From: an uncultured virus (IMG/VR IMGVR_UViG_3300010365_000310) | Lineage: Duplodnaviria > Heunggongvirae > Uroviricota > Caudoviricetes | Direction: 5' to 3' (one strand) | Virus record (IMG/VR): IMGVR_UViG_3300010365_000310 | Length of the DNA stretch: 64,000 nt | In this document: piece after piece, positions 1 to 64,000 of the stretch | How the letters are laid out: the number at the start of each line of letters is the position of its first letter | Position numbering within the stretch: the first letter of the stretch is position 1 | Program-made: the position numbers and the translations under genes | Notes under the pieces: model-generated | What the model saw: the letters and a program-made list of their open reading frames with translations, nothing else | Told to the model about the DNA's origin: nothing | Database searches by the model: none

Positions 1-314
1 GTAAAATACTATCACTTGGAAATGCTGGTGCTAACTTTCTTGTTGAACAGAAATTCCTTGAGAACCTTATTTCAATAGCTAATGCCCAAGCAACCAAGTC
101 TGACCCCAATCAATTCATACGAGAAGCTTATGCTCATATTGATGCGGATAACATGGATTATCTGCTGACCTTTGAAAAAATATATGAGCATTTCAGAACC
201 ATAGGATTCAGGACTCTGACCAGTAAGTTTTACAATGATGTTGCTAAAGTCATAAGTCCGAAATATCTCATGGCTGAATATCTCGGCGAATTTCTAAAAA
301 TGGTTTTAAGATAA
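1..314 (+). CDS. 3' end of a gene running off the window (unknown; possibly clamp-loader related)
   Basis: Open frame from position 3 (KILSLGNAG...FLKMVLR) to TAA at 312-314; function is only a guess from the neighbouring primase/clamp genes. Confidence 0.4.
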   Translation, partial: KILSLGNAGANFLVEQKFLENLISIANAQATKSDPNQFIREAYAHIDADNMDYLLTFEKIYEHFRTIGFRTLTSKFYNDVAKVISPKYLMAEYLGEFLKMVLR

Positions 315-329
315 AGGGGTAGTTAGTTT

Positions 330-491
330 ATGGGTACTTGTCCTAAATGTAAATTGGAAAATTTCGCGTATAATGATGATGACTTTTGTCCTGATTGTTT
401 CGAGGACAAAGATGAAGAAATCACAATACCTAAGAAATTGCCCAGTGAAACATTTCAGAGATTCAAAAAGAAAATAATCAAAGAGAACTAA
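330..491 (+). CDS. Small zinc-ribbon protein (53 aa), not in ORF track
   Basis: AAGGGG upstream; MGTCPKC...FCPDC; fills the gap exactly up to the primase ATG at 493. Confidence 0.6.
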   Translation: MGTCPKCKLENFAYNDDDFCPDCFEDKDEEITIPKKLPSETFQRFKKKIIKEN

Positions 492-492
492 G

Positions 493-1617
493 ATGGCCAA
501 AGAAATTAACACAAACGAAGCTATCGATATCTTAAAAGATAGCATTCGTTGTGTTCGAAGGGCCAACAACGGTGAGTTTATATTTAAGTGCCCGTTTTGT
601 GGAGACAATGATAATCCATATCACGGGCATTTATATATAAATCCAAACATGGGAGTATTCAATTGTTATAAGTGTGACATGGGCGGGAATATTAATAGGC
701 TCTTATATCTCTTCGAAGGTAGTAAGTTCAGGGTGCCTGGAATACAATATACCTACAAGAAAGCAAACCTTAAGAGCGGTGGTTTAACCAATAATAGCGG
801 TAACTTTGAAAGATATCTTAATGATGTTCAAATCAAAGTTAAAATGAATCCAACATTTCATTTGCAAAATTCGGTTGACCAGTACCCCATGTATATGTAT
901 AAGCACACCTATTTAATGGATCGAGTGATCAAAGATAAAAGCATCTTGTCTCTATTGGATAGAACCAATACCACTCAGCACCTATTGACGTATTATTCAG
1001 AGCATTTCATGCAGAGGTATATTGAGTGTGGTGCTCTACCTAATAGTAAGAACATTACGGAGTTCGTTAATCAATACATTCTTTCTAGATACACAAGCTT
1101 AATGTTTCTTGGATATCACAAGACTCTTTCCTTATTTAAGAATGATTCAACAGATATCAAATACTTCAAGATCAAGAAGAATATCTTTTACGGAGAAGAA
1201 AACTTTTGGGATTTCTTCATGATCATTAACCAGAATAAGTACACCGGTTCTTTGAATGATCTATATAAGGAAAAAGAGTTAAATGTATATTTTGCGGAGG
1301 GGGTATTTGATGCATTGAACCTATACCTCTATAATCCAAAGTATGCAACTGGTGTCGAACCGGACATCATTTTGGCAACTGGTAGTAAAGTTTCTTATGC
1401 ATCTGCTTTATATTTCATACGCGATACGTTCATGAAGCGAGTTACATCTCATGTATTCCTTGACCCCGAAATTCGTTACAAAGAGTTTGCTAAAAAATAT
1501 CGTTTATTAAAACGAGTTTATAATAAAGCCATTTTCTATCAGAACGGAAGTTTTGATTATGGTGATATTAAAAAGGATGATTTAGGCAAAATCAAAATTT
1601 GTGACATAATGGGGTAA
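493..1617 (+). CDS. DNA primase (T4 gp61-like)
   Basis: N-terminal CPFCGD...H...CYKC zinc finger; TOPRIM motif FAEGVFDAL; C-terminal DYGD. Confidence 0.8.
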   Translation: MAKEINTNEAIDILKDSIRCVRRANNGEFIFKCPFCGDNDNPYHGHLYINPNMGVFNCYKCDMGGNINRLLYLFEGSKFRVPGIQYTYKKANLKSGGLTNNSGNFERYLNDVQIKVKMNPTFHLQNSVDQYPMYMYKHTYLMDRVIKDKSILSLLDRTNTTQHLLTYYSEHFMQRYIECGALPNSKNITEFVNQYILSRYTSLMFLGYHKTLSLFKNDSTDIKYFKIKKNIFYGEENFWDFFMIINQNKYTGSLNDLYKEKELNVYFAEGVFDALNLYLYNPKYATGVEPDIILATGSKVSYASALYFIRDTFMKRVTSHVFLDPEIRYKEFAKKYRLLKRVYNKAIFYQNGSFDYGDIKKDDLGKIKICDIMG

Positions 1618-1624
1618 CGTAATA

Positions 1625-2065
1625 ATGAAAACTGATGAATTTAGTCGAAGTTTAAAGAAGAATGTTTACATTTCAAAGATCAAAGACATGCCGTCGTTCA
1701 TACAATTGATTAACAACATCTACAAATCAATCATCGGCAAAAACACCATAGAGGAGTTCTTCTATAAATTCGATAGAGTTCTCAGTGTTCAAATCAAAAA
1801 AGAAACAACTGAACTTTTTCAATTTGAGCTTTTCTTAAAGAATGTTAAATCAAACTTTCAAATGTATCTTGAAGACCTATACTCATTGTTATATCTTTTC
1901 TTTATTGATATAGATGTTCATGATGTAGTTATCAACAAGAATAATGATGATGTTCATGCTAAATTAAAAATCAAATTTGATGTTAAGAATGAGCATAATC
2001 TTTTAATCAAAGACTTGCTCTTGAGAATACGAAGAATTAAAAAACCAAGGAGTGCTACCCCGTGA
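1625..2065 (+). CDS. Hypothetical protein, paralog of 4256..4801
   Basis: C-terminal half aligns with the C-terminal part of ORF 4256..4801. Confidence 0.6.
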   Translation: MKTDEFSRSLKKNVYISKIKDMPSFIQLINNIYKSIIGKNTIEEFFYKFDRVLSVQIKKETTELFQFELFLKNVKSNFQMYLEDLYSLLYLFFIDIDVHDVVINKNNDDVHAKLKIKFDVKNEHNLLIKDLLLRIRRIKKPRSATP

Positions 2066-2823
2066 ATAGTTATACCCAAACCATTAGTGTCGAGAAGTAT
2101 AAACAATTCTTAAATTGTCTTTATACGGTATCCAACTACATTGAAGATCTTGATATCAAGCAGGGTTTGATCAGACAGAGAACGGCTGATAAACAGATTT
2201 GCGTTGAAATGAATCTGTCCTCAATTTTTAAACAAGATCTTTGTGTAGCAGATATTAAATCAAAGCTTGAACTAATGGAATTGTTGATTGATGATGGTAC
2301 TGACGATATCACCATTCAACAGGCTGATAAAGTTTGGTTCGTTTATAGCAAAAAGACTGTATTCAAATTTTCTTGGGCTTCAGCATCTAGACTTAGTACA
2401 TCATTCATTGAAGATGATGTTTTCGCAAATTTCACCAAGAATACAGATCAGGGTAAGTTCTTGTTTGAAATTGATCTTAATGAAAGATGTGATCTTCATA
2501 AGAAGATGAAAAAGGTTTGCGAGAAGTTCAATTCTGATAAGATTGTTGTTTCAATTGATGATAAAGCAATTGCTATGACTATTGAATCAGAAGATAAAAG
2601 GAACACTGGTGTTGTCTATAAAACTCAGAATACCACTAACCTTGAAAAACAATGCATCATAGCCAGATCAAGTTTCATTGAAAAGATCGATGCTAAATAT
2701 CTCAAGAAAATTGTATTCTATAGCTATGTAGCTGACAATCCAACTATGTCATTAAGCAAAGCAACATGCGACGTGGAAACTCTTCCAATGTCCTTGTATG
2801 CGGTTTGCAAGCACTCTAAATAA
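2062..2823 (+). CDS. Sliding clamp (T4 gp45-like)
   Basis: 253 aa; N-terminal pattern QRTADKQICVEMNLSSIFKQDLCVADIKSKLELMELL resembles gp45 as recalled; next to primase. Confidence 0.6.
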   Translation: MNSYTQTISVEKYKQFLNCLYTVSNYIEDLDIKQGLIRQRTADKQICVEMNLSSIFKQDLCVADIKSKLELMELLIDDGTDDITIQQADKVWFVYSKKTVFKFSWASASRLSTSFIEDDVFANFTKNTDQGKFLFEIDLNERCDLHKKMKKVCEKFNSDKIVVSIDDKAIAMTIESEDKRNTGVVYKTQNTTNLEKQCIIARSSFIEKIDAKYLKKIVFYSYVADNPTMSLSKATCDVETLPMSLYAVCKHSK

Positions 2824-2841
2824 TTAATCGGGAGACTTAGT

Positions 2842-3552
2842 ATGCTAACTGATAGTTCCGTATTGGAATTCATTAAGTTTGGTTTGGGATATCCATTTAC
2901 GGAAATAGAGTTGATGGATAAAGATATCTTATATCGTTGCAAGAAGGTTGTTTTACAAAGATTCTTTTCTAAGTATGTACCGGTATATAAATACTTGGTT
3001 ATCAACAGAGAAGATGAAAATGTTAAGACAAGCGCATCAAACAGATTTAAGATTCTTGATCCGGATAATGCTGGCATACTAAGTGTCTATGATGTAATCA
3101 CTGATAATGTTATTTTCCAAGGGGGCTCAATTATGGGCTCCTTTGGTATGTCATATGATCAGTTACCCAACTGGTATATTGATTATCAGAATCGAGCAAC
3201 AATTTCTTTGACTACCCATTGGTATCAAATATTTGAATTTGTCCATCCCATCTATATAGACATAAGACCGAATATGTCAATAGCTGGTAAGTTCATGGTT
3301 TGCTATGAAGCTCAACATGTAAACTTTGAATCAATTCCGGCATACAGGGAATCACTATTTCTTGAATTAGCTTTGGCTTACATCCAGTTAAATATATCAG
3401 TCATCAGAAGGAAGTACCAAACTATTGAAACAACCTTTGGTGAAGTTAAATTAAATTGGGAAGATATCAAGGCTGATGGTAAAGAACTATGGGATAACAC
3501 CATAGCAAAACTAGAGTTGATTCCTCCTAGAGTTATAGTGGATGTAGGATAA
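2842..3552 (+). CDS. Neck/head-completion protein (T4 gp13-like)
   Basis: LGYPFTEIEL matches the gp13 LGAPIINVEL-type motif; C-terminal RKY...GEVKLN...GKE pattern. Confidence 0.75.
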   Translation: MLTDSSVLEFIKFGLGYPFTEIELMDKDILYRCKKVVLQRFFSKYVPVYKYLVINREDENVKTSASNRFKILDPDNAGILSVYDVITDNVIFQGGSIMGSFGMSYDQLPNWYIDYQNRATISLTTHWYQIFEFVHPIYIDIRPNMSIAGKFMVCYEAQHVNFESIPAYRESLFLELALAYIQLNISVIRRKYQTIETTFGEVKLNWEDIKADGKELWDNTIAKLELIPPRVIVDVG

Positions 3553-3558
3553 AATAAC

Positions 3559-4233
3559 ATGCAAGTATTTGGTATTGATTTAAGCAAGAATCATTTTGGG
3601 TTTTGTCATATATCTGAAACCGGTAAAACGACTTTAAGGTATGTATACTTCAAAGAATATCTTCAAAAAGAGCAAAAGCAGAATTTAGGACGATATGCAA
3701 AAGTTCAAGAACGTGTTATTGATAATGACAAATTCCTTTTTGAAAAGATACGATTTTCTTATGATAATAAGAATTACAACCAGATTCAAATGGATGCTTT
3801 AAAAAGTCAACTGAATTTGTCTCTGCTTGAGGATTATATAGCAATAGTTGATGGGCCCAAGTTCGTGGTGTTAGAAGATTATGTAATGCAGGGCGAGCGA
3901 ATAGTCCAGTTAGTTCACGTAGGGGAATCATTCAAGTACCAATTTGCTAATAAAGAAAAATGGAAGTCCGTCATTTTATATTTATGCCCATCAGTATCAT
4001 GGAAAGCGGCAACATGGAGTAAACTCAAGTTACCACCTGGTCATAAACTTGATGCGTATGAAAAAATAGATATGGCATTGAAAGATGATGAAACATATCA
4101 ATACATAAAGTCACTACAAGAGAGAGAAGATGTTACCAAAGATCTAATTGATTCTTATGGTCTAGCAAGGATGCATAGGTATTATAGCGAGGTTTTTTTA
4201 GCTACCAACTCAAAACGAATATTTGTATTCTGA
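3559..4233 (+). CDS. RuvC-like Holliday junction resolvase
   Basis: N-terminal FGIDLS, central VVLED, WK, C-terminal DLIDSYGLA acidic motifs. Confidence 0.7.
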   Translation: MQVFGIDLSKNHFGFCHISETGKTTLRYVYFKEYLQKEQKQNLGRYAKVQERVIDNDKFLFEKIRFSYDNKNYNQIQMDALKSQLNLSLLEDYIAIVDGPKFVVLEDYVMQGERIVQLVHVGESFKYQFANKEKWKSVILYLCPSVSWKAATWSKLKLPPGHKLDAYEKIDMALKDDETYQYIKSLQEREDVTKDLIDSYGLARMHRYYSEVFLATNSKRIFVF

Positions 4234-4255
4234 TAAACTAAATAGGAGAACACTC

Positions 4256-4801
4256 ATGTCTGACAATAACTCTATCTGTGTCAAGTTTTATGGCCGGAAA
4301 GGAGTGGGAAAATTTCTTAAGCTTGTCAATCTTGAATATGAATCATTAGACGGTAATGTTTTAAAAGTTCATAAAAACTCTAATAAGACCACATTGGCCT
4401 ATCACCTTTTTAAAGGCCAAGCCAAAGTGACTATTGTCTTCACGTTTTACACAACGGGATGGACCGTGGTGATAGATTCCAACACTGGGTTTGAGTCTAC
4501 AATTTTGGGAACAATAGATCCAATGACGTCCGTGACGCTATCAACATCCAAAGAGATGTTTGAATTTATCAATAAGCATAAAAAGAGCGGTGATATTGAT
4601 TTTTACATTGATGATTTCTATGACTTGCTTTATGTATTTCTCACATCTATTGATATATTACAGGTGGATGCAGAACAGAATCATGATGATGTTGAAACTA
4701 AGGTTTCTATAAAGTTCAATATCAAAAATGAAAATAATAGCGTTGTGAAAAAATTAATCAATTCTCTCAAGTCATTAAAGAAAATGGAGATTAAAAAATG
4801 A
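4256..4801 (+). CDS. Hypothetical protein, paralog of 1625..2065
   Basis: AGGAG before ATG 4256; shared C-terminal domain. Confidence 0.6.
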   Translation: MSDNNSICVKFYGRKGVGKFLKLVNLEYESLDGNVLKVHKNSNKTTLAYHLFKGQAKVTIVFTFYTTGWTVVIDSNTGFESTILGTIDPMTSVTLSTSKEMFEFINKHKKSGDIDFYIDDFYDLLYVFLTSIDILQVDAEQNHDDVETKVSIKFNIKNENNSVVKKLINSLKSLKKMEIKK

Positions 4802-5283
4802 TCATAAGAAAAAAGTTCAAATTTGAATCGGCCCATATTGTAAGAGAAGCAGTATCCGAACGTTGTAAATTTTCCATACATGGGCACAGTTATGTAGTGG
4901 AAGTAGCCTTGCACGGCAAGACACAGCAGCCAGGTGGCATGCTTCTGGATTTTATCGAATTCAAGAACAATGGTATTAAAGACTTCATTGATAACTTTGA
5001 CCATGCAACCGTTGTATGGTGTAAAGATTCGGATGAATACAAACAGGCGATTCTGGACCATTCAAAAAGAATTGTGTCCATGGAGTTGAATCCGACCGCA
5101 GAGAATATGGCCATGTTCTTTCATTTCTATATTCAAACGATTCTAAATCTTAACCCGAAGCTTGAGTATGTGAAAGTGAAATGGGTCAGAGTTCATGAAA
5201 CCGACACTGGTTATGCAGAATCCGAAGAATCAGATTTTGAAAATATGCCATCTGAATACTTTGGATATTCGGTGATGAAATAA
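4798..5283 (+). CDS. queD: 6-carboxytetrahydropterin synthase
   Basis: FESAH, C...HGHSY, LDF, FDH, PTAEN, VHET motifs. Confidence 0.92.
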   Translation: MIIRKKFKFESAHIVREAVSERCKFSIHGHSYVVEVALHGKTQQPGGMLLDFIEFKNNGIKDFIDNFDHATVVWCKDSDEYKQAILDHSKRIVSMELNPTAENMAMFFHFYIQTILNLNPKLEYVKVKWVRVHETDTGYAESEESDFENMPSEYFGYSVMK

Positions 5284-5285
5284 CT

Positions 5286-6068
5286 ATGGATGTGCATAAA
5301 ATTTGTCACATGATCACGCCGGGTCTTGATTCAATGTGTGCATACTTTTACATCATGGAACGATGCATGACTCCAGGTATGGATCTTGAATTGATACATG
5401 TTGGTTTAAGTCCCATGTATTCTCATATTGAAGAATCCAAATTGGATTATATAAAAAGTCGAGGTTGGATTAAACACCCAATTCGAAAATTAAATATTCC
5501 AGATGTGAAGATGTTCATTCAAGAAGATCCAGATGCATTTATTCCATCTAGAAATCTTCTTCTAGCAACTCTGGTTGATGTAACTGCAATACCTGATAGA
5601 AATTATTCAAATTTGATTTCATTTGGATTTAACTCGGACGATCGAGTATATGATTCAAGTGATGTATTTTGCGAATTAGCATCATCCATTCTTTCTCCAG
5701 GTGTTTCCATGGGCAGTTTGGTAAGGCATATGACCAAGAGTGAACTACTTAAATGGTTTGTCATGGAATCAAATACTTTATCAAAAGAAGAGAAGTATGA
5801 ACTTATAGATAACACATATTCATGCTATTCTGGTAAATTTATTGAATGCTTAAAATGTAATGCTTGTTTCAGAAAAAATGTTGCTTTGTGTGAAATTGGT
5901 ATTACTCGAGAAATGAATGATTTCAATTTCTTACATAAGAGGCTTTCAATACTCAATGATGAAACCGTATCAGATGAAAGGAAAAGAAACATCATCCAAT
6001 ATGTAGTTCATTTAGTTTCACAACATGATCGTTATGCCGAGTTTTTCAAATATATTAAGGAGATATGA
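5286..6068 (+). CDS. Divergent QueC-family PP-loop ATPase
   Basis: TPGLDS in place of SGGxDS; FIPSRN; TYSCY...CLKCNAC zinc motif; directly after queD. Confidence 0.75.
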   Translation: MDVHKICHMITPGLDSMCAYFYIMERCMTPGMDLELIHVGLSPMYSHIEESKLDYIKSRGWIKHPIRKLNIPDVKMFIQEDPDAFIPSRNLLLATLVDVTAIPDRNYSNLISFGFNSDDRVYDSSDVFCELASSILSPGVSMGSLVRHMTKSELLKWFVMESNTLSKEEKYELIDNTYSCYSGKFIECLKCNACFRKNVALCEIGITREMNDFNFLHKRLSILNDETVSDERKRNIIQYVVHLVSQHDRYAEFFKYIKEI

Positions 6069-7633
6069 TCTTGCAAGTCAAAATTGATAAGAAGAGCAAA
6101 CTCACATTTACCAACCCATCCAATAAAGATGATGTGTTGGAAATTATTATCATGCAACCAAGCATTGCTAATAAGTCTAAACCCTATTTGGAATACTTAA
6201 ATAATATTCTTGACACCGATAAAAATAAAGCATGGTTCTTTAATATCATCAAGAAGTTCAAACTAACCCAGGATGATGACTTGATCTATAAAGAATTTCT
6301 TGATAAGATCATAGCCATTGGCGCTGCTTATAGCGAGAAGATGAGAAAAGTTGTAGATATTTCTAGCTTTGTCAATCGCAAAAAGAAAACTAATCATAGT
6401 GTTCTTTTTGAAGAAGATGAAGTTTATGAAATATATCTACTGTCTTCAATAATCAAGCTTTATTCAATATTCTCCGGCACTAACTTGGTTGAACATAATC
6501 TGGATAAAATCAATAAGAGAGCTTTTGAATATATCATTAGAACTCTCAATTTGAAAAAGACCATCGATAAAATTCACCATGTGGTCTATACGAAATTATT
6601 TAAATGTGTTGGTCTAGACCCCACAATTATGAAAACGATACAACTGAGATCAACTATGAGCGAAGATGATTTCGTATTGTATCTTTTTGATTATGTCCTA
6701 TCAGCAATTCTGGTGATTTATGATATGGTTAGAAATCCAATAACTTTTATCGTAACATCTGTTGATCAGGTTATGATATGGCATTATCGAGGGCTGTATC
6801 AGAAATCTATTGCTTATAAAGACACAGGGGAATTGTTTGGTAAATCTATGGTTAGCACCAATTTACCAGATAGAATCATCGCTGATAAGATTTATGAATA
6901 TATTCAGAATTTTGTCAGTGTGAGAAACAATGAGCATGGTGTAATTATTGAAGATGGTAATGATCAAATCACCGATAGACACTTCCATAACTTCTTTGTG
7001 ATGCCTCTCTATGCAAGACTTTTCAATATTAAAAAGTTTGATGATTATAACTCATTTCAGAAAATGAATATTCAATTGTACTTGTATTATACGATGAAAG
7101 ATTTTGTAGAAAAGGTTGGAGCAGAATTATTTCCTGAACTAATCGAAGAGAAAATGTCAAAGGATAAAAATTCATTTGAAAAATTCAAACTTCTTGAAAT
7201 TCTAAAGCGAGTTCCTTTAGCAACCGAGAATCGTTATAAGGTATCTAATACGGATATCTTTGAAGATGATGAATTTATGATTGATTCTTCTTTGAGGACC
7301 AATCGAAATTACATGGGGTTCCAATATAACAACACGTATCGAATTGAAAACTTGAGCGAAATCTTGACTAGTGATTTTAAGTTTTATGGTATCAATAATA
7401 TCATGATTCTTAATAACTATCTCAAGGTTATAATGAATGTTCTAACTAGTTTGACGTTCAAGAATCTGTTTACGTTTGATCTTTCTAAAAGCGAGTTTAA
7501 AGCAAAGAAATTTGCTAAGCAGTTGGAGTTGGAAATCTTCCCATTCCTTATGGTCATACTTGATAATAAGCTACCATTCTTTAATGAATATTCAAAGTAT
7601 ATTTCTAACATGTATTGCATCAACCGGAAATAA
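6065..7633 (+). CDS. Candidate sigma-like promoter-specificity subunit of the phage RNAP (AR9 gp226/phiKZ gp68-like)
   Basis: 522 aa, helical; KKKTNHSV...EIYLLSSII, IDKIHHVVYTKLF...DPTI and NPITFI...SIAYK resemble AR9 gp226 as recalled from memory. Confidence 0.55.
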   Translation: MILQVKIDKKSKLTFTNPSNKDDVLEIIIMQPSIANKSKPYLEYLNNILDTDKNKAWFFNIIKKFKLTQDDDLIYKEFLDKIIAIGAAYSEKMRKVVDISSFVNRKKKTNHSVLFEEDEVYEIYLLSSIIKLYSIFSGTNLVEHNLDKINKRAFEYIIRTLNLKKTIDKIHHVVYTKLFKCVGLDPTIMKTIQLRSTMSEDDFVLYLFDYVLSAILVIYDMVRNPITFIVTSVDQVMIWHYRGLYQKSIAYKDTGELFGKSMVSTNLPDRIIADKIYEYIQNFVSVRNNEHGVIIEDGNDQITDRHFHNFFVMPLYARLFNIKKFDDYNSFQKMNIQLYLYYTMKDFVEKVGAELFPELIEEKMSKDKNSFEKFKLLEILKRVPLATENRYKVSNTDIFEDDEFMIDSSLRTNRNYMGFQYNNTYRIENLSEILTSDFKFYGINNIMILNNYLKVIMNVLTSLTFKNLFTFDLSKSEFKAKKFAKQLELEIFPFLMVILDNKLPFFNEYSKYISNMYCINRK

Positions 7634-7644
7634 GGAGAATCTTT

Positions 7645-8829
7645 GTGGGTAAAAAATTCAAATACATCATCGACGATACATACGTAACAGTACTTTTTCC
7701 ATCAAAAGAAGGCGGAGCCAAAACTCTGCACAAAGGTGACACTCTCTTTGAAACTGCTAAGCAGCTTCTTAGTGATAGATCAATCTTCCAGAGAGTTTAT
7801 CAGTATATCACAAAGAAACTTGATAAATCAAAGTTTGAAGCTTTGCAAAACAAGGTTGAAAAGATGGATTACATTCGTTCAAAATTGAATGAACTCATGG
7901 AATCATCTTCTCATTTCAAGTTTGATATTCAAAATATTACTTCTTATTACAAGTGCAATGGTTATGACACTAAGAGAATCAGAAATGTAATCATTGATAA
8001 TATCTATAAATGTTATCACGAACAGAAGGCCATTGAAGATATTCAAGAAGAAATTTATGAAAATGAATTTGAGTACATGAAAGTTCTTTTTGATAAAACC
8101 TCACTCATCGAAAAATCTTTCAAAGGTACATTCATTTCTATCAAAGATGGATTTTTGTATTATAAGGATGAAAAGTTGCCCGAGGATTGCTTACTCGTTA
8201 GACATGTCGTTAAATCTTTGATGCTTGGTATCAAGAGTAATTCATATCTTAACTTCTTGAACCGGGTGATGGCTAATGAAAACAAAGCAGTCAGGAAAGA
8301 GCTTTTCCTTTTCTTGGAACATGGTAATTTCCCGATCCACGAAGATGGCAGATTCTCTGCATATAAAAAGATTGCCCCGGATAGGAAAGATTTCTATACT
8401 GGTAAAATTGAGCACATCGAAGGTGAAATGCTACCCAGATTATCTGTGAAAGAAGTGGATTTCACTAGAGATAACACCTGTAGCAAAGGATATCATTTTT
8501 GTGCTTTTGATTATCTTAATTCATATAGATCCAGGGATGAATACATTCTTATTGAAGTCATTATCGCCCCTGAAGATGTTTTGACTATTCCATCGGATTA
8601 CAATAATAAGAAAGGTCGAGCGTTCACTTATGAAGTAGGTCCTGAACTTGATAAAAAACTTCGTTCTATTGAACACAAAGATGATCGAATGTTTGAAGAT
8701 TCAATGACCGACGAAGACTGTGACGAAGATGACGATGATGATTATTATAGTAACGATGGGGATGATGATGATGACGTTGAGGAATATGATGACGATGAGG
8801 AATATGAAGACGATGACTTCGAAGATTAA
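7645..8829 (+). CDS. rIIB: rIIB-like protein with acidic C-terminal tail
   Basis: LFLFLEH..FPI.EDG.F.AYKK, TCSKGYH, DVLTIPSDYNNKKGR; AAGGAG before GTG 7645. Confidence 0.85.
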   Translation: MGKKFKYIIDDTYVTVLFPSKEGGAKTLHKGDTLFETAKQLLSDRSIFQRVYQYITKKLDKSKFEALQNKVEKMDYIRSKLNELMESSSHFKFDIQNITSYYKCNGYDTKRIRNVIIDNIYKCYHEQKAIEDIQEEIYENEFEYMKVLFDKTSLIEKSFKGTFISIKDGFLYYKDEKLPEDCLLVRHVVKSLMLGIKSNSYLNFLNRVMANENKAVRKELFLFLEHGNFPIHEDGRFSAYKKIAPDRKDFYTGKIEHIEGEMLPRLSVKEVDFTRDNTCSKGYHFCAFDYLNSYRSRDEYILIEVIIAPEDVLTIPSDYNNKKGRAFTYEVGPELDKKLRSIEHKDDRMFEDSMTDEDCDEDDDDDYYSNDGDDDDDVEEYDDDEEYEDDDFED

Positions 8830-8840
8830 GTAAAGCACCA

Positions 8841-8870
8841 GGGGCGGGCACTTTAGTCCGCCCCATTTTC
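8841..8870 (+). terminator. Probable intrinsic terminator
   Basis: GGGGCGGGC-ACTTTA-GTCCGCCCC hairpin followed by ATTTTC, just after the rIIB stop. Confidence 0.65.
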
Positions 8871-8893
8871 ATGTTAAAAAAGAAAGGTATAAT

Positions 8894-10354
8894 ATGCACC
8901 CAATCCAAATAGTTTCGGAGATTTATAGCACCAGTAGCAGGAAGGCTAAAGCCGATATCATCAAAGCTAATCTCGATAATGATAAATTCTTGAGTTTCTT
9001 AAAGTATTCAATGGATGATTCAATGATATACGGAGTATCTGAAAATTCATTTGAAGGCATTCTTGGTAAAGATGAGTTTTACTTTAACGCCATACAGGTT
9101 AAGAATTATGCGGATGCTGGTTTTGTATGGAATGATACGAAACTTGATACTTTCATTAATGAATTAATACCATATTTACTTTCAAAGAGGACCCATTCTA
9201 AAGAGGTCCTTGAAACAATTAAAGAGTTCTTTCAAGATGGACTTAATCAGTTGGAAAGATATTTCTATTACCGATGTATTATCAAAAATTTGTCCATAGC
9301 CATTGGTGGTAAGACGATCAATGAAGCAGTTGGTAAAATACTCATTGAACTTTATCAGCCGATGTTGGCGGATAGCGGTCTTGAGAAATTTGAAAAGTGG
9401 GTTTTTAAAGAAGATCCGATCTACATGGTTGATACAAAGATCAACGGGTTGAGATTGACATTACATATCAACAGAGACGCATCTGATATAATAATTAAAA
9501 CCAGGTCTGGTCAGAGATTTTATTTCTTGGAAGATTATTTCAAAGGAACCTGGTTGAATCAAATTGAAGTTCAAGATCATCTAATGGATGTTGCACAATA
9601 TGAAAGCGTGCTACTTGGTAAGGTTTCGGATGCTAAATGTTTATCAGTTGATGTTGAATTGCAGCACAAGGATAAAACATGGGAATCATCAATTTCAATC
9701 ATCAATAAAGATGATGTTGAAGTTTATGAATTTGCATCTGAAGAACCAAACTTCTATTTACACATATTTGACATTACTACGGAAAAGCCATTTCTACCGG
9801 AAAACTTTGACACCGAGCTTAAAGATGGTTTGGTGTTCGCTGATAGAAGGAAACTTCTTGAAAAGTTTGGTGAGATTTCTAATATCTCCATGAAGTCTTG
9901 TAAACTATTTAAAGTGACTGATATGGTCATAAGCAATGACCTGGTTGATGTAGAAAAATTGGCAAAACTTGCAATAGAAAATGGATTCGAGGGCGCGGTA
10001 GTCAAACATCCTATGTCCTTCTATTCATGCAAACGAATGCCTTGCTGGATAAAAATAAAAGATATCAAGACTTATGATGGAATTATAGTCGAGATATTAC
10101 CAGGTGAGGCGTCTGGTAAGTATGGTAATCTAGCTGGTAAAATTAAAGTTCGGGTCCTTATCGATGATAAAGAACTTATCGGTACTTGTGGATCTGGATT
10201 TAAAGACGACGATCGAAAACTTCTATGGGACAACAAAGAGAAGATGATTGGCGCCCCCGTTGAATTTACCATACTTGGTAAAACGGTTAAGGATAACTTC
10301 CAATCAGGCATCTTTAAGCGTTTCAGAGAAAGGTTCGATATTAACGAGGTGTAG
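8894..10354 (+). CDS. ATP-dependent DNA ligase
   Basis: KINGLR motif I, FDI, EGAVVK, WIKIK, OB domain with CGSGF. Confidence 0.92.
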   Translation: MHPIQIVSEIYSTSSRKAKADIIKANLDNDKFLSFLKYSMDDSMIYGVSENSFEGILGKDEFYFNAIQVKNYADAGFVWNDTKLDTFINELIPYLLSKRTHSKEVLETIKEFFQDGLNQLERYFYYRCIIKNLSIAIGGKTINEAVGKILIELYQPMLADSGLEKFEKWVFKEDPIYMVDTKINGLRLTLHINRDASDIIIKTRSGQRFYFLEDYFKGTWLNQIEVQDHLMDVAQYESVLLGKVSDAKCLSVDVELQHKDKTWESSISIINKDDVEVYEFASEEPNFYLHIFDITTEKPFLPENFDTELKDGLVFADRRKLLEKFGEISNISMKSCKLFKVTDMVISNDLVDVEKLAKLAIENGFEGAVVKHPMSFYSCKRMPCWIKIKDIKTYDGIIVEILPGEASGKYGNLAGKIKVRVLIDDKELIGTCGSGFKDDDRKLLWDNKEKMIGAPVEFTILGKTVKDNFQSGIFKRFRERFDINEV

Positions 10355-10355
10355 A

Positions 10356-10562
10356 ATGTTAAACTATGATGAAGTTGTTAAGAACCCCGATCGCAGAGTC
10401 ATTCTTGAGTATATGAATAAAGAAACTAAAGAATCAATATGTAAGTTAGCATTAACTACGGTAAATTCAAAAGTTCTTTATCTTGAAAAAGAAAAACGAA
10501 GCATCAATCTTGATGAACTTATGGAAACGGCTGACAACATTCTGATCATTCCTATTCAATAA
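10356..10562 (+). CDS. Small hypothetical protein
   Basis: GAGGT before ATG 10356; fills the gap between ligase and beta'. Confidence 0.5.
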   Translation: MLNYDEVVKNPDRRVILEYMNKETKESICKLALTTVNSKVLYLEKEKRSINLDELMETADNILIIPIQ

Positions 10563-10572
10563 GGGAGCTGTT

Positions 10573-11784
10573 ATGAGCATTATTGCCCCATTAAATTTAG
10601 ATAACTTTATAGATAAGCTTTCTCTTAAGGAAGTTACCAACCCGACAATTCTTTCAACTAAAGGGAAGTATGACACTGATGGATTATTCTCAGAAAGCAT
10701 TTTTGGTATGGATAGGTCAAAAGAACGAAGAAAGACTTATGCATACATAAAATTGAATACTAGAATCATTCATCCCTTGTTATATCAAATTCTCAAAAAG
10801 ATTGAAAGAAAGATCATTGATTTAATAGAAGGGGAAACTCTTTATATCAATGAACAAGATGGTTCTCTTTCAAAAGATAAAGCAGACGGATATAAAGAAA
10901 TATCTGGATTTGATGGGGCGATTTATGCTCTTACTCATGGTGTATTCTTTAGAGGTGATACTGATGTTAGAGATAAGTTGGTAGTCAAACTAAAAGAATA
11001 TATTAAGAGTGGCCTAATGTTTCTAGATAAGATGATTGTGATACCACCAGATTTCAGACCAGCTCAAATTAGTGAAACAGGTGAGTTGATTGGCGTTGAT
11101 GAAGTTAACTCAATATACATCAAATTAATCAATCTCACCAAGAAAGTTAAACTAACTGAAAACAATGATGCTAATGGTGTAATAAGTGAATCATCATACA
11201 TCAGAAGAGATATTCAAAATTTAGTAGTTGAATTATTTGATTATGCAAAAATGAGAACTGGTAAAAAGAGCGGAATCAATCGAGCCAACCTTTTGGGTAA
11301 ACGCGTAGACTTCTCTGGTAGAACGGTCATTACGGCTGGATACGACCTGCCTTTAGGTATGGCTGGTGTTCCATATAGAATTCTAGCAAACATCTGTGAA
11401 CCATTCTTGATCCATCATTTCTATAAAGAATTAGCAGAAGGCAGTAAAGAATATGAAACATTCATGACGATATTGGAAAAGAATGATTTTCATAAAAGTT
11501 TAAATGTTTTGATATTGACAAACTTCCTAAGAGATCTATCCGATGGTGCTGTTAAGCTTTCTAAAGATGAAGAGCTTTTTATCATGGATGTTTTTCAAAG
11601 AATACTCAATGAAAAGTATGTTTTATTGAAAAGAGATCCATCGTTTCATAAAGGTAGCTGGCAAGCATATAGGATCAAGGTGGAGAATCAGGTTGCTATT
11701 CGATTGAACACCACTAGCACAGTTCTCCATAATGCCGATTTTGACGGCGATTGTTGTTTTTCTAAGATACGACTGCGATATTAA
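10573..11784 (+). CDS. rpoC: RNAP beta' paralog 1, N-terminal part, fused to a 10-aa split-intein N-fragment
   Basis: DGLFSESIFG, VIPPDFRP, NLLGKRVDFSGRTVI, LKRDPSFH, NADFDGD (11731-11751), then CCFSKIRLRY-stop. Confidence 0.93.
   Translation: MSIIAPLNLDNFIDKLSLKEVTNPTILSTKGKYDTDGLFSESIFGMDRSKERRKTYAYIKLNTRIIHPLLYQILKKIERKIIDLIEGETLYINEQDGSLSKDKADGYKEISGFDGAIYALTHGVFFRGDTDVRDKLVVKLKEYIKSGLMFLDKMIVIPPDFRPAQISETGELIGVDEVNSIYIKLINLTKKVKLTENNDANGVISESSYIRRDIQNLVVELFDYAKMRTGKKSGINRANLLGKRVDFSGRTVITAGYDLPLGMAGVPYRILANICEPFLIHHFYKELAEGSKEYETFMTILEKNDFHKSLNVLILTNFLRDLSDGAVKLSKDEELFIMDVFQRILNEKYVLLKRDPSFHKGSWQAYRIKVENQVAIRLNTTSTVLHNADFDGDCCFSKIRLRY
11752..11781 (+). mobile_element. Split intein 1, N-fragment (CCFSKIRLRY)
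   Basis: Cys directly after NADFDGD; positionally equivalent to SVIGAVELNI of IntN-2. Confidence 0.8.
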
Positions 11785-11916
11785 ATTGGTATACAGTCAC
11801 AATCATAATACAAGTTCTGGGCATTTAATGATGTTGTTTCTTTAGATGACGCAAAGTCTAAAACTCCGTTATGCATCATCTGCCAAAAAGAATATGCCAG
11901 ACCAAGTCATAATGGT

Positions 11917-13188
11917 ATGGAAACGTGTTCAAATAAAGAGTGCATCAAAACTAATACCAACAAGAAGAAAACTGTTGTTAGATCAAAACAACTATCAATA
12001 ATGCAAAGTAAAACTATTGATGAGTTGCTAAGCATATATAGTAATCGAACAACAAAGAAAACACCATTCGGATGGTTAACATGGATACACCCTCACTATT
12101 TAAAATTTGCTAAAGAAATATACACACAAGAAGATATAGAATTTTTTGGCCAATCCAGGTTGGAAGTTTTATATAAGTATTGGGCTAATTTAAATATTAA
12201 AAATGTGGATGATGCGAAGAAGACAATACCCATGTGCTCGTATTGTAATATTAAACCTAGAGCTCCAAGAATCGTGGGGGATGTCATTTTAGATTCTTGT
12301 GCATCTGCCGAATGTTTAAATAAAAATCACATCGATTCCACCAAAAGATCAATGAAAAATAAGTATGGTGTGGAGAATATAAGTTCTTTGGAGAGTATGA
12401 AAATATATAGAAGCGAGATCATGAAAAGGAATCATGAAAACTTTGGGGATATTACAGAATTGAAGCGCAAAGAATGTGTAAAAGCTAAATACGGTGTTGA
12501 TAATGTTTCACAGATTGAAGCAATTAAAGAAAAAAAGATTGATTCTTTTCAAGAACATTATGGCAAGGATAACATTTTTCAGAGATCTGACCTAATGAAA
12601 GAATATTGGTTAAATGCCCTGGGAGTTGAAAACCCAAAGTTCAAATCTGAAATTAATATTAAGCGATGCTTAAACTTAATACCAGCCTTAATTGAATCCG
12701 TTGGTGAATACCATATGATTAATGGCAAAAGGTTTGGTATTATGGAACCAACCGAACTTCATTTATTGAGAGCATTAGTTGATTATGTCAAAGTGGATGT
12801 CATCGAAACTAATTCAACGGTATTTGAGAAAATGATTTTGGGAAAATCTAGAGCTTATATACCAGATCTAGTTATCGATAATAAAATCATCATTGAATGC
12901 AAATCTTGCGGTTTCGTCGATGAATATAGATTGCGAGAGATGTATGACCTTATAGGTGATCCCGATAAGATTTTAATTACATTTTCTAGTCATAAAGATG
13001 AATTAGCATGGTTAGTATATAAAGATGGTATCATTGACCGAGTGCATTATGAAAGTATTAGGTCAAAAAGATATCTTTTAAAAAGCTTAAAAGTTTTTAA
13101 GAGTGATAGTGTCATAACGGATCTTTTAAACTATATAATTATGAACATATCATATTCAGCATTATTAGAGAATGCGATCTCTATATAA
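11917..13188 (+). CDS. Free-standing putative homing endonuclease (Zn-finger repeats, YGV-N repeats, PD-(D/E)xK nuclease), possibly 5'-truncated
   Basis: KYGVENIS/KYGVDNVS/HYGKDNIF repeats; YIPDLVIDNKIIIECK nuclease motif; lies between the two halves of a fractured gene. Confidence 0.75.
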   Translation: METCSNKECIKTNTNKKKTVVRSKQLSIMQSKTIDELLSIYSNRTTKKTPFGWLTWIHPHYLKFAKEIYTQEDIEFFGQSRLEVLYKYWANLNIKNVDDAKKTIPMCSYCNIKPRAPRIVGDVILDSCASAECLNKNHIDSTKRSMKNKYGVENISSLESMKIYRSEIMKRNHENFGDITELKRKECVKAKYGVDNVSQIEAIKEKKIDSFQEHYGKDNIFQRSDLMKEYWLNALGVENPKFKSEINIKRCLNLIPALIESVGEYHMINGKRFGIMEPTELHLLRALVDYVKVDVIETNSTVFEKMILGKSRAYIPDLVIDNKIIIECKSCGFVDEYRLREMYDLIGDPDKILITFSSHKDELAWLVYKDGIIDRVHYESIRSKRYLLKSLKVFKSDSVITDLLNYIIMNISYSALLENAISI

Positions 13189-13199
13189 AGGACACCAGA

Positions 13200-13691
13200 A
13201 TGAAGTATTCAAAAGAAGAAGTCTTACACATTCAAGATTTAATTTCTAGATCAGATCTTTTTGAATTCACCGAAGAAAAGAATGGCATCCAAAAGTATAA
13301 ACCAATGAAAGATATCTTTATACAAGCCATATCTTTAGAAGATGGCAACACTGATTGGAAAAAGATAACTGAATATTCAGTCCACCCCAATCTTACTATG
13401 TATTCGGTTGAAGATGCATTTGAGAATCGATTTGAAAAATTCTGGGTATCAGATGATCATAGTTTAATTGTATTTGATGAATTGGATGAAGCGTACCTTA
13501 AAATTACGCCAGAAGAAATACTAAATGATTTTTATCGATATTCGTTGGTTCAAATCGTTAATGGCGAGAAAAGATATATTCCATGCGAAGAAATAGAACT
13601 AAAGATTGACCCCGAGAAAACAACGGGTTATGATTTTACCGTTGAAGATTATTATACTTTTGCAACACATGATGGAGTTTTTGTACAAGAT
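13200..13691 (+). mobile_element. Split intein 1, C-fragment (164 aa)
   Basis: Block B WVSDDHSLI, block F GYDFTVEDYYTF, block G GVFVQD followed by Thr +1. Confidence 0.88.
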
Positions 13692-15755
13692 ACTATGGCC
13701 GTATACTTTCCGATTACGATGGAAGGTCAGAAGGATGCTGAGACATTAATGTATATACCAGAAGGCAGTGTCAATACACATCAGTCATCTATTGATATAA
13801 AACATGAATATGTTTTATCATCATATACCATGACTAAGATGCCAACTAAATTTGAATTACCTGATATAGGTATAATCAAGCTTGATGATGTTAGAAAAAA
13901 TTCATTAATGGATTTTGCTATAAAGAATCATATTTATCAAACGGCAACTGTTATATTAGATAATGGTGCTAAATTAAAAACTACGGTTGGTAGAATCACC
14001 TTTAATGCAATATTTCCAAAAGAATTCTTATTGAAATATCATAAGGGTTTTATCGAAACTGCTGTTGATTCTAAATTTATGGCCGGCGATATATTACAGA
14101 ATCTTTTTGAGATGTATCAGAAGTTTGATTATGCTGATATCATATATCGAATGGTTGAAGCATTAAGAAAATACATAACTGTATATCCATCTAGCATGGT
14201 TCTAAGTGAACTACTACAAGCTTCCATGTTTGATGATCTTAAAAAGAAACTTAGAGAAGCAAAGTCAATGCCGGAGAAACAAGCGATTATTGATCAAATA
14301 GAAAACAAGATCAAAAAAGAAATAGCAGATAAGATGCCTATGTTAAATGATATCATAGCATCTGGATCAAGAGGTAAGCCAAATCAATTAAGACAGATGA
14401 TTGTTTCTAAGGGTATTCTTCAAGATGCTCAAGGTAATCTGTTATATATTGATGAGTCGTATATTGATGGACTAAGTCCTATTTCTACATTCATGGGTGG
14501 CTTCGGTGGACGCAAAGGTATTATGGATAGATCTCGTCAAACCGCGACCACTGGATATCTTTATAGAAAGCTAATCTACGCATTAGCAAGTGTCATCTTT
14601 AATGAAGATGTTGATGATTGCGGAACAACTAAAACCGTCATGTGTAAACTTACCAAAAAGAATGCTAAACTTCTTGATGGTAGATTTATAATGGATGGCA
14701 AAAAGAAAGTTCTTTTGAATGCTAAAACGATTGGTGAGTTCATGGATACAACCATAAATCTAAGAACTCCAATATATTGCAAAACCCATAAGCTTTGTAA
14801 AACCTGCTATGGTGATTTGATGCACTTTTATCACAGTAAGTTCATAGGAATTATAGCAGCTCAATCCATGGGTGAACGCGCTTCTCAAGAAATGATGAAA
14901 ACGTTTCATACGGGTGGATCTACTAATGTTGAAATTCCAAACCTTTTTGAACAGATGGCCCACAATAATCCTTTGATTAAAGAATCTGATTTGATGAATT
15001 ATTTCATTCAAGAAGGTACGAAGTTTAAGCTTAAAAATAATTACAATGTTAAAATGGTTTTAAAACAGAGTGATTATTTGAAAGTGAATATGACTTCGTT
15101 TACGGTTATGGATGATGAACGTTCAGCGTTTATAGTTGAGAATATGAAGATTGAAGGAACTCAACTAGCTAGAGCGTTTCATACCAAACCATTCTCAGCG
15201 GAAATAACCATTTATAATGTATCGGAGGAATTATATACTTTTGATGCAATTATAGATGATGGTGTCTTTTTAGCTATTGATTATTTCGATGTTGACGAAT
15301 ATAAAAATGATGAAGGTGTAAAAGTAATTGAATTAAAGAATCGAGATAATGAATTACCATTCTTATTCAATGTTGAGTTATCTTCAAGCGATATGACCGT
15401 AATCATGCAAACGGTTCTTAATATCATTGAGCGCAAGAATATCATGAAGCACCCTGAAGTAGCATTCAATAAACTATCTTTAATTTATGGTGATGATTTT
15501 GGTATTGCTTACAATCATATTGAAATTTTGATATCTCAGATTTTTAGAAATAAAGCCAAACCTGAATTACCAGCACGGTTGGTTGATCCCTATGATGCTC
15601 AAGTTTACAGCATTAAAAATATTGCACACTTGGAATCATTTGTATCTGGTATGCTTTTTGAAAATATGAGTAAATCATTACAGAATGGTTTAATCAATGA
15701 TTCCACTATACAAAACCCTCTTGAGAAATTATTATCGGATGATTTGGAATTTTAA
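13200..15755 (+). CDS. rpoC: Split-intein C-fragment fused to RNAP beta' paralog 1 C-terminal part
   Basis: Own SD AAGGA (13188-13192); extein starts TMAVYFP; TTVGR, SGSRG, bridge helix GRKG...TATTGYLYRKL, Zn site, trigger loop AAQSMGE...KTFHTGG. Confidence 0.93.
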   Translation: MKYSKEEVLHIQDLISRSDLFEFTEEKNGIQKYKPMKDIFIQAISLEDGNTDWKKITEYSVHPNLTMYSVEDAFENRFEKFWVSDDHSLIVFDELDEAYLKITPEEILNDFYRYSLVQIVNGEKRYIPCEEIELKIDPEKTTGYDFTVEDYYTFATHDGVFVQDTMAVYFPITMEGQKDAETLMYIPEGSVNTHQSSIDIKHEYVLSSYTMTKMPTKFELPDIGIIKLDDVRKNSLMDFAIKNHIYQTATVILDNGAKLKTTVGRITFNAIFPKEFLLKYHKGFIETAVDSKFMAGDILQNLFEMYQKFDYADIIYRMVEALRKYITVYPSSMVLSELLQASMFDDLKKKLREAKSMPEKQAIIDQIENKIKKEIADKMPMLNDIIASGSRGKPNQLRQMIVSKGILQDAQGNLLYIDESYIDGLSPISTFMGGFGGRKGIMDRSRQTATTGYLYRKLIYALASVIFNEDVDDCGTTKTVMCKLTKKNAKLLDGRFIMDGKKKVLLNAKTIGEFMDTTINLRTPIYCKTHKLCKTCYGDLMHFYHSKFIGIIAAQSMGERASQEMMKTFHTGGSTNVEIPNLFEQMAHNNPLIKESDLMNYFIQEGTKFKLKNNYNVKMVLKQSDYLKVNMTSFTVMDDERSAFIVENMKIEGTQLARAFHTKPFSAEITIYNVSEELYTFDAIIDDGVFLAIDYFDVDEYKNDEGVKVIELKNRDNELPFLFNVELSSSDMTVIMQTVLNIIERKNIMKHPEVAFNKLSLIYGDDFGIAYNHIEILISQIFRNKAKPELPARLVDPYDAQVYSIKNIAHLESFVSGMLFENMSKSLQNGLINDSTIQNPLEKLLSDDLEF

Positions 15756-15770
15756 TAGGAGAATTACTTA

Positions 15771-16265
15771 ATGGACCGTTTGGATAAGTTTCTTTTTCTT
15801 TTTGGTATTGCACTAATGTTTACTTTTTTCTACCCTTCATATTTATGTCTAATGTGTATATATGGCACAATACTCATAATTGGTGGGATAATGACAAAAT
15901 CTTTTATGCCAGTAACCATTGGAGTGATTTCCTTTGTACCGTATTTAATGCCTCAGTTTAAATTGATGTCTTTGATTTTTGGTATTATGACATCATTAGC
16001 AGCTCTCGGCGCAAAAGGCGAAACACACGCAAGAACCGGAGAATCGGAAAAGTTATATATTGAAAGAGTTGTATTCGGTGAGATGGTTCTGTTTGAATTG
16101 TATACCCAAAACGAAAAGAAATATTGCATCGTTGAAAAGATAACAACCAAAGAACTTTATACAATTGAAGATTTTAATATTTATCATGAATCATTGTGCA
16201 AAGCATTAGATAAAGTTCACAATATCATGGAAGAAGATAAATCAGTTATTTGCATTTGGAAATGA
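15771..16265 (+). CDS. Membrane protein
   Basis: AGGAG RBS; hydrophobic N-terminal ~80 aa. Confidence 0.6.
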   Translation: MDRLDKFLFLFGIALMFTFFYPSYLCLMCIYGTILIIGGIMTKSFMPVTIGVISFVPYLMPQFKLMSLIFGIMTSLAALGAKGETHARTGESEKLYIERVVFGEMVLFELYTQNEKKYCIVEKITTKELYTIEDFNIYHESLCKALDKVHNIMEEDKSVICIWK

Positions 16266-16504
16266 GGAGAACTGCCATGTTTGAATTCGTGAAGTATGAT
16301 GCTGAAGACTTTTGCTCTATCGTTAGGGATAAAGAAGGATGGGCCGTGGGTGAACAAGCAGAATGCATTTTTCTCAATGATGAACCTTTGGAGGAACAGA
16401 ATCCAAATGCGTTAAAAGCAATTTCAGATCTTGCTAAATATAAAGGTGAACCTTTGATACATAAAGCAATAGAAGATTATTTAAATAACGTTCAGGAGAA
16501 TTAA
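16250..16504 (+). CDS. Small hypothetical protein
   Basis: ORF track; GAGGAG suggests the internal ATG is the real start. Confidence 0.5.
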   Translation: MHLEMRRTAMFEFVKYDAEDFCSIVRDKEGWAVGEQAECIFLNDEPLEEQNPNALKAISDLAKYKGEPLIHKAIEDYLNNVQEN

Positions 16505-16507
16505 CCC

Positions 16508-18244
16508 ATGTGCGGAATATTTGCGTTCTTTAATATGGATTCAGGTATTAAAATACCATATGAACTAATTAAGACTGTAGCCATTGAAGCCCAAAAAAGA
16601 GGCAGAGATGGTTATGGTTACATGATCAATGATGCACTTTATAAAGAATCATCATCCGATACTTTTGAAATGTTTAATGTTCGAATCGGTAGACAATCCT
16701 TTGGTATGGTTAATTGCAGGGCTAAACCTGAAACCGAACAGGCCACAACCAAAATCAATATGCAACCAATTTCTTATGTTGATATGTTCAACAATAAAGA
16801 ATACTTGGTGCATAATGGTGCAGTATCGGAAAGCTACAAAGATGAGATGTTTAAAAAGCATTCATGGAAGCCCATCACTAAAATAGATAGTGAAGCTTTG
16901 CTTTGTATGTGTGTACATGAAGGTGTTGATGCTAACACTCTTTCAAAGATTAATGGTGGTTTTGCATTCATTCATATGAAAGTATTTGAAGGTAAATTGC
17001 AAAAGGTGAGTGTTGCTTGCAAATACCAACCATTGTATGCATTGGAAGTAGCAAGCCCTGCTGGTAGTGTAATATTCTATCACAGTCTCAAAAGTGGTAT
17101 TGACATTCTTAAGAAATACTATGAAGCCGGGGAATACTTTATTAATGAATATGAATTCCCTGAATATGCTTTTGAAACATTTGACTTAGTTAATGGTACT
17201 CGAGATAAAGGAACATTCGAACCATATTTTGAATATCCTAATAAAGCTAAGACCAATAAGAAAGTTAAAGTATTATGCGCATGCTCTGGTGGTATTGACT
17301 CTACCACTAGTTTGATTATGGCTCATAAGCTTTTGGAAAAAACTAAAGTTCCGTTTGATATAGATCTGGTCCATTTTAAATATGGCCATAGAGGTCAGAC
17401 GGCCGAAATTAACGCGGTTCGAGATATAGTTGAATGGTTAGAGCATAGTGATATCAAAGTCAACCTTAAGGTTGTTGATCTTGAAGACATTTACAAATAC
17501 GTTTTTAATGTTCAAAGAAGTCAATTAATCAATCCAAACTTAGTTGTAGAAACTGGAACGCAGGATAAGTTAAAATCAACTGTGGCTTGGGTTCCGGTTA
17601 GAAATATGCTTTTTCAAACTATTATGATTGGTTTAGCTGAGACTTATATTCTTGAAGAAGGATATAAGAAAGCTTATATAGTTGCTGGTTGGAACCAACT
17701 ATCAGAAGAAGGATTCTACCCGGATAACTCAAGCAGGTTTGCTAATACAATGTTAAAAGCTGCTAAATTCGGAACACTGGTTGGCAATCAAATTAAACCA
17801 TGGAATATATGTAGCCAATTACTTAAAAGCGATCAGTGGTTGTTGGCTGAGGTATTCAAATTCATTGAAGTCTTTAAATACACAATATCTTGTGATATAC
17901 CAGTTCTTGATGGCCCCGCATTCTATAATTGCAATGGACAATGTGGATCTACTTTATTAAGTATGTGGGCAGCCAAAAGGTATAAAGGTATCAAAGATCC
18001 AAGACAATTCAGGGATGCTAGTGTAACCATAAGCAAAGATAAGATGTATACATCTCCAATTGAAGAAGAATTGGAAATAACCCGAGATGTAATAACTCAA
18101 ACCATCAATAGAATTATTAAACCAGATGAAGTCACCTACAATTTACACAAGATCTTTCAGACGAACATTCTGGAGACCATTAATAATGCCCGAAACAATG
18201 CAGTCGAATATATACCTGATGGAGATGTTGAAAAGGTTTTATGA
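16508..18244 (+). CDS. Gat-QueC fusion (Ntn glutamine amidotransferase + QueC)
   Basis: MCGIF start, RGRDG, QPI, HNG, IDSE; then CSGGIDST, YGHR, VPVRN, YPDN, TISC. Confidence 0.9.
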   Translation: MCGIFAFFNMDSGIKIPYELIKTVAIEAQKRGRDGYGYMINDALYKESSSDTFEMFNVRIGRQSFGMVNCRAKPETEQATTKINMQPISYVDMFNNKEYLVHNGAVSESYKDEMFKKHSWKPITKIDSEALLCMCVHEGVDANTLSKINGGFAFIHMKVFEGKLQKVSVACKYQPLYALEVASPAGSVIFYHSLKSGIDILKKYYEAGEYFINEYEFPEYAFETFDLVNGTRDKGTFEPYFEYPNKAKTNKKVKVLCACSGGIDSTTSLIMAHKLLEKTKVPFDIDLVHFKYGHRGQTAEINAVRDIVEWLEHSDIKVNLKVVDLEDIYKYVFNVQRSQLINPNLVVETGTQDKLKSTVAWVPVRNMLFQTIMIGLAETYILEEGYKKAYIVAGWNQLSEEGFYPDNSSRFANTMLKAAKFGTLVGNQIKPWNICSQLLKSDQWLLAEVFKFIEVFKYTISCDIPVLDGPAFYNCNGQCGSTLLSMWAAKRYKGIKDPRQFRDASVTISKDKMYTSPIEEELEITRDVITQTINRIIKPDEVTYNLHKIFQTNILETINNARNNAVEYIPDGDVEKVL

Positions 18245-19196
18245 TATCGGGATACCACATTTAAGTAAGTCGGAACAAGAACGTTTTAAATGTCATCTCT
18301 TTTCTATAGTTGATCTGTTATCTTTTAATTTGGATGATCGATTCAATTTACTTAGGGACTTTCTAGGGGATAGAAAACTAAAAGCATTTTTAACGTTCTT
18401 GTATAACCAAGAGTGTGATGATTTTAGGCGAGACCATCTAACCTTGGGGTATGGTGGTTGCGAAGGTAAACCCGAAGTTGTTTTTAGACATGTAGCAAAT
18501 CTGGCTCAAGAATATGAAGATCAAAAAATATTTGCATTAAGAACCCTATTCTTTAAAATCAATATTTTATCATCGATTGGTTATGAAAAGTATTTTTATG
18601 ATATTCGAGATGAATTGTTGTTTTATTGTTTAGCACCTTTGGGTTTAACCTTTGGTGAATGTTTCTTGTATTATGGTAAAGATACCTCTAGTTGGTTGAA
18701 GAATCTTGAAAGCGATAAGTTGAAATTTTCAATATGTGACCAGCTGCATACTCTTTATAATAATTCAGATAAAAGATCCATAGCGGTGTTATTGATATTG
18801 AAGCTTTTATCTTGTGATGTTTTTTCAAAGAATGATCAACCACATCTTGCTTACGTGGAAGGTAGAAAGCTTTACATAAATGAAACACTAATTAAAGAAG
18901 CCAATCTTCCGTTGTTATTACATGAAGCTTGTCATCTATTGCATTCATATGAGGACCGATTCAAGGATTTCTTGAATGCCTTTGGCCATTATTGTGAACC
19001 ATATGATATAGCTAAATCATGGGCGACAACCAAGGAAAGGTGTATAAACCAATTCATAAGAACCCATTGTTATCTTAAAACAATATCTCGAACAATCAAT
19101 AGCAATACAACCTTTGATACATTATCAATCACTACCAGTGTTATGTTAGATTTAAAGCAAAAGAATCAACCTTTCGTTAATCAGATTTGGAAATAG
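18126..19196 (+). CDS. Hypothetical protein with HExxH metallopeptidase-like motif
   Basis: EGRKLYINE...LLLHEACHLL; true start probably downstream of 18126. Confidence 0.5.
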   Translation: MKSPTIYTRSFRRTFWRPLIMPETMQSNIYLMEMLKRFYDIGIPHLSKSEQERFKCHLFSIVDLLSFNLDDRFNLLRDFLGDRKLKAFLTFLYNQECDDFRRDHLTLGYGGCEGKPEVVFRHVANLAQEYEDQKIFALRTLFFKINILSSIGYEKYFYDIRDELLFYCLAPLGLTFGECFLYYGKDTSSWLKNLESDKLKFSICDQLHTLYNNSDKRSIAVLLILKLLSCDVFSKNDQPHLAYVEGRKLYINETLIKEANLPLLLHEACHLLHSYEDRFKDFLNAFGHYCEPYDIAKSWATTKERCINQFIRTHCYLKTISRTINSNTTFDTLSITTSVMLDLKQKNQPFVNQIWK

Positions 19197-19197
19197 G

Positions 19198-21069
19198 ATG
19201 GAGTTAAACATGAGTGAAAAGTATGAAGCCATAGAAACGATGGGGGAAATTGAGTGGTTACAAAACAGGCCTGAGACCTATATTGGAACCACAAATCACC
19301 CAACCCATCTCTTTGAAGAAGTCTTTGATAACGCTCTAGATGAAGTTTTAAATGGAGCCAACAAGGTAATAATCAAGCTGGAGAAAGATGGAACTTGTAT
19401 TATATCAGATGATGGTCGAGGCTTTCCTATAGGGTGTGATGAGCAAGGTGTTCCATACCCGGTTAAGTCTTGTACTAAGTTATATACATCCGGTAAATTC
19501 AATAAGAATGTAAAAGCATATAAAGTATCTGCAGGTCTGAATGGTATTGGTCTTGTAGCCGTTGCCGGGTTATCGGATACTTTTAACATTATTAGTCATA
19601 GAGATGGCAAGGCTCATGAATATAATTTCGTGACTGATTTTGAAAAGCATGTTATCCAACATTCGGTTAAAGCTCCAATACGATCCAATGAAGTCGGAAC
19701 AATCATAAGCTTTAAACCATCCTCGAAAATATTCAGGTCAACAGATTTTGATTTAGCGTATATCAAAGAACGAGTCAGAGTGGTTTCGATATTAACAACC
19801 GCAAAAGTTGAATTGTATGTTCACGGTTCGTTAATTGAAATAGATTCTGATAAGTCCAAACTTATGGAAATGTTCTTTGAGGATACCGAAGATCAGCAAA
19901 CGTATTCATTCAAACTTAAAGAACATGACCAAATATTCAATGCTACTTTCTTTTTTGATTTTGAACGAAATGAGCCCAGAATTAAGGGGTCGGTAAATCT
20001 ATTACCAATACATGATGGAACTCATATAAAGTATTTTAAAGACTTGTTTGCTGAGATACTTATGGATTTCATGCCCAAGAATAAGATCTTGGTGAAGTCT
20101 GACTATCTTATAGGATTGAGATGTTTCATTGAGAATACAATTCAATCCCCGAGATTCTCCGGTCAGACTAAGTTGAAGCTTGACACCGATATCAAAAAGT
20201 ATGATATTTTCACAAGTAGTTTTAAAGTTGCATTAATCAATCTTCTTAAAAATGAGATTGACACAAATGCTCTTTATCAAAGGTTTCTTGATTATAAACA
20301 AGGATTAACTCTTAAGAAGACTACCAAGAAACTTAAGAAAAGAAAATTTAGCGCGAGTCTCTTGGATTGTATTAAAGAAGGACCTGGAACCGCTTTGTAT
20401 ATAGTCGAGGGTGAATCAGCTGCTGGCTCGCTGAAAAAGTGTCGAGATAAAAATTACCATGCAATCTTTACTCTTTTTGGTAAGAGTATGCCCAATGTTG
20501 ACACCGCTCCGGTTTTAAAGATGTTGGGAAATAAAACGGTAACTGATTTATTCAGTGTTCTTGGTAAAGATCATGATATGACCCCAGCTGAAAACTCTAG
20601 CTTGGTCAAATATGATAAGATTCAGATCACAACAGATCCGGATATTGACGGTTATCATATTGCAATTATGATTATGCGTTTCTTTAATAAGTTCTTCCCC
20701 AGTCTCATTGCCGAGAAACGAGTCTTATTACCCCAGATTCCTTTGTATGGATATTATGATGGTAGCAAGTTCACACCAGTATATGATCTCGATCTAGCCA
20801 ATAAGCTAATGAGTTCCGGTAAAAAACTAATGAGACACAAGGGTCTCGGAGAATTTGATCCGGAAGAATTGGAGATAGTTCTTTTTAAGAAAAGTGCTCA
20901 TGTTATTATTACCAAAGATTATATTCAAGAAGCCATCGCGAACGATACTATAGTAGAAACTAAATCAGATCCAGCAGTTGAAGACTCCATTGAGCCGGAA
21001 AATGTTGAACCAGTAACCGAAGAACCGGAAAGCAATAAAGTACCTGATATACTTGATTTCATATTCTAA
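19198..21069 (+). CDS. Type IIA topoisomerase ATPase/TOPRIM subunit (GyrB / T4 gp39+60-like)
   Basis: RPETYIG, EVFDNALDE, DDGRG, SAGLNGIG, VEGESA, DPDIDG, KGLGE. Confidence 0.92.
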   Translation: MELNMSEKYEAIETMGEIEWLQNRPETYIGTTNHPTHLFEEVFDNALDEVLNGANKVIIKLEKDGTCIISDDGRGFPIGCDEQGVPYPVKSCTKLYTSGKFNKNVKAYKVSAGLNGIGLVAVAGLSDTFNIISHRDGKAHEYNFVTDFEKHVIQHSVKAPIRSNEVGTIISFKPSSKIFRSTDFDLAYIKERVRVVSILTTAKVELYVHGSLIEIDSDKSKLMEMFFEDTEDQQTYSFKLKEHDQIFNATFFFDFERNEPRIKGSVNLLPIHDGTHIKYFKDLFAEILMDFMPKNKILVKSDYLIGLRCFIENTIQSPRFSGQTKLKLDTDIKKYDIFTSSFKVALINLLKNEIDTNALYQRFLDYKQGLTLKKTTKKLKKRKFSASLLDCIKEGPGTALYIVEGESAAGSLKKCRDKNYHAIFTLFGKSMPNVDTAPVLKMLGNKTVTDLFSVLGKDHDMTPAENSSLVKYDKIQITTDPDIDGYHIAIMIMRFFNKFFPSLIAEKRVLLPQIPLYGYYDGSKFTPVYDLDLANKLMSSGKKLMRHKGLGEFDPEELEIVLFKKSAHVIITKDYIQEAIANDTIVETKSDPAVEDSIEPENVEPVTEEPESNKVPDILDFIF

Positions 21070-21093
21070 GAATCAAATCAAAGGGGAATCTAA

Positions 21094-23322
21094 ATGCTTC
21101 TTAATGAATTAGACGGTCATGTCAAAACGAATATCGGTGATATCAAACAATATCATATCGCAGCAGATGCAGTCATATTTAAGATGTTGTCATCGGATAT
21201 CTATTCAGATAAAATAAGGGCCGTCATCAGAGAGTTATCAACTAATGCTTATGATGCAATGGTGGAATACGGTACGATAAAACTGGATGATCTTGAATCT
21301 AGTCAAAGATTTAAAGTTCACCTTCCAACGTATTTGGAACCATTTTTCTCCATACGAGATTTTGGTCCGGGGTTGGATGAAGAAGGTATTGTTTACGTTT
21401 ATACCTATGGAGCTTCGACTAGAAGAAAATCTAATAACTTCGCAGGGGTATTAGGCATCGGAGCCAAGAGTCCTCATGCTTACTCCAAAAGCGGATTTAA
21501 TATTAACAGTTATCATAATGGAACTCTTTATTCATACGTTTCCTTTCTCAAAGATGGAGAACCGTCATACGTATTAAATGATGCAAGCCCGACAACCGAA
21601 CCAAATGGCGTTGAGGTTATCATCAATGTCTCTCAGAATGATATTGACTCCTTCAGAAGGAAAGCAAGAGATGTATACTTCTGGTTTAAACATAAGCCAG
21701 AATTTAACATTGAAATGGATTTCTCCTATTATGATGTAACAGAAGATAGTGATTACTATTCGATTGTTAGATCAAACGTAAGAAACACATCTTCTTATTC
21801 TAGTGGTTCTTATGCTTATGGCGTGCTCATGGGCAATATTCTCTATTCGTATCCGGAAATACTTTTAAAAGAGTTTAAAGATAGAGAAGCCAGAATTCTA
21901 CAAAAGGCCGTTTTTAAAGCTGATATTGGTGAAGTAGATTTTCATCCATCTAGAGAATATCTTGATGCTAGTGAAAAGACTAAAAAGTTTCTTAAAGAAA
22001 AAATGAGGAACTTGGTTAAGGCAATTGAGAATAATATTAATGCTAAGATTGAAACGATATATAAAGATCCAAGTTTAAGCTATTTTCAAAAAGCTGGAAA
22101 AATGTTTTCATCGGTGAAATTATTTAATTCAATACTTGAATTTGACGATCTTAAAAGCTTGGCCATTAAGACATATCCAAGGTTGAAAATTATTGAAGAT
22201 CGAATATCTAACATCAAGAAAAGATTGCCATGGGTAGAACGAATAACATATCGGAATGTATATAAAGATATTTCAGAGACCTCCAGCTCTGTAAATCTAA
22301 CTGATACTATAGTTATTGCTGATCGACCTCTTAGTTATGATGCAATAAATAAGTGGTTGGTTGAGAAAAATGTAACCAATAGACGTGACCTGAAAATCAT
22401 TTTCCCGAAGTATTCATTTTTTCCAAAGTTATCCAATGGTAGATATGATTATGAACACATACACTCGGTTGTGAAAAAAGATATTCTTGCGTTATTTAGA
22501 TGTAAAGAAGATGAAGTATATTTTACTAGCTTGATGCATAAGCCGGTTGCCGCGGTCATTCGATCACCGAGACTTAAAAAGAATGATCCGAAAATTGCAA
22601 AAGTAAGATATATTGATTTCAATAAACGTCACTGGGAAAATATCAGGTCTCCATATTTACAGGAAGAGTTTGACATCAGAAATCCACCGAATAAAATACA
22701 CTATATACGAGTGAAGAATTTAAAAACGAATACAATTGAATTGGGTGATGGTAAAGAAATGAAGTGGTTGATTAACGAAGAAGATTTCTTTATTCAGCTC
22801 AAGAATTACTTAAGTAAATTTTCAATATCAAATGAAATCGGTCATAGATTATTCATAGCGCACCCATCCATACTCAATGATAAAACTTTAGAACATGAAA
22901 ATTATGTTGATATCATCAAATTGATTAAAGAGAAAACATCACCAATAGAACGTATTGATTCAAGTGCCGTGATTGGTTTTAAAAGCTTGTTTTTACCATA
23001 TTATACATCGGAGCAAGAAAGGTTTCTTCAAGACCCGAATCCTCATAAATCAGAACTTTTCAAACTTATCAAAGGTGATCAAAAGTTTTGTGAAAGACTT
23101 CTTAGTACAAATGTAACCGGAACTGATTATAACAAGCTTGGAGCTTTAGTGACATATGATTTCATCATTTTACAACCACCCTCGTGGTTTGATGATTATA
23201 AAGCTAAATATCCTGGGTTGATTGATGTATTTAGTCAATATACATCTCGTTATAGAGATTATGATAAAACGGATCTGTTGTTATACATTCTAGAAGCTGC
23301 AAAGGAAAGTGGCAAAATTTAA
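21094..23322 (+). CDS. rIIA: rIIA-like protein (GHKL N-terminal domain)
   Basis: IYSDKIRAVIRELSTNAYDA, RDFGPGL, GIGAKSP, EPNGV, PSRE. Confidence 0.85.
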   Translation: MLLNELDGHVKTNIGDIKQYHIAADAVIFKMLSSDIYSDKIRAVIRELSTNAYDAMVEYGTIKLDDLESSQRFKVHLPTYLEPFFSIRDFGPGLDEEGIVYVYTYGASTRRKSNNFAGVLGIGAKSPHAYSKSGFNINSYHNGTLYSYVSFLKDGEPSYVLNDASPTTEPNGVEVIINVSQNDIDSFRRKARDVYFWFKHKPEFNIEMDFSYYDVTEDSDYYSIVRSNVRNTSSYSSGSYAYGVLMGNILYSYPEILLKEFKDREARILQKAVFKADIGEVDFHPSREYLDASEKTKKFLKEKMRNLVKAIENNINAKIETIYKDPSLSYFQKAGKMFSSVKLFNSILEFDDLKSLAIKTYPRLKIIEDRISNIKKRLPWVERITYRNVYKDISETSSSVNLTDTIVIADRPLSYDAINKWLVEKNVTNRRDLKIIFPKYSFFPKLSNGRYDYEHIHSVVKKDILALFRCKEDEVYFTSLMHKPVAAVIRSPRLKKNDPKIAKVRYIDFNKRHWENIRSPYLQEEFDIRNPPNKIHYIRVKNLKTNTIELGDGKEMKWLINEEDFFIQLKNYLSKFSISNEIGHRLFIAHPSILNDKTLEHENYVDIIKLIKEKTSPIERIDSSAVIGFKSLFLPYYTSEQERFLQDPNPHKSELFKLIKGDQKFCERLLSTNVTGTDYNKLGALVTYDFIILQPPSWFDDYKAKYPGLIDVFSQYTSRYRDYDKTDLLLYILEAAKESGKI

Positions 23323-23811
23323 ATGCGTTATCTCATAGTTCGTAAAGAATCATTGACCAATCATTTAACTTTGGTTGGTGTTGATTATAAGCCGTTGTTT
23401 GAAAAGCGAATCAATCAACACAACACGGTTATAATTGATGAAAGCTTTGAATTCGATATGACTTTGAGATTCCCGGAATACATTTTTGAAGTTGGTAAGA
23501 TCTTAAATGGCTTCAGTCGAGGTCGGTTGAATAAAGTATTTGAATTGAATCAAAGATTCATTTACTCTAAGCCTATTGACAAGAGTGTCATGCAAGATCT
23601 TATCATTCTTCAAAGAAAAGAAAGATATCAAAAGATGTTAATACCAGACATCGATACATCCGGGGCCATAAGAATAACTAATGGACATTACTCAGAGAAT
23701 GTTGTTTCACAATTAGGCTTACGAACTCAACGTCTCAAAGATTATGAAAAACTTAGAACCATCATTTTTAATACAACAATTTTACCTTATGTGAAGTCAA
23801 TAGTATTCTAA
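23323..23811 (+). CDS. Hypothetical protein
   Basis: ORF abutting rIIA. Confidence 0.55.
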   Translation: MRYLIVRKESLTNHLTLVGVDYKPLFEKRINQHNTVIIDESFEFDMTLRFPEYIFEVGKILNGFSRGRLNKVFELNQRFIYSKPIDKSVMQDLIILQRKERYQKMLIPDIDTSGAIRITNGHYSENVVSQLGLRTQRLKDYEKLRTIIFNTTILPYVKSIVF

Positions 23812-23835
23812 ACGATCCACCTTCTGGAGAAGAAT

Positions 23836-25029
23836 ATGTACTTTAGTTATGTCCCTAAGTATGGCGATTTGGATTATTTAGTCGAGAAGTATATTAACAA
23901 TGGTATCAGAGATTACACATTCAATTTCTTTTTTGATGTTAAGAACGGGATCTATAATAAAGATCAAAATATTAATCAAGATACCAAATTGGAACATGCA
24001 ACCGAATTCATTTCAGCCGTTACCAATGTTGTTCAATATATAAAGAATCGTTTGAGTAGCGTTATAGATGTAGAAAGAAGAATAAGATTCTTTTTCTTTT
24101 GTGAAACGGGTAAGTCATCATATCATAAAGGTATTGATTTTTCATATAAGGCAAATAGAGGCATAAATGATTATCTGTTGAGAACTGAGTCTGATGAATT
24201 ATTTTCCGAGGTGATTTTCTTTTCGATCTACGTCCTTAGAGATATCATTAATATGATACCTAATTGCTATTTCTTTCTTGGTGAATATAGAGAATATGAT
24301 TACATTCCATATGTAGTATATAAAAGAATGTTCACCGAAAAGGATATTGGTATTGTATTTTCAACAGATAAAGATATGTATCAATTAGGTACATACGCGG
24401 ATTGTTTTGAACAACTAGAGAAACAGACATATCAATCCGAATGGTTACCAGCTAGAGCGTATATCAATACTCATAATTATATCGAACGAATTCTTGGTAA
24501 AGATGCAACTCCCGAAATGTTGAGACTCGGTAGAAGTTTTATGCATAAGCATTTCAGCTTAGTTCGGGCTATTATAGGTGACACCGGTGATGGTATTGAT
24601 GGTATCAAAGGATTACATTATAAGACCCTCTTGGGGCTTGTAGAAAAATTTAAACTAGATGAATTAGTACTACCCAGAGATGTCTATAATGAAACCATAA
24701 CCAAAATGGATTTCTTTAAATTTGAATATGCATATGAAAATAGTATATTTGATTTGGAGAAAGTTAAACTTTTAGAAAAAGAAAGAAAGCAAAGCAAAAA
24801 GTTGGATTCTTTATTAACCAAAGAAGGAATCAAAACGATTTGTAAGAATATAGCATTAATGGACTTTGAGGTTATGTATAACAGAAGATTGTCTAATGAT
24901 AAAGAAGAAATAGACAAGATCCTGAATAATGAAACCAAATTTAAATCTCAACAAGAAGCTGACGATTTTATTAAAGCGACCGGTTTGTGGAATGAACACT
25001 CATACTTTAAGATAAGCATAAAAATTTAA
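23836..25029 (+). CDS. 5'-3' exonuclease/flap nuclease (T4 RNase H / PolI 5' nuclease family)
   Basis: YKANR, EYDY, STDKDMYQL, GDTGDGIDGIKG. Confidence 0.85.
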   Translation: MYFSYVPKYGDLDYLVEKYINNGIRDYTFNFFFDVKNGIYNKDQNINQDTKLEHATEFISAVTNVVQYIKNRLSSVIDVERRIRFFFFCETGKSSYHKGIDFSYKANRGINDYLLRTESDELFSEVIFFSIYVLRDIINMIPNCYFFLGEYREYDYIPYVVYKRMFTEKDIGIVFSTDKDMYQLGTYADCFEQLEKQTYQSEWLPARAYINTHNYIERILGKDATPEMLRLGRSFMHKHFSLVRAIIGDTGDGIDGIKGLHYKTLLGLVEKFKLDELVLPRDVYNETITKMDFFKFEYAYENSIFDLEKVKLLEKERKQSKKLDSLLTKEGIKTICKNIALMDFEVMYNRRLSNDKEEIDKILNNETKFKSQQEADDFIKATGLWNEHSYFKISIKI

Positions 25030-25039
25030 GGAGCTACTC

Positions 25040-25978
25040 ATGAATACTTTCTATTTTGGTGTTGGACCCGATATCAACAATCTAATTCAGGGTATCTTTG
25101 CAGATGGTAAAAAGTCAAAAATGACAAACTATTTCATTGATCCGGAATTTAAAGATAACCATGATATTCGGATTCCCCCATCATGCCAAAAGTTGATGAG
25201 GGTTTATGGCTGTGATATGAAGCAATTCATTGAATCGGAAGTAATTCCAATGGTATTGCGAGGCACAATTAAATTGGAAGAGTCATTGATCATAAGTGAG
25301 AGAATGATTGAACACATCGAATTACCAGATTTGCTAACTTTCGTTTTCCCGCTTTTTAACAGATTAATAAAGAATTTCGGATGCCGAATTGAAATGGTAT
25401 TCCCAAATATTGAAAGAGTGGTAGAACATCTGAATGCCTATACAGATTACCTCACACATCACATGTGTAATATTGAAGCAATCGCGTTCGGTGGACATAA
25501 AGTAATACTCAATCCTCCAGTAATACTAAAGAACTTTCCGGGTGTTAAATTTGATTGCGAAGACATTACGATTGATAAAAAAGCATTTTACACCAAGTTA
25601 ACGCTGAATCCAAATTATGATTATGAAGAGTTCAAACATTTGGAAAATGAAAAATTTTCTTCATGTGTGAATATCCCGGCTGATAACTATTTTCACTTAA
25701 GCGAAACCATATGGAGATTGTCGAACGAATCTAAGATAAATTGTGATAAAGACACTCTATATCTAACATCATTCATTGATAGATCTAAATTACCTAGCGA
25801 ACTCAAATACTTGGTTAACGATGTTTCTCAGTTTGATGGCACATATAAAGATGTTGCTGATATTGTTTCCAGAGAAGGTCATTTCAAACTGACTGATCAT
25901 CACCAAAGAATTGAACTTATTCATCCATATCTTTCATACGTTACATACATGAAAGCTAATTCGAAATCTAATGAATAA
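25040..25978 (+). CDS. Hypothetical protein
   Basis: AAGGAG RBS; 312-aa ORF. Confidence 0.6.
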   Translation: MNTFYFGVGPDINNLIQGIFADGKKSKMTNYFIDPEFKDNHDIRIPPSCQKLMRVYGCDMKQFIESEVIPMVLRGTIKLEESLIISERMIEHIELPDLLTFVFPLFNRLIKNFGCRIEMVFPNIERVVEHLNAYTDYLTHHMCNIEAIAFGGHKVILNPPVILKNFPGVKFDCEDITIDKKAFYTKLTLNPNYDYEEFKHLENEKFSSCVNIPADNYFHLSETIWRLSNESKINCDKDTLYLTSFIDRSKLPSELKYLVNDVSQFDGTYKDVADIVSREGHFKLTDHHQRIELIHPYLSYVTYMKANSKSNE

Positions 25979-26035
25979 TTCTAACTTATGCATCAGTAAA
26001 AAAATATATCAAATCTTATTCTAGGAGAATTATCT

Positions 26036-27061
26036 ATGGCCGGTAAGTCTGGCAATATAATGCACCAGAATGTTAGTAATATTTTGGAGGCTCAGAAGGA
26101 TGTATTGAAAGAGAACACGACCGCTGAAGAAGTCAAAGAAAAAATTGGTAAACCAGCCATGTTTGAACCACCAACTAAAAGTGAGCCTCAAGAAGAAAAG
26201 GGTAAAATGGTCTTTAAGGGATTCAAATACTCAGACACTTCTTGTGCAAAAGTTGAAACATATTTGCCAGTTTTGAATACTAAGGTTCGGCAGACTCCCA
26301 TTCTATTTCAGGAAGAATTAAATCTTGCTCAGACCATCATCACGGATAAAGATGTCATGATGGATACATTGACAATCCTTTACCAGCACATCGTTGAAGG
26401 TCCAACCGAGATCACTCCTTCTTTTGAAACATTCCTTAAGAATGTGCCGGAACCCGATTACGATGCACTACTATATGGTTTCTTCCTTAATAGTTATGGC
26501 CCGGATGTCAAGGTTGAAGATACCCTGAAATGTATTAATTGTGGTAAAGAACACTTCGTCGAATCAATCAATCTTCTTAATCTCTATAAAGAAACCCCGT
26601 ATGAAGGTGAAGCATTTGAATGTTTAAAAGTCATTGAAGAAGTCAATCTCAATGATTGCGGTATTGATGCTTCATTTTTCTTGAAAATGCCCTCCTTAGA
26701 AATTTACTCTCAGGATAAGAAAATCTCCAAGAGAAATTTCATCAGTGAATTAACTTCTGGTAATTTTGCTGATTACATCTGTAAGCTAGTTTATGCTGGT
26801 GAAGAATTCACCGATAAAGAAAGTATTGTAAATGCAATCAACACCCTCAATGTCACAGCCAGAAGGAAGCTTAAAAAAGTAATCAACGACAAGTATAATA
26901 AGTATGGTATCAAATTTACATACGAATGGACTTGTGATGGTAAAGTGCCAGACACAGATTCAATCAAAGAAAAAGCAGAGAAGAAGTGCAATAAAGCTAA
27001 TACTAAAAATTATAGAATCTTCGACTTGTTTTTTCGTGAGATATCTGAGTCTATATCTTAA
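26036..27061 (+). CDS. Baseplate hub assembly protein (T4 gp26-like)
   Basis: P...EE.L, D.DALL...SYG, CxxCG, LKMP, C-terminal Cys pair ending LFF. Confidence 0.6.
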   Translation: MAGKSGNIMHQNVSNILEAQKDVLKENTTAEEVKEKIGKPAMFEPPTKSEPQEEKGKMVFKGFKYSDTSCAKVETYLPVLNTKVRQTPILFQEELNLAQTIITDKDVMMDTLTILYQHIVEGPTEITPSFETFLKNVPEPDYDALLYGFFLNSYGPDVKVEDTLKCINCGKEHFVESINLLNLYKETPYEGEAFECLKVIEEVNLNDCGIDASFFLKMPSLEIYSQDKKISKRNFISELTSGNFADYICKLVYAGEEFTDKESIVNAINTLNVTARRKLKKVINDKYNKYGIKFTYEWTCDGKVPDTDSIKEKAEKKCNKANTKNYRIFDLFFREISESIS

Positions 27062-27257
27062 TCCGTTAGATGCAAATAAGATGATGGCGAAGTTGATTGA
27101 TACATACTTATCAACATTGTCTTATTTGCGTTACGAAGAAATATTGAGAATGCCGGTTCCGTTGCTTAATGCTTTAGTTGCAGTTAAGAGTGAAAGCAAA
27201 GGAAACGGAACTGATAATCTAGGTCCATTAATTAATGCATTCCTTGGAAGGAGATAA
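26904..27257 (+). CDS. Small gp51-like baseplate assembly protein (true start likely near 27081)
   Basis: YEEILRMPV motif directly after the gp26-like gene. Confidence 0.4.
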   Translation: MVSNLHTNGLVMVKCQTQIQSKKKQRRSAIKLILKIIESSTCFFVRYLSLYLNPLDANKMMAKLIDTYLSTLSYLRYEEILRMPVPLLNALVAVKSESKGNGTDNLGPLINAFLGRR

Positions 27258-27262
27258 CTACC

Positions 27263-27946
27263 TTGACTAAGCTCGCCAATATTAACGATTTCGAAAACTT
27301 TTTGAACAGCGCCGAAGAATCGTTTTCGAAAATGAATGAAATCTCAAAAAATGAAAATTTGACACCTGAAGAAAAAGAAAAACTTTCTCAGGAATACATG
27401 TCAAAGATTCAGGAAATTACCAACGTCTATAAATCCATTCTTGGATCGGTTAGGCAAAGGGGTAAGGGGGAGAAGGTTAGCAAATATTCTTTGAATGAAA
27501 GCATAAGAAAGCATAAGAATTTTGCATACAGTTTTCTTAATATTGAAGAAGACTCTGATATTGAAAAGATCACTGATTGCATGTATGATCTAATGGCTGA
27601 AGTCCTGAATGAAACAGATCTCAATAAGCGTTTCAGACTCAGTCAGCTTTATTCAATTGCTCTCAAGAAAAACTTCAATTCATTTCGTGAAAACATGATT
27701 GAGATGATTGAAACGGAAGCTAATGAAGAAACCAAATATGATATTGGTTCAGACTTCTATGCTGCATATTTCAAAATGATTGTTGAAGCAGTCAGCAAGA
27801 AATATAATGATGAAGTTGAAGAACGAATCAAAGCCGAAGAAAAAATGGCAGCAATGAGAAAAGCTAAAGAAGAAAAGATGGAAACTGGCAGTGAAATCGT
27901 AGGTGCAACCGAAGAGAAAAAAGTTGAGGCTGTAACTAATGTATAA
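27263..27946 (+). CDS. Hypothetical helical protein
   Basis: AGGAG before TTG start. Confidence 0.55.
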   Translation: MTKLANINDFENFLNSAEESFSKMNEISKNENLTPEEKEKLSQEYMSKIQEITNVYKSILGSVRQRGKGEKVSKYSLNESIRKHKNFAYSFLNIEEDSDIEKITDCMYDLMAEVLNETDLNKRFRLSQLYSIALKKNFNSFRENMIEMIETEANEETKYDIGSDFYAAYFKMIVEAVSKKYNDEVEERIKAEEKMAAMRKAKEEKMETGSEIVGATEEKKVEAVTNV

Positions 27947-28334
27947 TGTCACAAAGGTGGAAGTCATTAATGATGTAAATGTTGAAAGTATTCTTCAAAA
28001 GAAAGAGAATGGTTTATTTGAATCATTATCTGAATCAAGATACAGGTTATTCTGTGAAGCATTTGCTCATACGATCAATGAACGTTTTCCTCGGAGTGAC
28101 CGTCTACCTAAAGTAACATCTTTTGCATTAAGAACCGTAGTTAGTGATGATAAGGCGAGATATGTTCGTCTATTTGAACTGGCTACAAAATTCATGATGA
28201 CAACGGATGATGATAAAAAAGTTCAATATGATCTAACATTTGAAATCTATGAAACCCCCGAGGGTGACGAAGATTGTGAATTGTTGTCATATTACTCAGC
28301 TCAGTATAAACCAAAAGAAGAAAATGAAGGCTAA
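27939..28334 (+). CDS. Hypothetical protein
   Basis: Overlapping operon-style ORF. Confidence 0.5.
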   Translation: MYNVTKVEVINDVNVESILQKKENGLFESLSESRYRLFCEAFAHTINERFPRSDRLPKVTSFALRTVVSDDKARYVRLFELATKFMMTTDDDKKVQYDLTFEIYETPEGDEDCELLSYYSAQYKPKEENEG

Positions 28335-29673
28335 AGTTTCTTTTCACGTAGAAATACCATTATCGGATATAAATCCGGGTCATTTGGACCAGATTAAATC
28401 CCATTTGACTTTACAAGTCAGAGATTACATGACTGGTGAATATCAAAAGGTTGAATATTTCTACGTGGATGAAAATGCTAAAACAATAACGTTGCCGCAA
28501 TTCTATCCAATGGAAGTGGATGAAGTTGAATTTGTGGCAACGTCCGGACAACCGTTATCTTCAGGTTATTCAATCACTCCCGATTTCAAATATAAACCAG
28601 GTCAAGAGGATGATGTCAATAAATGCTTGATTAAAGATATCATCACTCTAATGAAACCACCCGGTTCTGGTAAAACTATCATAGGATCTTGCGCCATATT
28701 TAAACGTGGTGTAAGATCCTTGATCTTAGTTGACCAAAATAACTTATCGGAACAATGGTTGGATGCTTTGAAGTTAGTCTATAAAGATACAATCAAAGTA
28801 AGTAATAAGTTTGCTTTAGATGGTAAGGGAAAAGATCATGGTTATGATGTCTATGTCACCACCATTCAAGGTATAGTAGCCAAGATACGAAAGTATGGTA
28901 TTGCGTCAGTTCGAGAGTGGTATAAGAAGTATGATATAGGACATGTGCTTTTGGATGAGTGTCATGTCTTAGTGGGTCCAGAGAAGTTTTCACAATTTGG
29001 TCATATATGCAATTCAAAGTATGTATTGGCATTATCCGCTACACCAAAAGATAATGTTTATTTTCAATATTGGTTGGGTGTTGATGTTGAAGGTGATAAA
29101 GATTATGTAGTTAGCCCGACTATTGTTGAGATGAGTTTTAATGCAAAAATGAATTATAAAGAAAAGTATATCAACTGGGGTGGCAAATTTCACAAAGATC
29201 GTCATGCTAATATACTATTTAAGGATGAACACTATTTGGATTTAATCAGAGCTGTTGCATATAAGTCATTCATCAATAAACGTCAATTCTTAGCAATCTG
29301 TGATTTTAATAAGTTTGGTGTTGATGCAATATATGATCACATAATCAAACTCATACCCAAAGAGCAAGTGGCTAAATTTATCGGCGGACAAGATCGTATT
29401 GAATGTTCAAGCAAACCAATTATCATTAGTAATTATAAGATGTTGCAAAAGGGTGCTGACATTAAAACCTTGGATACATTATTGATGGCTAGTGAGATTG
29501 GAGACTTAACCGCTCTTGAGCAAACCGTTGGTAGATTATTACGTTTCTTGGAATCAATTACTAAAAAAGAATTATTAGTTTTTGATATACAAGAAACATC
29601 CCTGACTTGTAATCTATGGAGAAAAGATAAAAGATTTTCCTTTTACCGTGAGAAAAATTTTACGATAATATGA
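28324..29673 (+). CDS. Superfamily 2 helicase (UvsW-like)
   Basis: PPGSGKT, LLDECH, LSATP, GADI, QTVGRLLR. Confidence 0.88.
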   Translation: MKAKVSFHVEIPLSDINPGHLDQIKSHLTLQVRDYMTGEYQKVEYFYVDENAKTITLPQFYPMEVDEVEFVATSGQPLSSGYSITPDFKYKPGQEDDVNKCLIKDIITLMKPPGSGKTIIGSCAIFKRGVRSLILVDQNNLSEQWLDALKLVYKDTIKVSNKFALDGKGKDHGYDVYVTTIQGIVAKIRKYGIASVREWYKKYDIGHVLLDECHVLVGPEKFSQFGHICNSKYVLALSATPKDNVYFQYWLGVDVEGDKDYVVSPTIVEMSFNAKMNYKEKYINWGGKFHKDRHANILFKDEHYLDLIRAVAYKSFINKRQFLAICDFNKFGVDAIYDHIIKLIPKEQVAKFIGGQDRIECSSKPIIISNYKMLQKGADIKTLDTLLMASEIGDLTALEQTVGRLLRFLESITKKELLVFDIQETSLTCNLWRKDKRFSFYREKNFTII

Positions 29674-29865
29674 AACAATAGACTGAATAATAAAAATAAT
29701 CATTCAGAAAGAGGTTTCCATGATACCCATTGATATCCCGGAACAATACGTAGATATCACTATAGAAGAAAAAATAAATTCACTCAACCGTTACTATTCC
29801 AAAAATCCCGACTTTAAAGAATACGAACTTTGCTTATCATTTTTAGAAAAAGCTAGGAGCGTGAA

Positions 29866-30153
29866 ATGTCTTACGCATGGGTGATCATCAAAGAATTTGA
29901 TTTTGAAAATTCTGAGTTGTTTAAAGATGTTGAGATTATAGGACCAAGACACCCAAAATTTTCAAAAGACAAAATCATAAATGAAGGTTCAAAATTTCGA
30001 CTGTACGATGATGACGGTGTTCTTTATTATGAAGGACATATCTTTGGTGATGATACCGTTAATGGTTTTGAACCATTAGACGATTTTGGTATGCCTAATG
30101 ATGGTTGTACCACAATCAAGTATTTTGTAGATGGTATTTGGAAAACTTTATAA
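29866..30153 (+). CDS. Conserved-type small phage protein
   Basis: AGGAG RBS; FRLYDDDG..YYEG motif. Confidence 0.6.
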   Translation: MSYAWVIIKEFDFENSELFKDVEIIGPRHPKFSKDKIINEGSKFRLYDDDGVLYYEGHIFGDDTVNGFEPLDDFGMPNDGCTTIKYFVDGIWKTL

Positions 30154-30163
30154 GGGGAAACTC

Positions 30164-31483
30164 ATGCCGAAAAAACTAGTTCTCAAGAAGTTGACTGATT
30201 ATGATTCGAAGCCGGTTACCAGTGATAAAATCATTGATAAGAAACGGTTTCATGAAGCAGGACTTTATAGTCAAGCAATCTTTGGTCCAATTAAAGATTA
30301 TGTTTGCCAGTGTGGTAAATATGATCCATTCGGCGGGGAATGTGAAGTATGTAAAGTTGCTTATACCAAAAGCGAAGTTCGAGGCACTAAGTTCGGCCAT
30401 ATCTTATTGCCTAATGAAATCATTAATCCATTGTTCTTGTGGAATCTAAGCACAAGGATTAAAAAGAGCACCACTAAAATTGATTTGCCATCACTGATTT
30501 TCTATAAAAAGATTTTGATCTTTAAAGATGGTGAACCAAGAATGGTTTCGGTTGAAGATTTTGATACAGTGAAAGAAACTTATGACACTTACTGTGGTGT
30601 TGAAGCCGTAAAGAAAGTTATAGCTTTCATTGAAGAAAAACTCAAAGAAAATGAAAAGTTTAAAATTGAGCCATATATCAAAATGTCTTCTTGGAAACTT
30701 ATTAAAGAAGCTGGTGAACATCTTTTTATTGATAGAATACTGGTAGTCCCGCCAGATCTCAGACCAATACTCTTTACTGGTAACAAGATGGTTGTTCAGG
30801 AAACTCTGTCAAGATTGTATACAACTCTTTTGACTAAGTTGAATATCATGAACAATAAAACCAAATTTATCAAAGGTGTAAATACAACAACTTTTAAGAA
30901 TTACGCAGATATTCAATATATGTGCTCAGGCATTTATGAAGAAATTTTGGGTATCTTTGGTGGTAAGACTGGTATCATCAGAGGTAACATGCTTGGGAAG
31001 AGAATTGATTATTCCGGGCGAGCTGTTATTGCAGTGGATCCGAGCCTGAAATATAACGAATGTAGAATTCCGTATTATATACTTCTTGAAGTGTATAAAT
31101 ATTCTCTGGCAAGAGATATATCTAAGAAGCGTAATGTAATGATCTTTAAAGTTCTTGATGAGATTGAAGAGTCTTTAAAGTTCAGGGATTACAGGTTTCT
31201 TAAAGAAGTTGAAGAATTTGTCAAGAATAAGATGGTCATGCTCAACCGTCAGCCAACTCTTTATAAACTTGGGGTTCTTGGTTGGAATATTAAAGTTAGC
31301 ACGGATTTTACTATCAAATTGCACCCATTCGCCTGCCCCGCCTATAACGCCGATTTTGATGGCGATTCAGTTATTGGGGCAGTAGAACTGAATATCGAAG
31401 GCAAGAAGAAAGTATTTGAGATGGAAGATCTACTCAATGTTGAATTCAATGAAAAGAAAAACGACTGGGAGATTGTGAAATGA
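30164..31483 (+). CDS. rpoC: RNAP beta' paralog 2, N-terminal part, fused to a 38-aa split-intein N-fragment
   Basis: GLYSQAIFGP..DYVCQCGKY...CEVC zinc ribbon, VVPPDLRP, NMLGKRIDYSGRAVI, NRQPTL, YNADFDGD (31346-31366), then SVIGAV... Confidence 0.94.
   Translation: MPKKLVLKKLTDYDSKPVTSDKIIDKKRFHEAGLYSQAIFGPIKDYVCQCGKYDPFGGECEVCKVAYTKSEVRGTKFGHILLPNEIINPLFLWNLSTRIKKSTTKIDLPSLIFYKKILIFKDGEPRMVSVEDFDTVKETYDTYCGVEAVKKVIAFIEEKLKENEKFKIEPYIKMSSWKLIKEAGEHLFIDRILVVPPDLRPILFTGNKMVVQETLSRLYTTLLTKLNIMNNKTKFIKGVNTTTFKNYADIQYMCSGIYEEILGIFGGKTGIIRGNMLGKRIDYSGRAVIAVDPSLKYNECRIPYYILLEVYKYSLARDISKKRNVMIFKVLDEIEESLKFRDYRFLKEVEEFVKNKMVMLNRQPTLYKLGVLGWNIKVSTDFTIKLHPFACPAYNADFDGDSVIGAVELNIEGKKKVFEMEDLLNVEFNEKKNDWEIVK
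31367..31480 (+). mobile_element. Split intein 2, N-fragment (38 aa, Ser1)
   Basis: SVIGAVELNIEGKKKVFEMEDLL has the intein block A strand-strand-helix pattern. Confidence 0.85.
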
Positions 31484-32061
31484 TTAAAGAGTATATTCGA
31501 GAACTTGAAGATTACATTTTAGGATTCACTGATGGTGTTGTACCAAAAGAAATTCAAAGCATAAGCAATTTGAGTGAAAAGCAAATTCAAGATCTTTTTG
31601 ATATGAAGGAATTTATTCTTTCAAATAGAAATATATTTCAGCCGTTTTCTAAACTTGAATATTATGACACAATATTCTGTTTCGGGTTTAAATTGGTTAT
31701 TAACTCAAGATCCAAAATAGAAGAATATATTGCTGATAAAATGTTTAAAAGAAGAGAGATTGTCATGAAATTGGTTGATGATAAAGATCTTCTGGCAACT
31801 CTTTATGTCACAGTTCCTAAAAAACCTTTAGTCGAAACAATTTCAAAATCCGATTACATGGAATCTTTGTATGATATTGCTTGTGATCTTTGTGAAGTGC
31901 TTGGAGAAGATAAAATCAATCTTTTCACAAGTAGGCAAATTAAATATCTTGCGTCATTACTTGATTGCACCAAAGGTGATTTCGGGTATAAGATTTCATA
32001 TTCAGTTATGAATGATCTTTTTAAAGAACGATTCGAGGCAGAATTGAATGAGTTCAAATGA
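31480..32061 (+). CDS. Hypothetical protein inside the fractured beta' locus 2
   Basis: ATGA overlap with upstream gene; no motif recognised. Confidence 0.6.
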   Translation: MIKEYIRELEDYILGFTDGVVPKEIQSISNLSEKQIQDLFDMKEFILSNRNIFQPFSKLEYYDTIFCFGFKLVINSRSKIEEYIADKMFKRREIVMKLVDDKDLLATLYVTVPKKPLVETISKSDYMESLYDIACDLCEVLGEDKINLFTSRQIKYLASLLDCTKGDFGYKISYSVMNDLFKERFEAELNEFK

Positions 32062-32206
32062 TTTAAAACCCGGAGTCTATGAACTTTTCGGAAATACCGT
32101 TCATTATCTTGATGAAGAGGCCTATGATGTTGATGCTGGTCAAGAGGTTCCGGTAGATGTTCTTAAAGAATATGGCAAATTTGTAAAAGATTTTGATAAC
32201 TTTTGA
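32048..32206 (+). CDS. Small acidic protein (52 aa), not in ORF track
   Basis: MSSNDLKPGVYELFG...FDNF; fills the gap between neighbouring ORFs. Confidence 0.5.
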   Translation: MSSNDLKPGVYELFGNTVHYLDEEAYDVDAGQEVPVDVLKEYGKFVKDFDNF

Positions 32207-32216
32207 AAGGGAGTAA

Positions 32217-32711
32217 ATGGAACAATCAGATCTGCCCCAATTGTTAGTCCTATTGAATTGCCAGAATGATTTTGCTACCCCCGAATTTCCATACTATAAA
32301 AAGTTGTTATGTGATACCCATCGAAAAGATATTTTGAAATTATTGGAAACCGTTTTTTATGATGATGTTTTGGTATTGATCGACTTGCATAGTAAAGAAG
32401 AGTTTGAAAGAAAGCAAATTAAACATTGTATATTTAATAGTGAAGGTGCTATGATATTCACTCCATTGTTGCAATATCTTAGAAAGAATTTTAAAACCCG
32501 AGCTTTCATTAAAAATGAAACAAGACACCTGAGAAATAATAATCTACTCAAAACTCATTTATCTAATTTCAATCCCAGAGTTACTACCATTGATTATTGC
32601 GGGTTTGAACATTATAAGAATGAATTTGAAGATGTACATAATTATTTTGCTAACTTCGGTTATGCAACCGGTAAAAAAGTTATCATGAATGTATCTAATA
32701 AGGAGAACTGA
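32217..32711 (+). CDS. Divergent nicotinamidase/isochorismatase-family protein
   Basis: LLVLLNCQNDF, IDLH, HCIFNSEGA, FIK; catalytic Asp/Cys look altered. Confidence 0.6.
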   Translation: MEQSDLPQLLVLLNCQNDFATPEFPYYKKLLCDTHRKDILKLLETVFYDDVLVLIDLHSKEEFERKQIKHCIFNSEGAMIFTPLLQYLRKNFKTRAFIKNETRHLRNNNLLKTHLSNFNPRVTTIDYCGFEHYKNEFEDVHNYFANFGYATGKKVIMNVSNKEN

Positions 32712-32714
32712 GGT

Positions 32715-33182
32715 ATGGGAAAGAAGTTATTTGAATTCAGTCATAAAGATGGACATATATCTCATTATAAACCAACGGTGAATATTTTGATTGAAGCCAT
32801 TTCAGAAGATGGTAAAATCGAAATGAAACCAATAACAGATTTCTCAGTTCATGAAAACTTGGTTATGTATAAAGTGCACGATAGACTAAATCGTTTTAAA
32901 GATTTTTGGGCATCGGATGATCACAGCTTGTTAGCTATTGATCGCGGTAAAGTCTACAAGATATCGCCAAAAGAAATTCTTGAAAAACGAGACAAAGAAA
33001 TAATCAATATGATATATAAGAATCCACCATCTGATGCAAGCCATGTGTCGGAGTTGGGTATTATTTTTATCAATGCAAATGAACTTGATATCACTCTTGA
33101 TCCAAGTAAGACAACTGCATATGATTTCACCGTTGAAAATTACTTTACTTTCAGATTAGCAGATGGTCTGTTTGTACAGGAT
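32715..33182 (+). mobile_element. Split intein 2, C-fragment (156 aa)
   Basis: Block B WASDDHSLL, block F AYDFTVENYFTF, block G GLFVQD followed by Ser +1. Confidence 0.88.
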
Positions 33183-34691
33183 TCAATGGCTGCATACTTT
33201 ACCTTAACTGAGGAAGCTGAAGCTGAACTCCGTGATAAGGTGTCAATTGATAATAACCTTTTCATGGATTTCGATAAAAGGAACCTCACCCTTCAACCGG
33301 GACACGATATCGTATATGGTATATACTTACTATCCAAACGTAAACCAGAGGCGTTGCCTAAACCGTTACACGAATATATGGTAGCCCAAGGATGGGATTC
33401 AGTCAATAAGAAAAGGCTTAAAGAATTTCTTGTCTATCACATTGGTCTTGATAAACGCAATGCAAAAATCATTGATGAGATTACTCAGCTTGGTTTCACC
33501 ATTGCTACCAAATACAATCAAACACATCTGTCCATTGAAAACATTATTTCTAGTATCGTACCATTGGAAAAGAGACAGGCTCTTTATGATCGATACATGA
33601 AAAAAGAAATCAGTATGTTTGAATACATGGAAGAAGACGAGAAGATGACCGATGAACTCAAGAAGATCTGCGTCTTCACGGATTTGATTGAATCTGGATC
33701 AAGAGGTTCATGGCCTCAGGCTAAACAGATGTTTCAACAGAGAGGTTTCGTAAGTAACTCGGTTGGACAGGTTATGCCCACTCCGGTCATGAGAAACCTA
33801 GCTGAAGGTCTTGATTCAAGAGAATTATTCCTTTCGTGTTATGGTGTTAGAAAAGGTATTGCAGATATCTCCGACAACACCGCCGTATCTGGTACATTTA
33901 CTAGAGCTCTAATCTATCTTGGACTTGAGGCTAAACAGGGTGATCACAAGAAGCCATGCGATACGAAAAAGTATTTGAATCTCAATGTTGAAGATGAAAA
34001 GATGGCTAGCGCCTTGTTCGGTCGTTACATTTTCCTTGATGACGAATGCAAAGAAATGGTTCGAGTCACAAGAGAGAATTATAAAACATTCATTAATCAA
34101 AATGTTAGATTGAGATCTCCAATCTATTGTGTGAATCATGAATATTGCCACTATTGTTCACCATATAAAGAACTGAATGAAATCGAAAAAGGTAAGACCT
34201 ATAATGTAGGCATCAATGCTGCTGGTAGCTTAGGTGAACCAACCACCCAGATGGTTCTCAGAGTATTCCATACCTCCGGGGCTAGTGGTAAGATTTCAGA
34301 TAATCAAGATGGGAAACAGGGGGTTGTTCAGGATTTGAGAGGAACCATTGGGTTATTCTCTAAGCCTAACTTTACCTTTCAAACTCTCCCGAACTATCTT
34401 TATAAGATATACAAGACCTATAGTGAATACAAAGAAATTCCGATGCTCTATTTTGAAGTATTGCTTTCTTGTTTGATGTGGACCAAGTCAGATCCGAATC
34501 TTGAAGAAGTGGATGTCCTGTGGAGATTGAAGCAGGATAATACCTTGGAACTTGTTGGATATAATAAAGTTCCAAGTCTTTATGGATTCTTGCTTGGTTG
34601 CGCCTTTAAGAACTTCAAACGAAGATTGCTTTCCTCATTGAATAAGAATGTTGGTAATAGCATATTCGAGAAACTCATTCTGGGAGAATGA
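32715..34691 (+). CDS. rpoC: Split-intein C-fragment fused to RNAP beta' paralog 2 C-terminal part
   Basis: AGGAG RBS; extein starts SMAAYF; QPGHDIVYGIYLL, SGSRG, VRKG...TAVSG, RSPIYC, AAGSLGEPTTQMVLRVFH. Confidence 0.93.
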   Translation: MGKKLFEFSHKDGHISHYKPTVNILIEAISEDGKIEMKPITDFSVHENLVMYKVHDRLNRFKDFWASDDHSLLAIDRGKVYKISPKEILEKRDKEIINMIYKNPPSDASHVSELGIIFINANELDITLDPSKTTAYDFTVENYFTFRLADGLFVQDSMAAYFTLTEEAEAELRDKVSIDNNLFMDFDKRNLTLQPGHDIVYGIYLLSKRKPEALPKPLHEYMVAQGWDSVNKKRLKEFLVYHIGLDKRNAKIIDEITQLGFTIATKYNQTHLSIENIISSIVPLEKRQALYDRYMKKEISMFEYMEEDEKMTDELKKICVFTDLIESGSRGSWPQAKQMFQQRGFVSNSVGQVMPTPVMRNLAEGLDSRELFLSCYGVRKGIADISDNTAVSGTFTRALIYLGLEAKQGDHKKPCDTKKYLNLNVEDEKMASALFGRYIFLDDECKEMVRVTRENYKTFINQNVRLRSPIYCVNHEYCHYCSPYKELNEIEKGKTYNVGINAAGSLGEPTTQMVLRVFHTSGASGKISDNQDGKQGVVQDLRGTIGLFSKPNFTFQTLPNYLYKIYKTYSEYKEIPMLYFEVLLSCLMWTKSDPNLEEVDVLWRLKQDNTLELVGYNKVPSLYGFLLGCAFKNFKRRLLSSLNKNVGNSIFEKLILGE

Positions 34692-34692
34692 A

Positions 34693-36213
34693 ATGAAAAA
34701 GATAAACAATTATTTCAATTATGAACTCTGCCAAAAGATTTTCAATCTCAAACAGAATGAATCAGATACCATCTTTGATACCATTAATCAATTCATGGAG
34801 ATTTTTCATAAGATCTATTTTGAGAAAACTAAACGGCATATCTACCTTATCAGTAAAGAAATCAAATTTACCAAAGAGGTTGATCCATCATACTATTTGA
34901 GTTTGAAGTATGCAATCAGTTCGATACAGGATTTGATTATTGATTTGCCTTTGATTTATGATGGTGATTCCATTATGATCAATGGTAATAATTACAATCC
35001 GATTCTTCAGATGATCGATAAACCGTTGATTATCAAAAAGAAAAATAACTCCGCGGTATTGATGACTAACCTTGGTAACATTTACAGTACCGCTATTACC
35101 AATGAAAATCTTATTAGAATTTTCTTAAGCAGTAATAAGAAGTTCATGCCTCCGGCCATTGTATGGTTCCTTGGTTTCATAGGTGTTGAAGAATTTCAAA
35201 ATATGACTGGTGCTAAGCTGGTTATAAAGGAAGCTGATTATAGTATGCCTCTTTGTGAATACTTTGATCAGCAGAAGTTATTCTTTGATACAACCAATCT
35301 AACTGAAGAATACGATACTGAAAAATTTAGATGGCTGGTTAATCAGAATCCTTTCTTGTGTAATGAAATCAAGAAGTTTGATATGGCTCCGAAGCTTGCT
35401 GGATTTGTAGCTAAAGACCTTTTGAGCAATAAAGGTTGGGAAGCATTCATGGCTGCCTATGATGGAACTAGAACCCTAACCAAGATCTTTATTCATCAAA
35501 GACTCATGACCATGATTGACATCTTTAGTGCAAAGTTTATGAAACATACGGATGTAGTTAAAGAAATGCTTCGAGCTTTCTCCAAAGACGTTGAACCTAT
35601 GGATCTCAAAGATCTAACTATGAAAAGATTTAGATGCTATGAAATGTTCTTATTAACTTTCATGAAGCATATTTATAACATTGGTATGAACTGTATGTAT
35701 AATAAGATTACCAGTGTTAGTAAAGAAAAAAGACTCAGAATTTATGACAATGCTTTGAATAATAATCTTACGTCTTATGATGGTGTTAGAAATAATTCCA
35801 TCATGAGATTATCAGAAAAGACCAGGTTGTCTCAAACTGGTGACAACGGTTACACATCTGATATGTTTGTGGGTGCTGCCAGAGACTTACATGAATCTCA
35901 GTATGGAACCATCTGTCCGATCAATACCCCAGACCGTGAAAAATGTGGCGTTACATTGTATCTGGCACCATCGAATGTATCTAAATTTGAAGATATGTAT
36001 TATTGGCCGTCATCTAATGACAATATTGATTTGAGATTGCCTCTTAAAAATGCTAAAGAGTTTGAAGAATTTATGAAACAGGAAGAAGCTCGATTAGCAC
36101 AAGAGCGAGAAGACAAGAAAAAATCCGAAGAAGATAATATGGAAAAGATTATCGCTAAGTTAGCCGAAGAAGAATTAGAAGGAGCTACCAATGAAAGCAA
36201 TGATCAAATATAA
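34693..36213 (+). CDS. rpoB: RNAP beta subunit, N-terminal half
   Basis: DLP...INGN..PI.Q, DL..KRFR, RDLHESQYGTICPINTPDREKCG. Confidence 0.85.
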   Translation: MKKINNYFNYELCQKIFNLKQNESDTIFDTINQFMEIFHKIYFEKTKRHIYLISKEIKFTKEVDPSYYLSLKYAISSIQDLIIDLPLIYDGDSIMINGNNYNPILQMIDKPLIIKKKNNSAVLMTNLGNIYSTAITNENLIRIFLSSNKKFMPPAIVWFLGFIGVEEFQNMTGAKLVIKEADYSMPLCEYFDQQKLFFDTTNLTEEYDTEKFRWLVNQNPFLCNEIKKFDMAPKLAGFVAKDLLSNKGWEAFMAAYDGTRTLTKIFIHQRLMTMIDIFSAKFMKHTDVVKEMLRAFSKDVEPMDLKDLTMKRFRCYEMFLLTFMKHIYNIGMNCMYNKITSVSKEKRLRIYDNALNNNLTSYDGVRNNSIMRLSEKTRLSQTGDNGYTSDMFVGAARDLHESQYGTICPINTPDREKCGVTLYLAPSNVSKFEDMYYWPSSNDNIDLRLPLKNAKEFEEFMKQEEARLAQEREDKKKSEEDNMEKIIAKLAEEELEGATNESNDQI

Positions 36214-36361
36214 TACCATCTTTAGAAATGAAGAAGGTATTGTTAAAGGTATCTTGAAGAAAGGTGATGTTATTGACGTCCATTTTAATGATGTCATCAA
36301 AGCATACCATAATGACAAGTATGGTTACTTCATGGATGTTGAACTCGAGGTCTTACCATGA
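36191..36361 (+). CDS. Small hypothetical protein (56 aa), not in ORF track
   Basis: AGGAG before ATG 36191; ATGA overlap with next gene. Confidence 0.55.
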   Translation: MKAMIKYNTIFRNEEGIVKGILKKGDVIDVHFNDVIKAYHNDKYGYFMDVELEVLP

Positions 36362-38949
36362 GTGATATTGAACGAGGTTATCAGGAAGTTGTCACCGAGT
36401 ATGATGACAAATATGAGGCAAACATCTGTAAGGAAAGGCAGCTTCCTGACCATCGAGATGGAATGCGAATGATTCAGCGTCGCATTTTTTGGGTATTCTT
36501 GAGTATGTCAAGAGAACGCAGATTTAACTTGACTAAGTCTGCTAGTATCGTTGGTGATACAATAAAGCTGCACCCGCACGGCGATTGTCTTAAAGGTGAT
36601 ACTATTGTTTATACACTAGATGGAGTTCCCAAAACCATTGAAGACTTATTCAAATCCGGTGTTGAATTTCAATGGGTGTTAGCCTACGATATTAAAACTA
36701 GGAAATTTAAACCAGTCAAGGCTCACTCATTTAGAATTGGTCAAAGAACTAAAGAAACTGTTAAAATATATCTTAGTGACGAGACCCATATTGAGTGTAG
36801 TTTTGAACATCCAATTCTAGTAAAGGGCGAGAAATGGATACTAGCAAAAGATTTAAAAGCTGGCATGCCAATAACTGGTGGTATTATAACTGATTCAAGT
36901 TATCCAATGATAAAGTCAAAATATTTTGACGAATTAAGTGAATCTTTACATTATGTGGTTTCCCCGAGCTCTGGTGAATATGATGTTTTACATCACAAGG
37001 ATTTTAATTCTAAAAATAATATGCCGGATAATCATGTGTGGTTAACCAGAGGGGAACATGCGAAATTACATGGTGATTATAAAATCGGTTTAGAACTGGG
37101 CCGAAAATCTATGTTCTCCGAAGATGGCAAATATTATGATGCAATTAAAGAAAAGAATATACGTCTGTGTAGTTTAGCATCCGAGAAACTTGGACTTTAT
37201 AAGGCATTTCAGGTTTTAAAATTGATTAAGGAAAGTTCTCTAGATCTCACTATGGAGAATTATTCTATTTTCAGGCTTAAAACCTATAACGGACCTTACA
37301 TACAATCATTAATCAAAAGAAATCTGATTACTAATTTCGAAGATTTAGTTTTCCAGTTTGAGAATTATAAAGGTACAAACACGGATTCGTGTAAAGGCCT
37401 GACTAGATCTTTATATGAACCTAGACCATACATCAAAAGAGACACCAATGACGCAGTGAGAAATGGTGTTTTAAAAAGATTTGGTCAGGTTCTGGAATTA
37501 GTACATTTAGAACATGGTAAGATAACTAAAGATCTTTATCAAGAAACAAGAAAAATCGTTAATTCAAGTACCAAACGAGATATCTTCAAAAGAAATTCTC
37601 CAACATTAGAAACATTGAATAAGATGTTTAATTCTTTTGAAAATGCTATTAAAGAAGTTCCGGCTGATTCTTATCTTTCAGTTAAAGATATTGAAATAAT
37701 TCGTTATAATGAAGATGTACCTCTTTATGATTTTACCGTGGACACTTATGAAAATATGGCAATTTTAACCAATGGAAGCGATGGCATAAATAAGACTTTT
37801 ATGATTGTACATAATAGTTCAATTTATGATTCATTGGTTAACGAGGTGAATTCCGTGGCCGGGCTGCTTAAAGGTAAAGGTAACTGGGGGGATAAATCTT
37901 GCAGTCTCCCTAGCAAACCGGCTAAAATGCGATACACCGAATGTAAGTTAAACAAGGAAGCCGATGCCTTTTTTAAATACACTCCTTATGCCGAAATGAT
38001 CATGGGGGAAAACAATGAACCAGAACCAGCGTTCTTGCCAGTGCCTTTTCCCTATGCATTGATTGGCGGATTTTTTGGACTTTCAAAATCAGGTAGGACA
38101 TTAACTCCATCATATAAGATGAGTGATTTACACAAGAGGCTTGTTTACCTTATCAAGGGCGATAAGTCTGGCAAGGGTCCTATAATTAAGCCATGGTTCG
38201 GAATCAATCTTCCTATGAAGGGAGATTTCGAAGACCTACTTACTAAGGGAGCTGGGCAGGTTTCAATTGAACCAGATTTGGATATCGATGAAAAGAACGA
38301 GAAAATAACCATCAAAGCATTCTGTCCAGATATGACCAATGTAGGTGCCAAATTAGAAAAGATGTCTATTCATCCCAAGTTTGGTAAATACATTGAAATA
38401 ACAGATCTGTCTGCAAAGAAGAATGAAATCATAGTTGAATATAAAACTAAGTATATGAAGAATGTTGACATTCCTTTTGATAAACTTTGTGAGTTCGTTA
38501 AAAAAGAATTTACGCATCTTAATACTTATAACATGATGACATACTTTGATTTTAAAGATTATCCTAAAGTATCAGTTGATGGTTGGCTTTTGGATAACTT
38601 TAAACAGATTTTAACGTTCAGGCAAAAAGAGATTGAAGAAGCAATCAAAGCTCTCAAATCAAAAATAAGTCTTAATGAAGCCATACTTAAAATTAGACCT
38701 CTTATTCAAGCATGGTTAAACAAGTACAAGAAATTTACTCATGAAATCATAGAAGAATTAAAAGTTGAAATCGGTAAATTACTTAACGATAAAGAACTAA
38801 CATCTAAAGTTTTACAAATCAGCATCATGAAATTGCTTGATTGTGAAATTGATAATGAAACATTACACAAAGAAATAAAATCTCTAGAGACCGTTAATAC
38901 ACCGGAAGAACGTCAAAAGAATATTCTTGCTTGGATGGAGACATTATAA
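36358..38949 (+). CDS. Type IIA topoisomerase breakage-reunion subunit (GyrA / T4 gp52-like) with intein
   Basis: RQLPD.RDG...QRR, KSA..VG, HPHGD|S, GKGNWG, AKMRYTE; 453-aa extein. Confidence 0.92.
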   Translation: MSDIERGYQEVVTEYDDKYEANICKERQLPDHRDGMRMIQRRIFWVFLSMSRERRFNLTKSASIVGDTIKLHPHGDCLKGDTIVYTLDGVPKTIEDLFKSGVEFQWVLAYDIKTRKFKPVKAHSFRIGQRTKETVKIYLSDETHIECSFEHPILVKGEKWILAKDLKAGMPITGGIITDSSYPMIKSKYFDELSESLHYVVSPSSGEYDVLHHKDFNSKNNMPDNHVWLTRGEHAKLHGDYKIGLELGRKSMFSEDGKYYDAIKEKNIRLCSLASEKLGLYKAFQVLKLIKESSLDLTMENYSIFRLKTYNGPYIQSLIKRNLITNFEDLVFQFENYKGTNTDSCKGLTRSLYEPRPYIKRDTNDAVRNGVLKRFGQVLELVHLEHGKITKDLYQETRKIVNSSTKRDIFKRNSPTLETLNKMFNSFENAIKEVPADSYLSVKDIEIIRYNEDVPLYDFTVDTYENMAILTNGSDGINKTFMIVHNSSIYDSLVNEVNSVAGLLKGKGNWGDKSCSLPSKPAKMRYTECKLNKEADAFFKYTPYAEMIMGENNEPEPAFLPVPFPYALIGGFFGLSKSGRTLTPSYKMSDLHKRLVYLIKGDKSGKGPIIKPWFGINLPMKGDFEDLLTKGAGQVSIEPDLDIDEKNEKITIKAFCPDMTNVGAKLEKMSIHPKFGKYIEITDLSAKKNEIIVEYKTKYMKNVDIPFDKLCEFVKKEFTHLNTYNMMTYFDFKDYPKVSVDGWLLDNFKQILTFRQKEIEEAIKALKSKISLNEAILKIRPLIQAWLNKYKKFTHEIIEELKVEIGKLLNDKELTSKVLQISIMKLLDCEIDNETLHKEIKSLETVNTPEERQKNILAWMETL
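36586..37815 (+). mobile_element. Contiguous intein (410 aa) with HNH endonuclease
   Basis: CLKGDT start, block B SFEHPIL, HHKDFNSKNN.PDN...EHAKLH, LYDFTVD, IVHN|S end. Confidence 0.93.
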
Positions 38950-39197
38950 TGATATTCTGTTTTCCTCAGATGTTTAGACCACACATAGAAAATTCTGATC
39001 TCAAGCGCCCTCCCGATTATTGTGATTATGATCGGGAAGAGTATCCAAATTTTCACATCTTTATGATGCTTCATTTGGAGAACGAGATTCGAATAGATGA
39101 CTTAAAGGATAATGCCAACATCATAGCATCAATCGATTCTGATAAAATTAAAACAATGAAAATTCAAGACTTCATAGAACTGGGTGTTAATATTTAA
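38931..39197 (+). CDS. Small hypothetical protein
   Basis: ORF track, operon packing. Confidence 0.5.
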   Translation: MDGDIIMIFCFPQMFRPHIENSDLKRPPDYCDYDREEYPNFHIFMMLHLENEIRIDDLKDNANIIASIDSDKIKTMKIQDFIELGVNI

Positions 39198-39209
39198 AGG
39201 AGAAATACT

Positions 39210-41063
39210 TTGAAAGAAAAAGATTGTATTGTAAGCGTGCCGGTTACTCTTGTGCCATTTTTGCAAAATAATGATGGTACTCGAATGCAGATGGCTTCAA
39301 ACCAGATGCGGCAATCACTGGACATCTATCATAGTGAACACCCTTTGGTTGAAACTGGTCTTGAAAGATTCTACCTCAACCATTCTGATTTATGTTTGAT
39401 TGCACCTAAAGACGGTGTTATCCTTGATGTTCAAAAAGATTATGTGGTTATGAAACTTGATGAAAAAGAATTCGGAGTATCAGATATCAAGTTAATACCT
39501 GCTGATAAATATTCTTATCAAATATTTCCAGTACCAGGTCAAAGAGTTCGAAAAGGGGATATACTCGGTAAGGTCCCGAGATTCAACAATAGTTCATTCA
39601 AGAGTATTCTTAATGGAACCAATCTTCTAACCGGTATCAACTCGTATTATGGATTCAACTATGAAGATGCCGTTATCATATCTGAAGGTTGTCAGGAAAA
39701 GCTTTCCCATCAAGAAACAATCATAGAAATGATTTCATTCAGCAATAAGCAGGTTCCCCTGAGCTTGAGTGATGATCATTATATGCCCTTCCTTGAACCG
39801 GGAACCCAGATCAAAACTGGTGATCTTCTTTGCTTAATCAAGAATAGTGATTTGACTAACATCAATGAATTGATTACACCACCGATTGAAAAACGTTCTA
39901 CTTGTAATGGTGTGGTTGATAGAGTTGATGTTTATATCAATAACTATCATGATTCAACCAGAGAGCTTTCGTTCTACCTCAATCAAAAATATAATCATAA
40001 CATGATGGAATTAGATGCATCAATAAAAAGGATTGTTAAAGCTTATAATGCTTATAACACCGGTGATCCAATTAAAGATGAAAACATTCCAGCTCATGTA
40101 ATTAATGAAATTCAGTATTTGACTGGACTCACTCAAAGATCAAAGTGGAAATATAAGAATGTTGAAATTAATGTTCTTGTTAAGTACACGATTAATAAGA
40201 AAAGTGAGTTCAATATTGGTGATAAGGTTGCTAATCGGCATGGTAATAAGGGCATCAATCCTTTGATATTATCCAATAATGATATGCCGAAGATTCAGGG
40301 TAAGCCTCTTGATGTTATTATTAACACAATGGGCATCCCCGGTCGTATGAATCTCGGCCAGGTTTATGAAATGTATGTATCTAATGTGGTCAATAAAGTT
40401 AGAACCATTAGTAAAGTTCTTGTGTCAGCTGGTAAAGAGCACGAAGCGAGAGAGTTCATCAAAGACTTTTATCGAACTATTGATAAAACTGATGAGCAGT
40501 ACATCTTTAGAGGTGTTAACTATAACAAGGATATTAATCACCTTATTCAAGGTCTGTCATTCATAGCTCCCCCATTTGATTCACCGGATGTGTATGAATT
40601 ACAGAAGATCACTACGAAGTATAAGGTTCAAACCATATATGATGTTTTTGATCCAGCATCGGGTGGTACACTAAAGATGCCAGTAGGTTACATGTTCTGG
40701 GAAAAACTACATCACCTATCCGAAGAAAAGATCACTGGTAGATCGGTTGGTGGTTACAATAAGAAAACCATGCAACCACTATCAGGTAAGAAGATGAAGG
40801 GTGGTCAGAAGTTTGGTGAAATGGAAGTTTGGGCATTGTTGGCTCACGACACGGATATACTCCTGAAAGAAACTCTTGGGGTTAAATCAGATGATGTTGA
40901 ATCTAAAAATAAGATTCTTCAGAATATCATTGACACTGGTCGAGCTAACTTTACTCAATGTTCCAATAAGTCAACTGAAACATTCTTGTCTTATCTCCAA
41001 TCAGTCGGGTTAAACTTTGAAGAAGTTGAGGAAGAAGTCAATGAGCCAACTGAAAAGAGTTAA
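39210..41063 (+). CDS. rpoB: RNAP beta subunit, C-terminal half
   Basis: LVPFLQNND..RMQM.SNQMRQ, GFNYEDA, GDKVANRHGNKG, PGRMNLGQ, KLHH, GGQKFGEMEVWAL. Confidence 0.95.
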   Translation: MKEKDCIVSVPVTLVPFLQNNDGTRMQMASNQMRQSLDIYHSEHPLVETGLERFYLNHSDLCLIAPKDGVILDVQKDYVVMKLDEKEFGVSDIKLIPADKYSYQIFPVPGQRVRKGDILGKVPRFNNSSFKSILNGTNLLTGINSYYGFNYEDAVIISEGCQEKLSHQETIIEMISFSNKQVPLSLSDDHYMPFLEPGTQIKTGDLLCLIKNSDLTNINELITPPIEKRSTCNGVVDRVDVYINNYHDSTRELSFYLNQKYNHNMMELDASIKRIVKAYNAYNTGDPIKDENIPAHVINEIQYLTGLTQRSKWKYKNVEINVLVKYTINKKSEFNIGDKVANRHGNKGINPLILSNNDMPKIQGKPLDVIINTMGIPGRMNLGQVYEMYVSNVVNKVRTISKVLVSAGKEHEAREFIKDFYRTIDKTDEQYIFRGVNYNKDINHLIQGLSFIAPPFDSPDVYELQKITTKYKVQTIYDVFDPASGGTLKMPVGYMFWEKLHHLSEEKITGRSVGGYNKKTMQPLSGKKMKGGQKFGEMEVWALLAHDTDILLKETLGVKSDDVESKNKILQNIIDTGRANFTQCSNKSTETFLSYLQSVGLNFEEVEEEVNEPTEKS

Positions 41064-41481
41064 GATATATACCGATGGTGCATGTAGCGGCAACCCAGGC
41101 CCTGGAGGATGGGCCTGTTTACTTAAATATGGTGAGAACGAAAAGTTGTATTCAGGTTCAGACGAGAATACAACCAATAATCAAATGGAGTTGGTAGCGG
41201 TCATTGAGGGCTTGACCAGCCTTAAAGAACGTTGTCATGTAACTGTGTATGCTGATAGTCAGTATGTGACCAATGCTTTTAATAGAGGCTGGTTGAAGAA
41301 CTGGGAAAATAACGGGTGGAGAACTAAAGACCGCTCCCCACTTAAGAATAAAGAACTCTGGATGATTCTTTTGGAATTGACTAAAGAGCATGAAGTAGAG
41401 TTCGTTCATGTTCTTGGTCATAATGGTGATCCAGATAATGAAAGAGTTGATAAGGCAGCCAGAGCTCAGATTAAGAGATAA
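41041..41481 (+). CDS. rnhA: Ribonuclease HI
   Basis: YTDGACSGNPGPGG, TTNNQMEL, DSQY, GH...NERVD. Confidence 0.95.
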   Translation: MSQLKRVKIYTDGACSGNPGPGGWACLLKYGENEKLYSGSDENTTNNQMELVAVIEGLTSLKERCHVTVYADSQYVTNAFNRGWLKNWENNGWRTKDRSPLKNKELWMILLELTKEHEVEFVHVLGHNGDPDNERVDKAARAQIKR

Positions 41482-41630
41482 CATTACTTCTAGTTAAACT
41501 ACTCTTAGGCAATTGTTTTCTCATTCTAATATAAAAGTATTATGAATTATATTCAATGAAAAATATTCGAAATTGTAACATAAGCTTATATAAAAAATGA
41601 TAAGACAAAAAATTGAAGGAGAACACTCAA

Positions 41631-42488
41631 ATGACTACTACCAATAATAACATCGTGATCGTAAACCTCAAAGCAACTGAAAACGCAACCATGGTTGAAA
41701 AGCTTCGCGGTAAGCTTGGTGCTGCCGTTGATTATATCACCATCTTTGCATTTCAGGCTGGTTCAGAACCTCTCATGTATCGTGCTCATGACAAGCAGAA
41801 AAAGGTATTCGTTGAATATCCAAGATTCAATCTGATTACCACTCCGAATGCAATTTACCTTTACCTCAAACGTGAAGGTGAAAGCATGCCGAGTGCTTGC
41901 TACAAGATCAAAAAGAGTGACTGCCCGGTAAGACTCGTGAGCGAAGAGATCAACAAATACATCAATGAAACCGTTGATAATAAAGCTTTCCTTGAATCGG
42001 AACTCACCAATGAAACGATTGTTGTATTTGACAATCTCAAAGCTGGTGTCCTGATTAAGACCGTTGAAAAGGATAAAGCAAAAGCCGAAAATATGCAGGG
42101 TAGCACAACCTATGCAAGAATGTTTGATCTTATCAGAGAAAAGCTGAACGAAGTAGTGGATTCTGGTTATTTGGATCTGCTCAATAAGACATGTGTAATG
42201 ATGTGGCAGACTTTCAATGATACCAAGAATCTGAACTTCGAACCGCTTGAATTGGTCATCGAAAAGGTTAAAGAACCAAAGAAGACCAAAGAAGCTACAA
42301 CCGAAACTAAACCCCAGGCAACAAAAAAGGTTAAGGAAGTAAAAGAAAAACCCGTCGCAACCCCCGAAGCCGAATTTGTAAAACCCGAAAATACTCCGGT
42401 GCTTGAAAACATTTATGATGAACAGAAGGGCGCCGAAGAAGTAAAGGTTGATGAAGCCGCGGTACAGGCTGTAGTTGATAGTATTTAA
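41631..42488 (+). CDS. Hypothetical protein with K/E/P-rich tail
   Basis: AAGGAG RBS; follows an AT-rich intergenic gap. Confidence 0.65.
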   Translation: MTTTNNNIVIVNLKATENATMVEKLRGKLGAAVDYITIFAFQAGSEPLMYRAHDKQKKVFVEYPRFNLITTPNAIYLYLKREGESMPSACYKIKKSDCPVRLVSEEINKYINETVDNKAFLESELTNETIVVFDNLKAGVLIKTVEKDKAKAENMQGSTTYARMFDLIREKLNEVVDSGYLDLLNKTCVMMWQTFNDTKNLNFEPLELVIEKVKEPKKTKEATTETKPQATKKVKEVKEKPVATPEAEFVKPENTPVLENIYDEQKGAEEVKVDEAAVQAVVDSI

Positions 42489-42499
42489 TTAGTGTTCTA

Positions 42500-42527
42500 G
42501 GGGGATAAGAGATTATCCCCCTTAATT
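42500..42527 (+). terminator. Hairpin / probable terminator
   Basis: GGGGGATAA-GAGA-TTATCCCCC perfect stem. Confidence 0.6.
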
Positions 42528-42544
42528 ATCTTGAAGGAGCTATA

Positions 42545-43156
42545 ATGAATCTTAAACCTTTTGTCAATGATTTTAATCAAGAAGAAGTTCTCAATAAAGT
42601 CGAAGAGAAGTTTGCTGAAATCTTGAAACTTCTTAGACTAGAAGAAGTAGTTGATAATGTTCATCTTGATGGAACTCCCAGAAGAGTTGCTAAGATGTAC
42701 ATCAATGAATTGTTTGAAGGTTGCTACCATCTACCGCCGAATGTTAAAAAGTTTCATGATGAAAATGCAACACCAGTAATCAACAGTAATATCACAATTA
42801 AGTCAATTTGTGCTCATCACTTTGTACCATTCTATGGTAAAGCATCCATTTACTATATTCCTCAGAATGGTCTTATCACCGGTCTTTCTAAGTTTTCAAG
42901 AGTATCCGATTACTTTTCAAGAAGGCCTCAGATTCAGGAAAATCTTACCAGGCAGATCGGAAGATTTTTCGTTGAAGAATTAAAGCCTCTTGAATTCATC
43001 ATTGCCATTAAAGCTAAGCATATGTGCATTTGTCATCGAGGTGCTAATGAAGATAACCCAGTAACGGAAACATTCTGGTCATATTCAAAACACACCGGTG
43101 AAGCAGATTTCCAAAAAATTCAGTATGTTCTCAATACAATTGATTATAAAGGATAA
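42545..43156 (+). CDS. folE: GTP cyclohydrolase I
   Basis: TPRRVAKMY, SICAHHFVPF, GLSK, RRPQIQE, HMC. Confidence 0.93.
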   Translation: MNLKPFVNDFNQEEVLNKVEEKFAEILKLLRLEEVVDNVHLDGTPRRVAKMYINELFEGCYHLPPNVKKFHDENATPVINSNITIKSICAHHFVPFYGKASIYYIPQNGLITGLSKFSRVSDYFSRRPQIQENLTRQIGRFFVEELKPLEFIIAIKAKHMCICHRGANEDNPVTETFWSYSKHTGEADFQKIQYVLNTIDYKG

Positions 43157-43159
43157 ACT

Positions 43160-43774
43160 ATGACTTGTGAAATATGTGATAAAGTAAAGAACGAAGCAAT
43201 TGAAGCAATGATGAAAGGCCTTGGTGGTGAAGGAGCAGAATGTTCTGATGCAACTCCTGATGAAATGGCTGAACTCATGAATGCCATGATGGGAGCTTTC
43301 TCCGGTATGGGTAAACCCCAGAAGCTTGAAATCATTCTTAAGAAAACTCATGAGAATGCCAAGCTGCCCGAATATATGACCGTGGGGGCATCTGGTTTTG
43401 ATATTTATACCCCGATTGCTTTCAGTCTTGCTCCTTGCCAGAGGATTATGATTGATACTGGTTTGGATTTTCTTGACATTCCCAAAGGTTGGGAGATTCA
43501 GGTGAGATCAAGATCCGGGCTGGCCGTAAAAGATGGCATCATTGTTCTGAATGCCCCTGGTACTATTGATGACGACTATCGTGGCAAGCTCGGAGTTATC
43601 CTTTACAATTCAGGGGATAAGACTAAAGAATTTAATGTCGGTGATAGAATTGCTCAGGGTGTCTTTATGCCCACTTTCAGATGTGAATTGAGATTTGGTG
43701 ACGAATCAGATCTTAATAGAACCGAACGCGATGCTGGTGGCTTCGGATCAACGGATAAATCAAAAGATGCATAA
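43160..43774 (+). CDS. dut: Trimeric dUTPase with N-terminal extension
   Basis: ASGFD, RSG, GTIDDDYRG, RIAQ, R..GGFGST. Confidence 0.95.
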   Translation: MTCEICDKVKNEAIEAMMKGLGGEGAECSDATPDEMAELMNAMMGAFSGMGKPQKLEIILKKTHENAKLPEYMTVGASGFDIYTPIAFSLAPCQRIMIDTGLDFLDIPKGWEIQVRSRSGLAVKDGIIVLNAPGTIDDDYRGKLGVILYNSGDKTKEFNVGDRIAQGVFMPTFRCELRFGDESDLNRTERDAGGFGSTDKSKDA

Positions 43775-44054
43775 GTACGGCGGAAGGGACATTCAAGAAA
43801 TTGTTGATCGTAAAGATTGGCAAGATCTTAGATTATCACTCATTGGTACATGGGCAAGCCAATCCGATGAAAATGTAAAGAAGCTAAGAAAGTTTCTTGG
43901 ACCTATTCAAACAACCGAACTCGATAAATTAATTATTGTATATAACTATCTTACCGGAACTGCATTCAGAACTGGTAGAATCAAAAGTGCAAACATTGAT
44001 AGGTTGAGAGAAGAAGTCAAACAAGAACTTCTTAGGCGCCGTAAAGAAGAATAA
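43695..44054 (+). CDS. Small hypothetical protein (start uncertain)
   Basis: ORF track. Confidence 0.5.
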   Translation: MVTNQILIEPNAMLVASDQRINQKMHKYGGRDIQEIVDRKDWQDLRLSLIGTWASQSDENVKKLRKFLGPIQTTELDKLIIVYNYLTGTAFRTGRIKSANIDRLREEVKQELLRRRKEE

Positions 44055-44058
44055 CTAC

Positions 44059-44102
44059 AGCCCCTTATGTAATAAAAAATACTTTATATTACATAAGGAG
44101 CT
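44059..44102 (+). promoter_or_regulatory. Inverted repeat covering the RBS of the next gene
   Basis: CCTTATGTAATA (44063-74) / TATTACATAAGG (44087-98); the right arm overlaps AAGGAG. Confidence 0.65.
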
Positions 44103-44107
44103 TTCCA

Positions 44108-44398
44108 ATGGAATCTATTTTCGAAAAATCAAATGAAGAAATTCTGGCCCATGTTAAAAAACTTGATCGCAAAGCCCTCAAAGAACTTTGTGATTCAGCT
44201 TCACTGAGAAACGTAGTGAAACTGGTTGCAATTCTCAATGATGACTATAAAGCTCAAGTTGAAGAATTTTTGGGCAAGAAGAAAAACAAGAGCGCTGGTG
44301 TGAGATCAAGAAACATTACCGGTAATCTTGAAACTGTCTTCATGGTTTGGAGAAAAAAGAGTATTGAAGCTACTAAGAACCCCGCGCTCTTAGACTAA
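44108..44398 (+). CDS. Hc1 / histone-H1-like family small protein
   Basis: KNKSAGVRSR...LE.....WRKKS matches the GNKAAGTRARK...RK.S pattern. Confidence 0.6.
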   Translation: MESIFEKSNEEILAHVKKLDRKALKELCDSASLRNVVKLVAILNDDYKAQVEEFLGKKKNKSAGVRSRNITGNLETVFMVWRKKSIEATKNPALLD

Positions 44399-44414
44399 GT
44401 TTCTTTATTCAAGA

Positions 44415-44451
44415 ATGGGGATTACTTTAATTGGTGATCCCCATATTTTTC
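44415..44451 (+). terminator. Probable intrinsic terminator
   Basis: ATGGGGATTAC...GTGATCCCCAT stem followed by a T run. Confidence 0.7.
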
Positions 44452-44472
44452 ACATTAAGAAGGAGCATTTAA

Positions 44473-45324
44473 ATGCATACAATTTATAATACCCATACCG
44501 GAGCTTTCCAGTATGGAGCAACTCTTTCCAGATCCACCATGAATTTGAGCATGGCAAAGAGTTTGAATCCAAATATCAAACCCAATGAAATCACCAAGGG
44601 AATGAAACTATACGACTGGGATAAAGCTTTGTGGTTTTCTCTCAATGTAAATGAGTGTATGAAACTTATGATGTGGTGGGAATCTGCTGCAGGGAATCCG
44701 GCTGCTCATGATACACCATTCCATCTGATTCATAAATCTAATAATGGAAACTCATTTTTTGATTTCCATAAGTATAACAACGTATACTACGCAACCATTT
44801 CCACCAGTAAAGAAAATCGAGTTCAAATGGCTCTTAAAGATGATGAACTCAGATTGTTCTTGAAAGCAGTGAACTGGGTATGTAATGAAATGATCATGAT
44901 GACGGATGTACTTAAAGAAATGGGTAAGATTACTAAGGGTAATAGCTCATTCAATCCGGGTAATGATCAGAATGGTAAACCATGGCAAAATTCCAATCAG
45001 GGTGGAAATAATAACTACAATCGCAATAATGGCGATGGTGAATATGGTTATGACCAGGGTGGTGGGTATGATCAGGGGGCTCAGTCTTATGCACCTCCGT
45101 CTGCTCCAACTAATGCTTATGCACCTCCGCCACCACCTCCGGGTAATGGTTATGCTCCTCCTCAGCCGCCTAATAACTTTGCTCCGCCACCACCGCCCCC
45201 GGGTAATGGCTATAATGCACCACCTGCACCACCAATGAACCAGGCTCCTCAGCAGCAAAATAATCAGCAGCAAAGACCGGCTGCACCGCCTCCTCCTAGA
45301 TCTATTGATAACATTACTATTTAA
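44473..45324 (+). CDS. Putative ssDNA-binding-type protein with long G/N/P/Q-rich tail
   Basis: Globular ~155-aa N-terminus then low-complexity tail; SSB role inferred from architecture only. Confidence 0.45.
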   Translation: MHTIYNTHTGAFQYGATLSRSTMNLSMAKSLNPNIKPNEITKGMKLYDWDKALWFSLNVNECMKLMMWWESAAGNPAAHDTPFHLIHKSNNGNSFFDFHKYNNVYYATISTSKENRVQMALKDDELRLFLKAVNWVCNEMIMMTDVLKEMGKITKGNSSFNPGNDQNGKPWQNSNQGGNNNYNRNNGDGEYGYDQGGGYDQGAQSYAPPSAPTNAYAPPPPPPGNGYAPPQPPNNFAPPPPPPGNGYNAPPAPPMNQAPQQQNNQQQRPAAPPPPRSIDNITI

Positions 45325-45339
45325 AGTAACATATTCCTC

Positions 45340-45370
45340 GCCCCTTAGAAATATTCTAGGGGCATTTTCT
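45340..45370 (+). terminator. Probable intrinsic terminator
   Basis: GCCCCTTAGAA-ATA-TTCTAGGGGC then ATTTTCT. Confidence 0.6.
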
Positions 45371-45389
45371 ACGTTTAAAGGAGAATGTT

Positions 45390-45737
45390 ATGTACGGAGA
45401 AATCAAACTTAAAGACACTTTGATGAATGAAAATCTGGTTCGAAGATTTGAAAAATCAACCAAGCTCAAGGCCGCAATTAAAAACATGATGATTGAACAT
45501 CAAAAAGATACGGATGATATCTGGGCGGAAGTGTTTTCATATTTTCCGGAATTGAAAAATGATAAACTTTCTTGTGTGATTGATATAAGTCAAGATGATA
45601 CCGGGAAATACTTTCGAATTGTTGTCAATGGGGCAGATACGGAATTAATCTCCAAGCTTGAACATATCGCCCTGACCAATTCCGGTAACGATAAATATGA
45701 GATCAGATTTGAACAGATTAGATCCGAGGAATCATAA
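45390..45737 (+). CDS. Hypothetical protein
   Basis: AAGGAG RBS. Confidence 0.55.
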   Translation: MYGEIKLKDTLMNENLVRRFEKSTKLKAAIKNMMIEHQKDTDDIWAEVFSYFPELKNDKLSCVIDISQDDTGKYFRIVVNGADTELISKLEHIALTNSGNDKYEIRFEQIRSEES

Positions 45738-46197
45738 GATGGTTATATTCGATTGGGATGATACTTTACAAAAGAATTTGAACCCTGGAAGTTCTATTGG
45801 GATGTTTCTTAAGACGTTGTTTTATCCTTGTAATAAAGAGATGGTGAGAAGGGTTTTTGAGAGTGAAACATCAAGGATAATCACAACCAGATCTAAACTA
45901 TACACGTGGGCGATAAAGATTAAGTGTTTTTTGATAACTGGTAAATTTGCAGCATTATCTGATTTCAAAGTAGATACCATTAGTCCTTATTTCTTTTATC
46001 GACCCACCTTCAAAAAGGAAGGAGAAGATTTGCAAGACTATTTAGAACGAATATCGTATTTAAAAATATCACACGCCATGATACAAGATGTGTATGTTGG
46101 TAGGAGTCCAGGACTATATCATTACATAGATTTTGATATAGACAGGAAAGACAGAAAGGGAGAAATTTCATATGAGATACGAAGGGAGACTCAGTGA
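45697..46197 (+). CDS. HAD-like protein
   Basis: VIFDWDDTL (DxDxT), ITTR. Confidence 0.5.
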   Translation: MRSDLNRLDPRNHKMVIFDWDDTLQKNLNPGSSIGMFLKTLFYPCNKEMVRRVFESETSRIITTRSKLYTWAIKIKCFLITGKFAALSDFKVDTISPYFFYRPTFKKEGEDLQDYLERISYLKISHAMIQDVYVGRSPGLYHYIDFDIDRKDRKGEISYEIRRETQ

Positions 46198-47191
46198 TCG
46201 ATACAATCACTTGATCCTTAAGTTCTTTAACTATAACCTGATCGAGGAGCATGTGTCTATTCCAGATCTTAGATTGAAGGTATGTTTGGCTTTAGAATAT
46301 ATCAAATTTAAGACCGTGCTATCTGGTAAGAAATTGAGAATACATATTCATCCGAAAGTGGATCTTGATCAAAGATTGTCTTTGTATTACCTTAAACGAT
46401 TCATGAATATTAATGACAATCAGATTGAATTGATTAAGTGGCCGGAACTCACGGTTCTTGAAACTAAGCCGTTTGATATTGCGATTGATATTGCAGTATC
46501 CAATAGAGTTCATCACAAAGACATTCTAGTATTTGATCATCATAATGGTGAAAGTAAAAATACAATTGAACAATTACAAGCAACGATTGAACCGGATATA
46601 CCAATGAATTTGATTGATTATGTGGATTCCGGTCACGTTGAAGGATCTAATCTTTTCGAACCTCAGAATATTGCTTTCTTGAAAGATTTTAATGAAGAAA
46701 AAATAATACAGATCTTTGCAAGCAATTCTGAGTTCAAATTAATCAATCATTTTGAAGAAAAAGATTTATATAGAAAATGGAGAGAAAGAAAAAGAAAGCT
46801 CTTCAAAACTCTCAGAATTCTGGAACACCAAAACTATTTTGAAAGTTCATATGGTAACGTGGTTCTAACCATAGATAGTATTTATAATGCAAGCACTTTA
46901 GCTCTTTATCATATGGACTGTGAGTATTTCATTAACATTAGAAGTATTGAGTGGGATAAGACCATCGTATTAATTATGAGGAAAGAAGGTGATATCATTG
47001 ATCCTAAGATCATTGAAGATCTGAGATCATTAAGTGATGACATCTATGTGTATCCAACTAAAAGTATGCTTACGGTGGGTTCTTTGTATTCTAACCATAA
47101 ATATATCCATCAACCATTAAGTATGGTGTATGATAGGATAATCGAGTGTATCGGTATTAAATCAAAAGCTTTCAAAGGAGTCGCTGCTTGA
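46172..47191 (+). CDS. DHH-family phosphoesterase-like protein
   Basis: IHPKVDLD, IAIDI, VFDHH, YVDSG. Confidence 0.55.
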   Translation: MRYEGRLSDRYNHLILKFFNYNLIEEHVSIPDLRLKVCLALEYIKFKTVLSGKKLRIHIHPKVDLDQRLSLYYLKRFMNINDNQIELIKWPELTVLETKPFDIAIDIAVSNRVHHKDILVFDHHNGESKNTIEQLQATIEPDIPMNLIDYVDSGHVEGSNLFEPQNIAFLKDFNEEKIIQIFASNSEFKLINHFEEKDLYRKWRERKRKLFKTLRILEHQNYFESSYGNVVLTIDSIYNASTLALYHMDCEYFINIRSIEWDKTIVLIMRKEGDIIDPKIIEDLRSLSDDIYVYPTKSMLTVGSLYSNHKYIHQPLSMVYDRIIECIGIKSKAFKGVAA

Positions 47192-48339
47192 AGATCTTTG
47201 CTACCGCCGACAATCATCTTGGGAAAACACTTAAAATGAAAAAAGCTATGAGGGAAATGGGTATAGCCAATTTCCTCGATATTACGAATAAGGTTAAAGC
47301 GGAGGAAGTTCCCGTAGATTATGTCGTCTTCGCGGGAGATGTCTTTGATAAGGACAATACGGATGTTCAATCCAATTATGCGTACGCTAAAGTCCTTTCA
47401 GACCTTTCCGAGATTGAAACAATCAAAAAGATTCTTGTAATAACTGGTAACCATGACCAGTTCAATGATTATTTCAATATCGCGGGTATAGACATAGGGA
47501 ACATCATCAAGTCTGATAAGATTGTTATCTGTAATAAGGATGACATGTTTTATCATGATGAAACCGATGATGTTCTCTTTTGTCTCTTGCCATATAACAA
47601 GAAGCTTTTCTTAACTAATGAAGTTGGTGGTAAGATCATTATTGATAAGATTAATGATTTTATTATCAATATTATGAACAAGCCGGAATATCGAAATTCC
47701 TTTAAAATCCTTGTTAGCCATTTTGCCATTGAAGAATGGATGCCATTTGGAAGTGAGACCGTAAGCATTAAAGAACTTCGTGCTGGGTCTCACTTCGATT
47801 TGGTCATTCTTGGTGACTTGCATAATGAAGATTATCAGGATTCAAAAGAAACTCCGGTAATAACTTACACTGGTAGCACAATGCATACCAACGTAAGCGA
47901 TCTTTATAATCATAGAAACTGTGCAAAAATAATCGAAGTAGATCAGGGTGTTGTGAGTATTAATAAGGTTGAGTTTTATACACCTCCAGTTTATCTTGTA
48001 AACAAGGAGAATGTTGAAACTTTTGATAAAAAGCTGATTAACGAAAAATCAGTCATCATAACCAATGATCTTGAGATTCATAATAATGTCAAAGATAGAG
48101 TCTTATGTTCGATGTATAAGCCAGTTGTGAATACAAGTGGCGACATCATTGAAACCATAACCGAAGATCAGGATCTAGAAACGTTGGATGTGAAACAAGT
48201 GGCTATTCAAAAAATTGATTCGGATCTCACTATTAATGATGAAACTAAAAAGTTTTTAAAATTCATGGTGAACCTGGATGTAGATTCTAATTCCAAAAAA
48301 GACATAGCCGACATGGTCTATAAAGAAATCATGGGGTGA
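47188..48339 (+). CDS. Mre11/SbcD (gp47-like) nuclease
   Basis: ADNHLG, AGDVFD, GNHD, SH, LGDLH, YTGS. Confidence 0.9.
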   Translation: MKIFATADNHLGKTLKMKKAMREMGIANFLDITNKVKAEEVPVDYVVFAGDVFDKDNTDVQSNYAYAKVLSDLSEIETIKKILVITGNHDQFNDYFNIAGIDIGNIIKSDKIVICNKDDMFYHDETDDVLFCLLPYNKKLFLTNEVGGKIIIDKINDFIINIMNKPEYRNSFKILVSHFAIEEWMPFGSETVSIKELRAGSHFDLVILGDLHNEDYQDSKETPVITYTGSTMHTNVSDLYNHRNCAKIIEVDQGVVSINKVEFYTPPVYLVNKENVETFDKKLINEKSVIITNDLEIHNNVKDRVLCSMYKPVVNTSGDIIETITEDQDLETLDVKQVAIQKIDSDLTINDETKKFLKFMVNLDVDSNSKKDIADMVYKEIMG

Positions 48340-48342
48340 GCA

Positions 48343-48573
48343 ATGGATGATGAAAAAACACTATCGGAACACTTAAATGAGTTGAAGGACTTTCAATATG
48401 AATCTTATGGTTACCCGGCTTTTATCTTGTTTTGCACTGATAATAAGTGGCATGCTTGCTTTAGAAATCCTCGAATCGTAATGCAATCCGGTATTGGTTC
48501 TACCCCCGAAGAAGCTTGTAAAAAACTCATTGAATATCTGAAAAAGGAAGACAAATGGAACTCGAAAAAATAA
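48343..48573 (+). CDS. Small hypothetical protein
   Basis: Sits between the Mre11 and Rad50 genes; GSTPEEA motif. Confidence 0.5.
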   Translation: MDDEKTLSEHLNELKDFQYESYGYPAFILFCTDNKWHACFRNPRIVMQSGIGSTPEEACKKLIEYLKKEDKWNSKK

Positions 48574-51146
48574 GACTTTATAACATTAAGCAACATAAAG
48601 ATTTGACTTGCGATTTCAAAAATGCCACAACAATGATACTTGGTGCTAATGGTTCCGGTAAATCTACAATCGTTGAATCACTATTTTATCTTTTCTTCAG
48701 GGAGCTTTTGGTTGCTAATGTTAACCAGATGATCAATGAAGATATTATCTCCGGAGGGGAAGATGGCACTACTGTTAAGTATTTGGATAAGGCTTTTGTT
48801 GAAGGTTGGTTTTCTCATCTTGGTGTTAAGTATCATCTTATCAGCGGTATAGCAAAGTGTAATTCGACTCTTGAAACCTATAATGAAGAAACTCAACAAT
48901 GGGTTGAAAAGTCAAACAAGATCAATGATATTTATGCATACCTGAAGGAAAATATCTTCGATGGTATCTCGTCTGATTACTTCATTAATACAATATATAC
49001 AGAACAGATGGGCATTCTTAAACTCGTTGGTAAAACTGAAGGCGAACGTCAAAAGGAATTTGATAAGCTCATTGGTATTGAGCAGTTTCAAACCTTGTAT
49101 GAATGCCTTGGTAAACCATACACAGAATTGAATAAAGCTTGCAGAAATGATCTTGTTGAATTGCAAAATAACAAGAAAGAAAAACAGGATCGTATCTTTG
49201 CATTGAAACAAGAACAGGAAACCATTAAAACCGAGATACTCAGTCTCAAAGAAGAATTGGCCAAACTAGAAGAAAGAAGCCTCAAATTTAAAGAAGGTAT
49301 TGAAGCTGCGGATACGGAATATCAATTGGTCTATCATGATTATGTTGGAGCTAATTCCAACGCAACCATTCTGACTCAGTTGGAAGAGGAAGCGGCAGCA
49401 CTTCAAATATCCATTGATAAAATCACTAGCGAGACCAACTTCGAGAAAGAAAAACAAGAGCTGGAATCTTTGGTGGCTGAATTACATACTATTTACACAA
49501 AAATTACTAACGAAGCTACTGGTTTGAATAATTACTGGCAAGCAAAGTTGAATGAGCTTGAACGCAAATTGCTTGTAATTCAAGACGATTTGCATTCAAT
49601 GGATATCATTTCGATTCATGAAAAGACCTTGACCGAAAATGAAATTGAAATGCAAAATCTTGAAGCAACCATAGTATCATCTGAGCCAACTCTAAATAAA
49701 TTGGAGCAGACCAAGGATAAATACGAAGAGGAAATAAGTGAGTATTCCAAAAAGATTCAGTTAAAAGAATCTGAGGAAAATCGTTTAAGACTTGAAATGG
49801 GTCTTATTATTAAAGCATATGAAAATGATAACTTTGATAAGACATCTGTTGAATCATTCATTTGTGGTAATGATGATAACATTGAGTTGGGTGACGGTAT
49901 TAAATGTGGATATTGTTTTTCGGTTCTTTCAAAAGATAAGATCAAAGAAAAACTGGAAGATGATAGAAACACATACAATAATAAAGAAGCTATGGCTAAT
50001 GCTTTGGAAGGCGAGCTTCTCACGCTTCGAGAAGAGTTGCTTTTGGTTAAAGAATCAGCCAAGCTTAATCTTGATGACTTAAGTCAACTTAAGAATAAAG
50101 TAAACTATTCCAGAAAGATGCTTGATGAGAAAACTCAAAAAGTTTCTAAGCTCAAAACCGAGTTGAGCATTCAAAAGTCCAAACTTAAAAATCAGGTTAG
50201 CAAAACCGAATTGGATTCTTGGAATATTGACACCAAAGAAGAAATTAAACTTATCAAGAATAATCCCGAATGGCCTACAATTAAGAATTATGCAACTGCT
50301 AATCATTCGGATTTGAACTTATGCGATATTAAAAAATTAATGATAGACATAGAAGATTATCAAAACAAGAGAACTCTTTATGATAATAAGACAAAACATT
50401 ACCAGGACACTGCTCAGAAGTTTATCCAAATACAAGATACAATTAAAAACAGTAAAGCAAAAGCTCAGGCCACAAAAGATTCAATATTTGAAGTGTTAAA
50501 TCGTTATGCAAAGAAAACCATTAGCGAGCTTTATGCATATGTACAAGCTAAACATGAAACCGTTAATCGGTTGAAAATAGATCAGGGCACTTTTCAAAAA
50601 GATCTTGATTTGAACACCGCCATGACTTCATCCAAAAATCAATTGATCGCCAAACTCAACTCTGATATTGAATATTTGGAAAGCGGCGTCGCAACCATTG
50701 ATGAAATCATCAAGAAGGATGAAATTGTTCAAAAGAAATTGAATATACTCAATGTAGCTAAAACCTATTTCAAACAGGATGGTCTTGCTAAACATATCAG
50801 AAAGTTCTATATTGATAAACTCAATGCAAGCATGTCATCCTACGTTCATTTATTCAACTTTGGATTCTTACCTCAGATTGATGAAACTGCCGGTATTGTA
50901 AAATACTGGAAGTATTCCGGCGGCCAAAAGATTGCCATCGCAATTCTGATGAAGATCATACTTAATTTCATCTTGAAGAATCCGATCAAAATGTTGATAC
51001 TCGATGAACCTACTCCATATATGGACACAGAAAGAGTTGAAGCTATTCGAGATTTGATTGATAGAATTAAAAATATTCTACAGGTTATCGTTATTACTCA
51101 TGATGTTGAATTTATGAATATTGAATGCAATAAAATTTTGATGTGA
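48555..51146 (+). CDS. Rad50/SbcC (gp46-like) ATPase
   Basis: GANGSGKST, coiled coils, CGYC zinc hook, YSGGQ, LILDEP, ITHD. Confidence 0.93.
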   Translation: MELEKIRLYNIKQHKDLTCDFKNATTMILGANGSGKSTIVESLFYLFFRELLVANVNQMINEDIISGGEDGTTVKYLDKAFVEGWFSHLGVKYHLISGIAKCNSTLETYNEETQQWVEKSNKINDIYAYLKENIFDGISSDYFINTIYTEQMGILKLVGKTEGERQKEFDKLIGIEQFQTLYECLGKPYTELNKACRNDLVELQNNKKEKQDRIFALKQEQETIKTEILSLKEELAKLEERSLKFKEGIEAADTEYQLVYHDYVGANSNATILTQLEEEAAALQISIDKITSETNFEKEKQELESLVAELHTIYTKITNEATGLNNYWQAKLNELERKLLVIQDDLHSMDIISIHEKTLTENEIEMQNLEATIVSSEPTLNKLEQTKDKYEEEISEYSKKIQLKESEENRLRLEMGLIIKAYENDNFDKTSVESFICGNDDNIELGDGIKCGYCFSVLSKDKIKEKLEDDRNTYNNKEAMANALEGELLTLREELLLVKESAKLNLDDLSQLKNKVNYSRKMLDEKTQKVSKLKTELSIQKSKLKNQVSKTELDSWNIDTKEEIKLIKNNPEWPTIKNYATANHSDLNLCDIKKLMIDIEDYQNKRTLYDNKTKHYQDTAQKFIQIQDTIKNSKAKAQATKDSIFEVLNRYAKKTISELYAYVQAKHETVNRLKIDQGTFQKDLDLNTAMTSSKNQLIAKLNSDIEYLESGVATIDEIIKKDEIVQKKLNILNVAKTYFKQDGLAKHIRKFYIDKLNASMSSYVHLFNFGFLPQIDETAGIVKYWKYSGGQKIAIAILMKIILNFILKNPIKMLILDEPTPYMDTERVEAIRDLIDRIKNILQVIVITHDVEFMNIECNKILM

Positions 51147-51154
51147 GGTGTTTT

Positions 51155-52126
51155 ATGAAGAAATTTCCAAAAGTGTTTAAATTCTGTGGCGACTTTGGTA
51201 AGCATGTTAACATTCTTAGAACGGCCAATTTTTATAATTTTGATGTTTTCATTCATGCAATTGGTGTGAAATTTCCCATAACCGTTTACTTTAAAGATAG
51301 TGATCCTGGTGTGATTTATGCTAAATATGATTCGATTATCAGGAAGACTAAATGTGACGAATCAGAGAAATATAATCTCATCAAGGGTATCAGAATTGTC
51401 ACTGCTAAAGTGGTTAGAGCCGTTTTGGCTGCTCTTAAAGCTATCGGAAAAATGGATTATGACCAAGTTTCCAAATTCTATAATAGAGTGAATGAAGCTC
51501 ATAAAAATATCATTTCACAAATCGAGTACATGAAGAAAGGTAAGACTGAAACTGATGCTAAAGAAAAGATGGTTGATCAAATCAAAGAATATGTCACGGA
51601 GGAACGAACACCAATGAATAAAAAATCCAAGAAATATAAAAGTCCCAGACTCTTCAAGATTGTTGGTAATGTGTATGAAGCCGGAAAAATTTTGATGGAT
51701 TGTGATTTTAATAAGAAAAAGGCAGTATGGCAACTCATGGTTAATGTTCCAATCATGAATAGAGTCATCGTCGTTGAAATCACATATAGTTCAAAGAAAC
51801 GCATGATTGTGACCAGATGCGGTATTGGTGTTTGGACATATGATGCAAGGTCGGTTTGCCACCCCGAAGATGATTTTGATTTTGAAAAGGGGTTACGTTT
51901 GTGCATTGCCAGATTGGTTAAAAGTATTCTATCAACTGAACGATCTGAAGATTTAAAAATGATTAAGGCATTGACTGCAAAATCTGCAAGGTATAAAGAT
52001 GCTATGAATGGCCTGAATACAAAGTATCATCTTCTTAGTAGTAAAGATCATACTGCTAAAAAAGAAACCAAAACAGAACTGGAAGTTAAAGAAGCACCGG
52101 AGGCTGTGAACCATGCCGAATTCTGA
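51155..52126 (+). CDS. Hypothetical protein with internally duplicated domain
   Basis: Two related C...(D/E).(F/Y)....G.R segments. Confidence 0.6.
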   Translation: MKKFPKVFKFCGDFGKHVNILRTANFYNFDVFIHAIGVKFPITVYFKDSDPGVIYAKYDSIIRKTKCDESEKYNLIKGIRIVTAKVVRAVLAALKAIGKMDYDQVSKFYNRVNEAHKNIISQIEYMKKGKTETDAKEKMVDQIKEYVTEERTPMNKKSKKYKSPRLFKIVGNVYEAGKILMDCDFNKKKAVWQLMVNVPIMNRVIVVEITYSSKKRMIVTRCGIGVWTYDARSVCHPEDDFDFEKGLRLCIARLVKSILSTERSEDLKMIKALTAKSARYKDAMNGLNTKYHLLSSKDHTAKKETKTELEVKEAPEAVNHAEF

Positions 52127-52664
52127 ATACAGACTTTCATATGAAAAACCCGGTCAGATCAACTTAATCAAAGGTACGAAGTTTGATGAACGATTGAAGC
52201 TTGTTAATGAATATATTCATTTCAATACAGGTGACCAGGCGTGGAGATTCAATGTTGATAATGAAATTAAAACGATTGAAATATATCCAGCTGAAGTGGT
52301 AAAAGGTTTCGGAACACTTTTTCCGAAAGTAGCTCGTTTTAAAATATGGGAAAATTCATACTCAGATGTGATATACCCAGGCAAGATTGAAAAGATTCAT
52401 ATTGACACCCGAGTACGAAGTTGTTCTTATGGTGATATTGATACTTCTTTTGATGTCGGATGGGAGAATATCGCGTCTCTATCCAAAGATATGAATTTTG
52501 CCCCGAGTAAACGAGCACAATTTCATACACGCCAAGCAACTATACTATGGCTATTTTGGAAAGAATATATCTCAGGTATAAGAAACATGGTGCAATGCCA
52601 ATATTTAAACCGGAAGCCCCTAGACTTAATATGGATCCAGTCAAATATATCGATTATGATCTAG
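52113..52664 (+). CDS. Hypothetical protein
   Basis: GGAGG RBS, ORF track. Confidence 0.5.
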   Translation: MPNSEYRLSYEKPGQINLIKGTKFDERLKLVNEYIHFNTGDQAWRFNVDNEIKTIEIYPAEVVKGFGTLFPKVARFKIWENSYSDVIYPGKIEKIHIDTRVRSCSYGDIDTSFDVGWENIASLSKDMNFAPSKRAQFHTRQATILWLFWKEYISGIRNMVQCQYLNRKPLDLIWIQSNISIMI

Positions 52665-52957
52665 ATGATGATTGTGAAATACATAATCTTGATGGGTATG
52701 ATGATTGGTTAGTGTTTTGCAAAACGGAACCAAATAAGTTTTTTATGGTTCGAAGCTACACTGATGCAACTAAATTACTCGCTAAATTAAAATATGATGG
52801 TATGATAAATAACTTCATTTGCGGCACGGCCCTGTTTGAAGATTATTATTTTATGCCAATATGCTATTCTAGTTTGGGTTATGATAGTAAAACTAAAATG
52901 GTTGAATTGCGCAATCCTAAAGAAAACATTATCAACTACCTTGAATTGTTGAAATGA
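52547..52957 (+). CDS. Hypothetical protein (start uncertain)
   Basis: ORF track; ATGA overlap with next gene. Confidence 0.45.
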   Translation: MAILERIYLRYKKHGAMPIFKPEAPRLNMDPVKYIDYDLDDDCEIHNLDGYDDWLVFCKTEPNKFFMVRSYTDATKLLAKLKYDGMINNFICGTALFEDYYFMPICYSSLGYDSKTKMVELRNPKENIINYLELLK

Positions 52958-53535
52958 AATATTATGCTGGTATTGGTTCCAGACAAACACCTGGGACGAT
53001 TCTAAATGTAATGAAAGATGTTGCTTTTTATCTATCTTTAGATAATTACGTTCTTAGATCTGGTGCAGCGTCTGGAGCCGATACGGCATTCGAAGAAGGT
53101 TGTGACCGAATTTTCGGGGAGAAGGAGATCTATTTGCCTTCTCCCCGATTCAACAACAGCCTCTCGGAATTGTATATTATTTCGGAGGCTGCTAAAGAAG
53201 TTGCAAAATCTTTCCATCCAAACTTTAATGGTTTGAGCGATTATGCTAAGTTATTGATGTCTAGAAACTCATATCAAGTTTTGGGTAAAGATTTAAATAG
53301 TCCATCACTCTTTGTGATATGTTGGACGGATGATGGATCTGATGGTATTCATGTTAAAACAAGTGGTAAAACTGGCGGTACTGGACAGGCTATAAGAATA
53401 GCAAACCATTATGGTATCCCAGTTCATAATTTAAGGAACGAAAAAGTTTTAGAATATTGGAGTGAATGGTTGAAGCAAACTGAAAAATATTTTCATGATC
53501 GTTATTATAATCCACCAGCATGGAAGCAAGAATGA
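52954..53535 (+). CDS. DprA/SLOG-like protein
   Basis: YAGIGSR, LRSGAASGAD, RN, GGTGQAIRIA. Confidence 0.8.
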   Translation: MKYYAGIGSRQTPGTILNVMKDVAFYLSLDNYVLRSGAASGADTAFEEGCDRIFGEKEIYLPSPRFNNSLSELYIISEAAKEVAKSFHPNFNGLSDYAKLLMSRNSYQVLGKDLNSPSLFVICWTDDGSDGIHVKTSGKTGGTGQAIRIANHYGIPVHNLRNEKVLEYWSEWLKQTEKYFHDRYYNPPAWKQE

Positions 53536-54332
53536 AGCATAAAAGTTCAGCAGCATATCTTTTGGGTAAATATAACAATACCAATTACTATTCCAAAGAA
53601 GAACAATTGAAACTGATAGCTAAAGCTCAGAAGGGGTGCATCAAATCAAGAAACGCTTTAATAGGAAGTGTTATCAGATACATCATAATGCATGCGGGTA
53701 AATATGCAAGGAAGTCTGGACTTGATTTGGATGAATTGATATCTGAAGGGATCGTAGGAGCCATAGATGCAATAAGATGTTTTGATCTTAATGTTAATAA
53801 TAATTTTTTGACATATGCAGCTTATTGGATTATACGAGGATTTCGTGAGCATAAATATTCAAGTAAAGCATTAAGGACGCCAAAGAATGTCTCAATAGAG
53901 ATAGAAAGATTTTCCAGAGATCTTTTACTTGGTAATGATATAACGAAGTATCCGGATTTAATAAGAAAAGCATATCATCAAAGTTCGGTTCTATTTTTAG
54001 ATGCACCTGCAAAAAACTCAAAAGGTCGTTGTAAAGAAAATTTTGCATTAAAAGAAACTTTAATACACCCCGAAAGCGTTGAATATATAGAGAAAATTAT
54101 AGATGATCACGATTCAAAAACCTTGATTAAAAAACTCATAGTTGGTTTTAAGAAACGCAATCAAACCATATTAGCCATGAGATTTGGTTTAAGTCCATTC
54201 AAGAGGCCCCACACTCTAGAGGAAATTGGTAAGACTTATGGTTTAACGAGAGAAGCAATTCGATTACAGATAAACCGTTGTTTAGATAAATTAAAACGAA
54301 AATTTGAAGAAAGAGGCATTTGTAAAAAATGA
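53532..54332 (+). CDS. Sigma-70 family factor
   Basis: Region 2 DELISEG..G...A...FD...FLTYAAYWI; region 4 HTLEEIG..YGLTRE.IR. Confidence 0.92.
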   Translation: MKHKSSAAYLLGKYNNTNYYSKEEQLKLIAKAQKGCIKSRNALIGSVIRYIIMHAGKYARKSGLDLDELISEGIVGAIDAIRCFDLNVNNNFLTYAAYWIIRGFREHKYSSKALRTPKNVSIEIERFSRDLLLGNDITKYPDLIRKAYHQSSVLFLDAPAKNSKGRCKENFALKETLIHPESVEYIEKIIDDHDSKTLIKKLIVGFKKRNQTILAMRFGLSPFKRPHTLEEIGKTYGLTREAIRLQINRCLDKLKRKFEERGICKK

Positions 54333-56322
54333 ATCCAAGAATCTACCCTGATCTTAGTAATATGATCTACGATGCATTCATCAAAAACACCACGGTTGAA
54401 ATTTTGATGTATGATCTAGAGCCTCACAAAGAATATTATGCACATGATTTCGGCAAAGTTGAATCCGAAAAAATTGAAGAGATATATAATACTTTGAGTC
54501 CAGTTTTTAAAACTATTGGAAAATTAAAATTTAATAATTTCAGGTGCAGCATCACACCGAATGAGACACAATATAAATCTCAAAAGAAAGAATTGTTACT
54601 CACTATTATTCGAATTGACAGTGGTGGAGAAAATTGTTTTTGGAGTGAGTGCATGGTGGTATATTCCTCGCCAACGCGTGAAATAATCCTCGGGAGGCAA
54701 GAATGAGTTTGTCAGCAACTAAAAAATTAAACGCAGAAAAGAAAAAGGAAGCTTTCAGATTGATGAAAGCATTTCCTGATAAGTTTTCAGTAACTACTCT
54801 AGCATTAAGATTACATGCATGTGAATCCACCGTAAGACCTTGGTTTAATGAATTTATGAAAAAGGAAAAGAAAAGTGAAACAACTAATTGATGGTAGTCA
54901 GGTTCCAGCTAGATTATTCTATTATCTCTTAGACTTTAAAGATCTTGATACTGATTTCTTTTTCCAAAAGACTTTCTTTAAACAACAACTTTGTACTGCT
55001 AATAAAGAAGAGTTCTATCAATATTTTGAATATGCTACCAAAAAAGATCTCGAAAGATTGAAAGAAGGCAAATCATGAGTGAATCAGTATTTACTAAAGA
55101 AGTCATTCAAGCTAAAATGGAAATCGTATTTGAAAGCATGAGAAAAGATTTTCCAAGCATGACCGTTGGGGATCTACAAACGATTGCTATGTTTATGGAA
55201 CGTTTGAAAAAGGAATTGAAACCCAAGAACATCTATCAAGAAAATGGTTATCAAAGTCGGAAGGAGTATCTTGATTGCCTAGCTGATGAGTATGCCGTGC
55301 CAAGGCAAATTGTATACACAATGGCTACAACTCTAGGTCCGAGTGAGGACTTCGACGGTCTCGTATCAGGGTTGCAGGATATCGAAGGGGATTATGATGA
55401 AGATGATATTATCGAAGATTATTAAAGGGATAATTGATGTTCATTAAATTCTTGATGCTATGTCTTTTTGTTGTATATAAAATTTTTACTTACTTACTCC
55501 TATGTGATATGAATGCAACCGACAGATTTGTTAAATCCCAGGTATATGATATTGCATTCATGTTTATCGTTATCTTGTTAATGTTCTAAGGAGATACTAT
55601 ATGCCTAAAACCACAAAAGATAGACTTGAAGAATTAACCAAATCCGATGATATAATCATTAAAGAAAAAGCAATTAAGGACATTGAAATCTGTAAACAAT
55701 GTCCGGATTTTGAAAAGTGCACTGATTGCGATGATACTCCCTGGGAATGGTGGAAACATATGACTTTGAATGTTGCTAAACCTAAGCCAAATTTGGATTT
55801 AGATGAAGATCGTGATGTTGTTATTTTAGTACCATTCAAAGACCAACGACCAACTGAGTAGAAAGATAAAACAGATGTTTTGTCAACAGTGTTATAAAAA
55901 TAAATCCCATTATGCCAGAATATTGAGAGATGATACCTTTTGCATCTGTAAGGAATGTGCACTAAGCAATTCAAAAAATCCGAATACAGTCGGACACTTG
56001 TTATTTGAACTGAACTATTTAACATACACCAAAAGAGATGGGGCAGACCGGGCATTATATCTTTCTTTTGAAACGTTATGAAAAAGAATTACCATACATT
56101 GATTTTAATAATAAGAACCCTGGAAATGTAATTATTGATTTCATTAAGTCATTCAGGCAAACTGACGTTATAGAAGAAGAAAATGTTACGGTGTTGATGG
56201 ATTCCATTCTTCATACCTTATTGAATGCAAGGAATGAGATATTGTATAAAGCTTTGACCAGAATACAATCATGTGTGGGTATATGTCAATTACAAGAATT
56301 CGAGGAAAATGATTTTTTATGA
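54329..56322 (+). other. Run of about 8 small hypothetical ORFs
   Basis: Tightly packed + strand ORFs at 54329, 54703 (HTH-like), 54875, 55075, 55601, 55875 and 56038. Confidence 0.55.
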
Positions 56323-56469
56323 AAACTGATAATGAAATGCAAACTACTAAATTAATTGAAGGTAAAATACCTATTGGTTGTGTATGTCCGTTTAAAGATA
56401 AGTGTGTAATTCTCGGGGAGTCACAAAAGTGTGGCTCCCCATTTTTCACGTTCAAAAGGAAAGTTCAAA

Positions 56470-57615
56470 ATGATTTATGTGGTGATTGGTGCCAATTATG
56501 GTGATGAAGGCAAAGGTAACATTGTTTCTTATTTAGCCGAAAAACATAAAGCATCTGCTCCTATTGTAATCAGGCATAATGGTGGATCCCAAGCTCAACA
56601 TCGAGTTGTATATAATGGGGATGAATTCATATTCGGTCATATAGGATCTGGTACATTTTCAGATGCACCCACCTTTTTAAGCAAATATTTTATAACCAAT
56701 CCGTTAATATTGAAAAAGGAATATGACGAACTCATTAAAAAGAAATCACCAACAATCTATGTGGATGCTAATTCGAGAGTTACAACCATTTACGATATGT
56801 TTTACAATCAGCATCATGCGAATATGAAAAAACATGGTACGTGTGGTCTCGGTGTTAAAGCTACCATAGATCGTCATGAAGTCATACCTTTGACTGTTGG
56901 GGATATTATCAATTTACCACAAAAAAATTTGGTTCTCATTATCAAAGATATATATAAATACTATCATCAAAAAATGAATTTCGAAAAATTTGATGACAAA
57001 ATATTCTCTGAAATGTTTAACTATAACTACGAAGAACATGCAATTGATTTATCAAAAATTTTAACTGCTATAACCAAATGTCTTTTTGATGACACTCAAA
57101 TCAGAAAGGTTTTGGATTCAAGAAAAGTAAAAATATTTGAAGGTGCTCAGGGTCTTATGTTGAATCAAAACAATTTCTCAGAATTTCCTCATGTGACACC
57201 TAGCAACACAGGTATTGTAAATGCTGAACGAATAATCTTAAAACACATACCTGGTTCCAAAATAGAATATATATTTGTGACTAGAAGTTATTTAACTAGA
57301 CATGGTAATGGTACATTTAATGAAAATGCTTTACCGGAAACTGTATATGATTTGAGTAATAAGAATAATGAATTTCAGGGTGCTCTTAGATTTGGCGCAA
57401 TGAATACAATAGAGTTTAATCAATTTAAAATAAGAGTTATTGATGAACTCGATCGAAGCATATCAGCCGGTAATTGGGATATTGATATAAATGTAGCTAC
57501 GACCCACCTTGATCAAATACCAAATGAAGAACTTAAAGAAATTTCAAAATATATTTCAATGGGCCCTTCTTATAAAGATGTTTATGCTAGGTGCTACACT
57601 TGGAGGAAAATATGA
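56470..57615 (+). CDS. purA: Adenylosuccinate synthetase-like protein (PurA type)
   Basis: GANYGDEGKG, NGG.QA.H, GTCGLG, FEGAQG, PHVT.S.T, TRHG.G. Confidence 0.85.
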   Translation: MIYVVIGANYGDEGKGNIVSYLAEKHKASAPIVIRHNGGSQAQHRVVYNGDEFIFGHIGSGTFSDAPTFLSKYFITNPLILKKEYDELIKKKSPTIYVDANSRVTTIYDMFYNQHHANMKKHGTCGLGVKATIDRHEVIPLTVGDIINLPQKNLVLIIKDIYKYYHQKMNFEKFDDKIFSEMFNYNYEEHAIDLSKILTAITKCLFDDTQIRKVLDSRKVKIFEGAQGLMLNQNNFSEFPHVTPSNTGIVNAERIILKHIPGSKIEYIFVTRSYLTRHGNGTFNENALPETVYDLSNKNNEFQGALRFGAMNTIEFNQFKIRVIDELDRSISAGNWDIDINVATTHLDQIPNEELKEISKYISMGPSYKDVYARCYTWRKI

Positions 57616-58508
57616 ACTTTGAAAATAGAGATACAAGATATGAAACAATCGAGTATATATTTGCCGTGATTGTTATTGCTTTCGTGGTGGGTTTTGGTGT
57701 ATACAGAACTTATATCAAATTTAATATCGAAATGAATATGACCGCAACACCTGTGTCGATTACTCTTGAAGGTCATGAATTCTGGAAGTCTGGATATTAT
57801 TTATTGCATAAACCAAATTGTTCATGTAAAGGTGAAAAGCGTGGTGACTAAGAATCAACCAAATACAATTTCGCAAGAAATCTACTGTCATAACTGCGGA
57901 GGTTATGTTAAGTTCGATATAGATTTAAATCTAAACGGGAATCATGTTTTGCATTGTCCAAATTGTAAACATGAACATTGCCGAGTAGTTAAGGATGGGG
58001 TAATAACAGGGGACCGATGGGATAGTAGAAACGGACACACATACTCGATAACATGCATTACATACAGAAGTGATTATACGGCTACATATAGTTATAAGTG
58101 TGGTAGTATATATACCGAATTATGGCTGAATACTACGTCATCTAAATAAGGGGATATTATATGTGGGCGTTTGAAACCGAACAAGAAGCAAGAAATTACG
58201 CAATCAAAATGCTTGGTAAGCTTAATGAAAAAAATAAACCAGGGTGGAGTGTTCGAACATGGGAAAATTGTGGATGGCATTGTACACTGGTTAAAGAAGT
58301 TGAAAACAATCACTACACCATAGATTTCCCTCAGTATAACGGTACTTTTTCAGTTGAAGCTTGTGTCGGATGTCATGGTGCGGATGAAGTATTTTGGGAT
58401 GAAGATAGAGCGTCGAGTTATTCGGATATTAATGAAGCCATTGAAATCAAGAGGAAAATTATTCAAAATCATATTGATCTAATTAAAAAGCTTCTTGATA
58501 ATTTATGA
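57591..58508 (+). other. Three small ORFs (membrane protein, zinc-ribbon protein, hypothetical)
   Basis: 57591..57851 has a TM helix; 57766..58149 has CHNC/CPNC; 58161..58508 has no recognised motif. Confidence 0.5.
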
Positions 58509-59074
58509 TCACACTTAAATTTCTTATAAATCTACTCTGCTTTAAAAAAGGTGAAACTTATACATTCAATAAGGGTGTTAATTTAGTAGTAGGAGATCAA
58601 GGCACTGGTAAATCCACGCTTTTAGATTGTCTGGGCAATTATGATGAAAAGAAAGTTTCAATTAAAAGTACTGGATTGGAAAGAACCTTATTTTTAGACT
58701 TTGAAAAAGATAATCCCAGACTGAATTCTCATTATTCCAATCCATTGGATTTGATGCTAAGATTTCAATCCCATGGTGAAAGCGCGAAACATTTATTTTC
58801 ATTCGTAGATCATGAAGATAATAAAGATACTATTATGATACTCGATGAACCAGATATGGCATTATCTATTAGAAGTTGTCATGATTTAGCTAAACGACTT
58901 AAAAAATATCATGAAGAGGGTCGTTGTATTATAATGTCAGCCCACAATCCTATAATCATTTCATCCATGGAAAATGTCTTATCCGTTGAGCATAAGAAAT
59001 GGATGACATCAAAGGAATTCATAGAAAGCCATATGAAACCTAAGAAATCTAATACAAAAAAGAAAATTAAGTAA
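58505..59074 (+). CDS. Small ABC-type P-loop ATPase
   Basis: GDQGTGKST, SHGE, ILDEPD, SAH. Confidence 0.8.
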   Translation: MITLKFLINLLCFKKGETYTFNKGVNLVVGDQGTGKSTLLDCLGNYDEKKVSIKSTGLERTLFLDFEKDNPRLNSHYSNPLDLMLRFQSHGESAKHLFSFVDHEDNKDTIMILDEPDMALSIRSCHDLAKRLKKYHEEGRCIIMSAHNPIIISSMENVLSVEHKKWMTSKEFIESHMKPKKSNTKKKIK

Positions 59075-59080
59075 CATTAA

Positions 59081-59110
59081 AGGGGCCTTGAAATATAGGC
59101 CCCTTAATCT
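59081..59110 (+). terminator. Hairpin / probable terminator
   Basis: AGGGGCCT-TGAAATAT-AGGCCCCT. Confidence 0.55.
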
Positions 59111-59127
59111 ATTTCAAGGAGAATAAA

Positions 59128-59322
59128 ATGCCAGAAGTGAAGGGGCGAGCCGTTAAGGCTATGAAGTTAAGATTGGTTTGTGAATGCGGTAAAGATATGG
59201 TCATGATTGGAACCATTAAAAGAACTGGTACACTCACAAAGTATAAATATTTTTGTGAACCATGTAATAAAATTTACGTTTGCAACACCAGCTACCCAAC
59301 AATAGAATACATAGAAGTTTAA
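59128..59322 (+). CDS. Small zinc-ribbon protein
   Basis: AAGGAG RBS; CECG...CEPC; YP.IEY end. Confidence 0.6.
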   Translation: MPEVKGRAVKAMKLRLVCECGKDMVMIGTIKRTGTLTKYKYFCEPCNKIYVCNTSYPTIEYIEV

Positions 59323-60197
59323 AGAAACTTCTTTAAACTGTGATTGCCCAATTCGGGTAGTCCAGAGAACATCACGGCCGTAACCTCGGATGCAATAACG
59401 AATTCTTGGTATACTAAAGTGTGAGGCTTGATGTTCATCTTTTTATATGCTTCATGACCTGCCCAAAATGCTTTATGACTTCTTGGATCTATTCGATCAT
59501 ACATATACTTATCTTCTGTGTAATCAACTAAACTGGATAATCGTTCTAGACCTTCTTGAGATTCCGTCTTTAAAGATTCATTATAAATTTTGACTAGTTC
59601 TTTGAAACGACCTTCAATTGTTTTATGAGTCTTATCCAAATTCTCCGACTTTATATTTGTCCAGAATTTCAATAGCTTATTTTTTAATAGTGGTGTTATA
59701 GTATTACCAAAGTATTCTTCAATGAAATATGTATACCATTCTCTTAATGTCTTAATGACATTTGGATCGGATGAGTATGTTGCGTGATCATGCGCAAATT
59801 TGTGTTGATATTCATGAACTATTATGTCATACAATTCTCTTTGCCCGATTGATCCAGATAGATCTCTGATGTTGGTCATTAAAACCACAATTCTTTTACC
59901 GTCATAAAATCCTAAAATTACTCCACTATAACCAGTAAAGACATTAAAGAATGTATCAAATATATCACCCAACCAAGATTCACTGGTGTATGCTGGTATG
60001 AGGCTTTTTTTAGAAATAGCGCTTTGAACTTTAGCTATAGCACCTTGATCCATAATCTTATTCAATTTTAAATTTTTAAGGAACTCTTGATCTAATTCCT
60101 TACTCATGTATGCAATAACTTCACCATTCAATTTTAAATCTTTCTTGTTTTCAAACCAACCACTATAGAAAGATTCAATAAGTATTTCTTTATTCAT
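59319..60197 (-). CDS. Only convincing minus-strand gene; HExxH-containing protein
   Basis: 292 aa, GGAG upstream on minus strand, IIVHEYQH. Confidence 0.75.
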   Translation of the reverse strand: MNKEILIESFYSGWFENKKDLKLNGEVIAYMSKELDQEFLKNLKLNKIMDQGAIAKVQSAISKKSLIPAYTSESWLGDIFDTFFNVFTGYSGVILGFYDGKRIVVLMTNIRDLSGSIGQRELYDIIVHEYQHKFAHDHATYSSDPNVIKTLREWYTYFIEEYFGNTITPLLKNKLLKFWTNIKSENLDKTHKTIEGRFKELVKIYNESLKTESQEGLERLSSLVDYTEDKYMYDRIDPRSHKAFWAGHEAYKKMNIKPHTLVYQEFVIASEVTAVMFSGLPELGNHSLKKFL

Positions 60198-60236
60198 AAT
60201 ATCTCCAAGTGTTGTAATAATAGTTTGTAATTTCTA

Positions 60237-61262
60237 ATGAAGGAGTTTCCCATGAGTATTATCATCGACAATCAACTTCACATTTTCAGCTCTTTTAAAA
60301 TAGATAAGTCACTACCGAAATATTTCAAACCAATTACACAAGATGACAGCCCTGACGATGAAGCGGATAGTGAAAATGGGTCTACCAAGTTTCGAAGTAG
60401 TATCCGATCTCGTTTATCAGAATCATCAAGAATGTTTTGGGATCCAATGGATCCGGATAATAATGGTATTGAAGTAGAGATGGAACCTGGTTTGTGGGCA
60501 AAAATGAAAGCTTTCTTTTTTGGCCGTTCTCGCAAGAAAGAAATGTCTTTTGATGAAATTAAAAAAGTTTTTACTTTAATTGTAAGCAATATGTCTAAAG
60601 TGGAAACGATACTTAAAGAAGATGGAGCCACAATCGATAGAAATTATTTCATTGAATCGATCATCAAATACTCTGAATCCCTAAGGATCATCAAAGAGAA
60701 TGGACAAATAGCTCTTTATGATAAGATGGTGTCCGAAACACAAACATTCATTTATGAAACTATTTTGAAATCTTCGGGTTATGCTAATTATATATCAGAA
60801 GAAGATTTGATATCATTTTTGACCAGACACCCAAAACGAAGTTATCACGGTTTCCGTTTGGATTGGCTCAAGAATTATATCAGGCTTATTCCTAATCATA
60901 TCATAAAAGCTAAGAAGTGCCTTGATCAATTAAAAATATTCGATAATTATGTAGTGCTTCATTATGATCCAAATGGCACAAACTCGGACCTGACCAAAAA
61001 AGAAAAAGAAGAAATCAAAAAAGATCCCATTCTTTTTGGTGTATTCCAGAGTAGTAGGCGGTTGTATTTCATAGGTGACTGGGTAGATGAAGTTTGCGAT
61101 TTGAAGTTCAGTGAAATTATGAGTTATTTCAAAAATAATGACCACAAGAGGCTTGAAATTAATGTTGATAAATATAATGAATTTTTGGGAGATGTTGCTA
61201 AGACAATAAATGAATCAGTTAAGAACGAAGATATTCAAGAAATTATAAAAACTTGGTTGTGA
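60237..61262 (+). CDS. Hypothetical phage protein
   Basis: AAGGAG before internal ATG; FDNYVVLHYDP...DPILFG...LYFIGDW.DE.CDL block. Confidence 0.7.
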   Translation: MKEFPMSIIIDNQLHIFSSFKIDKSLPKYFKPITQDDSPDDEADSENGSTKFRSSIRSRLSESSRMFWDPMDPDNNGIEVEMEPGLWAKMKAFFFGRSRKKEMSFDEIKKVFTLIVSNMSKVETILKEDGATIDRNYFIESIIKYSESLRIIKENGQIALYDKMVSETQTFIYETILKSSGYANYISEEDLISFLTRHPKRSYHGFRLDWLKNYIRLIPNHIIKAKKCLDQLKIFDNYVVLHYDPNGTNSDLTKKEKEEIKKDPILFGVFQSSRRLYFIGDWVDEVCDLKFSEIMSYFKNNDHKRLEINVDKYNEFLGDVAKTINESVKNEDIQEIIKTWL

Positions 61263-61329
61263 TATATAATTACCAAAATTGAATTTTGATTTAACCTAGC
61301 TAGGATAACACCAAGTAAAGAGGCCTAAA

Positions 61330-61617
61330 ATGTTTGACATTCCTTTTCGACCGTGCGTAAATTGTGGATGGTGTTGCATGAAAAGACCATGTTCTTTTGG
61401 TGAATATGGTTCAAACGGTTGGTGTAAATTTCTTATTAGAAAAGAAGGAGATACTCTTGAAACCTACATCTGTTCAGAATTTGATAGAATCAATAAACAC
61501 CCAGGAAGCAAATATGAGCCAGCCTTTGGGGCCGGTTGTTGTGTAAGCCTCAACACCCAACGACACAAAATCATTCGAGAAAGAAGAAATCTTAAAAATG
61601 TCCCTACTTCTTCTTGA
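61330..61617 (+). CDS. Cys-rich CxxCxxCC protein (YkgJ-like metal/Fe-S binding)
   Basis: CVNCGWCC...C...CKFL...C. Confidence 0.55.
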   Translation: MFDIPFRPCVNCGWCCMKRPCSFGEYGSNGWCKFLIRKEGDTLETYICSEFDRINKHPGSKYEPAFGAGCCVSLNTQRHKIIRERRNLKNVPTSS

Positions 61618-61801
61618 AAGCTTGCAAAGAAATGTTTTATCTCGAGATGTTTGGGTTTTATCATACGCAAGGTTTAGGGATCAAGCCATGGAAATGGGCG
61701 TCGATGAAGAAACTATACATCAATTTATCATGGGCCTTGAGTCAGCTAGAGGTAAAAGATTTGCTTCAAACCCCATGTCGAGTATGTTTTAAGGAGATAT
61801 A

Positions 61802-62971
61802 ATGACATCCGAAGAATATTTTAATATCATCAAGACCCTGCTCAAAGATAATAAACTTTTTCATCAGCTTTTTTCAAATCTTGATATAAAGCACATCATA
61901 GAAAGGCATACTGAACCGCATAGATATTATCACACCATTCAACATGTATTGGACTTATTGTATGATATCAAATCAGACAAGGATATAATAAGAACAGGCC
62001 ATCAAAAAGAAATGTTGATGGTTGTTGCTCTTTTCCATGATATACATTATGCACCCGTATCTTCAGGAAATAATGAAAACAGAAGCTCTGAAATATTTAA
62101 AGGTATGATTATATCGGATGGGACTTTTGATATTTCATTAAAGGAAGATATGAGCAACATTATTTGCATCATACGAAATACCAAATATTCATTAGAAGAA
62201 GAATTTACATCCCCCGTAGCCAGAGAAGCATTTGATGCTTTTGTTTATTTTGATTTGATAAAACCATTAACTAAAAATATGGCTGGTATCATATCGGATA
62301 GAATGAAGATCTTTAAAGAATTTCAGAATGTACCAGTGAGCACATTTAGAAGCGTTAGTTTTATTGTATATGAACGACTAAAAGGATATATCAAAACTAA
62401 CTACCCCAATCATTATGATTCGGTGGTTAATAATATTAATTCCATTCAAGAATGGTTAAATGATTTCAGACCCAAGGTTGGATTCTATCCAGGTTCATTT
62501 AATCCTTTCCACAAAGGACATATGAATATTCTGGAAAAAGCCGAGAAAGTTTTTGATAAAGTAATAATTGGTTTCGGTATGAATCCAGAAAAGAGTGATC
62601 ATAGAAAAGATGACGGTGTTAGTATATTACCATTTCACGAAAGAAAAAAATATTACGGGCTTTTGACTGATGTTGTGAAAGATTTAAGAATCGATGGTTG
62701 TGATGTAACATTGATCAGAGGTCTAAGGAATGGTTATGACTTAAATTATGAAATGGTTCAGAATAGATACATCAGAGATCTTGATCCAAAACTCAATGTG
62801 ATATTCATACCATCCGATTATGAATATGATTATCTTTCTAGTTCAAGCATAAAGAGTCTTGGTAAGTTAGCCGATATCAATGACTATTTACCAAATAAGT
62901 ATAAGTATGCATTTGAATACTATTCAAGAGAAATCCCGCACCCGGTTTGGAGCAATATTGATGATGTATAA
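61802..62971 (+). CDS. HD-domain + CoaD-like nucleotidyltransferase fusion
   Basis: RYYHTIQH, LFHD; YPGSFNPFHKGH, IRGLRN, LSSS. Confidence 0.82.
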   Translation: MTSEEYFNIIKTLLKDNKLFHQLFSNLDIKHIIERHTEPHRYYHTIQHVLDLLYDIKSDKDIIRTGHQKEMLMVVALFHDIHYAPVSSGNNENRSSEIFKGMIISDGTFDISLKEDMSNIICIIRNTKYSLEEEFTSPVAREAFDAFVYFDLIKPLTKNMAGIISDRMKIFKEFQNVPVSTFRSVSFIVYERLKGYIKTNYPNHYDSVVNNINSIQEWLNDFRPKVGFYPGSFNPFHKGHMNILEKAEKVFDKVIIGFGMNPEKSDHRKDDGVSILPFHERKKYYGLLTDVVKDLRIDGCDVTLIRGLRNGYDLNYEMVQNRYIRDLDPKLNVIFIPSDYEYDYLSSSSIKSLGKLADINDYLPNKYKYAFEYYSREIPHPVWSNIDDV

Positions 62972-63317
62972 AATATTCAATCTATTCCTCTTGGTTTTGA
63001 TACTTTGCCTTTTGGTAGTGAACTTGCATACTTTGGTAGGAATTGAAAATGGTTTGATTAAAGAACCCGTTAAAGAGATTGTAGAAGTTAAGGATTTCTT
63101 TATACTTTCAAAATCTTTTATACCAGAGTTAACTTCAAATCGGAAACATCTTTTGGTAATTGATAACAATGAGGATTTGCTTCAGATCGTCAATACTTGC
63201 AAGAATATTCGAATTGATTACGCTAACACTTTTGTGATTAAACTTAGCAATAATGAAATAGTAAATTATCAGATTGACGAAATATTACTCAACGAATCAA
63301 AGGAATCAATCAAATGA
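62880..63317 (+). CDS. Membrane-anchored hypothetical protein (start uncertain)
   Basis: Single hydrophobic helix. Confidence 0.45.
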   Translation: MTIYQISISMHLNTIQEKSRTRFGAILMMYKIFNLFLLVLILCLLVVNLHTLVGIENGLIKEPVKEIVEVKDFFILSKSFIPELTSNRKHLLVIDNNEDLLQIVNTCKNIRIDYANTFVIKLSNNEIVNYQIDEILLNESKESIK

Positions 63318-63991
63318 TGAGAATCGAAATTGATCTTTCATACGAATCAACCCTCGAAAATGATGCTTGTGTTGTACTCAGTCCTATCTTTGAAATGACC
63401 GTTATACGAGAAGGCAAAAAAGATGTAATTTTAGAAGGTGAGCTCAATGAATTAGAAAGCATCCATTCTGATAAGCTGACTGATATTGAAAATGAAAAGC
63501 TTATGGAATGGGCCAAAAGTAACTACAGCAATTTAAAACGAACACTCATGAGAGACTATCAAGAACTATTCAGAACTGATGGTAGTATCTCAGATTGGGC
63601 GGAAATTGAATTGTATGATGAGATATATGAAGAAGATGATGGTGGAACCAACCCCGAAATACCTGAAGGTTATGGACAGGTGTGCGTGATTTGTGGTATG
63701 TACATGGGAAAAGATTCCGATATAACGGACTTCGAAAAAATGATTAAAGAAACATTTGATATAGAAGCAAAATATCTTTGCATGGTACATACATACCCGG
63801 ATAGAGATTCTTCGGGTAGTAAAGTTGATGGCACCGGTAGTAGATGTGATACATTTTTTACAATTAAAGATTCGGATGTTGCAAAATTTGCCGTACCGAG
63901 ATTGCAATATGGTATTAGATGGCTTGAGGATGTATTGAATAATAATCCAAGCATATACCCAGCAAGAATTTCAAAGTTGAGGAAATGGTAA
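63314..63991 (+). CDS. Hypothetical acidic protein
   Basis: ORF track; ATGA overlap. Confidence 0.55.
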   Translation: MMRIEIDLSYESTLENDACVVLSPIFEMTVIREGKKDVILEGELNELESIHSDKLTDIENEKLMEWAKSNYSNLKRTLMRDYQELFRTDGSISDWAEIELYDEIYEEDDGGTNPEIPEGYGQVCVICGMYMGKDSDITDFEKMIKETFDIEAKYLCMVHTYPDRDSSGSKVDGTGSRCDTFFTIKDSDVAKFAVPRLQYGIRWLEDVLNNNPSIYPARISKLRKW

Positions 63992-64000
63992 TGGACGAAT

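Follow-up and report, generated by a model that had tools for sequence, protein, structure and literature searches.

The virus contig analysed here (the window; 64,000 nucleotides from an uncultured member of the Caudoviricetes, IMG/VR record IMGVR_UViG_3300010365_000310) encodes two paralogous β′ subunits of RNA polymerase, each as two separate genes that break at the catalytic NADFDGD motif, and the inserts at both breaks are confirmed as inteins. Very probably, both β′ subunits are synthesised in the form of two precursor chains that become one protein through trans-splicing of split inteins derived from a selfish element, an arrangement that is best read as a tolerated relic of that element rather than as an evolved switch.

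All features of the two gene pairs lie on the plus strand. In pair 1, ORF N1 (10573-11784) comprises the 393 aa N-extein of β′ paralog 1 (10573..11751; Pfam RNA_pol_Rpb1_2, E 4.6e-22), which ends in NADFDGD (11731-11751), followed by CCFSKIRLRY and a TAA stop codon. This tail is the N-terminal intein piece, IntN1 (11752..11784; 10 aa plus stop, Cys1, net charge +3), and similar tails of 11-13 aa are present in P0043, P0044, P0046 and P0049. A free-standing homing-endonuclease-like gene with a DUF7487 domain and a PD-(D/E)xK-like C-terminal domain (11809..13188) separates it from ORF C1 (13200-15755). The latter starts with the 164 residues of IntC1, up to VQD (13200..13691; net charge -19, Gln-Asp end), which contain a His upstream of block B, S-D-D-H in block B and the block F Asp, and continues from TMAVYF as the 687 aa C-extein (13692..15755; Thr+1; Pfam RNA_pol_Rpb1_5, E 1.8e-21), 63% identical over 68 aa to the tail of the intein-free protein P0042.

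In pair 2, ORF N2 (30164-31483) encodes the 401 aa N-extein of β′ paralog 2 (30164..31366; NADFDGD at 31346-31366) and IntN2 (31367..31483; 38 aa plus stop, Ser1, net charge -3). Three ORFs follow: one of 193 aa for which no family was found (31480..32061), one of 52 aa (32048..32206) and an isochorismatase-like ORF of 164 aa (32217..32711), which has no Pfam match and was assigned from Atlas features (0.90) and structure (TM 0.78 to PF00857). ORF C2 (32715-34691) consists of the 156 residues of IntC2, up to VQD (32715..33182; net charge -6, Gln-Asp end), and, from SMAAYF onward, the 502 aa C-extein (33183..34691; Ser+1; Pfam RNA_pol_Rpb1_5, E 1.1e-14). Downstream lie the N-terminal (34693..36213; Pfam RNA_pol_Rpb2_3) and C-terminal (39210..41063; Pfam RNA_pol_Rpb2_6, E 6.4e-44) parts of a β subunit. 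The exteins of the two paralogs are 25% (N-extein) and 28% identical. The original prediction had described the four ORFs and their junctions as they are written in the sequence; its two paralogous β′ genes are recognised by the Pfam RNA_pol_Rpb1 models on the exteins, and a purine-rich, SD-like stretch precedes all four starts (N1, C1, N2 and C2), as it had claimed for C1 and C2. The genes are indeed broken at the catalytic motif, but the break comes directly after NADFDGD, such that the N-half retains the complete set of three catalytic Asp in both pairs.

The intein boundaries are fixed by P0042, a relative 73.8% identical to N1, because it joins NADFDGD directly to TMAIYFP. A boundary with Gln as the last intein residue was rejected since it would place Asp at both position 1 and position +1. 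The AlphaFold2 model of IntC1, built from a 42-row alignment, has a HINT fold (pLDDT 95.2), and its best Foldseek match is the Aes123 PolB1 intein (E 1.3e-7, TM 0.71), all the matches listed being inteins or intein-like domains; likewise, the intein profile compared with PDB sequences yields three matches at E≤1, all three of them inteins. For IntC2, a HINT fold is predicted from its 45% identity to IntC1. The HINT/intein HMM check that had been proposed for the C-pieces gave no match to either of them with Pfam models and matches below cut-off only with NCBIfam models, and the intein case is accordingly carried by the fold and the homologs. Single-sequence locus scans of viral contigs returned no match, and a 129-residue N-piece modelled from its sequence alone gave no usable structure (pLDDT 42). 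Together, the P0042 allele, the model of IntC1 and the unsplit alleles described next bear out the prediction that both pairs contain a split intein inserted at one and the same position, with the junctions as predicted.

A whole-library search with the intein profile returned 224 representatives at E≤0.001 and 115 at 1e-10. Among the 133 new matches listed and two earlier proteins, 31 carry an unsplit intein directly after DFDGD; 26 of these inteins are 448-547 residues long and the other five are mini-inteins of 175-221 residues, and the intein pieces in the window total 174 aa (pair 1) and 194 aa (pair 2). P0173 is 46% identical to IntC1, and P0020 has the Pfam annotation LAGLIDADG_3 (PF14528). 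Across 40 aligned rows, one of which (L055) has one extra residue, there is little or no variation in the upstream His, in S-x-D-H-S of block B (with Ser where Thr is usual), in the block F Asp or in the terminal Asp; the upstream His, the block B His and the block F Asp are each present in 40/40 rows. The upstream His is located 25 residues before the block B His and follows a Val in both window inteins; in the NX motif of Ser1 inteins, a conserved His before block B has Arg or Lys ahead of it. Several features of class 1 inteins are present: the HINT fold (IntC1), Cys1 or Ser1, the block B His, the block F Asp, and Asp followed by Thr or Ser.

The terminal Asp precedes Thr, Ser or Cys in all 37 pattern-recognised C-termini among the stronger whole-library matches, and a Gln-Asp end is found in each of the 34 C-terminus-bearing proteins of an earlier 37-protein set; only these two samples are unbiased with respect to the terminus, the locus scans having used QD-ending intein motifs. 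The penultimate residue is Gln, not His, in both window inteins and Q, Y, F, W, M, L or N across the family. A Carboxydothermus intein splices with a terminal Asp, a case for which a literature search gave no paper. Asp is listed among the termini of class 1 inteins in the available part of a published account (PMC7664689). With a non-canonical Gln-Asp end, cleavage could be favoured, and the intein pieces might associate and cleave both ends with no ligation, leaving β′ halves that assemble non-covalently, like the natively split polymerases of other phages. Such an outcome would be compatible with the location of all three Asp on the N-half and with the related intein-free proteins that end about 51-54 residues past the motif, where a chain break is perhaps tolerated. 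It nevertheless appears very unlikely, given that the +1 nucleophile, which is required for ligation, is retained in all recognised C-termini, and that no intein-free genes end at the motif except for four alleles whose reading frame departs after DFDG and which have the appearance of interrupted genes. Without splicing, the strand that follows the metal-binding loop would reside on another chain and a domain of 170-190 residues would remain at the active centre.

By length, the 58 distinct N-pieces fall into classes of 10-13 (5), 27-47 (15) and 128-159 (38) residues, and the window phage possesses one of the first class (IntN1) and one of the second (IntN2). Residue 1 is Ser in 45 of them, Cys in nine and Thr in four. 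The five short N-pieces follow the pattern Ser/Cys-x3-Lys/Arg-Val/Ile-Arg and then a stop; four begin with Ser, and Cys1 of IntN1 is not shared by the others. Short N-pieces have been retained in four relatives (extein identity 48-60%), and eight C-proteins of the 37-protein set start where IntC1 starts. The original prediction had noted neither the difference in split point between the two pairs, nor the conservation of the 10-residue piece, nor the Asp at the intein end. On a matrix derived from 70 other N-termini of the intein family, the IntN1 10-mer scores 17.3 bits, a value that no more than 6e-5 of the 110,948 random open 10-mers drawn from the window attain; the match to the first block of the family is far above chance.

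Over their first ten residues the short N-pieces carry a charge of +2 to +3, and the cognate-type C-pieces one of -13 to -20 (p 0.0007, the five short pieces being one clade and hence not independent evidence). The opposite charges of IntN1 and IntC1 may represent a complementarity on which the predicted association would be based. The short type is a single clade (support 97) in a quick tree of the inteins, with IntC2 outside it, and more than one origin is suggested for the other split types, although this is not forced by a tree with many open branches. When a scan was made for further loci with a 10-13-residue N-piece, all its matches were distant or cellular genes, and among the fetched loci both halves of this type were found together only in the window phage. 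Separate genes with their own starts, a short N-piece and a long C-piece constitute the layout of atypical split inteins, the N-pieces of which have about 15-25 residues (PMC12707363), the shortest characterised one being the 15-residue piece of PolB16 (PMC10189870), as far as the accessible text of both papers goes. With 10 aa, IntN1 as predicted from the sequence would be below any natural N-piece length that we found described.

The gene between the halves of pair 1 matches DUF7487 in Pfam (E 2.9e-8) and homing endonuclease in PHROG (E 5.9e-7), and Atlas leads point to TnsA-like/PDDEXK proteins; its frame is open from 11809, the first ATG (11917) has no SD, and the gene is possibly 5′-truncated. 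For the 193 aa and 164 aa ORFs in the pair-2 gap, no nuclease match was obtained (Pfam, NCBIfam, PHROG and Atlas). Both halves are present in 21 related loci, of which two are near-copies; here the gap is occupied by a DUF7487 gene in nine, by ordinary genes in seven and by short plus-strand ORFs only in one, and spans at most 92 bases in the remaining four. The label of a fractured gene that had been given to both pairs consequently applies to pair 1, with its intervening nuclease-like gene, but not to pair 2, with its three non-nuclease ORFs, which looks like a later state.

Joining of the halves at the RNA level, which would turn the pieces into an ordinary cis-splicing intein, is unlikely, and its specific form, a group I intron that holds the nuclease gene, has hardly any chance of being correct. 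P0045, P0047, P0048 and P0050 do break after DFDG, and there is a short hairpin at about 11770-11800. Against this, no Rfam family matches the window at gathering score, the five Rfam matches at E≤10 over 11400-13500 include no intron family, and RNA folding of 11740-11930 is unremarkable (z -0.27). The gaps have almost no non-coding room (in pair 1, the nuclease frame is flanked by 24 nt on its 5′ side and 11 nt on its 3′ side; the pair-2 gap is filled by the three ORFs), and an SD precedes both C-genes. Gene layouts elsewhere are also contrary to RNA joining: in L013 and L014, short-type C-genes with their own SD sit after unrelated ordinary genes, and in G006 some 76 kb separate the two halves, which are encoded on opposite strands. 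Contigs of four public runs contain no joint across 11784-13200. This is uninformative about expression and about splicing of the RNA, because just one of the runs is recorded as RNA; it covers 11 of 30 bins, with the junction unspanned by any RNA contig.

The pair-1 region of the window (3200-25752) differs from assemblies L011 and L012 at 0 and 4 positions, respectively, leaving the junction unaffected, and the pair-2 junctions are identical in assemblies L027 and L028. The stop codons are not an artefact of one assembly, and these four assemblies may come from related samples. One public-run contig skips 102 bases at 13481-13584. In one relative (L008), a stop codon occurs two residues after the intein, which makes it either a broken allele or an assembly error. 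If this allele is indeed broken, and if the nuclease gene has lost its start, one could regard one or both pairs as dead, decaying pseudogenes; this is exceedingly improbable, however, because none of the four ORFs is truncated and their motifs are intact, no small insertions or deletions are listed in the covered parts for strains of four other public runs, and the short N-pieces are conserved in four relatives.

Uninterrupted alleles, which the original prediction proposed to look for, were found not only in P0042: β′ is uninterrupted at the site in 15 of 42 viral loci, namely the best-scoring ones (including three pairs of near-copies), and runs 400-1000 residues beyond the motif. In 80 cellular loci, all 81 motif matches continue with QM. 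Among nine partial related genomes (completeness 28-66%) that show both paralogs, one paralog is split in four (G002, G003, G005 and G008), neither in five (G010-G014) and both in none. Two β genes are present in 4/5 and a gp23-type capsid protein (PF07068) in 3/5 of the related records searched, and this gene content points to a possible affinity with the mReC group. A quick extein tree with many open branches, which left out duplicates and most cellular and giant-virus rows and in which P0100 and L072 (both intein-free) are mislabelled, mixes alleles with and without the intein, and a minimum of 12 changes is needed to account for the intein-free label.

Such a patchy, interleaved distribution is the behaviour of a homing element and argues against a conserved gate. 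The original prediction had raised a post-translational gate on phage transcription, and it is true that both paralogs are split here as against 0/9 related records, that ordinary genes separate the pair-2 halves, and that Cys1-Cys2 of IntN1 could sense redox. Domestication of trans-splicing to time or condition the activation of the two polymerases is nevertheless improbable, given that the closest relative of N1 has no intein, that the 15 viral loci and both paralogs in 5/9 records are uninterrupted, that the halves are close together and co-oriented, and that Cys1 is absent from the other four short N-pieces. It is also doubtful that the inteins are a naturally selected, orthogonal pair, in which unlike split points and charges of opposite sign prevent cross-splicing, and that the phage times each active site through ligation, with the 10-residue piece of an Asp-terminal intein taking part; if so, a one-way leak from N2 to C1 could yield a third, chimeric β′.

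Returning to trans-splicing of selfish-element-derived inteins, we infer the following course of events. A mobile, LAGLIDADG-bearing intein would have invaded phage β′ genes by homing, at the codon that follows their third catalytic Asp, and then reached both paralogs, losing its nuclease in some lines; later it would have been split at any of three positions, in many cases through a free-standing DUF7487 nuclease gene. Each β′ would now be translated as two precursors that are rejoined by protein trans-splicing. In pair 1, the basic 10-residue N-piece would give the first β-strand to the acidic C-piece, and in pair 2 this strand would be supplied by the 38-residue N-piece. The reaction is expected to take the class 1 path, with an acyl shift at Cys1/Ser1, transfer to Thr+1/Ser+1 and a release step in which the terminal Asp acts in place of Asn. 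The combination of N1 with C2 would be without a stretch of roughly intein residues 11-38 and is expected to be inactive; that of N2 with C1 may be possible, but the basic patch would be missing. The differing split points and charge would thereby keep the two pairs largely apart.

Split inteins themselves are known; what appears to be new here is the twin split-intein β′ layout and the 10-residue N-piece. Unsplit polymerase inteins occur in phage phiEL. The window intein has no match in 50,697 phage records, and no description of a natural split intein in RNA polymerase was found in a literature search that covered few subscription papers; paper supplements or the InBase intein tables could list the insertion site (for related literature on this question, see PMC4760082, PMC2874743 and PMC8861304, in part). 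PolB16 OarG resembles the present inteins in that it is a metagenomic intein inside a polymerase, naturally split near its N-terminus, with Ser/Thr chemistry and, ahead of block B, an additional conserved His, but the host here is RNA polymerase β′, the N-piece has 10 aa rather than 15, the terminal residue is Asp, and one genome has two alleles with different split points (PMC10189870, available text). Pair 1 and nine related loci share with the fractured genes the order of N-half, free-standing nuclease gene and C-half on the same strand, and the terminase intein of that set is likewise split after its first motif; however, in the portion of that account at hand, RNA polymerase is not among the hosts, the inteins end in Asn and the nucleases are GIY-YIG or Vsr-like rather than DUF7487, and pair 2 differs further by having no nuclease gene between its halves (PMC2677866). 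The Aes123 PolB1 split intein (PDB 9hth), the best structural match, is a cysteine-less, naturally split phage intein, with 16% identity, another host protein and another split site. The mReC phages have cellular-like β and β′ as well, the PF07068 capsid being found in relatives of the window phage only, and the word "intein" is counted zero times in the available text of that paper (PMC7481178). Phages phiKZ and AR9 also possess two multisubunit polymerases each, with genes hit by mobile elements, but their β′ is natively two chains and intron-interrupted (PMC7824862; preprint 10.1101/2020.12.14.422802; both in part). The comparison with them in the original prediction is a loose one: the best matches of phiKZ/AR9-type polymerases are 23-30% identical to the window proteins, and in the phage group of the window β′ is normally one gene across the site.

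Should splicing be confirmed, natural N-pieces of 10-13 residues would be the shortest known when set against the 15 aa of PolB16 in the literature as far as it was accessible; they are easy to synthesise, and Ser1 in four of the five suits cysteine-free ligation. The many natural Asp-terminal inteins (115 representatives at E≤1e-10) offer material for the little-characterised last step of splicing, and because the intein exists unsplit, as a mini-intein and split in three ways, the family allows a direct test of the origin of split inteins. If splicing is confirmed, the phage would build both of its polymerase active sites out of four genes.

A DUF7487 homing-endonuclease-like gene (11809..13188, + strand) lies between the two half-genes of the first beta' paralog, and two contigs from a public sequencing run, X2, each a single contig of low depth, meet the window at the 5' end of this gene. 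In one of them, the sequence past window position 11810 turns into other DNA that contains a Shine-Dalgarno sequence and an ATG codon, and the other joins the window at 11812 from upstream, in frame. Judging from these sequences, the nuclease gene of the X2 strain seems to be longer and to possess its own start, so that the window copy may be 5'-truncated. At a related locus, L045:8231-9934, the intein halves are separated by dUTPase-like and PAAR genes.

Among the related proteins, the same intein is found unsplit in polymerase proteins of 2000-3000 residues (P0237, P0241, P0257, P0259, P0271 and others), and a distant phage beta' (L106:7381-9040) harbors an unsplit intein, ending in Tyr-Asp, at the same site as in the window. 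In P0166, as well as in P0161 and P0247, an unsplit intein after DFDGD is directly followed by the apparent start of a second one, suggestive of a tandem arrangement. Two C-halves of the short-split type (with an N-piece of 10-13 residues), P0007 and P0174, each contain a second, unsplit intein, which in P0007 is located at the trigger-loop TFH motif.

In four close relatives of the N-half of paralog 1 (P0045, P0047, P0048 and P0050), the reading frame runs off past DFDG, and introns possibly interrupt these genes one codon from the intein site. Several intein-free beta' N-halves (P0090, P0092-94, P0096, P0097, P0101, P0103, P0106, P0109 and P0110) end 51-53 residues past the motif, where the protein may be natively split or an intron may occupy a conserved site. 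At L008:1493-1657, a stop codon occurs two residues past the C-piece (the intein start of the C-half) and the extein sequence resumes in another frame; this is either a dead allele or an assembly error.

Between its two beta genes, the window encodes a gyrase/topoisomerase A subunit (36358-38949) interrupted, at about 36586-37815, by an unsplit intein of the canonical His-Asn type. Two other assemblies with the same pair-2 junctions, L028 and L027, diverge from the window from about 38196 and 41089, respectively. The window further encodes a transposase-family protein (60237-61262), a sigma factor (53520-54332) and an adenylosuccinate-synthetase homolog (56431-57615) that contains the GDEGKG motif and is presumably PurA-like. 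Finally, the genes for QueD, two QueC-like proteins and GTP cyclohydrolase (4798-6068, 16508-18244 and 42545-43156) constitute a 7-deazaguanine pathway.

What the first reader, a model, noticed from the sequence alone, without database searches (positions are those of the whole stretch)
11752..13691. Natural split intein with a 10-residue N-fragment
Seen: IntN-1 is only CCFSKIRLRY (three basic residues, no acidic ones). The next structural element (EEVLHIQDL, equivalent to KKVFEMEDL in IntN-2) begins the acidic 164-aa C-fragment. Established: atypically split natural inteins such as VidaL, PolB16 and AceL-TerL have N-fragments of roughly 15-25 aa, and ~11-aa fragments have been made by engineering. 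Inference: this may be among the shortest natural IntN pieces and would be easy to synthesise for protein labelling.
Basis: partly seen in the sequence, partly recalled or inferred. Interest (0 to 1): 0.85.

Follow-up and report, generated by a model that had tools for sequence, protein, structure and literature searches.

The report
Ten-residue split intein in phage polymerase
An uncultured large phage encodes the catalytic subunit of one RNA polymerase as two genes that are likely stitched together after translation by a two-piece self-splicing element whose first piece has only 10 residues, shorter than any natural one we found in print, and whose last residue is an unusual aspartate.

Summary
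Confirmed. The beta' N-gene (10573-11784) ends NADFDGD|CCFSKIRLRY-TAA. A homing-endonuclease-like ORF follows, then a separately started gene (13200) whose first 164 residues are predicted to fold as an intein lacking only its first 10-12 residues (pLDDT 94.5; Z 16.1 to Aes123 PolB1). The 10-mer scores as the family's block A (13.9 bits; 0 of 5953 control 10-mers as high). The short piece is a clade trait, not an error: four orthologous protein clusters end 11-13 residues after the motif, all with Ser1, and eight related IntC proteins start with Met at the same place. Most likely it trans-splices at the known S1 site; splicing and binding are untested. Published natural N-pieces are 15-37 aa, so 10 aa would be a record, but engineered 11-aa S1 pieces exist and unchecked notes of this scan list other natural 10-14 aa pieces. 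New variant of a known kind; interest 0.65.

The parts
10573..11751 (+). N-extein: RNA polymerase beta' N-part, 393 aa, ending in the Mg-binding motif NADFDGD
   Evidence: Pfam RNA_pol_Rpb1_2 E 4.6e-22, Rpb1_1 E 3.2e-6; 73% identical to intein-free ortholog P0041
11752..11781 (+). IntN-1, 10 aa, CCFSKIRLRY (Cys1; block A), net +3
   Evidence: block A profile score 13.9 bits; tiles onto contiguous relatives
11782..11784 (+). TAA stop closing IntN-1
   Evidence: TAA ends 28 of 56 long + strand ORFs, no tRNA gene in the 76-kb contig
11809..13188 (+). Free-standing homing-endonuclease-like ORF (open 459 codons; first ATG at 11917); its start appears deleted in this strain
   Evidence: PHROG homing endonuclease E 5.9e-7; DUF7487 E 2.9e-8, PD-(D/E)XK only E 0.04; relatives between the halves of other split loci; strain X2 has extra DNA at 11810/11812
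13188..13192 (+). AAGGA, likely ribosome-binding site 7 nt before the IntC start codon
   Evidence: sequence; similar sites before S1-type IntC in L007 and L008
13200..13691 (+). IntC-1, 164 aa, net -19: His62 (NX), Ser84/His87 (block B), Asp145 (F:4), ends Gln163-Asp164; no His at F:13 or G:6
   Evidence: alignments; model pLDDT 94.5; HINT fold, residues 3-6 align to residue 11-13 of solved inteins and Asp164 to their terminal Asn
13692..15755 (+). C-extein: beta' C-part, 687 aa, starting Thr+1
   Evidence: Pfam RNA_pol_Rpb1_5 E 1.8e-21; same start as in intein-free P0041 after DFDGD
31367..31480 (+). IntN-2 (38 aa, Ser1) of the second beta' paralog; same family, split further downstream
32715..33182 (+). 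IntC-2 (156 aa, ends VQD before Ser+1), 44% identical to IntC-1

Best explanation
The beta' gene is split into two genes right after the NADFDGD motif by a natural intein broken at the S1 site (10-aa IntN, 164-aa IntC), and the two proteins are likely joined by protein trans-splicing into one 1080-aa subunit. Shown: the two ORFs, the HINT-fold prediction lacking just residues 1 to about 11, conserved catalytic positions, and conservation of the short piece in a clade. Inferred: the basic 10-mer docks as the first strands into the acidic, largely pre-folded IntC, helped by extein contacts; Cys1 makes the N-S shift aided by His87, Ser84, Asp145 and His62; Thr+1 takes over the N-extein; Asp164, which sits where other inteins have Asn, releases the intein, probably by cyclising; an O-N shift joins Asp393 to Thr+1. 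The split likely arose once, when a free-standing endonuclease gene landed in the loop after block A (fractured-gene route).
For: IntC model: pLDDT 94.5; best matches all inteins, Aes123 PolB1 Z 16.1, rmsd 2.1, 146 aligned; model 4-165 aligns to Ssp DnaB 12-155, i.e. the engineered S1 site. 10-mer = block A and tiles with IntC without overlap or gap. Orthologs: of the 10 closest N-proteins (46-100% id), 5 end 10-13 aa after DFDGD with a block A (window, P0042, P0043, P0045, P0048), 1 is intein-free, 4 stop after DFDG; three more cluster members carry 11-aa tails. 8 of 37 IntC homologs start with Met 6 residues before the LHI-type strand (9 in the window) and S1-type IntC form one clade (9 rows, SH-aLRT 98, quick tree). 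Selection for splicing: +1 is Thr/Ser/Cys in 81 of 81 intein C-termini against 39 of 144 intein-free sites; residue 1 is Ser/Cys/Thr in 59 of 59 long IntN (selected on that); His62, Ser84, His87 invariant in 34 of 34 rows; intein identity (46-65%) equals host C-extein identity (47-61%) in 7 of 7 S1 pairs. An S11/G12 engineered split of the closest solved intein splices cleanly but slowly (PMC13014065 section 6).
Against: No splicing or binding was measured. Asp at G:7 with no His at F:13 (0 of 81) or G:6 (1 of 81, an unrelated Asn-ending intein) departs from the standard release step. IntC alone hits no intein profile above cut-off (10 of 34 family rows reach PF14890 weakly). Orthologs' short tails come from protein records; their DNA and their pairing with IntC genes were not seen (P0042 with P0003 share a contig length only). 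Non-covalent assembly of a fractured essential gene has a precedent (PMC3045599 abstract).
Confidence: 0.8

Rival explanations
1. The intein pieces only clip the two beta' halves together non-covalently (or cleave without ligating); the polymerase works as a two-chain subunit.
For: NADFDGD lies wholly in the N-extein; many phage beta' relatives are naturally two-chain, ending 50-57 aa after the motif; atypical Asp terminus without helper His; Aeh1 NrdA is assembled by non-covalent tails (PMC3045599 abstract).
Against: Nucleophile at +1 in 81 of 81 versus 39 of 144 intein-free sites, invariant catalytic His/Ser/Asp, and contiguous members of the family (L003, L030, L044, L056, P0022) with the same Asp end, where a large insert next to the Mg loop would have to be removed.
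Confidence: 0.1
2. The 1.4-kb spacer is a self-splicing intron; RNA splicing restores a contiguous intein, so no 10-aa protein piece exists.
For: Exon 1 would end in U and the spacer could end at the G of the ATG, in frame; five orthologs stop right after DFDG with unrelated tails, which suggests RNA-level insertions at this hot spot.
Against: No Rfam intron match at gathering score in the window or at E<=5 in 11500-13500; the ORF fills all but about 40 nt of the spacer; boundary folds are no better than shuffles (z 0.10 and -1.17); IntC has its own RBS and Met, as do L007 and L008, where unrelated genes lie upstream; no joint across the spacer in 4 of 4 runs, though these are contigs, probably DNA.
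Confidence: 0.04
3. The stop is an assembly error, is read through, or the locus is a decaying remnant and the other beta' does all the work.
For: Only one certainly independent strain covers the stop, marginally; the endonuclease start seems deleted, so the cassette is partly decayed; a second beta' exists in the genome.
Against: A second in-frame TAA follows 7 codons later and no other frame continues the intein; no tRNA gene; seven distinct 10-13 aa tails and none of 14-26 aa among 80 Ser/Cys tails; both exteins and IntC are intact and as conserved as each other; the two beta' are only about 24% identical, so not redundant copies.
Confidence: 0.06

Closest known systems
PolB16 OarG and VidaL, natural S1-split inteins (PMC10189870 passages and section 9; PMC13014065 passages and section 6)
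   Same: Split right after strand beta2; short IntN, long IntC; PolB16 shares the NX His and a HINT fold (8cpn Z 10.7)
   Different: IntN 10 aa (orthologs 11-13) against 15 and 16; host is RNA polymerase beta'; terminus Gln-Asp, not His-Asn; Cys1 in this copy, Ser1 in the orthologs; the residue before the NX His is Val/Lys/Ile/Glu rather than always Arg/Lys
Aes123 PolB1 / CL intein (PDB 9HTH)
   Same: Best structural match (Z 16.1, rmsd 2.1, 146 residues); same extra hairpin after helix 1; NX His; splices when cut artificially at S11/G12
   Different: Naturally split at the canonical site; ends in Asn; 15% identity
Fractured genes (Dassa et al. 2009, PMC2677866 passages)
   Same: [quoted passage not shown]
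   Different: Hosts there are DNA synthesis and repair enzymes ('RNA polymerase' occurs 0 times) and the break is between motifs N4 and C2; here S1, and the family uses three break sites
Inteins with C-terminal Asp or Gln (PMC4031507 passages; Amitai et al. 2004 seen only as a reference entry)
   Same: Asp at G:7, for which cyclisation is the proposed release step, 'although other mechanisms are possible'
   Different: Here Asp is the rule of a large family (80 of 81), combined with loss of both helper His and with natural splitting

Membership tests
Class 1 intein | HINT fold | tested here: met
   model pLDDT 94.5, Foldseek E 2.8e-7 and Z 16.1 to 9hth; top 20 rows all inteins
Class 1 intein | Cys/Ser at position 1 and Cys/Ser/Thr at +1 | tested here: met
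   Cys1, Thr+1; 81 of 81 family +1
Class 1 intein | Block B Thr/Ser-x-x-His and block F:4 Asp | tested here: met
   Ser84, His87, Asp145 invariant
Class 1 intein | C-terminal Asn (or the accepted variants Gln, Asp) | tested here: met
   met only as the rare Asp variant: Asp164 aligns to terminal Asn of Npu DnaE 137, Mtu RecA 440, Mxe GyrA 198; variant accepted in PMC4031507
Class 1 intein | His at G:6 or F:13 assisting release (usual, not universal) | tested here: not met
   G:6 Gln 72, Tyr 4, Phe 4, His 1 of 81; F:13 Tyr/Phe 74, His 0 of 81
Class 1 intein | Self-catalysed splicing | not testable with these tools
   needs bench assay
Natural atypically (S1) split intein | Two genes, break right after strand beta2, each with own stop/start | tested here: met
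   TAA 11782, RBS+ATG 13200; IntC aligns from residue 11-13 of solved inteins
Natural atypically (S1) split intein | IntN binds IntC | not testable with these tools
Cysteine-less (Ser1/Ser or Thr+1) inteins | Ser1 | tested here: not met
   window copy has Cys1 (and Cys2); the 7 short-tail ortholog records all have Ser1
Cysteine-less (Ser1/Ser or Thr+1) inteins | NX motif His | tested here: inconclusive
   His62 invariant and aligned to the His of Mja TFIIB 'SRH' in a weak profile match, E 0.19; contact with residue 1 not modelled
Fractured gene | Free-standing homing endonuclease gene between the halves | tested here: met
   PHROG homing endonuclease E 5.9e-7; nuclease activity and start codon unverified
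Group I/II intron | Ribozyme core in the spacer | tested here: not met
   no Rfam hit; ORF fills the spacer; one chance-level match to three recalled core motifs

The most novel reading that the evidence does not exclude
A clade of uncultured jumbo phages builds an essential RNA polymerase through the smallest natural intein piece (10-13 aa, Ser1/Thr+1 in most members), using an undescribed release chemistry centred on a terminal Asp with no helper histidines; and the two beta' paralogs of one phage use different break sites of the same intein so that their halves cannot cross-splice. This would give fast, cysteine-free, easily synthesised ligation tags and a natural design rule for orthogonal split inteins.
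Probability: 0.3. Interest if true: 0.85.

Novelty: new variant of a known kind. Interest (0 to 1): 0.65.

Why it matters
Protein chemists want short synthetic IntN pieces: a 2026 paper aa record-short and says a cysteine-less piece of about 15 aa that splices well is still wanted (PMC13014065). This clade offers natural 10-13 aa pieces, most with Ser1/Thr+1, kept under selection in an essential gene, and P0004 is an S1-type IntC without any Cys. The family also makes an old mechanistic question directly testable: how an intein ending in Asp, without His at F:13 or G:6, resolves its branched intermediate. One family with three natural break sites (10-13, 27-47, 128-159 aa) is a ready series for studying how split sites arise and whether they confer orthogonality.

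Tried and rejected
Complex prediction of IntN with IntC: tool not available, so binding has no computed verdict. Cultured phages: no match to IntC among 50,697 records and only 23-31% identity for beta' C. Pfam, NCBIfam and PHROGs do not name IntC-1 above cut-off; ESM Atlas gave unnamed clusters at 0.91-0.93 and intein clusters at 0.87-0.89, leads only. No locus holding both halves of another S1-type pair was retrieved (L007 and L008 are too short). Intron search: nothing. Promoter/terminator scan of the spacer: at chance level (8 against 9.4 expected). Frameshift or read-through continuation: none. Shifting the junction by one residue (Gln as terminus, Asp as +1) was considered because Asp precedes both nucleophiles; rejected because Gln is replaced by Tyr/Phe in 8 of 81 and Asp164 superposes on the terminal Asn. 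The careful tree did not finish; only the quick tree (76 rows, 99 columns, 40 of 73 inner branches open) was used, so the order of split events is not resolved. Paper searches with no relevant hit.

Full report
Observation. The window is part of a 76-kb contig of a large phage-like genome with two multi-subunit RNA polymerase beta' genes. The first beta' N-gene, 10573-11784, ends NADFDGD followed by CCFSKIRLRY and TAA. A 1415-nt spacer holds one ORF with homing-endonuclease matches (PHROG E 5.9e-7; DUF7487 E 2.9e-8). At 13200 a gene with AAGGA upstream starts MKYSKEEVLHIQDL; residues 1-164 end in VQD and are followed by TMAV and the rest of beta' (Rpb1_5 E 1.8e-21). The intein-free ortholog P0041 (73% identical) reads DFDGD then TMAIYF, which fixes both junctions. 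Charges are +3 and -19.

Is the stop real? Run X1 (possibly the source) spans the region with 0 differences; X2, from another study, covers 11541-11810 with four substitutions and no gap, but three of the four places were not displayed and it extends only 26 nt past the stop. L005 (0 differences in 14,553 nt) and L006 (2, far downstream) are probably the same sample. TAA ends 28 of 56 long ORFs and no tRNA gene was found; no other frame continues the intein. The stronger evidence is comparative. Of the ten closest N-proteins, five end 10-13 residues after the motif in a block A (window 10; P0042 13; P0043 11; P0045 12; P0048 11), one is intein-free and four stop right after DFDG with unrelated tails. 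Cluster members add P0304, P0305 and P0307 (11 aa each) and one more DFDG-stop, P0306. These are protein records; I did not see their DNA. On the other side, 8 of 37 homologs of the C-gene start with Met just before the same LHI-type strand; L007 and L008 show such starts with their own ribosome sites and unrelated upstream genes.

Is the 10-mer an intein piece? On a profile from the first ten residues of 59 family members with long N-parts, positions 2-10 score 13.9 bits, above the members' own median (10.2) and above all 5953 control 10-mers; the orthologs score 5.1-12.9, while a DFDG-stop tail scores -9.95. In alignment, IntN-1 and IntC-1 tile the N-terminus of contiguous and canonically split relatives without overlap. 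AlphaFold2 on a 34-row alignment gives IntC pLDDT 94.5; its matches are inteins, best Aes123 PolB1 (Foldseek E 2.8e-7; Z 16.1, rmsd 2.1, 146 residues), and in nearly every row model residue 3-6 pairs with residue 11-13 of the solved intein, e.g. 4 with 12 of Ssp DnaB. IntC is thus a whole HINT domain minus about eleven residues: the S1 site.

The family. Searches of metagenome, viral and genome collections and of proteins show one intein allele after NADFDGD in many large phage-like contigs. Among 80 distinct Ser/Cys-starting tails under 170 aa, 7 are 10-13 aa, 25 are 27-47, 2 are 62-70 and 46 are 128-159; none is 14-26 (Thr-starting tails were left out; one is 22 aa). Contiguous forms also occur. 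In a quick tree the nine S1-type IntC form one clade (SH-aLRT 98), but deeper order is unresolved. Of 81 C-termini found by a block F pattern that left the last residues free, 80 end in Asp (the exception is an Asn-ending intein at another site), 72 have Gln before it, none has His at F:13, and all 81 are followed by Thr, Ser or Cys; in 144 intein-free sites (phage, bacterial and other) that residue is Thr/Ser in 39. His62, Ser84 and His87 are invariant in 34 of 34 rows; His62 aligns weakly (E 0.19) with the His of the Ser1 Mja TFIIB intein, the position that PMC10189870 (section 9) names NX and finds essential in Ser1 inteins. Asp164 superposes on the terminal Asn of Npu DnaE, Mtu RecA and Mxe GyrA. 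In 7 of 7 comparisons within the S1 clade the intein is as conserved as the essential C-extein.

Mechanism. Shown: two genes, complementary intein pieces, conserved nucleophiles and N-terminal catalytic set. Inferred (0.8): the basic peptide completes the acidic IntC; Cys1 thioester, transfer to Thr+1, release at Asp164, acyl shift, giving a 1080-aa beta' (the intein-free P0160 is 1068 aa). The release step is the least certain: PMC4031507 (passages) gives Asp cyclisation as the expected route and says other mechanisms are possible; here both usual helper His are absent. The origin fits the fractured-gene model (PMC2677866 passages): related endonuclease ORFs lie between the halves at other break sites (L015 41% over 253 aa). 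In this strain the endonuclease lacks a start codon for its first 36 open codons, and strain X2 has extra DNA at exactly that point, so it is probably decaying while the intein is kept. Rivals: non-covalent clip (0.1; precedent PMC3045599, abstract only), intron (0.04; no Rfam hit, no room, own Met starts), error or decay (0.06).

Against what is known. Natural atypical IntN are given as 15-37 aa with PolB16 the record at 15, and S1 splits are known from VidaL and PolB16 (PMC13014065 passages and section 6; PMC10189870). Engineered 11-aa pieces work (M86; Aes123 S11/G12, slowly). So the site and the layout are known; the length, the host, the Asp terminus and the Ser1 orthologs are not in the papers I read. 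Nine searches found no description of this beta' intein family, but the library lacks most subscription journals and I read no supplements, where intein catalogues may list it. Unchecked notes of this scan report the same Asp-ending family in other genomes and natural N-pieces of 10, 13 and 14 aa in ATPases and RecA, so pieces under 15 aa are probably not rare in uncultured phages; none was found by sequence or place for this locus.

Verdict. Real, correctly read, and a new variant of a known kind. Interest 0.65: a likely record-tying natural N-piece with cysteine-free orthologs and an open chemical question, tempered by the known S1 site and the lack of any activity data.

Noticed in passing
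window 30131-34691: Second beta' paralog is split by the same intein family at a later site (IntN-2 38 aa, Ser1; IntC-2 156 aa, Ser+1) with two unnamed ORFs between. IntN-2 carries the strand-helix that IntC-1 carries itself, and IntN-1 lacks what IntC-2 needs, which may prevent cross-splicing.
   Followed up: partly
window 31430-31480 and 32715-32770: The end of IntN-2 aligns with the same hairpin that begins IntC-2: the two pieces overlap by about 14 residues, possibly a duplication made when the gene broke.
   Followed up: no
P0044, P0046, P0047, P0049, P0306: Five orthologous N-proteins stop right after DFDG with unrelated tails, suggesting an intron or other element inside the catalytic motif; P0306 shares contig count and length with the S1-type IntC protein P0309, which would leave IntN on a tiny second exon.
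   Followed up: no
window 11810-11812: Strain X2 has at least 94 extra bases here, apparently holding the start of the endonuclease gene; the window strain seems to have lost it.
   Followed up: partly
P0029, P0061, P0070, P0084, P0226: Family members whose intein begins with Thr instead of Ser or Cys.
   Followed up: no
window 36358-38949: Gyrase/topoisomerase A-like gene with a contiguous intein (TIGR01445 E 1.3e-5).
   Followed up: no
window 4798-5283, 16508-18244, 42545-43156: QueD-like, QueC-like/glutamine amidotransferase and GTP cyclohydrolase genes: likely 7-deazaguanine pathway for DNA modification.
   Followed up: no
L001, L003, L004: Relatives carry a second intein further down beta' and contiguous endonuclease-bearing forms of this allele that also end in Asp.
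   Followed up: partly

What the first reader, a model, noticed from the sequence alone, without database searches (positions are those of the whole stretch)
11731..33185. Staggered split points: built-in orthogonality, or one-way combinatorial splicing of hybrid RNAPs
Seen: the two inteins are clearly homologous (IQAISLEDG/IEAISEDG, ITEYSVH/ITDFSVH, DPEKTTGYDFTVE/DPSKTTAYDFTVE) and occupy the same site, but they were split at different positions. Inference: IntN-1 + IntC-2 would lack the strand+helix segment and should fail. IntN-2 + IntC-1 carries that segment twice and might splice, giving a hybrid beta' (N2-C1). The phage may therefore make two insulated polymerases, or a third by protein-level 'alternative splicing'. 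The different split points also imply two independent splitting events after the intein spread between the paralogs.
Basis: inference. Interest (0 to 1): 0.75.

Follow-up and report, generated by a model that had tools for sequence, protein, structure and literature searches.

The report
Staggered split inteins, two phage polymerases
This uncultured phage encodes two related RNA-polymerase catalytic subunits, each as two genes broken right at the active site and carrying halves of a related self-splicing protein element cut at different points; each pair likely stitches only itself together, and a useful third, mixed enzyme is unlikely.

Summary
Both beta-prime paralogs break directly after NADFDGD and carry a homologous split intein: copy 1 has a 10-aa N piece and 164-aa C piece, copy 2 has 38 aa and 156 aa. 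Each split point is conserved in its own ortholog clade, and relatives also hold contiguous, canonically split and intein-free alleles, so the stagger looks inherited from separate gene-breaking events. IntN-1 + IntC-2 lacks a strand and helix and likely fails. IntN-2 + IntC-1 overlaps, which has an engineered precedent for binding. However, IntC-1 carries its own copy of the overlap and is strongly acidic (net -19), matched by a basic IntN-1 (+3), whereas IntN-2 is acidic (-3); the exteins are only 26-28% identical. Cognate-only or strongly cognate-biased trans-splicing is the likely mechanism; a working third polymerase is about 3%. No splicing was shown. Of value: a 10-aa natural N piece (shortest characterised: 15), a fully cysteine-free pair in copy 2, a Gln-Asp terminus and one intein allele split at three natural sites. 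This scan noted a similar two-intein layout before in another genome.

The parts
10573..11751 (+). beta-prime paralog 1 (no Zn ribbon; likely virion-type), N-extein ending in NADFDGD
   Evidence: Pfam RNA_pol_Rpb1_2 E 4.6e-22; translation; virion assignment inferred by analogy to PMC7824862 section 15
11752..11784 (+). IntN-1: 10-aa intein N piece (Cys1, net +3) and stop; split site A
   Evidence: 4 orthologs end 11-13 aa after the motif; identical in X1, X2 contigs
11809..13188 (+). Free-standing putative homing endonuclease gene (DUF7487 plus a PD-(D/E)xK-like motif seen by eye); frame open from 11809, first ATG at 11917; true start lost by a 189-nt deletion at a 10-nt repeat (11801-11810)
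   Evidence: DUF7487 E 2.6e-8; X1 and X14 contigs carry 189 nt more; X2 loose end shows GGAGG then ATG; nuclease activity inferred
13200..13691 (+). IntC-1: 164-aa intein C piece, net -19, His62, His87, Asp145, ends Gln-Asp
13692..15755 (+). beta-prime paralog 1 C-extein (687 aa), +1 Thr
   Evidence: Pfam Rpb1_5 E 1.8e-21; intein-free ortholog P0025 reads straight from the motif into this segment
30131..31366 (+). beta-prime paralog 2 (Zn ribbon; likely non-virion-type), N-extein ending in NADFDGD
   Evidence: Pfam Rpb1_2 E 1.2e-22; analogy
31367..31483 (+). IntN-2: 38-aa intein N piece (Ser1, no Cys, net -3) and stop; split site B; the last ~11 aa are a recent extension
31480..32711 (+). Three spacer ORFs (193, about 52 and 164 aa) between the halves of copy 2; the two tested have no family match; no endonuclease seen
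   Evidence: same three ORFs in L043
32715..33182 (+). IntC-2: 156-aa intein C piece, no Cys, net -6, ends Gln-Asp
33183..34691 (+). beta-prime paralog 2 C-extein (502 aa), +1 Ser
   Evidence: Pfam Rpb1_5 E 1.1e-14
34648..36213 (+). RNAP beta subunit, N-terminal piece (likely partner of paralog 2)
   Evidence: Pfam Rpb2_3; partnership inferred from position
39210..41063 (+). RNAP beta subunit, C-terminal piece
   Evidence: Pfam Rpb2_6 and Rpb2_7; only beta set in the 76-kb fragment

Best explanation
Both beta-prime genes are broken right after the catalytic NADFDGD by related split inteins cut at different points, and each N piece likely trans-splices only, or far more readily, with its own C piece to give two separate polymerases. 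Shown: the layout, the intein fold and residues, conservation of each split point in its own clade, and the spread of the intein across both paralogs. Inferred history: a mobile intein colonised this site in both paralogs, and each copy was later broken by a separate gene insertion (fractured-gene route; an endonuclease-like gene still sits inside copy 1). Inferred insulation: IntN-1 + IntC-2 lacks a strand and helix; IntN-2 + IntC-1 would have to displace IntC-1's own tethered copy of that segment, pairs acid with acid, and joins exteins that do not fit each other. Insulation is thus likely a by-product of history plus ordinary co-adaptation of partners rather than a designed switch.
For: Site A conserved: 4 of 8 close orthologs of the copy-1 N piece end 11-13 aa after the motif, 1 is intein-free, 3 break inside the motif; 5 orthologous C pieces start at the same place. 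Site B conserved: 9 of 11 close orthologs of the copy-2 N piece, 2 break inside the motif. Tally of 121 non-redundant N pieces: site A 5, site B 28, canonical 37, contiguous 2, intein-free 48, tandem 1 (one 'free' row, P0132, is an Ala-start intein). Catalytic His62, His87, Asp145 and terminal Asp are invariant in 30 of 30 long C pieces. G005 has a site-B split with the other paralog intein-free. Charge: site-A C pieces -17 to -20 (6 of 6) against -16 to +5 for site B (24), while their exteins are about -2 per 160 aa; site-A N pieces +2/+3 at positions 5-9 (5 of 5) against 14 of 67 others at +2 or more, IntN-2 -1. Exteins 26% and 28% identical. Caged Npu fragments that carry part of their partner showed no affinity (review PMC11766414 passage). 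Fractured-gene model (PMC2677866 passages).
Against: No splicing, binding or expression was measured. Site-A members are one clade, so their shared charge is not independent evidence; the acidic excess lies mostly at residues 51-130 and was not mapped to the binding groove; 2 copy-2 orthologs (P0094, P0101) have a basic strand too. Overlapping Npu fragments did bind and strand invasion (iPAS) is known (PMC8175363 passages). The two C cores are 50% identical, close enough for cross-reaction to be plausible. No other genome with both paralogs split was in my data, so whether partners avoid the same site could not be tested. The deep intein tree is unresolved.
Confidence: 0.65

Rival explanations
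1. One-way leak: IntN-2 invades IntC-1 and gives some hybrid beta-prime (N2-C1), but the product is a dead end that does not form an active enzyme.
For: IntN-2 + IntC-1 holds every intein element, with about 17 residues twice; both C pieces keep His62, the candidate motif-NX histidine that Ser1 inteins use (the assignment is inferred); engineered precedent for binding of overlapping pieces and for iPAS.
Against: Acid-acid pairing; IntC-1's own segment is modelled folded on the core (pLDDT 79 for residues 11-20); a faster cognate reaction would likely consume the precursors (inference).
Confidence: 0.15
2. The stagger was selected to insulate the two polymerases: a genome with the same intein split at the same site in both paralogs would mis-splice, so only staggered pairs persist.
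For: The one genome examined with both paralogs split has different sites; site A was seen only in the copy-1 clade, with a distinct charge pattern.
Against: One case only; site B is widespread and occurs without a second intein (G005); the nearest copy-1 relative has no intein (P0025); three sites are in use, so a mismatch is likely by chance.
Confidence: 0.09
3. The pieces do not ligate: the inteins only cleave off (or stay on) and the halves of beta-prime assemble non-covalently.
For: Non-canonical Gln-Asp terminus and Asp at -1, which promotes premature N-cleavage in many inteins (PMC11842431 passage); many intein-free relatives end about 50 aa after the motif, so beta-prime may tolerate a break nearby.
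Against: The same terminus occurs in a contiguous intein inside an unbroken ORF (L003); catalytic residues are invariant; +1 is Thr, Ser or Cys in 43 of 43; the break falls in the Mg-binding loop.
Confidence: 0.08
4. Protein-level alternative splicing makes a third, working polymerase with the Zn-ribbon N half of paralog 2 and the C half of paralog 1.
For: Geometric possibility only; both loci lie on one strand in one gene cluster, so the precursors might coexist.
Against: Exteins 26-28% identical and the junction lies inside the catalytic barrel domain; related phages with both paralogs intein-free (G006, G007, G009, G010) need no hybrid; nothing conserved points to one.
Confidence: 0.03

Closest known systems
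Fractured genes of Dassa et al. 2009 (PMC2677866; passages read)
   Same: [quoted passage not shown]
   Different: RNA polymerase is not among their hosts (0 occurrences of the term); here two paralogs in one genome carry the same allele split at different N-proximal sites.
PolB16 OarG atypically split intein (PMC10189870; passages read)
   Same: Very short N piece, long C piece of similar size (168 aa), Ser-type chemistry with a second conserved histidine; structural hit 8cpo at E 0.023.
   Different: N piece 15 aa against 10 here; host is PolB; ends in Asn183, not Gln-Asp; IntN-1 starts with Cys.
GOS-/AceL-TerL and Cat atypically split inteins (review PMC11766414 passage; that they break after the first helix is recalled)
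   Same: N piece of about 25-30 aa, like the 27-aa core of IntN-2.
   Different: Host terminase; here the C piece is 156 aa and keeps an extra hairpin like Pab PolII; copy 2 has no cysteine at all.
Engineered Npu DnaE SP12/SP36/SP102 (PMC3427171 passages) and iPAS (Aranko 2013, seen only as cited in PMC8175363)
   Same: One intein split at three staggered sites; the overlapping non-cognate pair binds, the gapped pair least; alternative splicing by strand invasion.
   Different: Those pieces come from one sequence and were engineered; here the inteins are 50% identical, natural, and cross-splicing is untested.
Virion and non-virion RNAPs of group 1 (phiKZ-like) jumbo phages (PMC7824862 section 15 part 1)
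   Same: Two paralogous multisubunit RNAPs; Zn ribbon and two-piece beta in one of them.
   Different: Intein-free relatives here have single-chain beta-prime of about 900 and 1005 aa; no cultured phage carries this intein; best cultured matches are under 30% identical.
Inteins with C-terminal Gln or Asp (Pab PolII, weak profile match E 0.046; Chy RIR1 with terminal Asp, recalled)
   Same: Non-Asn last residue.
   Different: Here terminal Asp with penultimate Gln is the family norm (40 of 43 C pieces).

Membership tests
Intein (HINT, class 1-like) | HINT fold | tested here: met
   IntC-1 model pLDDT 90.6; the listed Foldseek hits are inteins or intein-like domains, best E 2.5e-7; Pfam gave no hit
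Intein (HINT, class 1-like) | Cys/Ser at 1 and Ser/Thr/Cys at +1; block B His; block F Asp | tested here: met
   Cys1/Thr+1 and Ser1/Ser+1; His87 and Asp145 invariant in 30 of 30
Intein (HINT, class 1-like) | Terminal His-Asn | tested here: not met
   Gln-Asp in both and in 40 of 43 relatives; a variant terminus, mechanism untested
Intein (HINT, class 1-like) | Removal restores the intein-free host sequence | tested here: met
   P0025, L052, L059-L065 and phage TM30 read from the motif straight into the C-extein
Naturally split intein | Complementary pieces on separately translated genes | tested here: met
   Stops, own starts, different frames, no Rfam intron; repeated in orthologs
Naturally split intein | Protein trans-splicing activity | not testable with these tools
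   Needs expression and mass spectrometry
Fractured gene (Dassa 2009) | Free-standing endonuclease gene between the halves | tested here: inconclusive
   Copy 1: DUF7487 ORF with a nuclease-like motif, start deleted in this strain, no nuclease family hit. Copy 2: none seen.
iPAS (intein-mediated alternative splicing) | Non-cognate pieces jointly hold a full HINT domain | tested here: met
   True for IntN-2 + IntC-1, not for IntN-1 + IntC-2
iPAS (intein-mediated alternative splicing) | A mixed ligation product is formed | not testable with these tools
   No proteomics or splicing assay available
phiKZ-like group 1 vRNAP/nvRNAP | Two paralogous beta and beta-prime sets | tested here: met
   G005, G006, G007 hold two of each; the window's 76-kb fragment holds two beta-prime but one beta set
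phiKZ-like group 1 vRNAP/nvRNAP | beta-prime permanently split into two polypeptides after the catalytic barrel | tested here: not met
   Single-chain in G006, G007, G009, G010; some other relatives do end about 50 aa after the motif
phiKZ-like group 1 vRNAP/nvRNAP | One enzyme packaged in the virion | not testable with these tools
   No virion proteome

The most novel reading that the evidence does not exclude
A phage uses two homologous split inteins with staggered break points for one-way combinatorial protein splicing, making a third beta-prime (N half of the Zn-ribbon paralog, C half of the other) in infected cells: natural alternative splicing of proteins. About 0.15-0.2 that some hybrid forms in a tube; much lower that it works as an enzyme.
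Probability: 0.04. Interest if true: 0.92.

Novelty: new variant of a known kind. Interest (0 to 1): 0.55.

Why it matters
Even without the hybrid, this is one intein allele found contiguous and naturally split at three sites, inside the catalytic loop of RNA polymerase, with two differently split copies in one genome: a ready natural test of how split inteins stay specific. IntN-1 (10 aa) is shorter than the 15-aa PolB16 piece described in 2023 as the shortest characterised, and copy 2 has no cysteine at all, both sought-after traits for protein semisynthesis; the Gln-Asp terminus raises a mechanistic question. If the hybrid were real and active it would be a natural case of protein-level alternative splicing.

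Tried and rejected
Complex prediction of IntN-2 with IntC-1: verdict 'no answer' (score 0.91, one unrelated control 0.87); not used either way. Single-sequence fold of an unsplit N half, L008: pLDDT 40, unusable. Idea that the IntN-2 tail duplicates the hairpin at the start of IntC-2: p=0.08 against shuffles, 3 of 80 ORF ends score as high; the tail occurs only in relatives at 89% identity or more; left unresolved and treated as a recent extension. RNA-level rejoining: no Rfam hit and no joint skipping the insert in laid contigs, but these are contigs of mostly DNA-like runs, so weak. Promoter and terminator scans were at chance level, so timing of the two loci is unknown. Nesting of the copy-2 intein among canonically split ones (90/97) did not hold with more rows. 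Neither a clade of the window's two inteins with their relatives (p=0.54) nor monophyly of site B (p=0.22) or site A (p=0.62) was rejected; trees used no mixture model. Whole records of five metagenome loci were not held, so co-occurrence of split sites per genome could not be surveyed. Searches found no relatives; one search found none among cultured phages. The VIA second look was not run. Supplements of papers were not read; intein tables there could list this allele.
Full report
Observation. The window is a 64-kb part of a 76-kb virus record with nearly all genes on one strand. Two beta-prime N-terminal genes end just after NADFDGD: 10573-11784 with 10 further codons, and 30131-31483 with 38. 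Two downstream genes, 13200-15755 and 32715-34691, begin with 164 and 156 intein residues, end the intein in Gln-Asp and continue with Thr or Ser into the beta-prime C part. The C genes have their own SD-like words, no upstream in-frame start, and lie in other frames than the N genes. Rfam finds nothing in the window. Four assembled loci match at 99.97-100% (possibly the same sample), and contigs of two runs of one other study repeat IntN-1 and its stop exactly. IntC-1 folds as a HINT domain.

The family. Searches with the intein and both exteins show a family in uncultured large phages. Among 121 non-redundant N pieces the motif is followed by a 10-13 aa piece in 5 (site A), a 27-70 aa piece in 28 (site B), a 128-145 aa piece in 37 (canonical site), a contiguous intein in 2, a tandem pair in 1 and no intein in 48. 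One of the 48 is in fact an Ala-start intein; 13 proteins without an intact DFDGD were left out; classes are by length, and stop codons were seen only for locus-based rows. Intein-free alleles read from the motif straight into the C-extein, which fixes the junction. His62, His87, Asp145 and the last Asp are invariant in 30 of 30 long C pieces. No cultured phage carries the intein. G005, G006 and G007 have two beta-prime and two beta genes each, so two polymerases is the family norm; the window's fragment shows one beta set only. By analogy to group 1 jumbo phages, where the non-virion enzyme has a Zn ribbon and a two-piece beta (PMC7824862 section 15 part 1), copy 2 would be the non-virion and copy 1 the virion enzyme; this is inference, and the family differs from that group in having single-chain beta-prime in several genomes.

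The stagger. Aligned to inteins that are unbroken in this region, IntC-1 starts before the short strand and first helix, and IntC-2 starts after them. IntN-1 + IntC-2 therefore lacks roughly 15 residues; IntN-2 + IntC-1 has about 17 residues twice, plus an 11-residue tail. Each site is fixed in its own clade: 4 of 8 close copy-1 orthologs have site A, 1 has no intein and 3 break inside the motif; 9 of 11 close copy-2 orthologs have site B and 2 break inside the motif. The tail of IntN-2 is present only in relatives at 89% identity or more, and its likeness to the next hairpin is not significant.

History. Extein trees separate the two paralogs; the intein tree does not (10 changes of the paralog label against a shuffled mean of 16.3; paralog-wise monophyly rejected, AU p=0.001). 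The intein has thus moved between paralogs. The deeper tree is unresolved: the window's two inteins may be close kin (p=0.54), and single origins of site A or site B are not rejected. Two different break points need at least two breaking events. Copy 1 still has an endonuclease-like gene between its halves, the layout of Dassa's fractured genes (PMC2677866 passages); in this strain it has lost 189 nt with its start. The nearest copy-1 relative (73% identical) has no intein, and G005 has a site-B split beside an intein-free second paralog. These facts fit selfish spread and independent breakage better than a design for insulation, though I found no second genome with both paralogs split and so could not test avoidance of the same site.

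Is the hybrid likely? For: the pair holds a full HINT domain. Engineered Npu DnaE pieces with overlap bound measurably while the gapped pair bound least (PMC3427171 passages), and strand invasion giving alternative splicing is known (Aranko 2013 as cited in PMC8175363). Against, first: IntC-1 carries its own tethered copy of the overlap, modelled folded on the core, and caged Npu fragments built this way showed no affinity (review PMC11766414 passage). Second: site-A C pieces are uniformly acidic (-17 to -20 in 6 of 6; site B -16 to +5 in 24; site-A exteins near -2 per 160 aa) and site-A N pieces carry +2/+3 at positions 5-9 (5 of 5; others 14 of 67), whereas IntN-2 is -1 there and -3 overall. 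These rows are one clade, the acidic excess was not mapped to the groove, and two copy-2 orthologs have a basic strand, so this is suggestive only. Third: the exteins are 26% and 28% identical and the junction lies within the catalytic barrel, so a hybrid would likely not assemble. Fourth: relatives with two intein-free paralogs need no hybrid. I put cognate-only or strongly biased splicing at 0.65, a leaky dead-end hybrid at 0.15, selection for insulation at 0.09, cleavage without ligation at 0.08 and a working third enzyme at 0.03. Every step on splicing, binding and timing is inferred.

Known and new. Split inteins with short N pieces are known (PolB16, 15 aa, called the shortest characterised, PMC10189870 passages; TerL/Cat), as are contiguous inteins in RNA polymerases (PMC1635734 passages). 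I found no paper on split inteins at the NADFDGD site of phage beta-prime, or on one allele split at several natural sites, in searches; the library lacks most subscription papers and I read no supplements. Other papers seen as passages only, with no bearing beyond background: PMC6892783, PMC8987985, PMC7765530, PMC11842431, PMC11078102, PMC2874743. The Chy RIR1 terminal Asp and the position of the TerL split are recalled. Earlier notes of this scan describe a two-intein beta-prime pair and a fractured beta-prime in other genomes; I did not check them. Verdict: real, a new variant of a known kind, worth a bench test mainly as a natural orthogonality experiment and a source of very short and cysteine-free split inteins; the hybrid polymerase is a long shot.

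Noticed in passing
proteins P0103 and P0104: Two inteins in tandem at the same NADFDGD site: a whole contiguous mini-intein ending Gln-Asp is followed directly by a 25-28 aa site-B N piece that starts with Ser, so the first would use the second's residue 1 as its +1 nucleophile.
   Followed up: partly
window 11801-11810: Other strains (runs X1, X14) carry 189 nt more here, bounded by a 10-nt direct repeat; X2 shows an RBS and ATG. The endonuclease-like gene has lost its start in the window's strain; loose ends at 12122 and 13163 suggest more variation.
   Followed up: partly
window 36358-38949: Topoisomerase subunit A gene with a contiguous intein (Pfam Intein_splicing) that holds an HNH-like insert seen by eye; it lies between the two beta pieces.
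   Followed up: no
P0028, P0031, P0032, P0099, P0102: Close orthologs of both paralogs break inside the motif after DFDG, probably at a group I intron; the loop is a hot spot for mobile elements.
   Followed up: no
P0058, P0059, P0062-P0064, P0067, P0068 and others: Many intein-free Zn-ribbon beta-prime genes end 50-54 aa after the motif, a second, intein-free break point, while others are single-chain.
   Followed up: no
L008 and L010 (one contig): Canonically split halves of one intein lie more than 60 kb apart and on opposite strands.
   Followed up: no
L003 3611-9984: beta-prime with a contiguous endonuclease-bearing intein at this site, a second intein further on, and an intein-free break upstream with an unrelated gene inserted.
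   Followed up: no
P0132; P0043, P0060: Family members starting with Ala or Thr instead of Ser or Cys.
   Followed up: no
window 16508-18244 and 42545-43156: Genes that look by eye like a QueC-type synthase fused to an amidotransferase domain and a GTP cyclohydrolase I, suggesting 7-deazaguanine DNA modification; not scanned.
   Followed up: no
L050: A site-B C piece sits on a 3.8-kb contig binned with a Thermoplasmata genome; it may be a mis-binned viral contig or a host hint.
   Followed up: no
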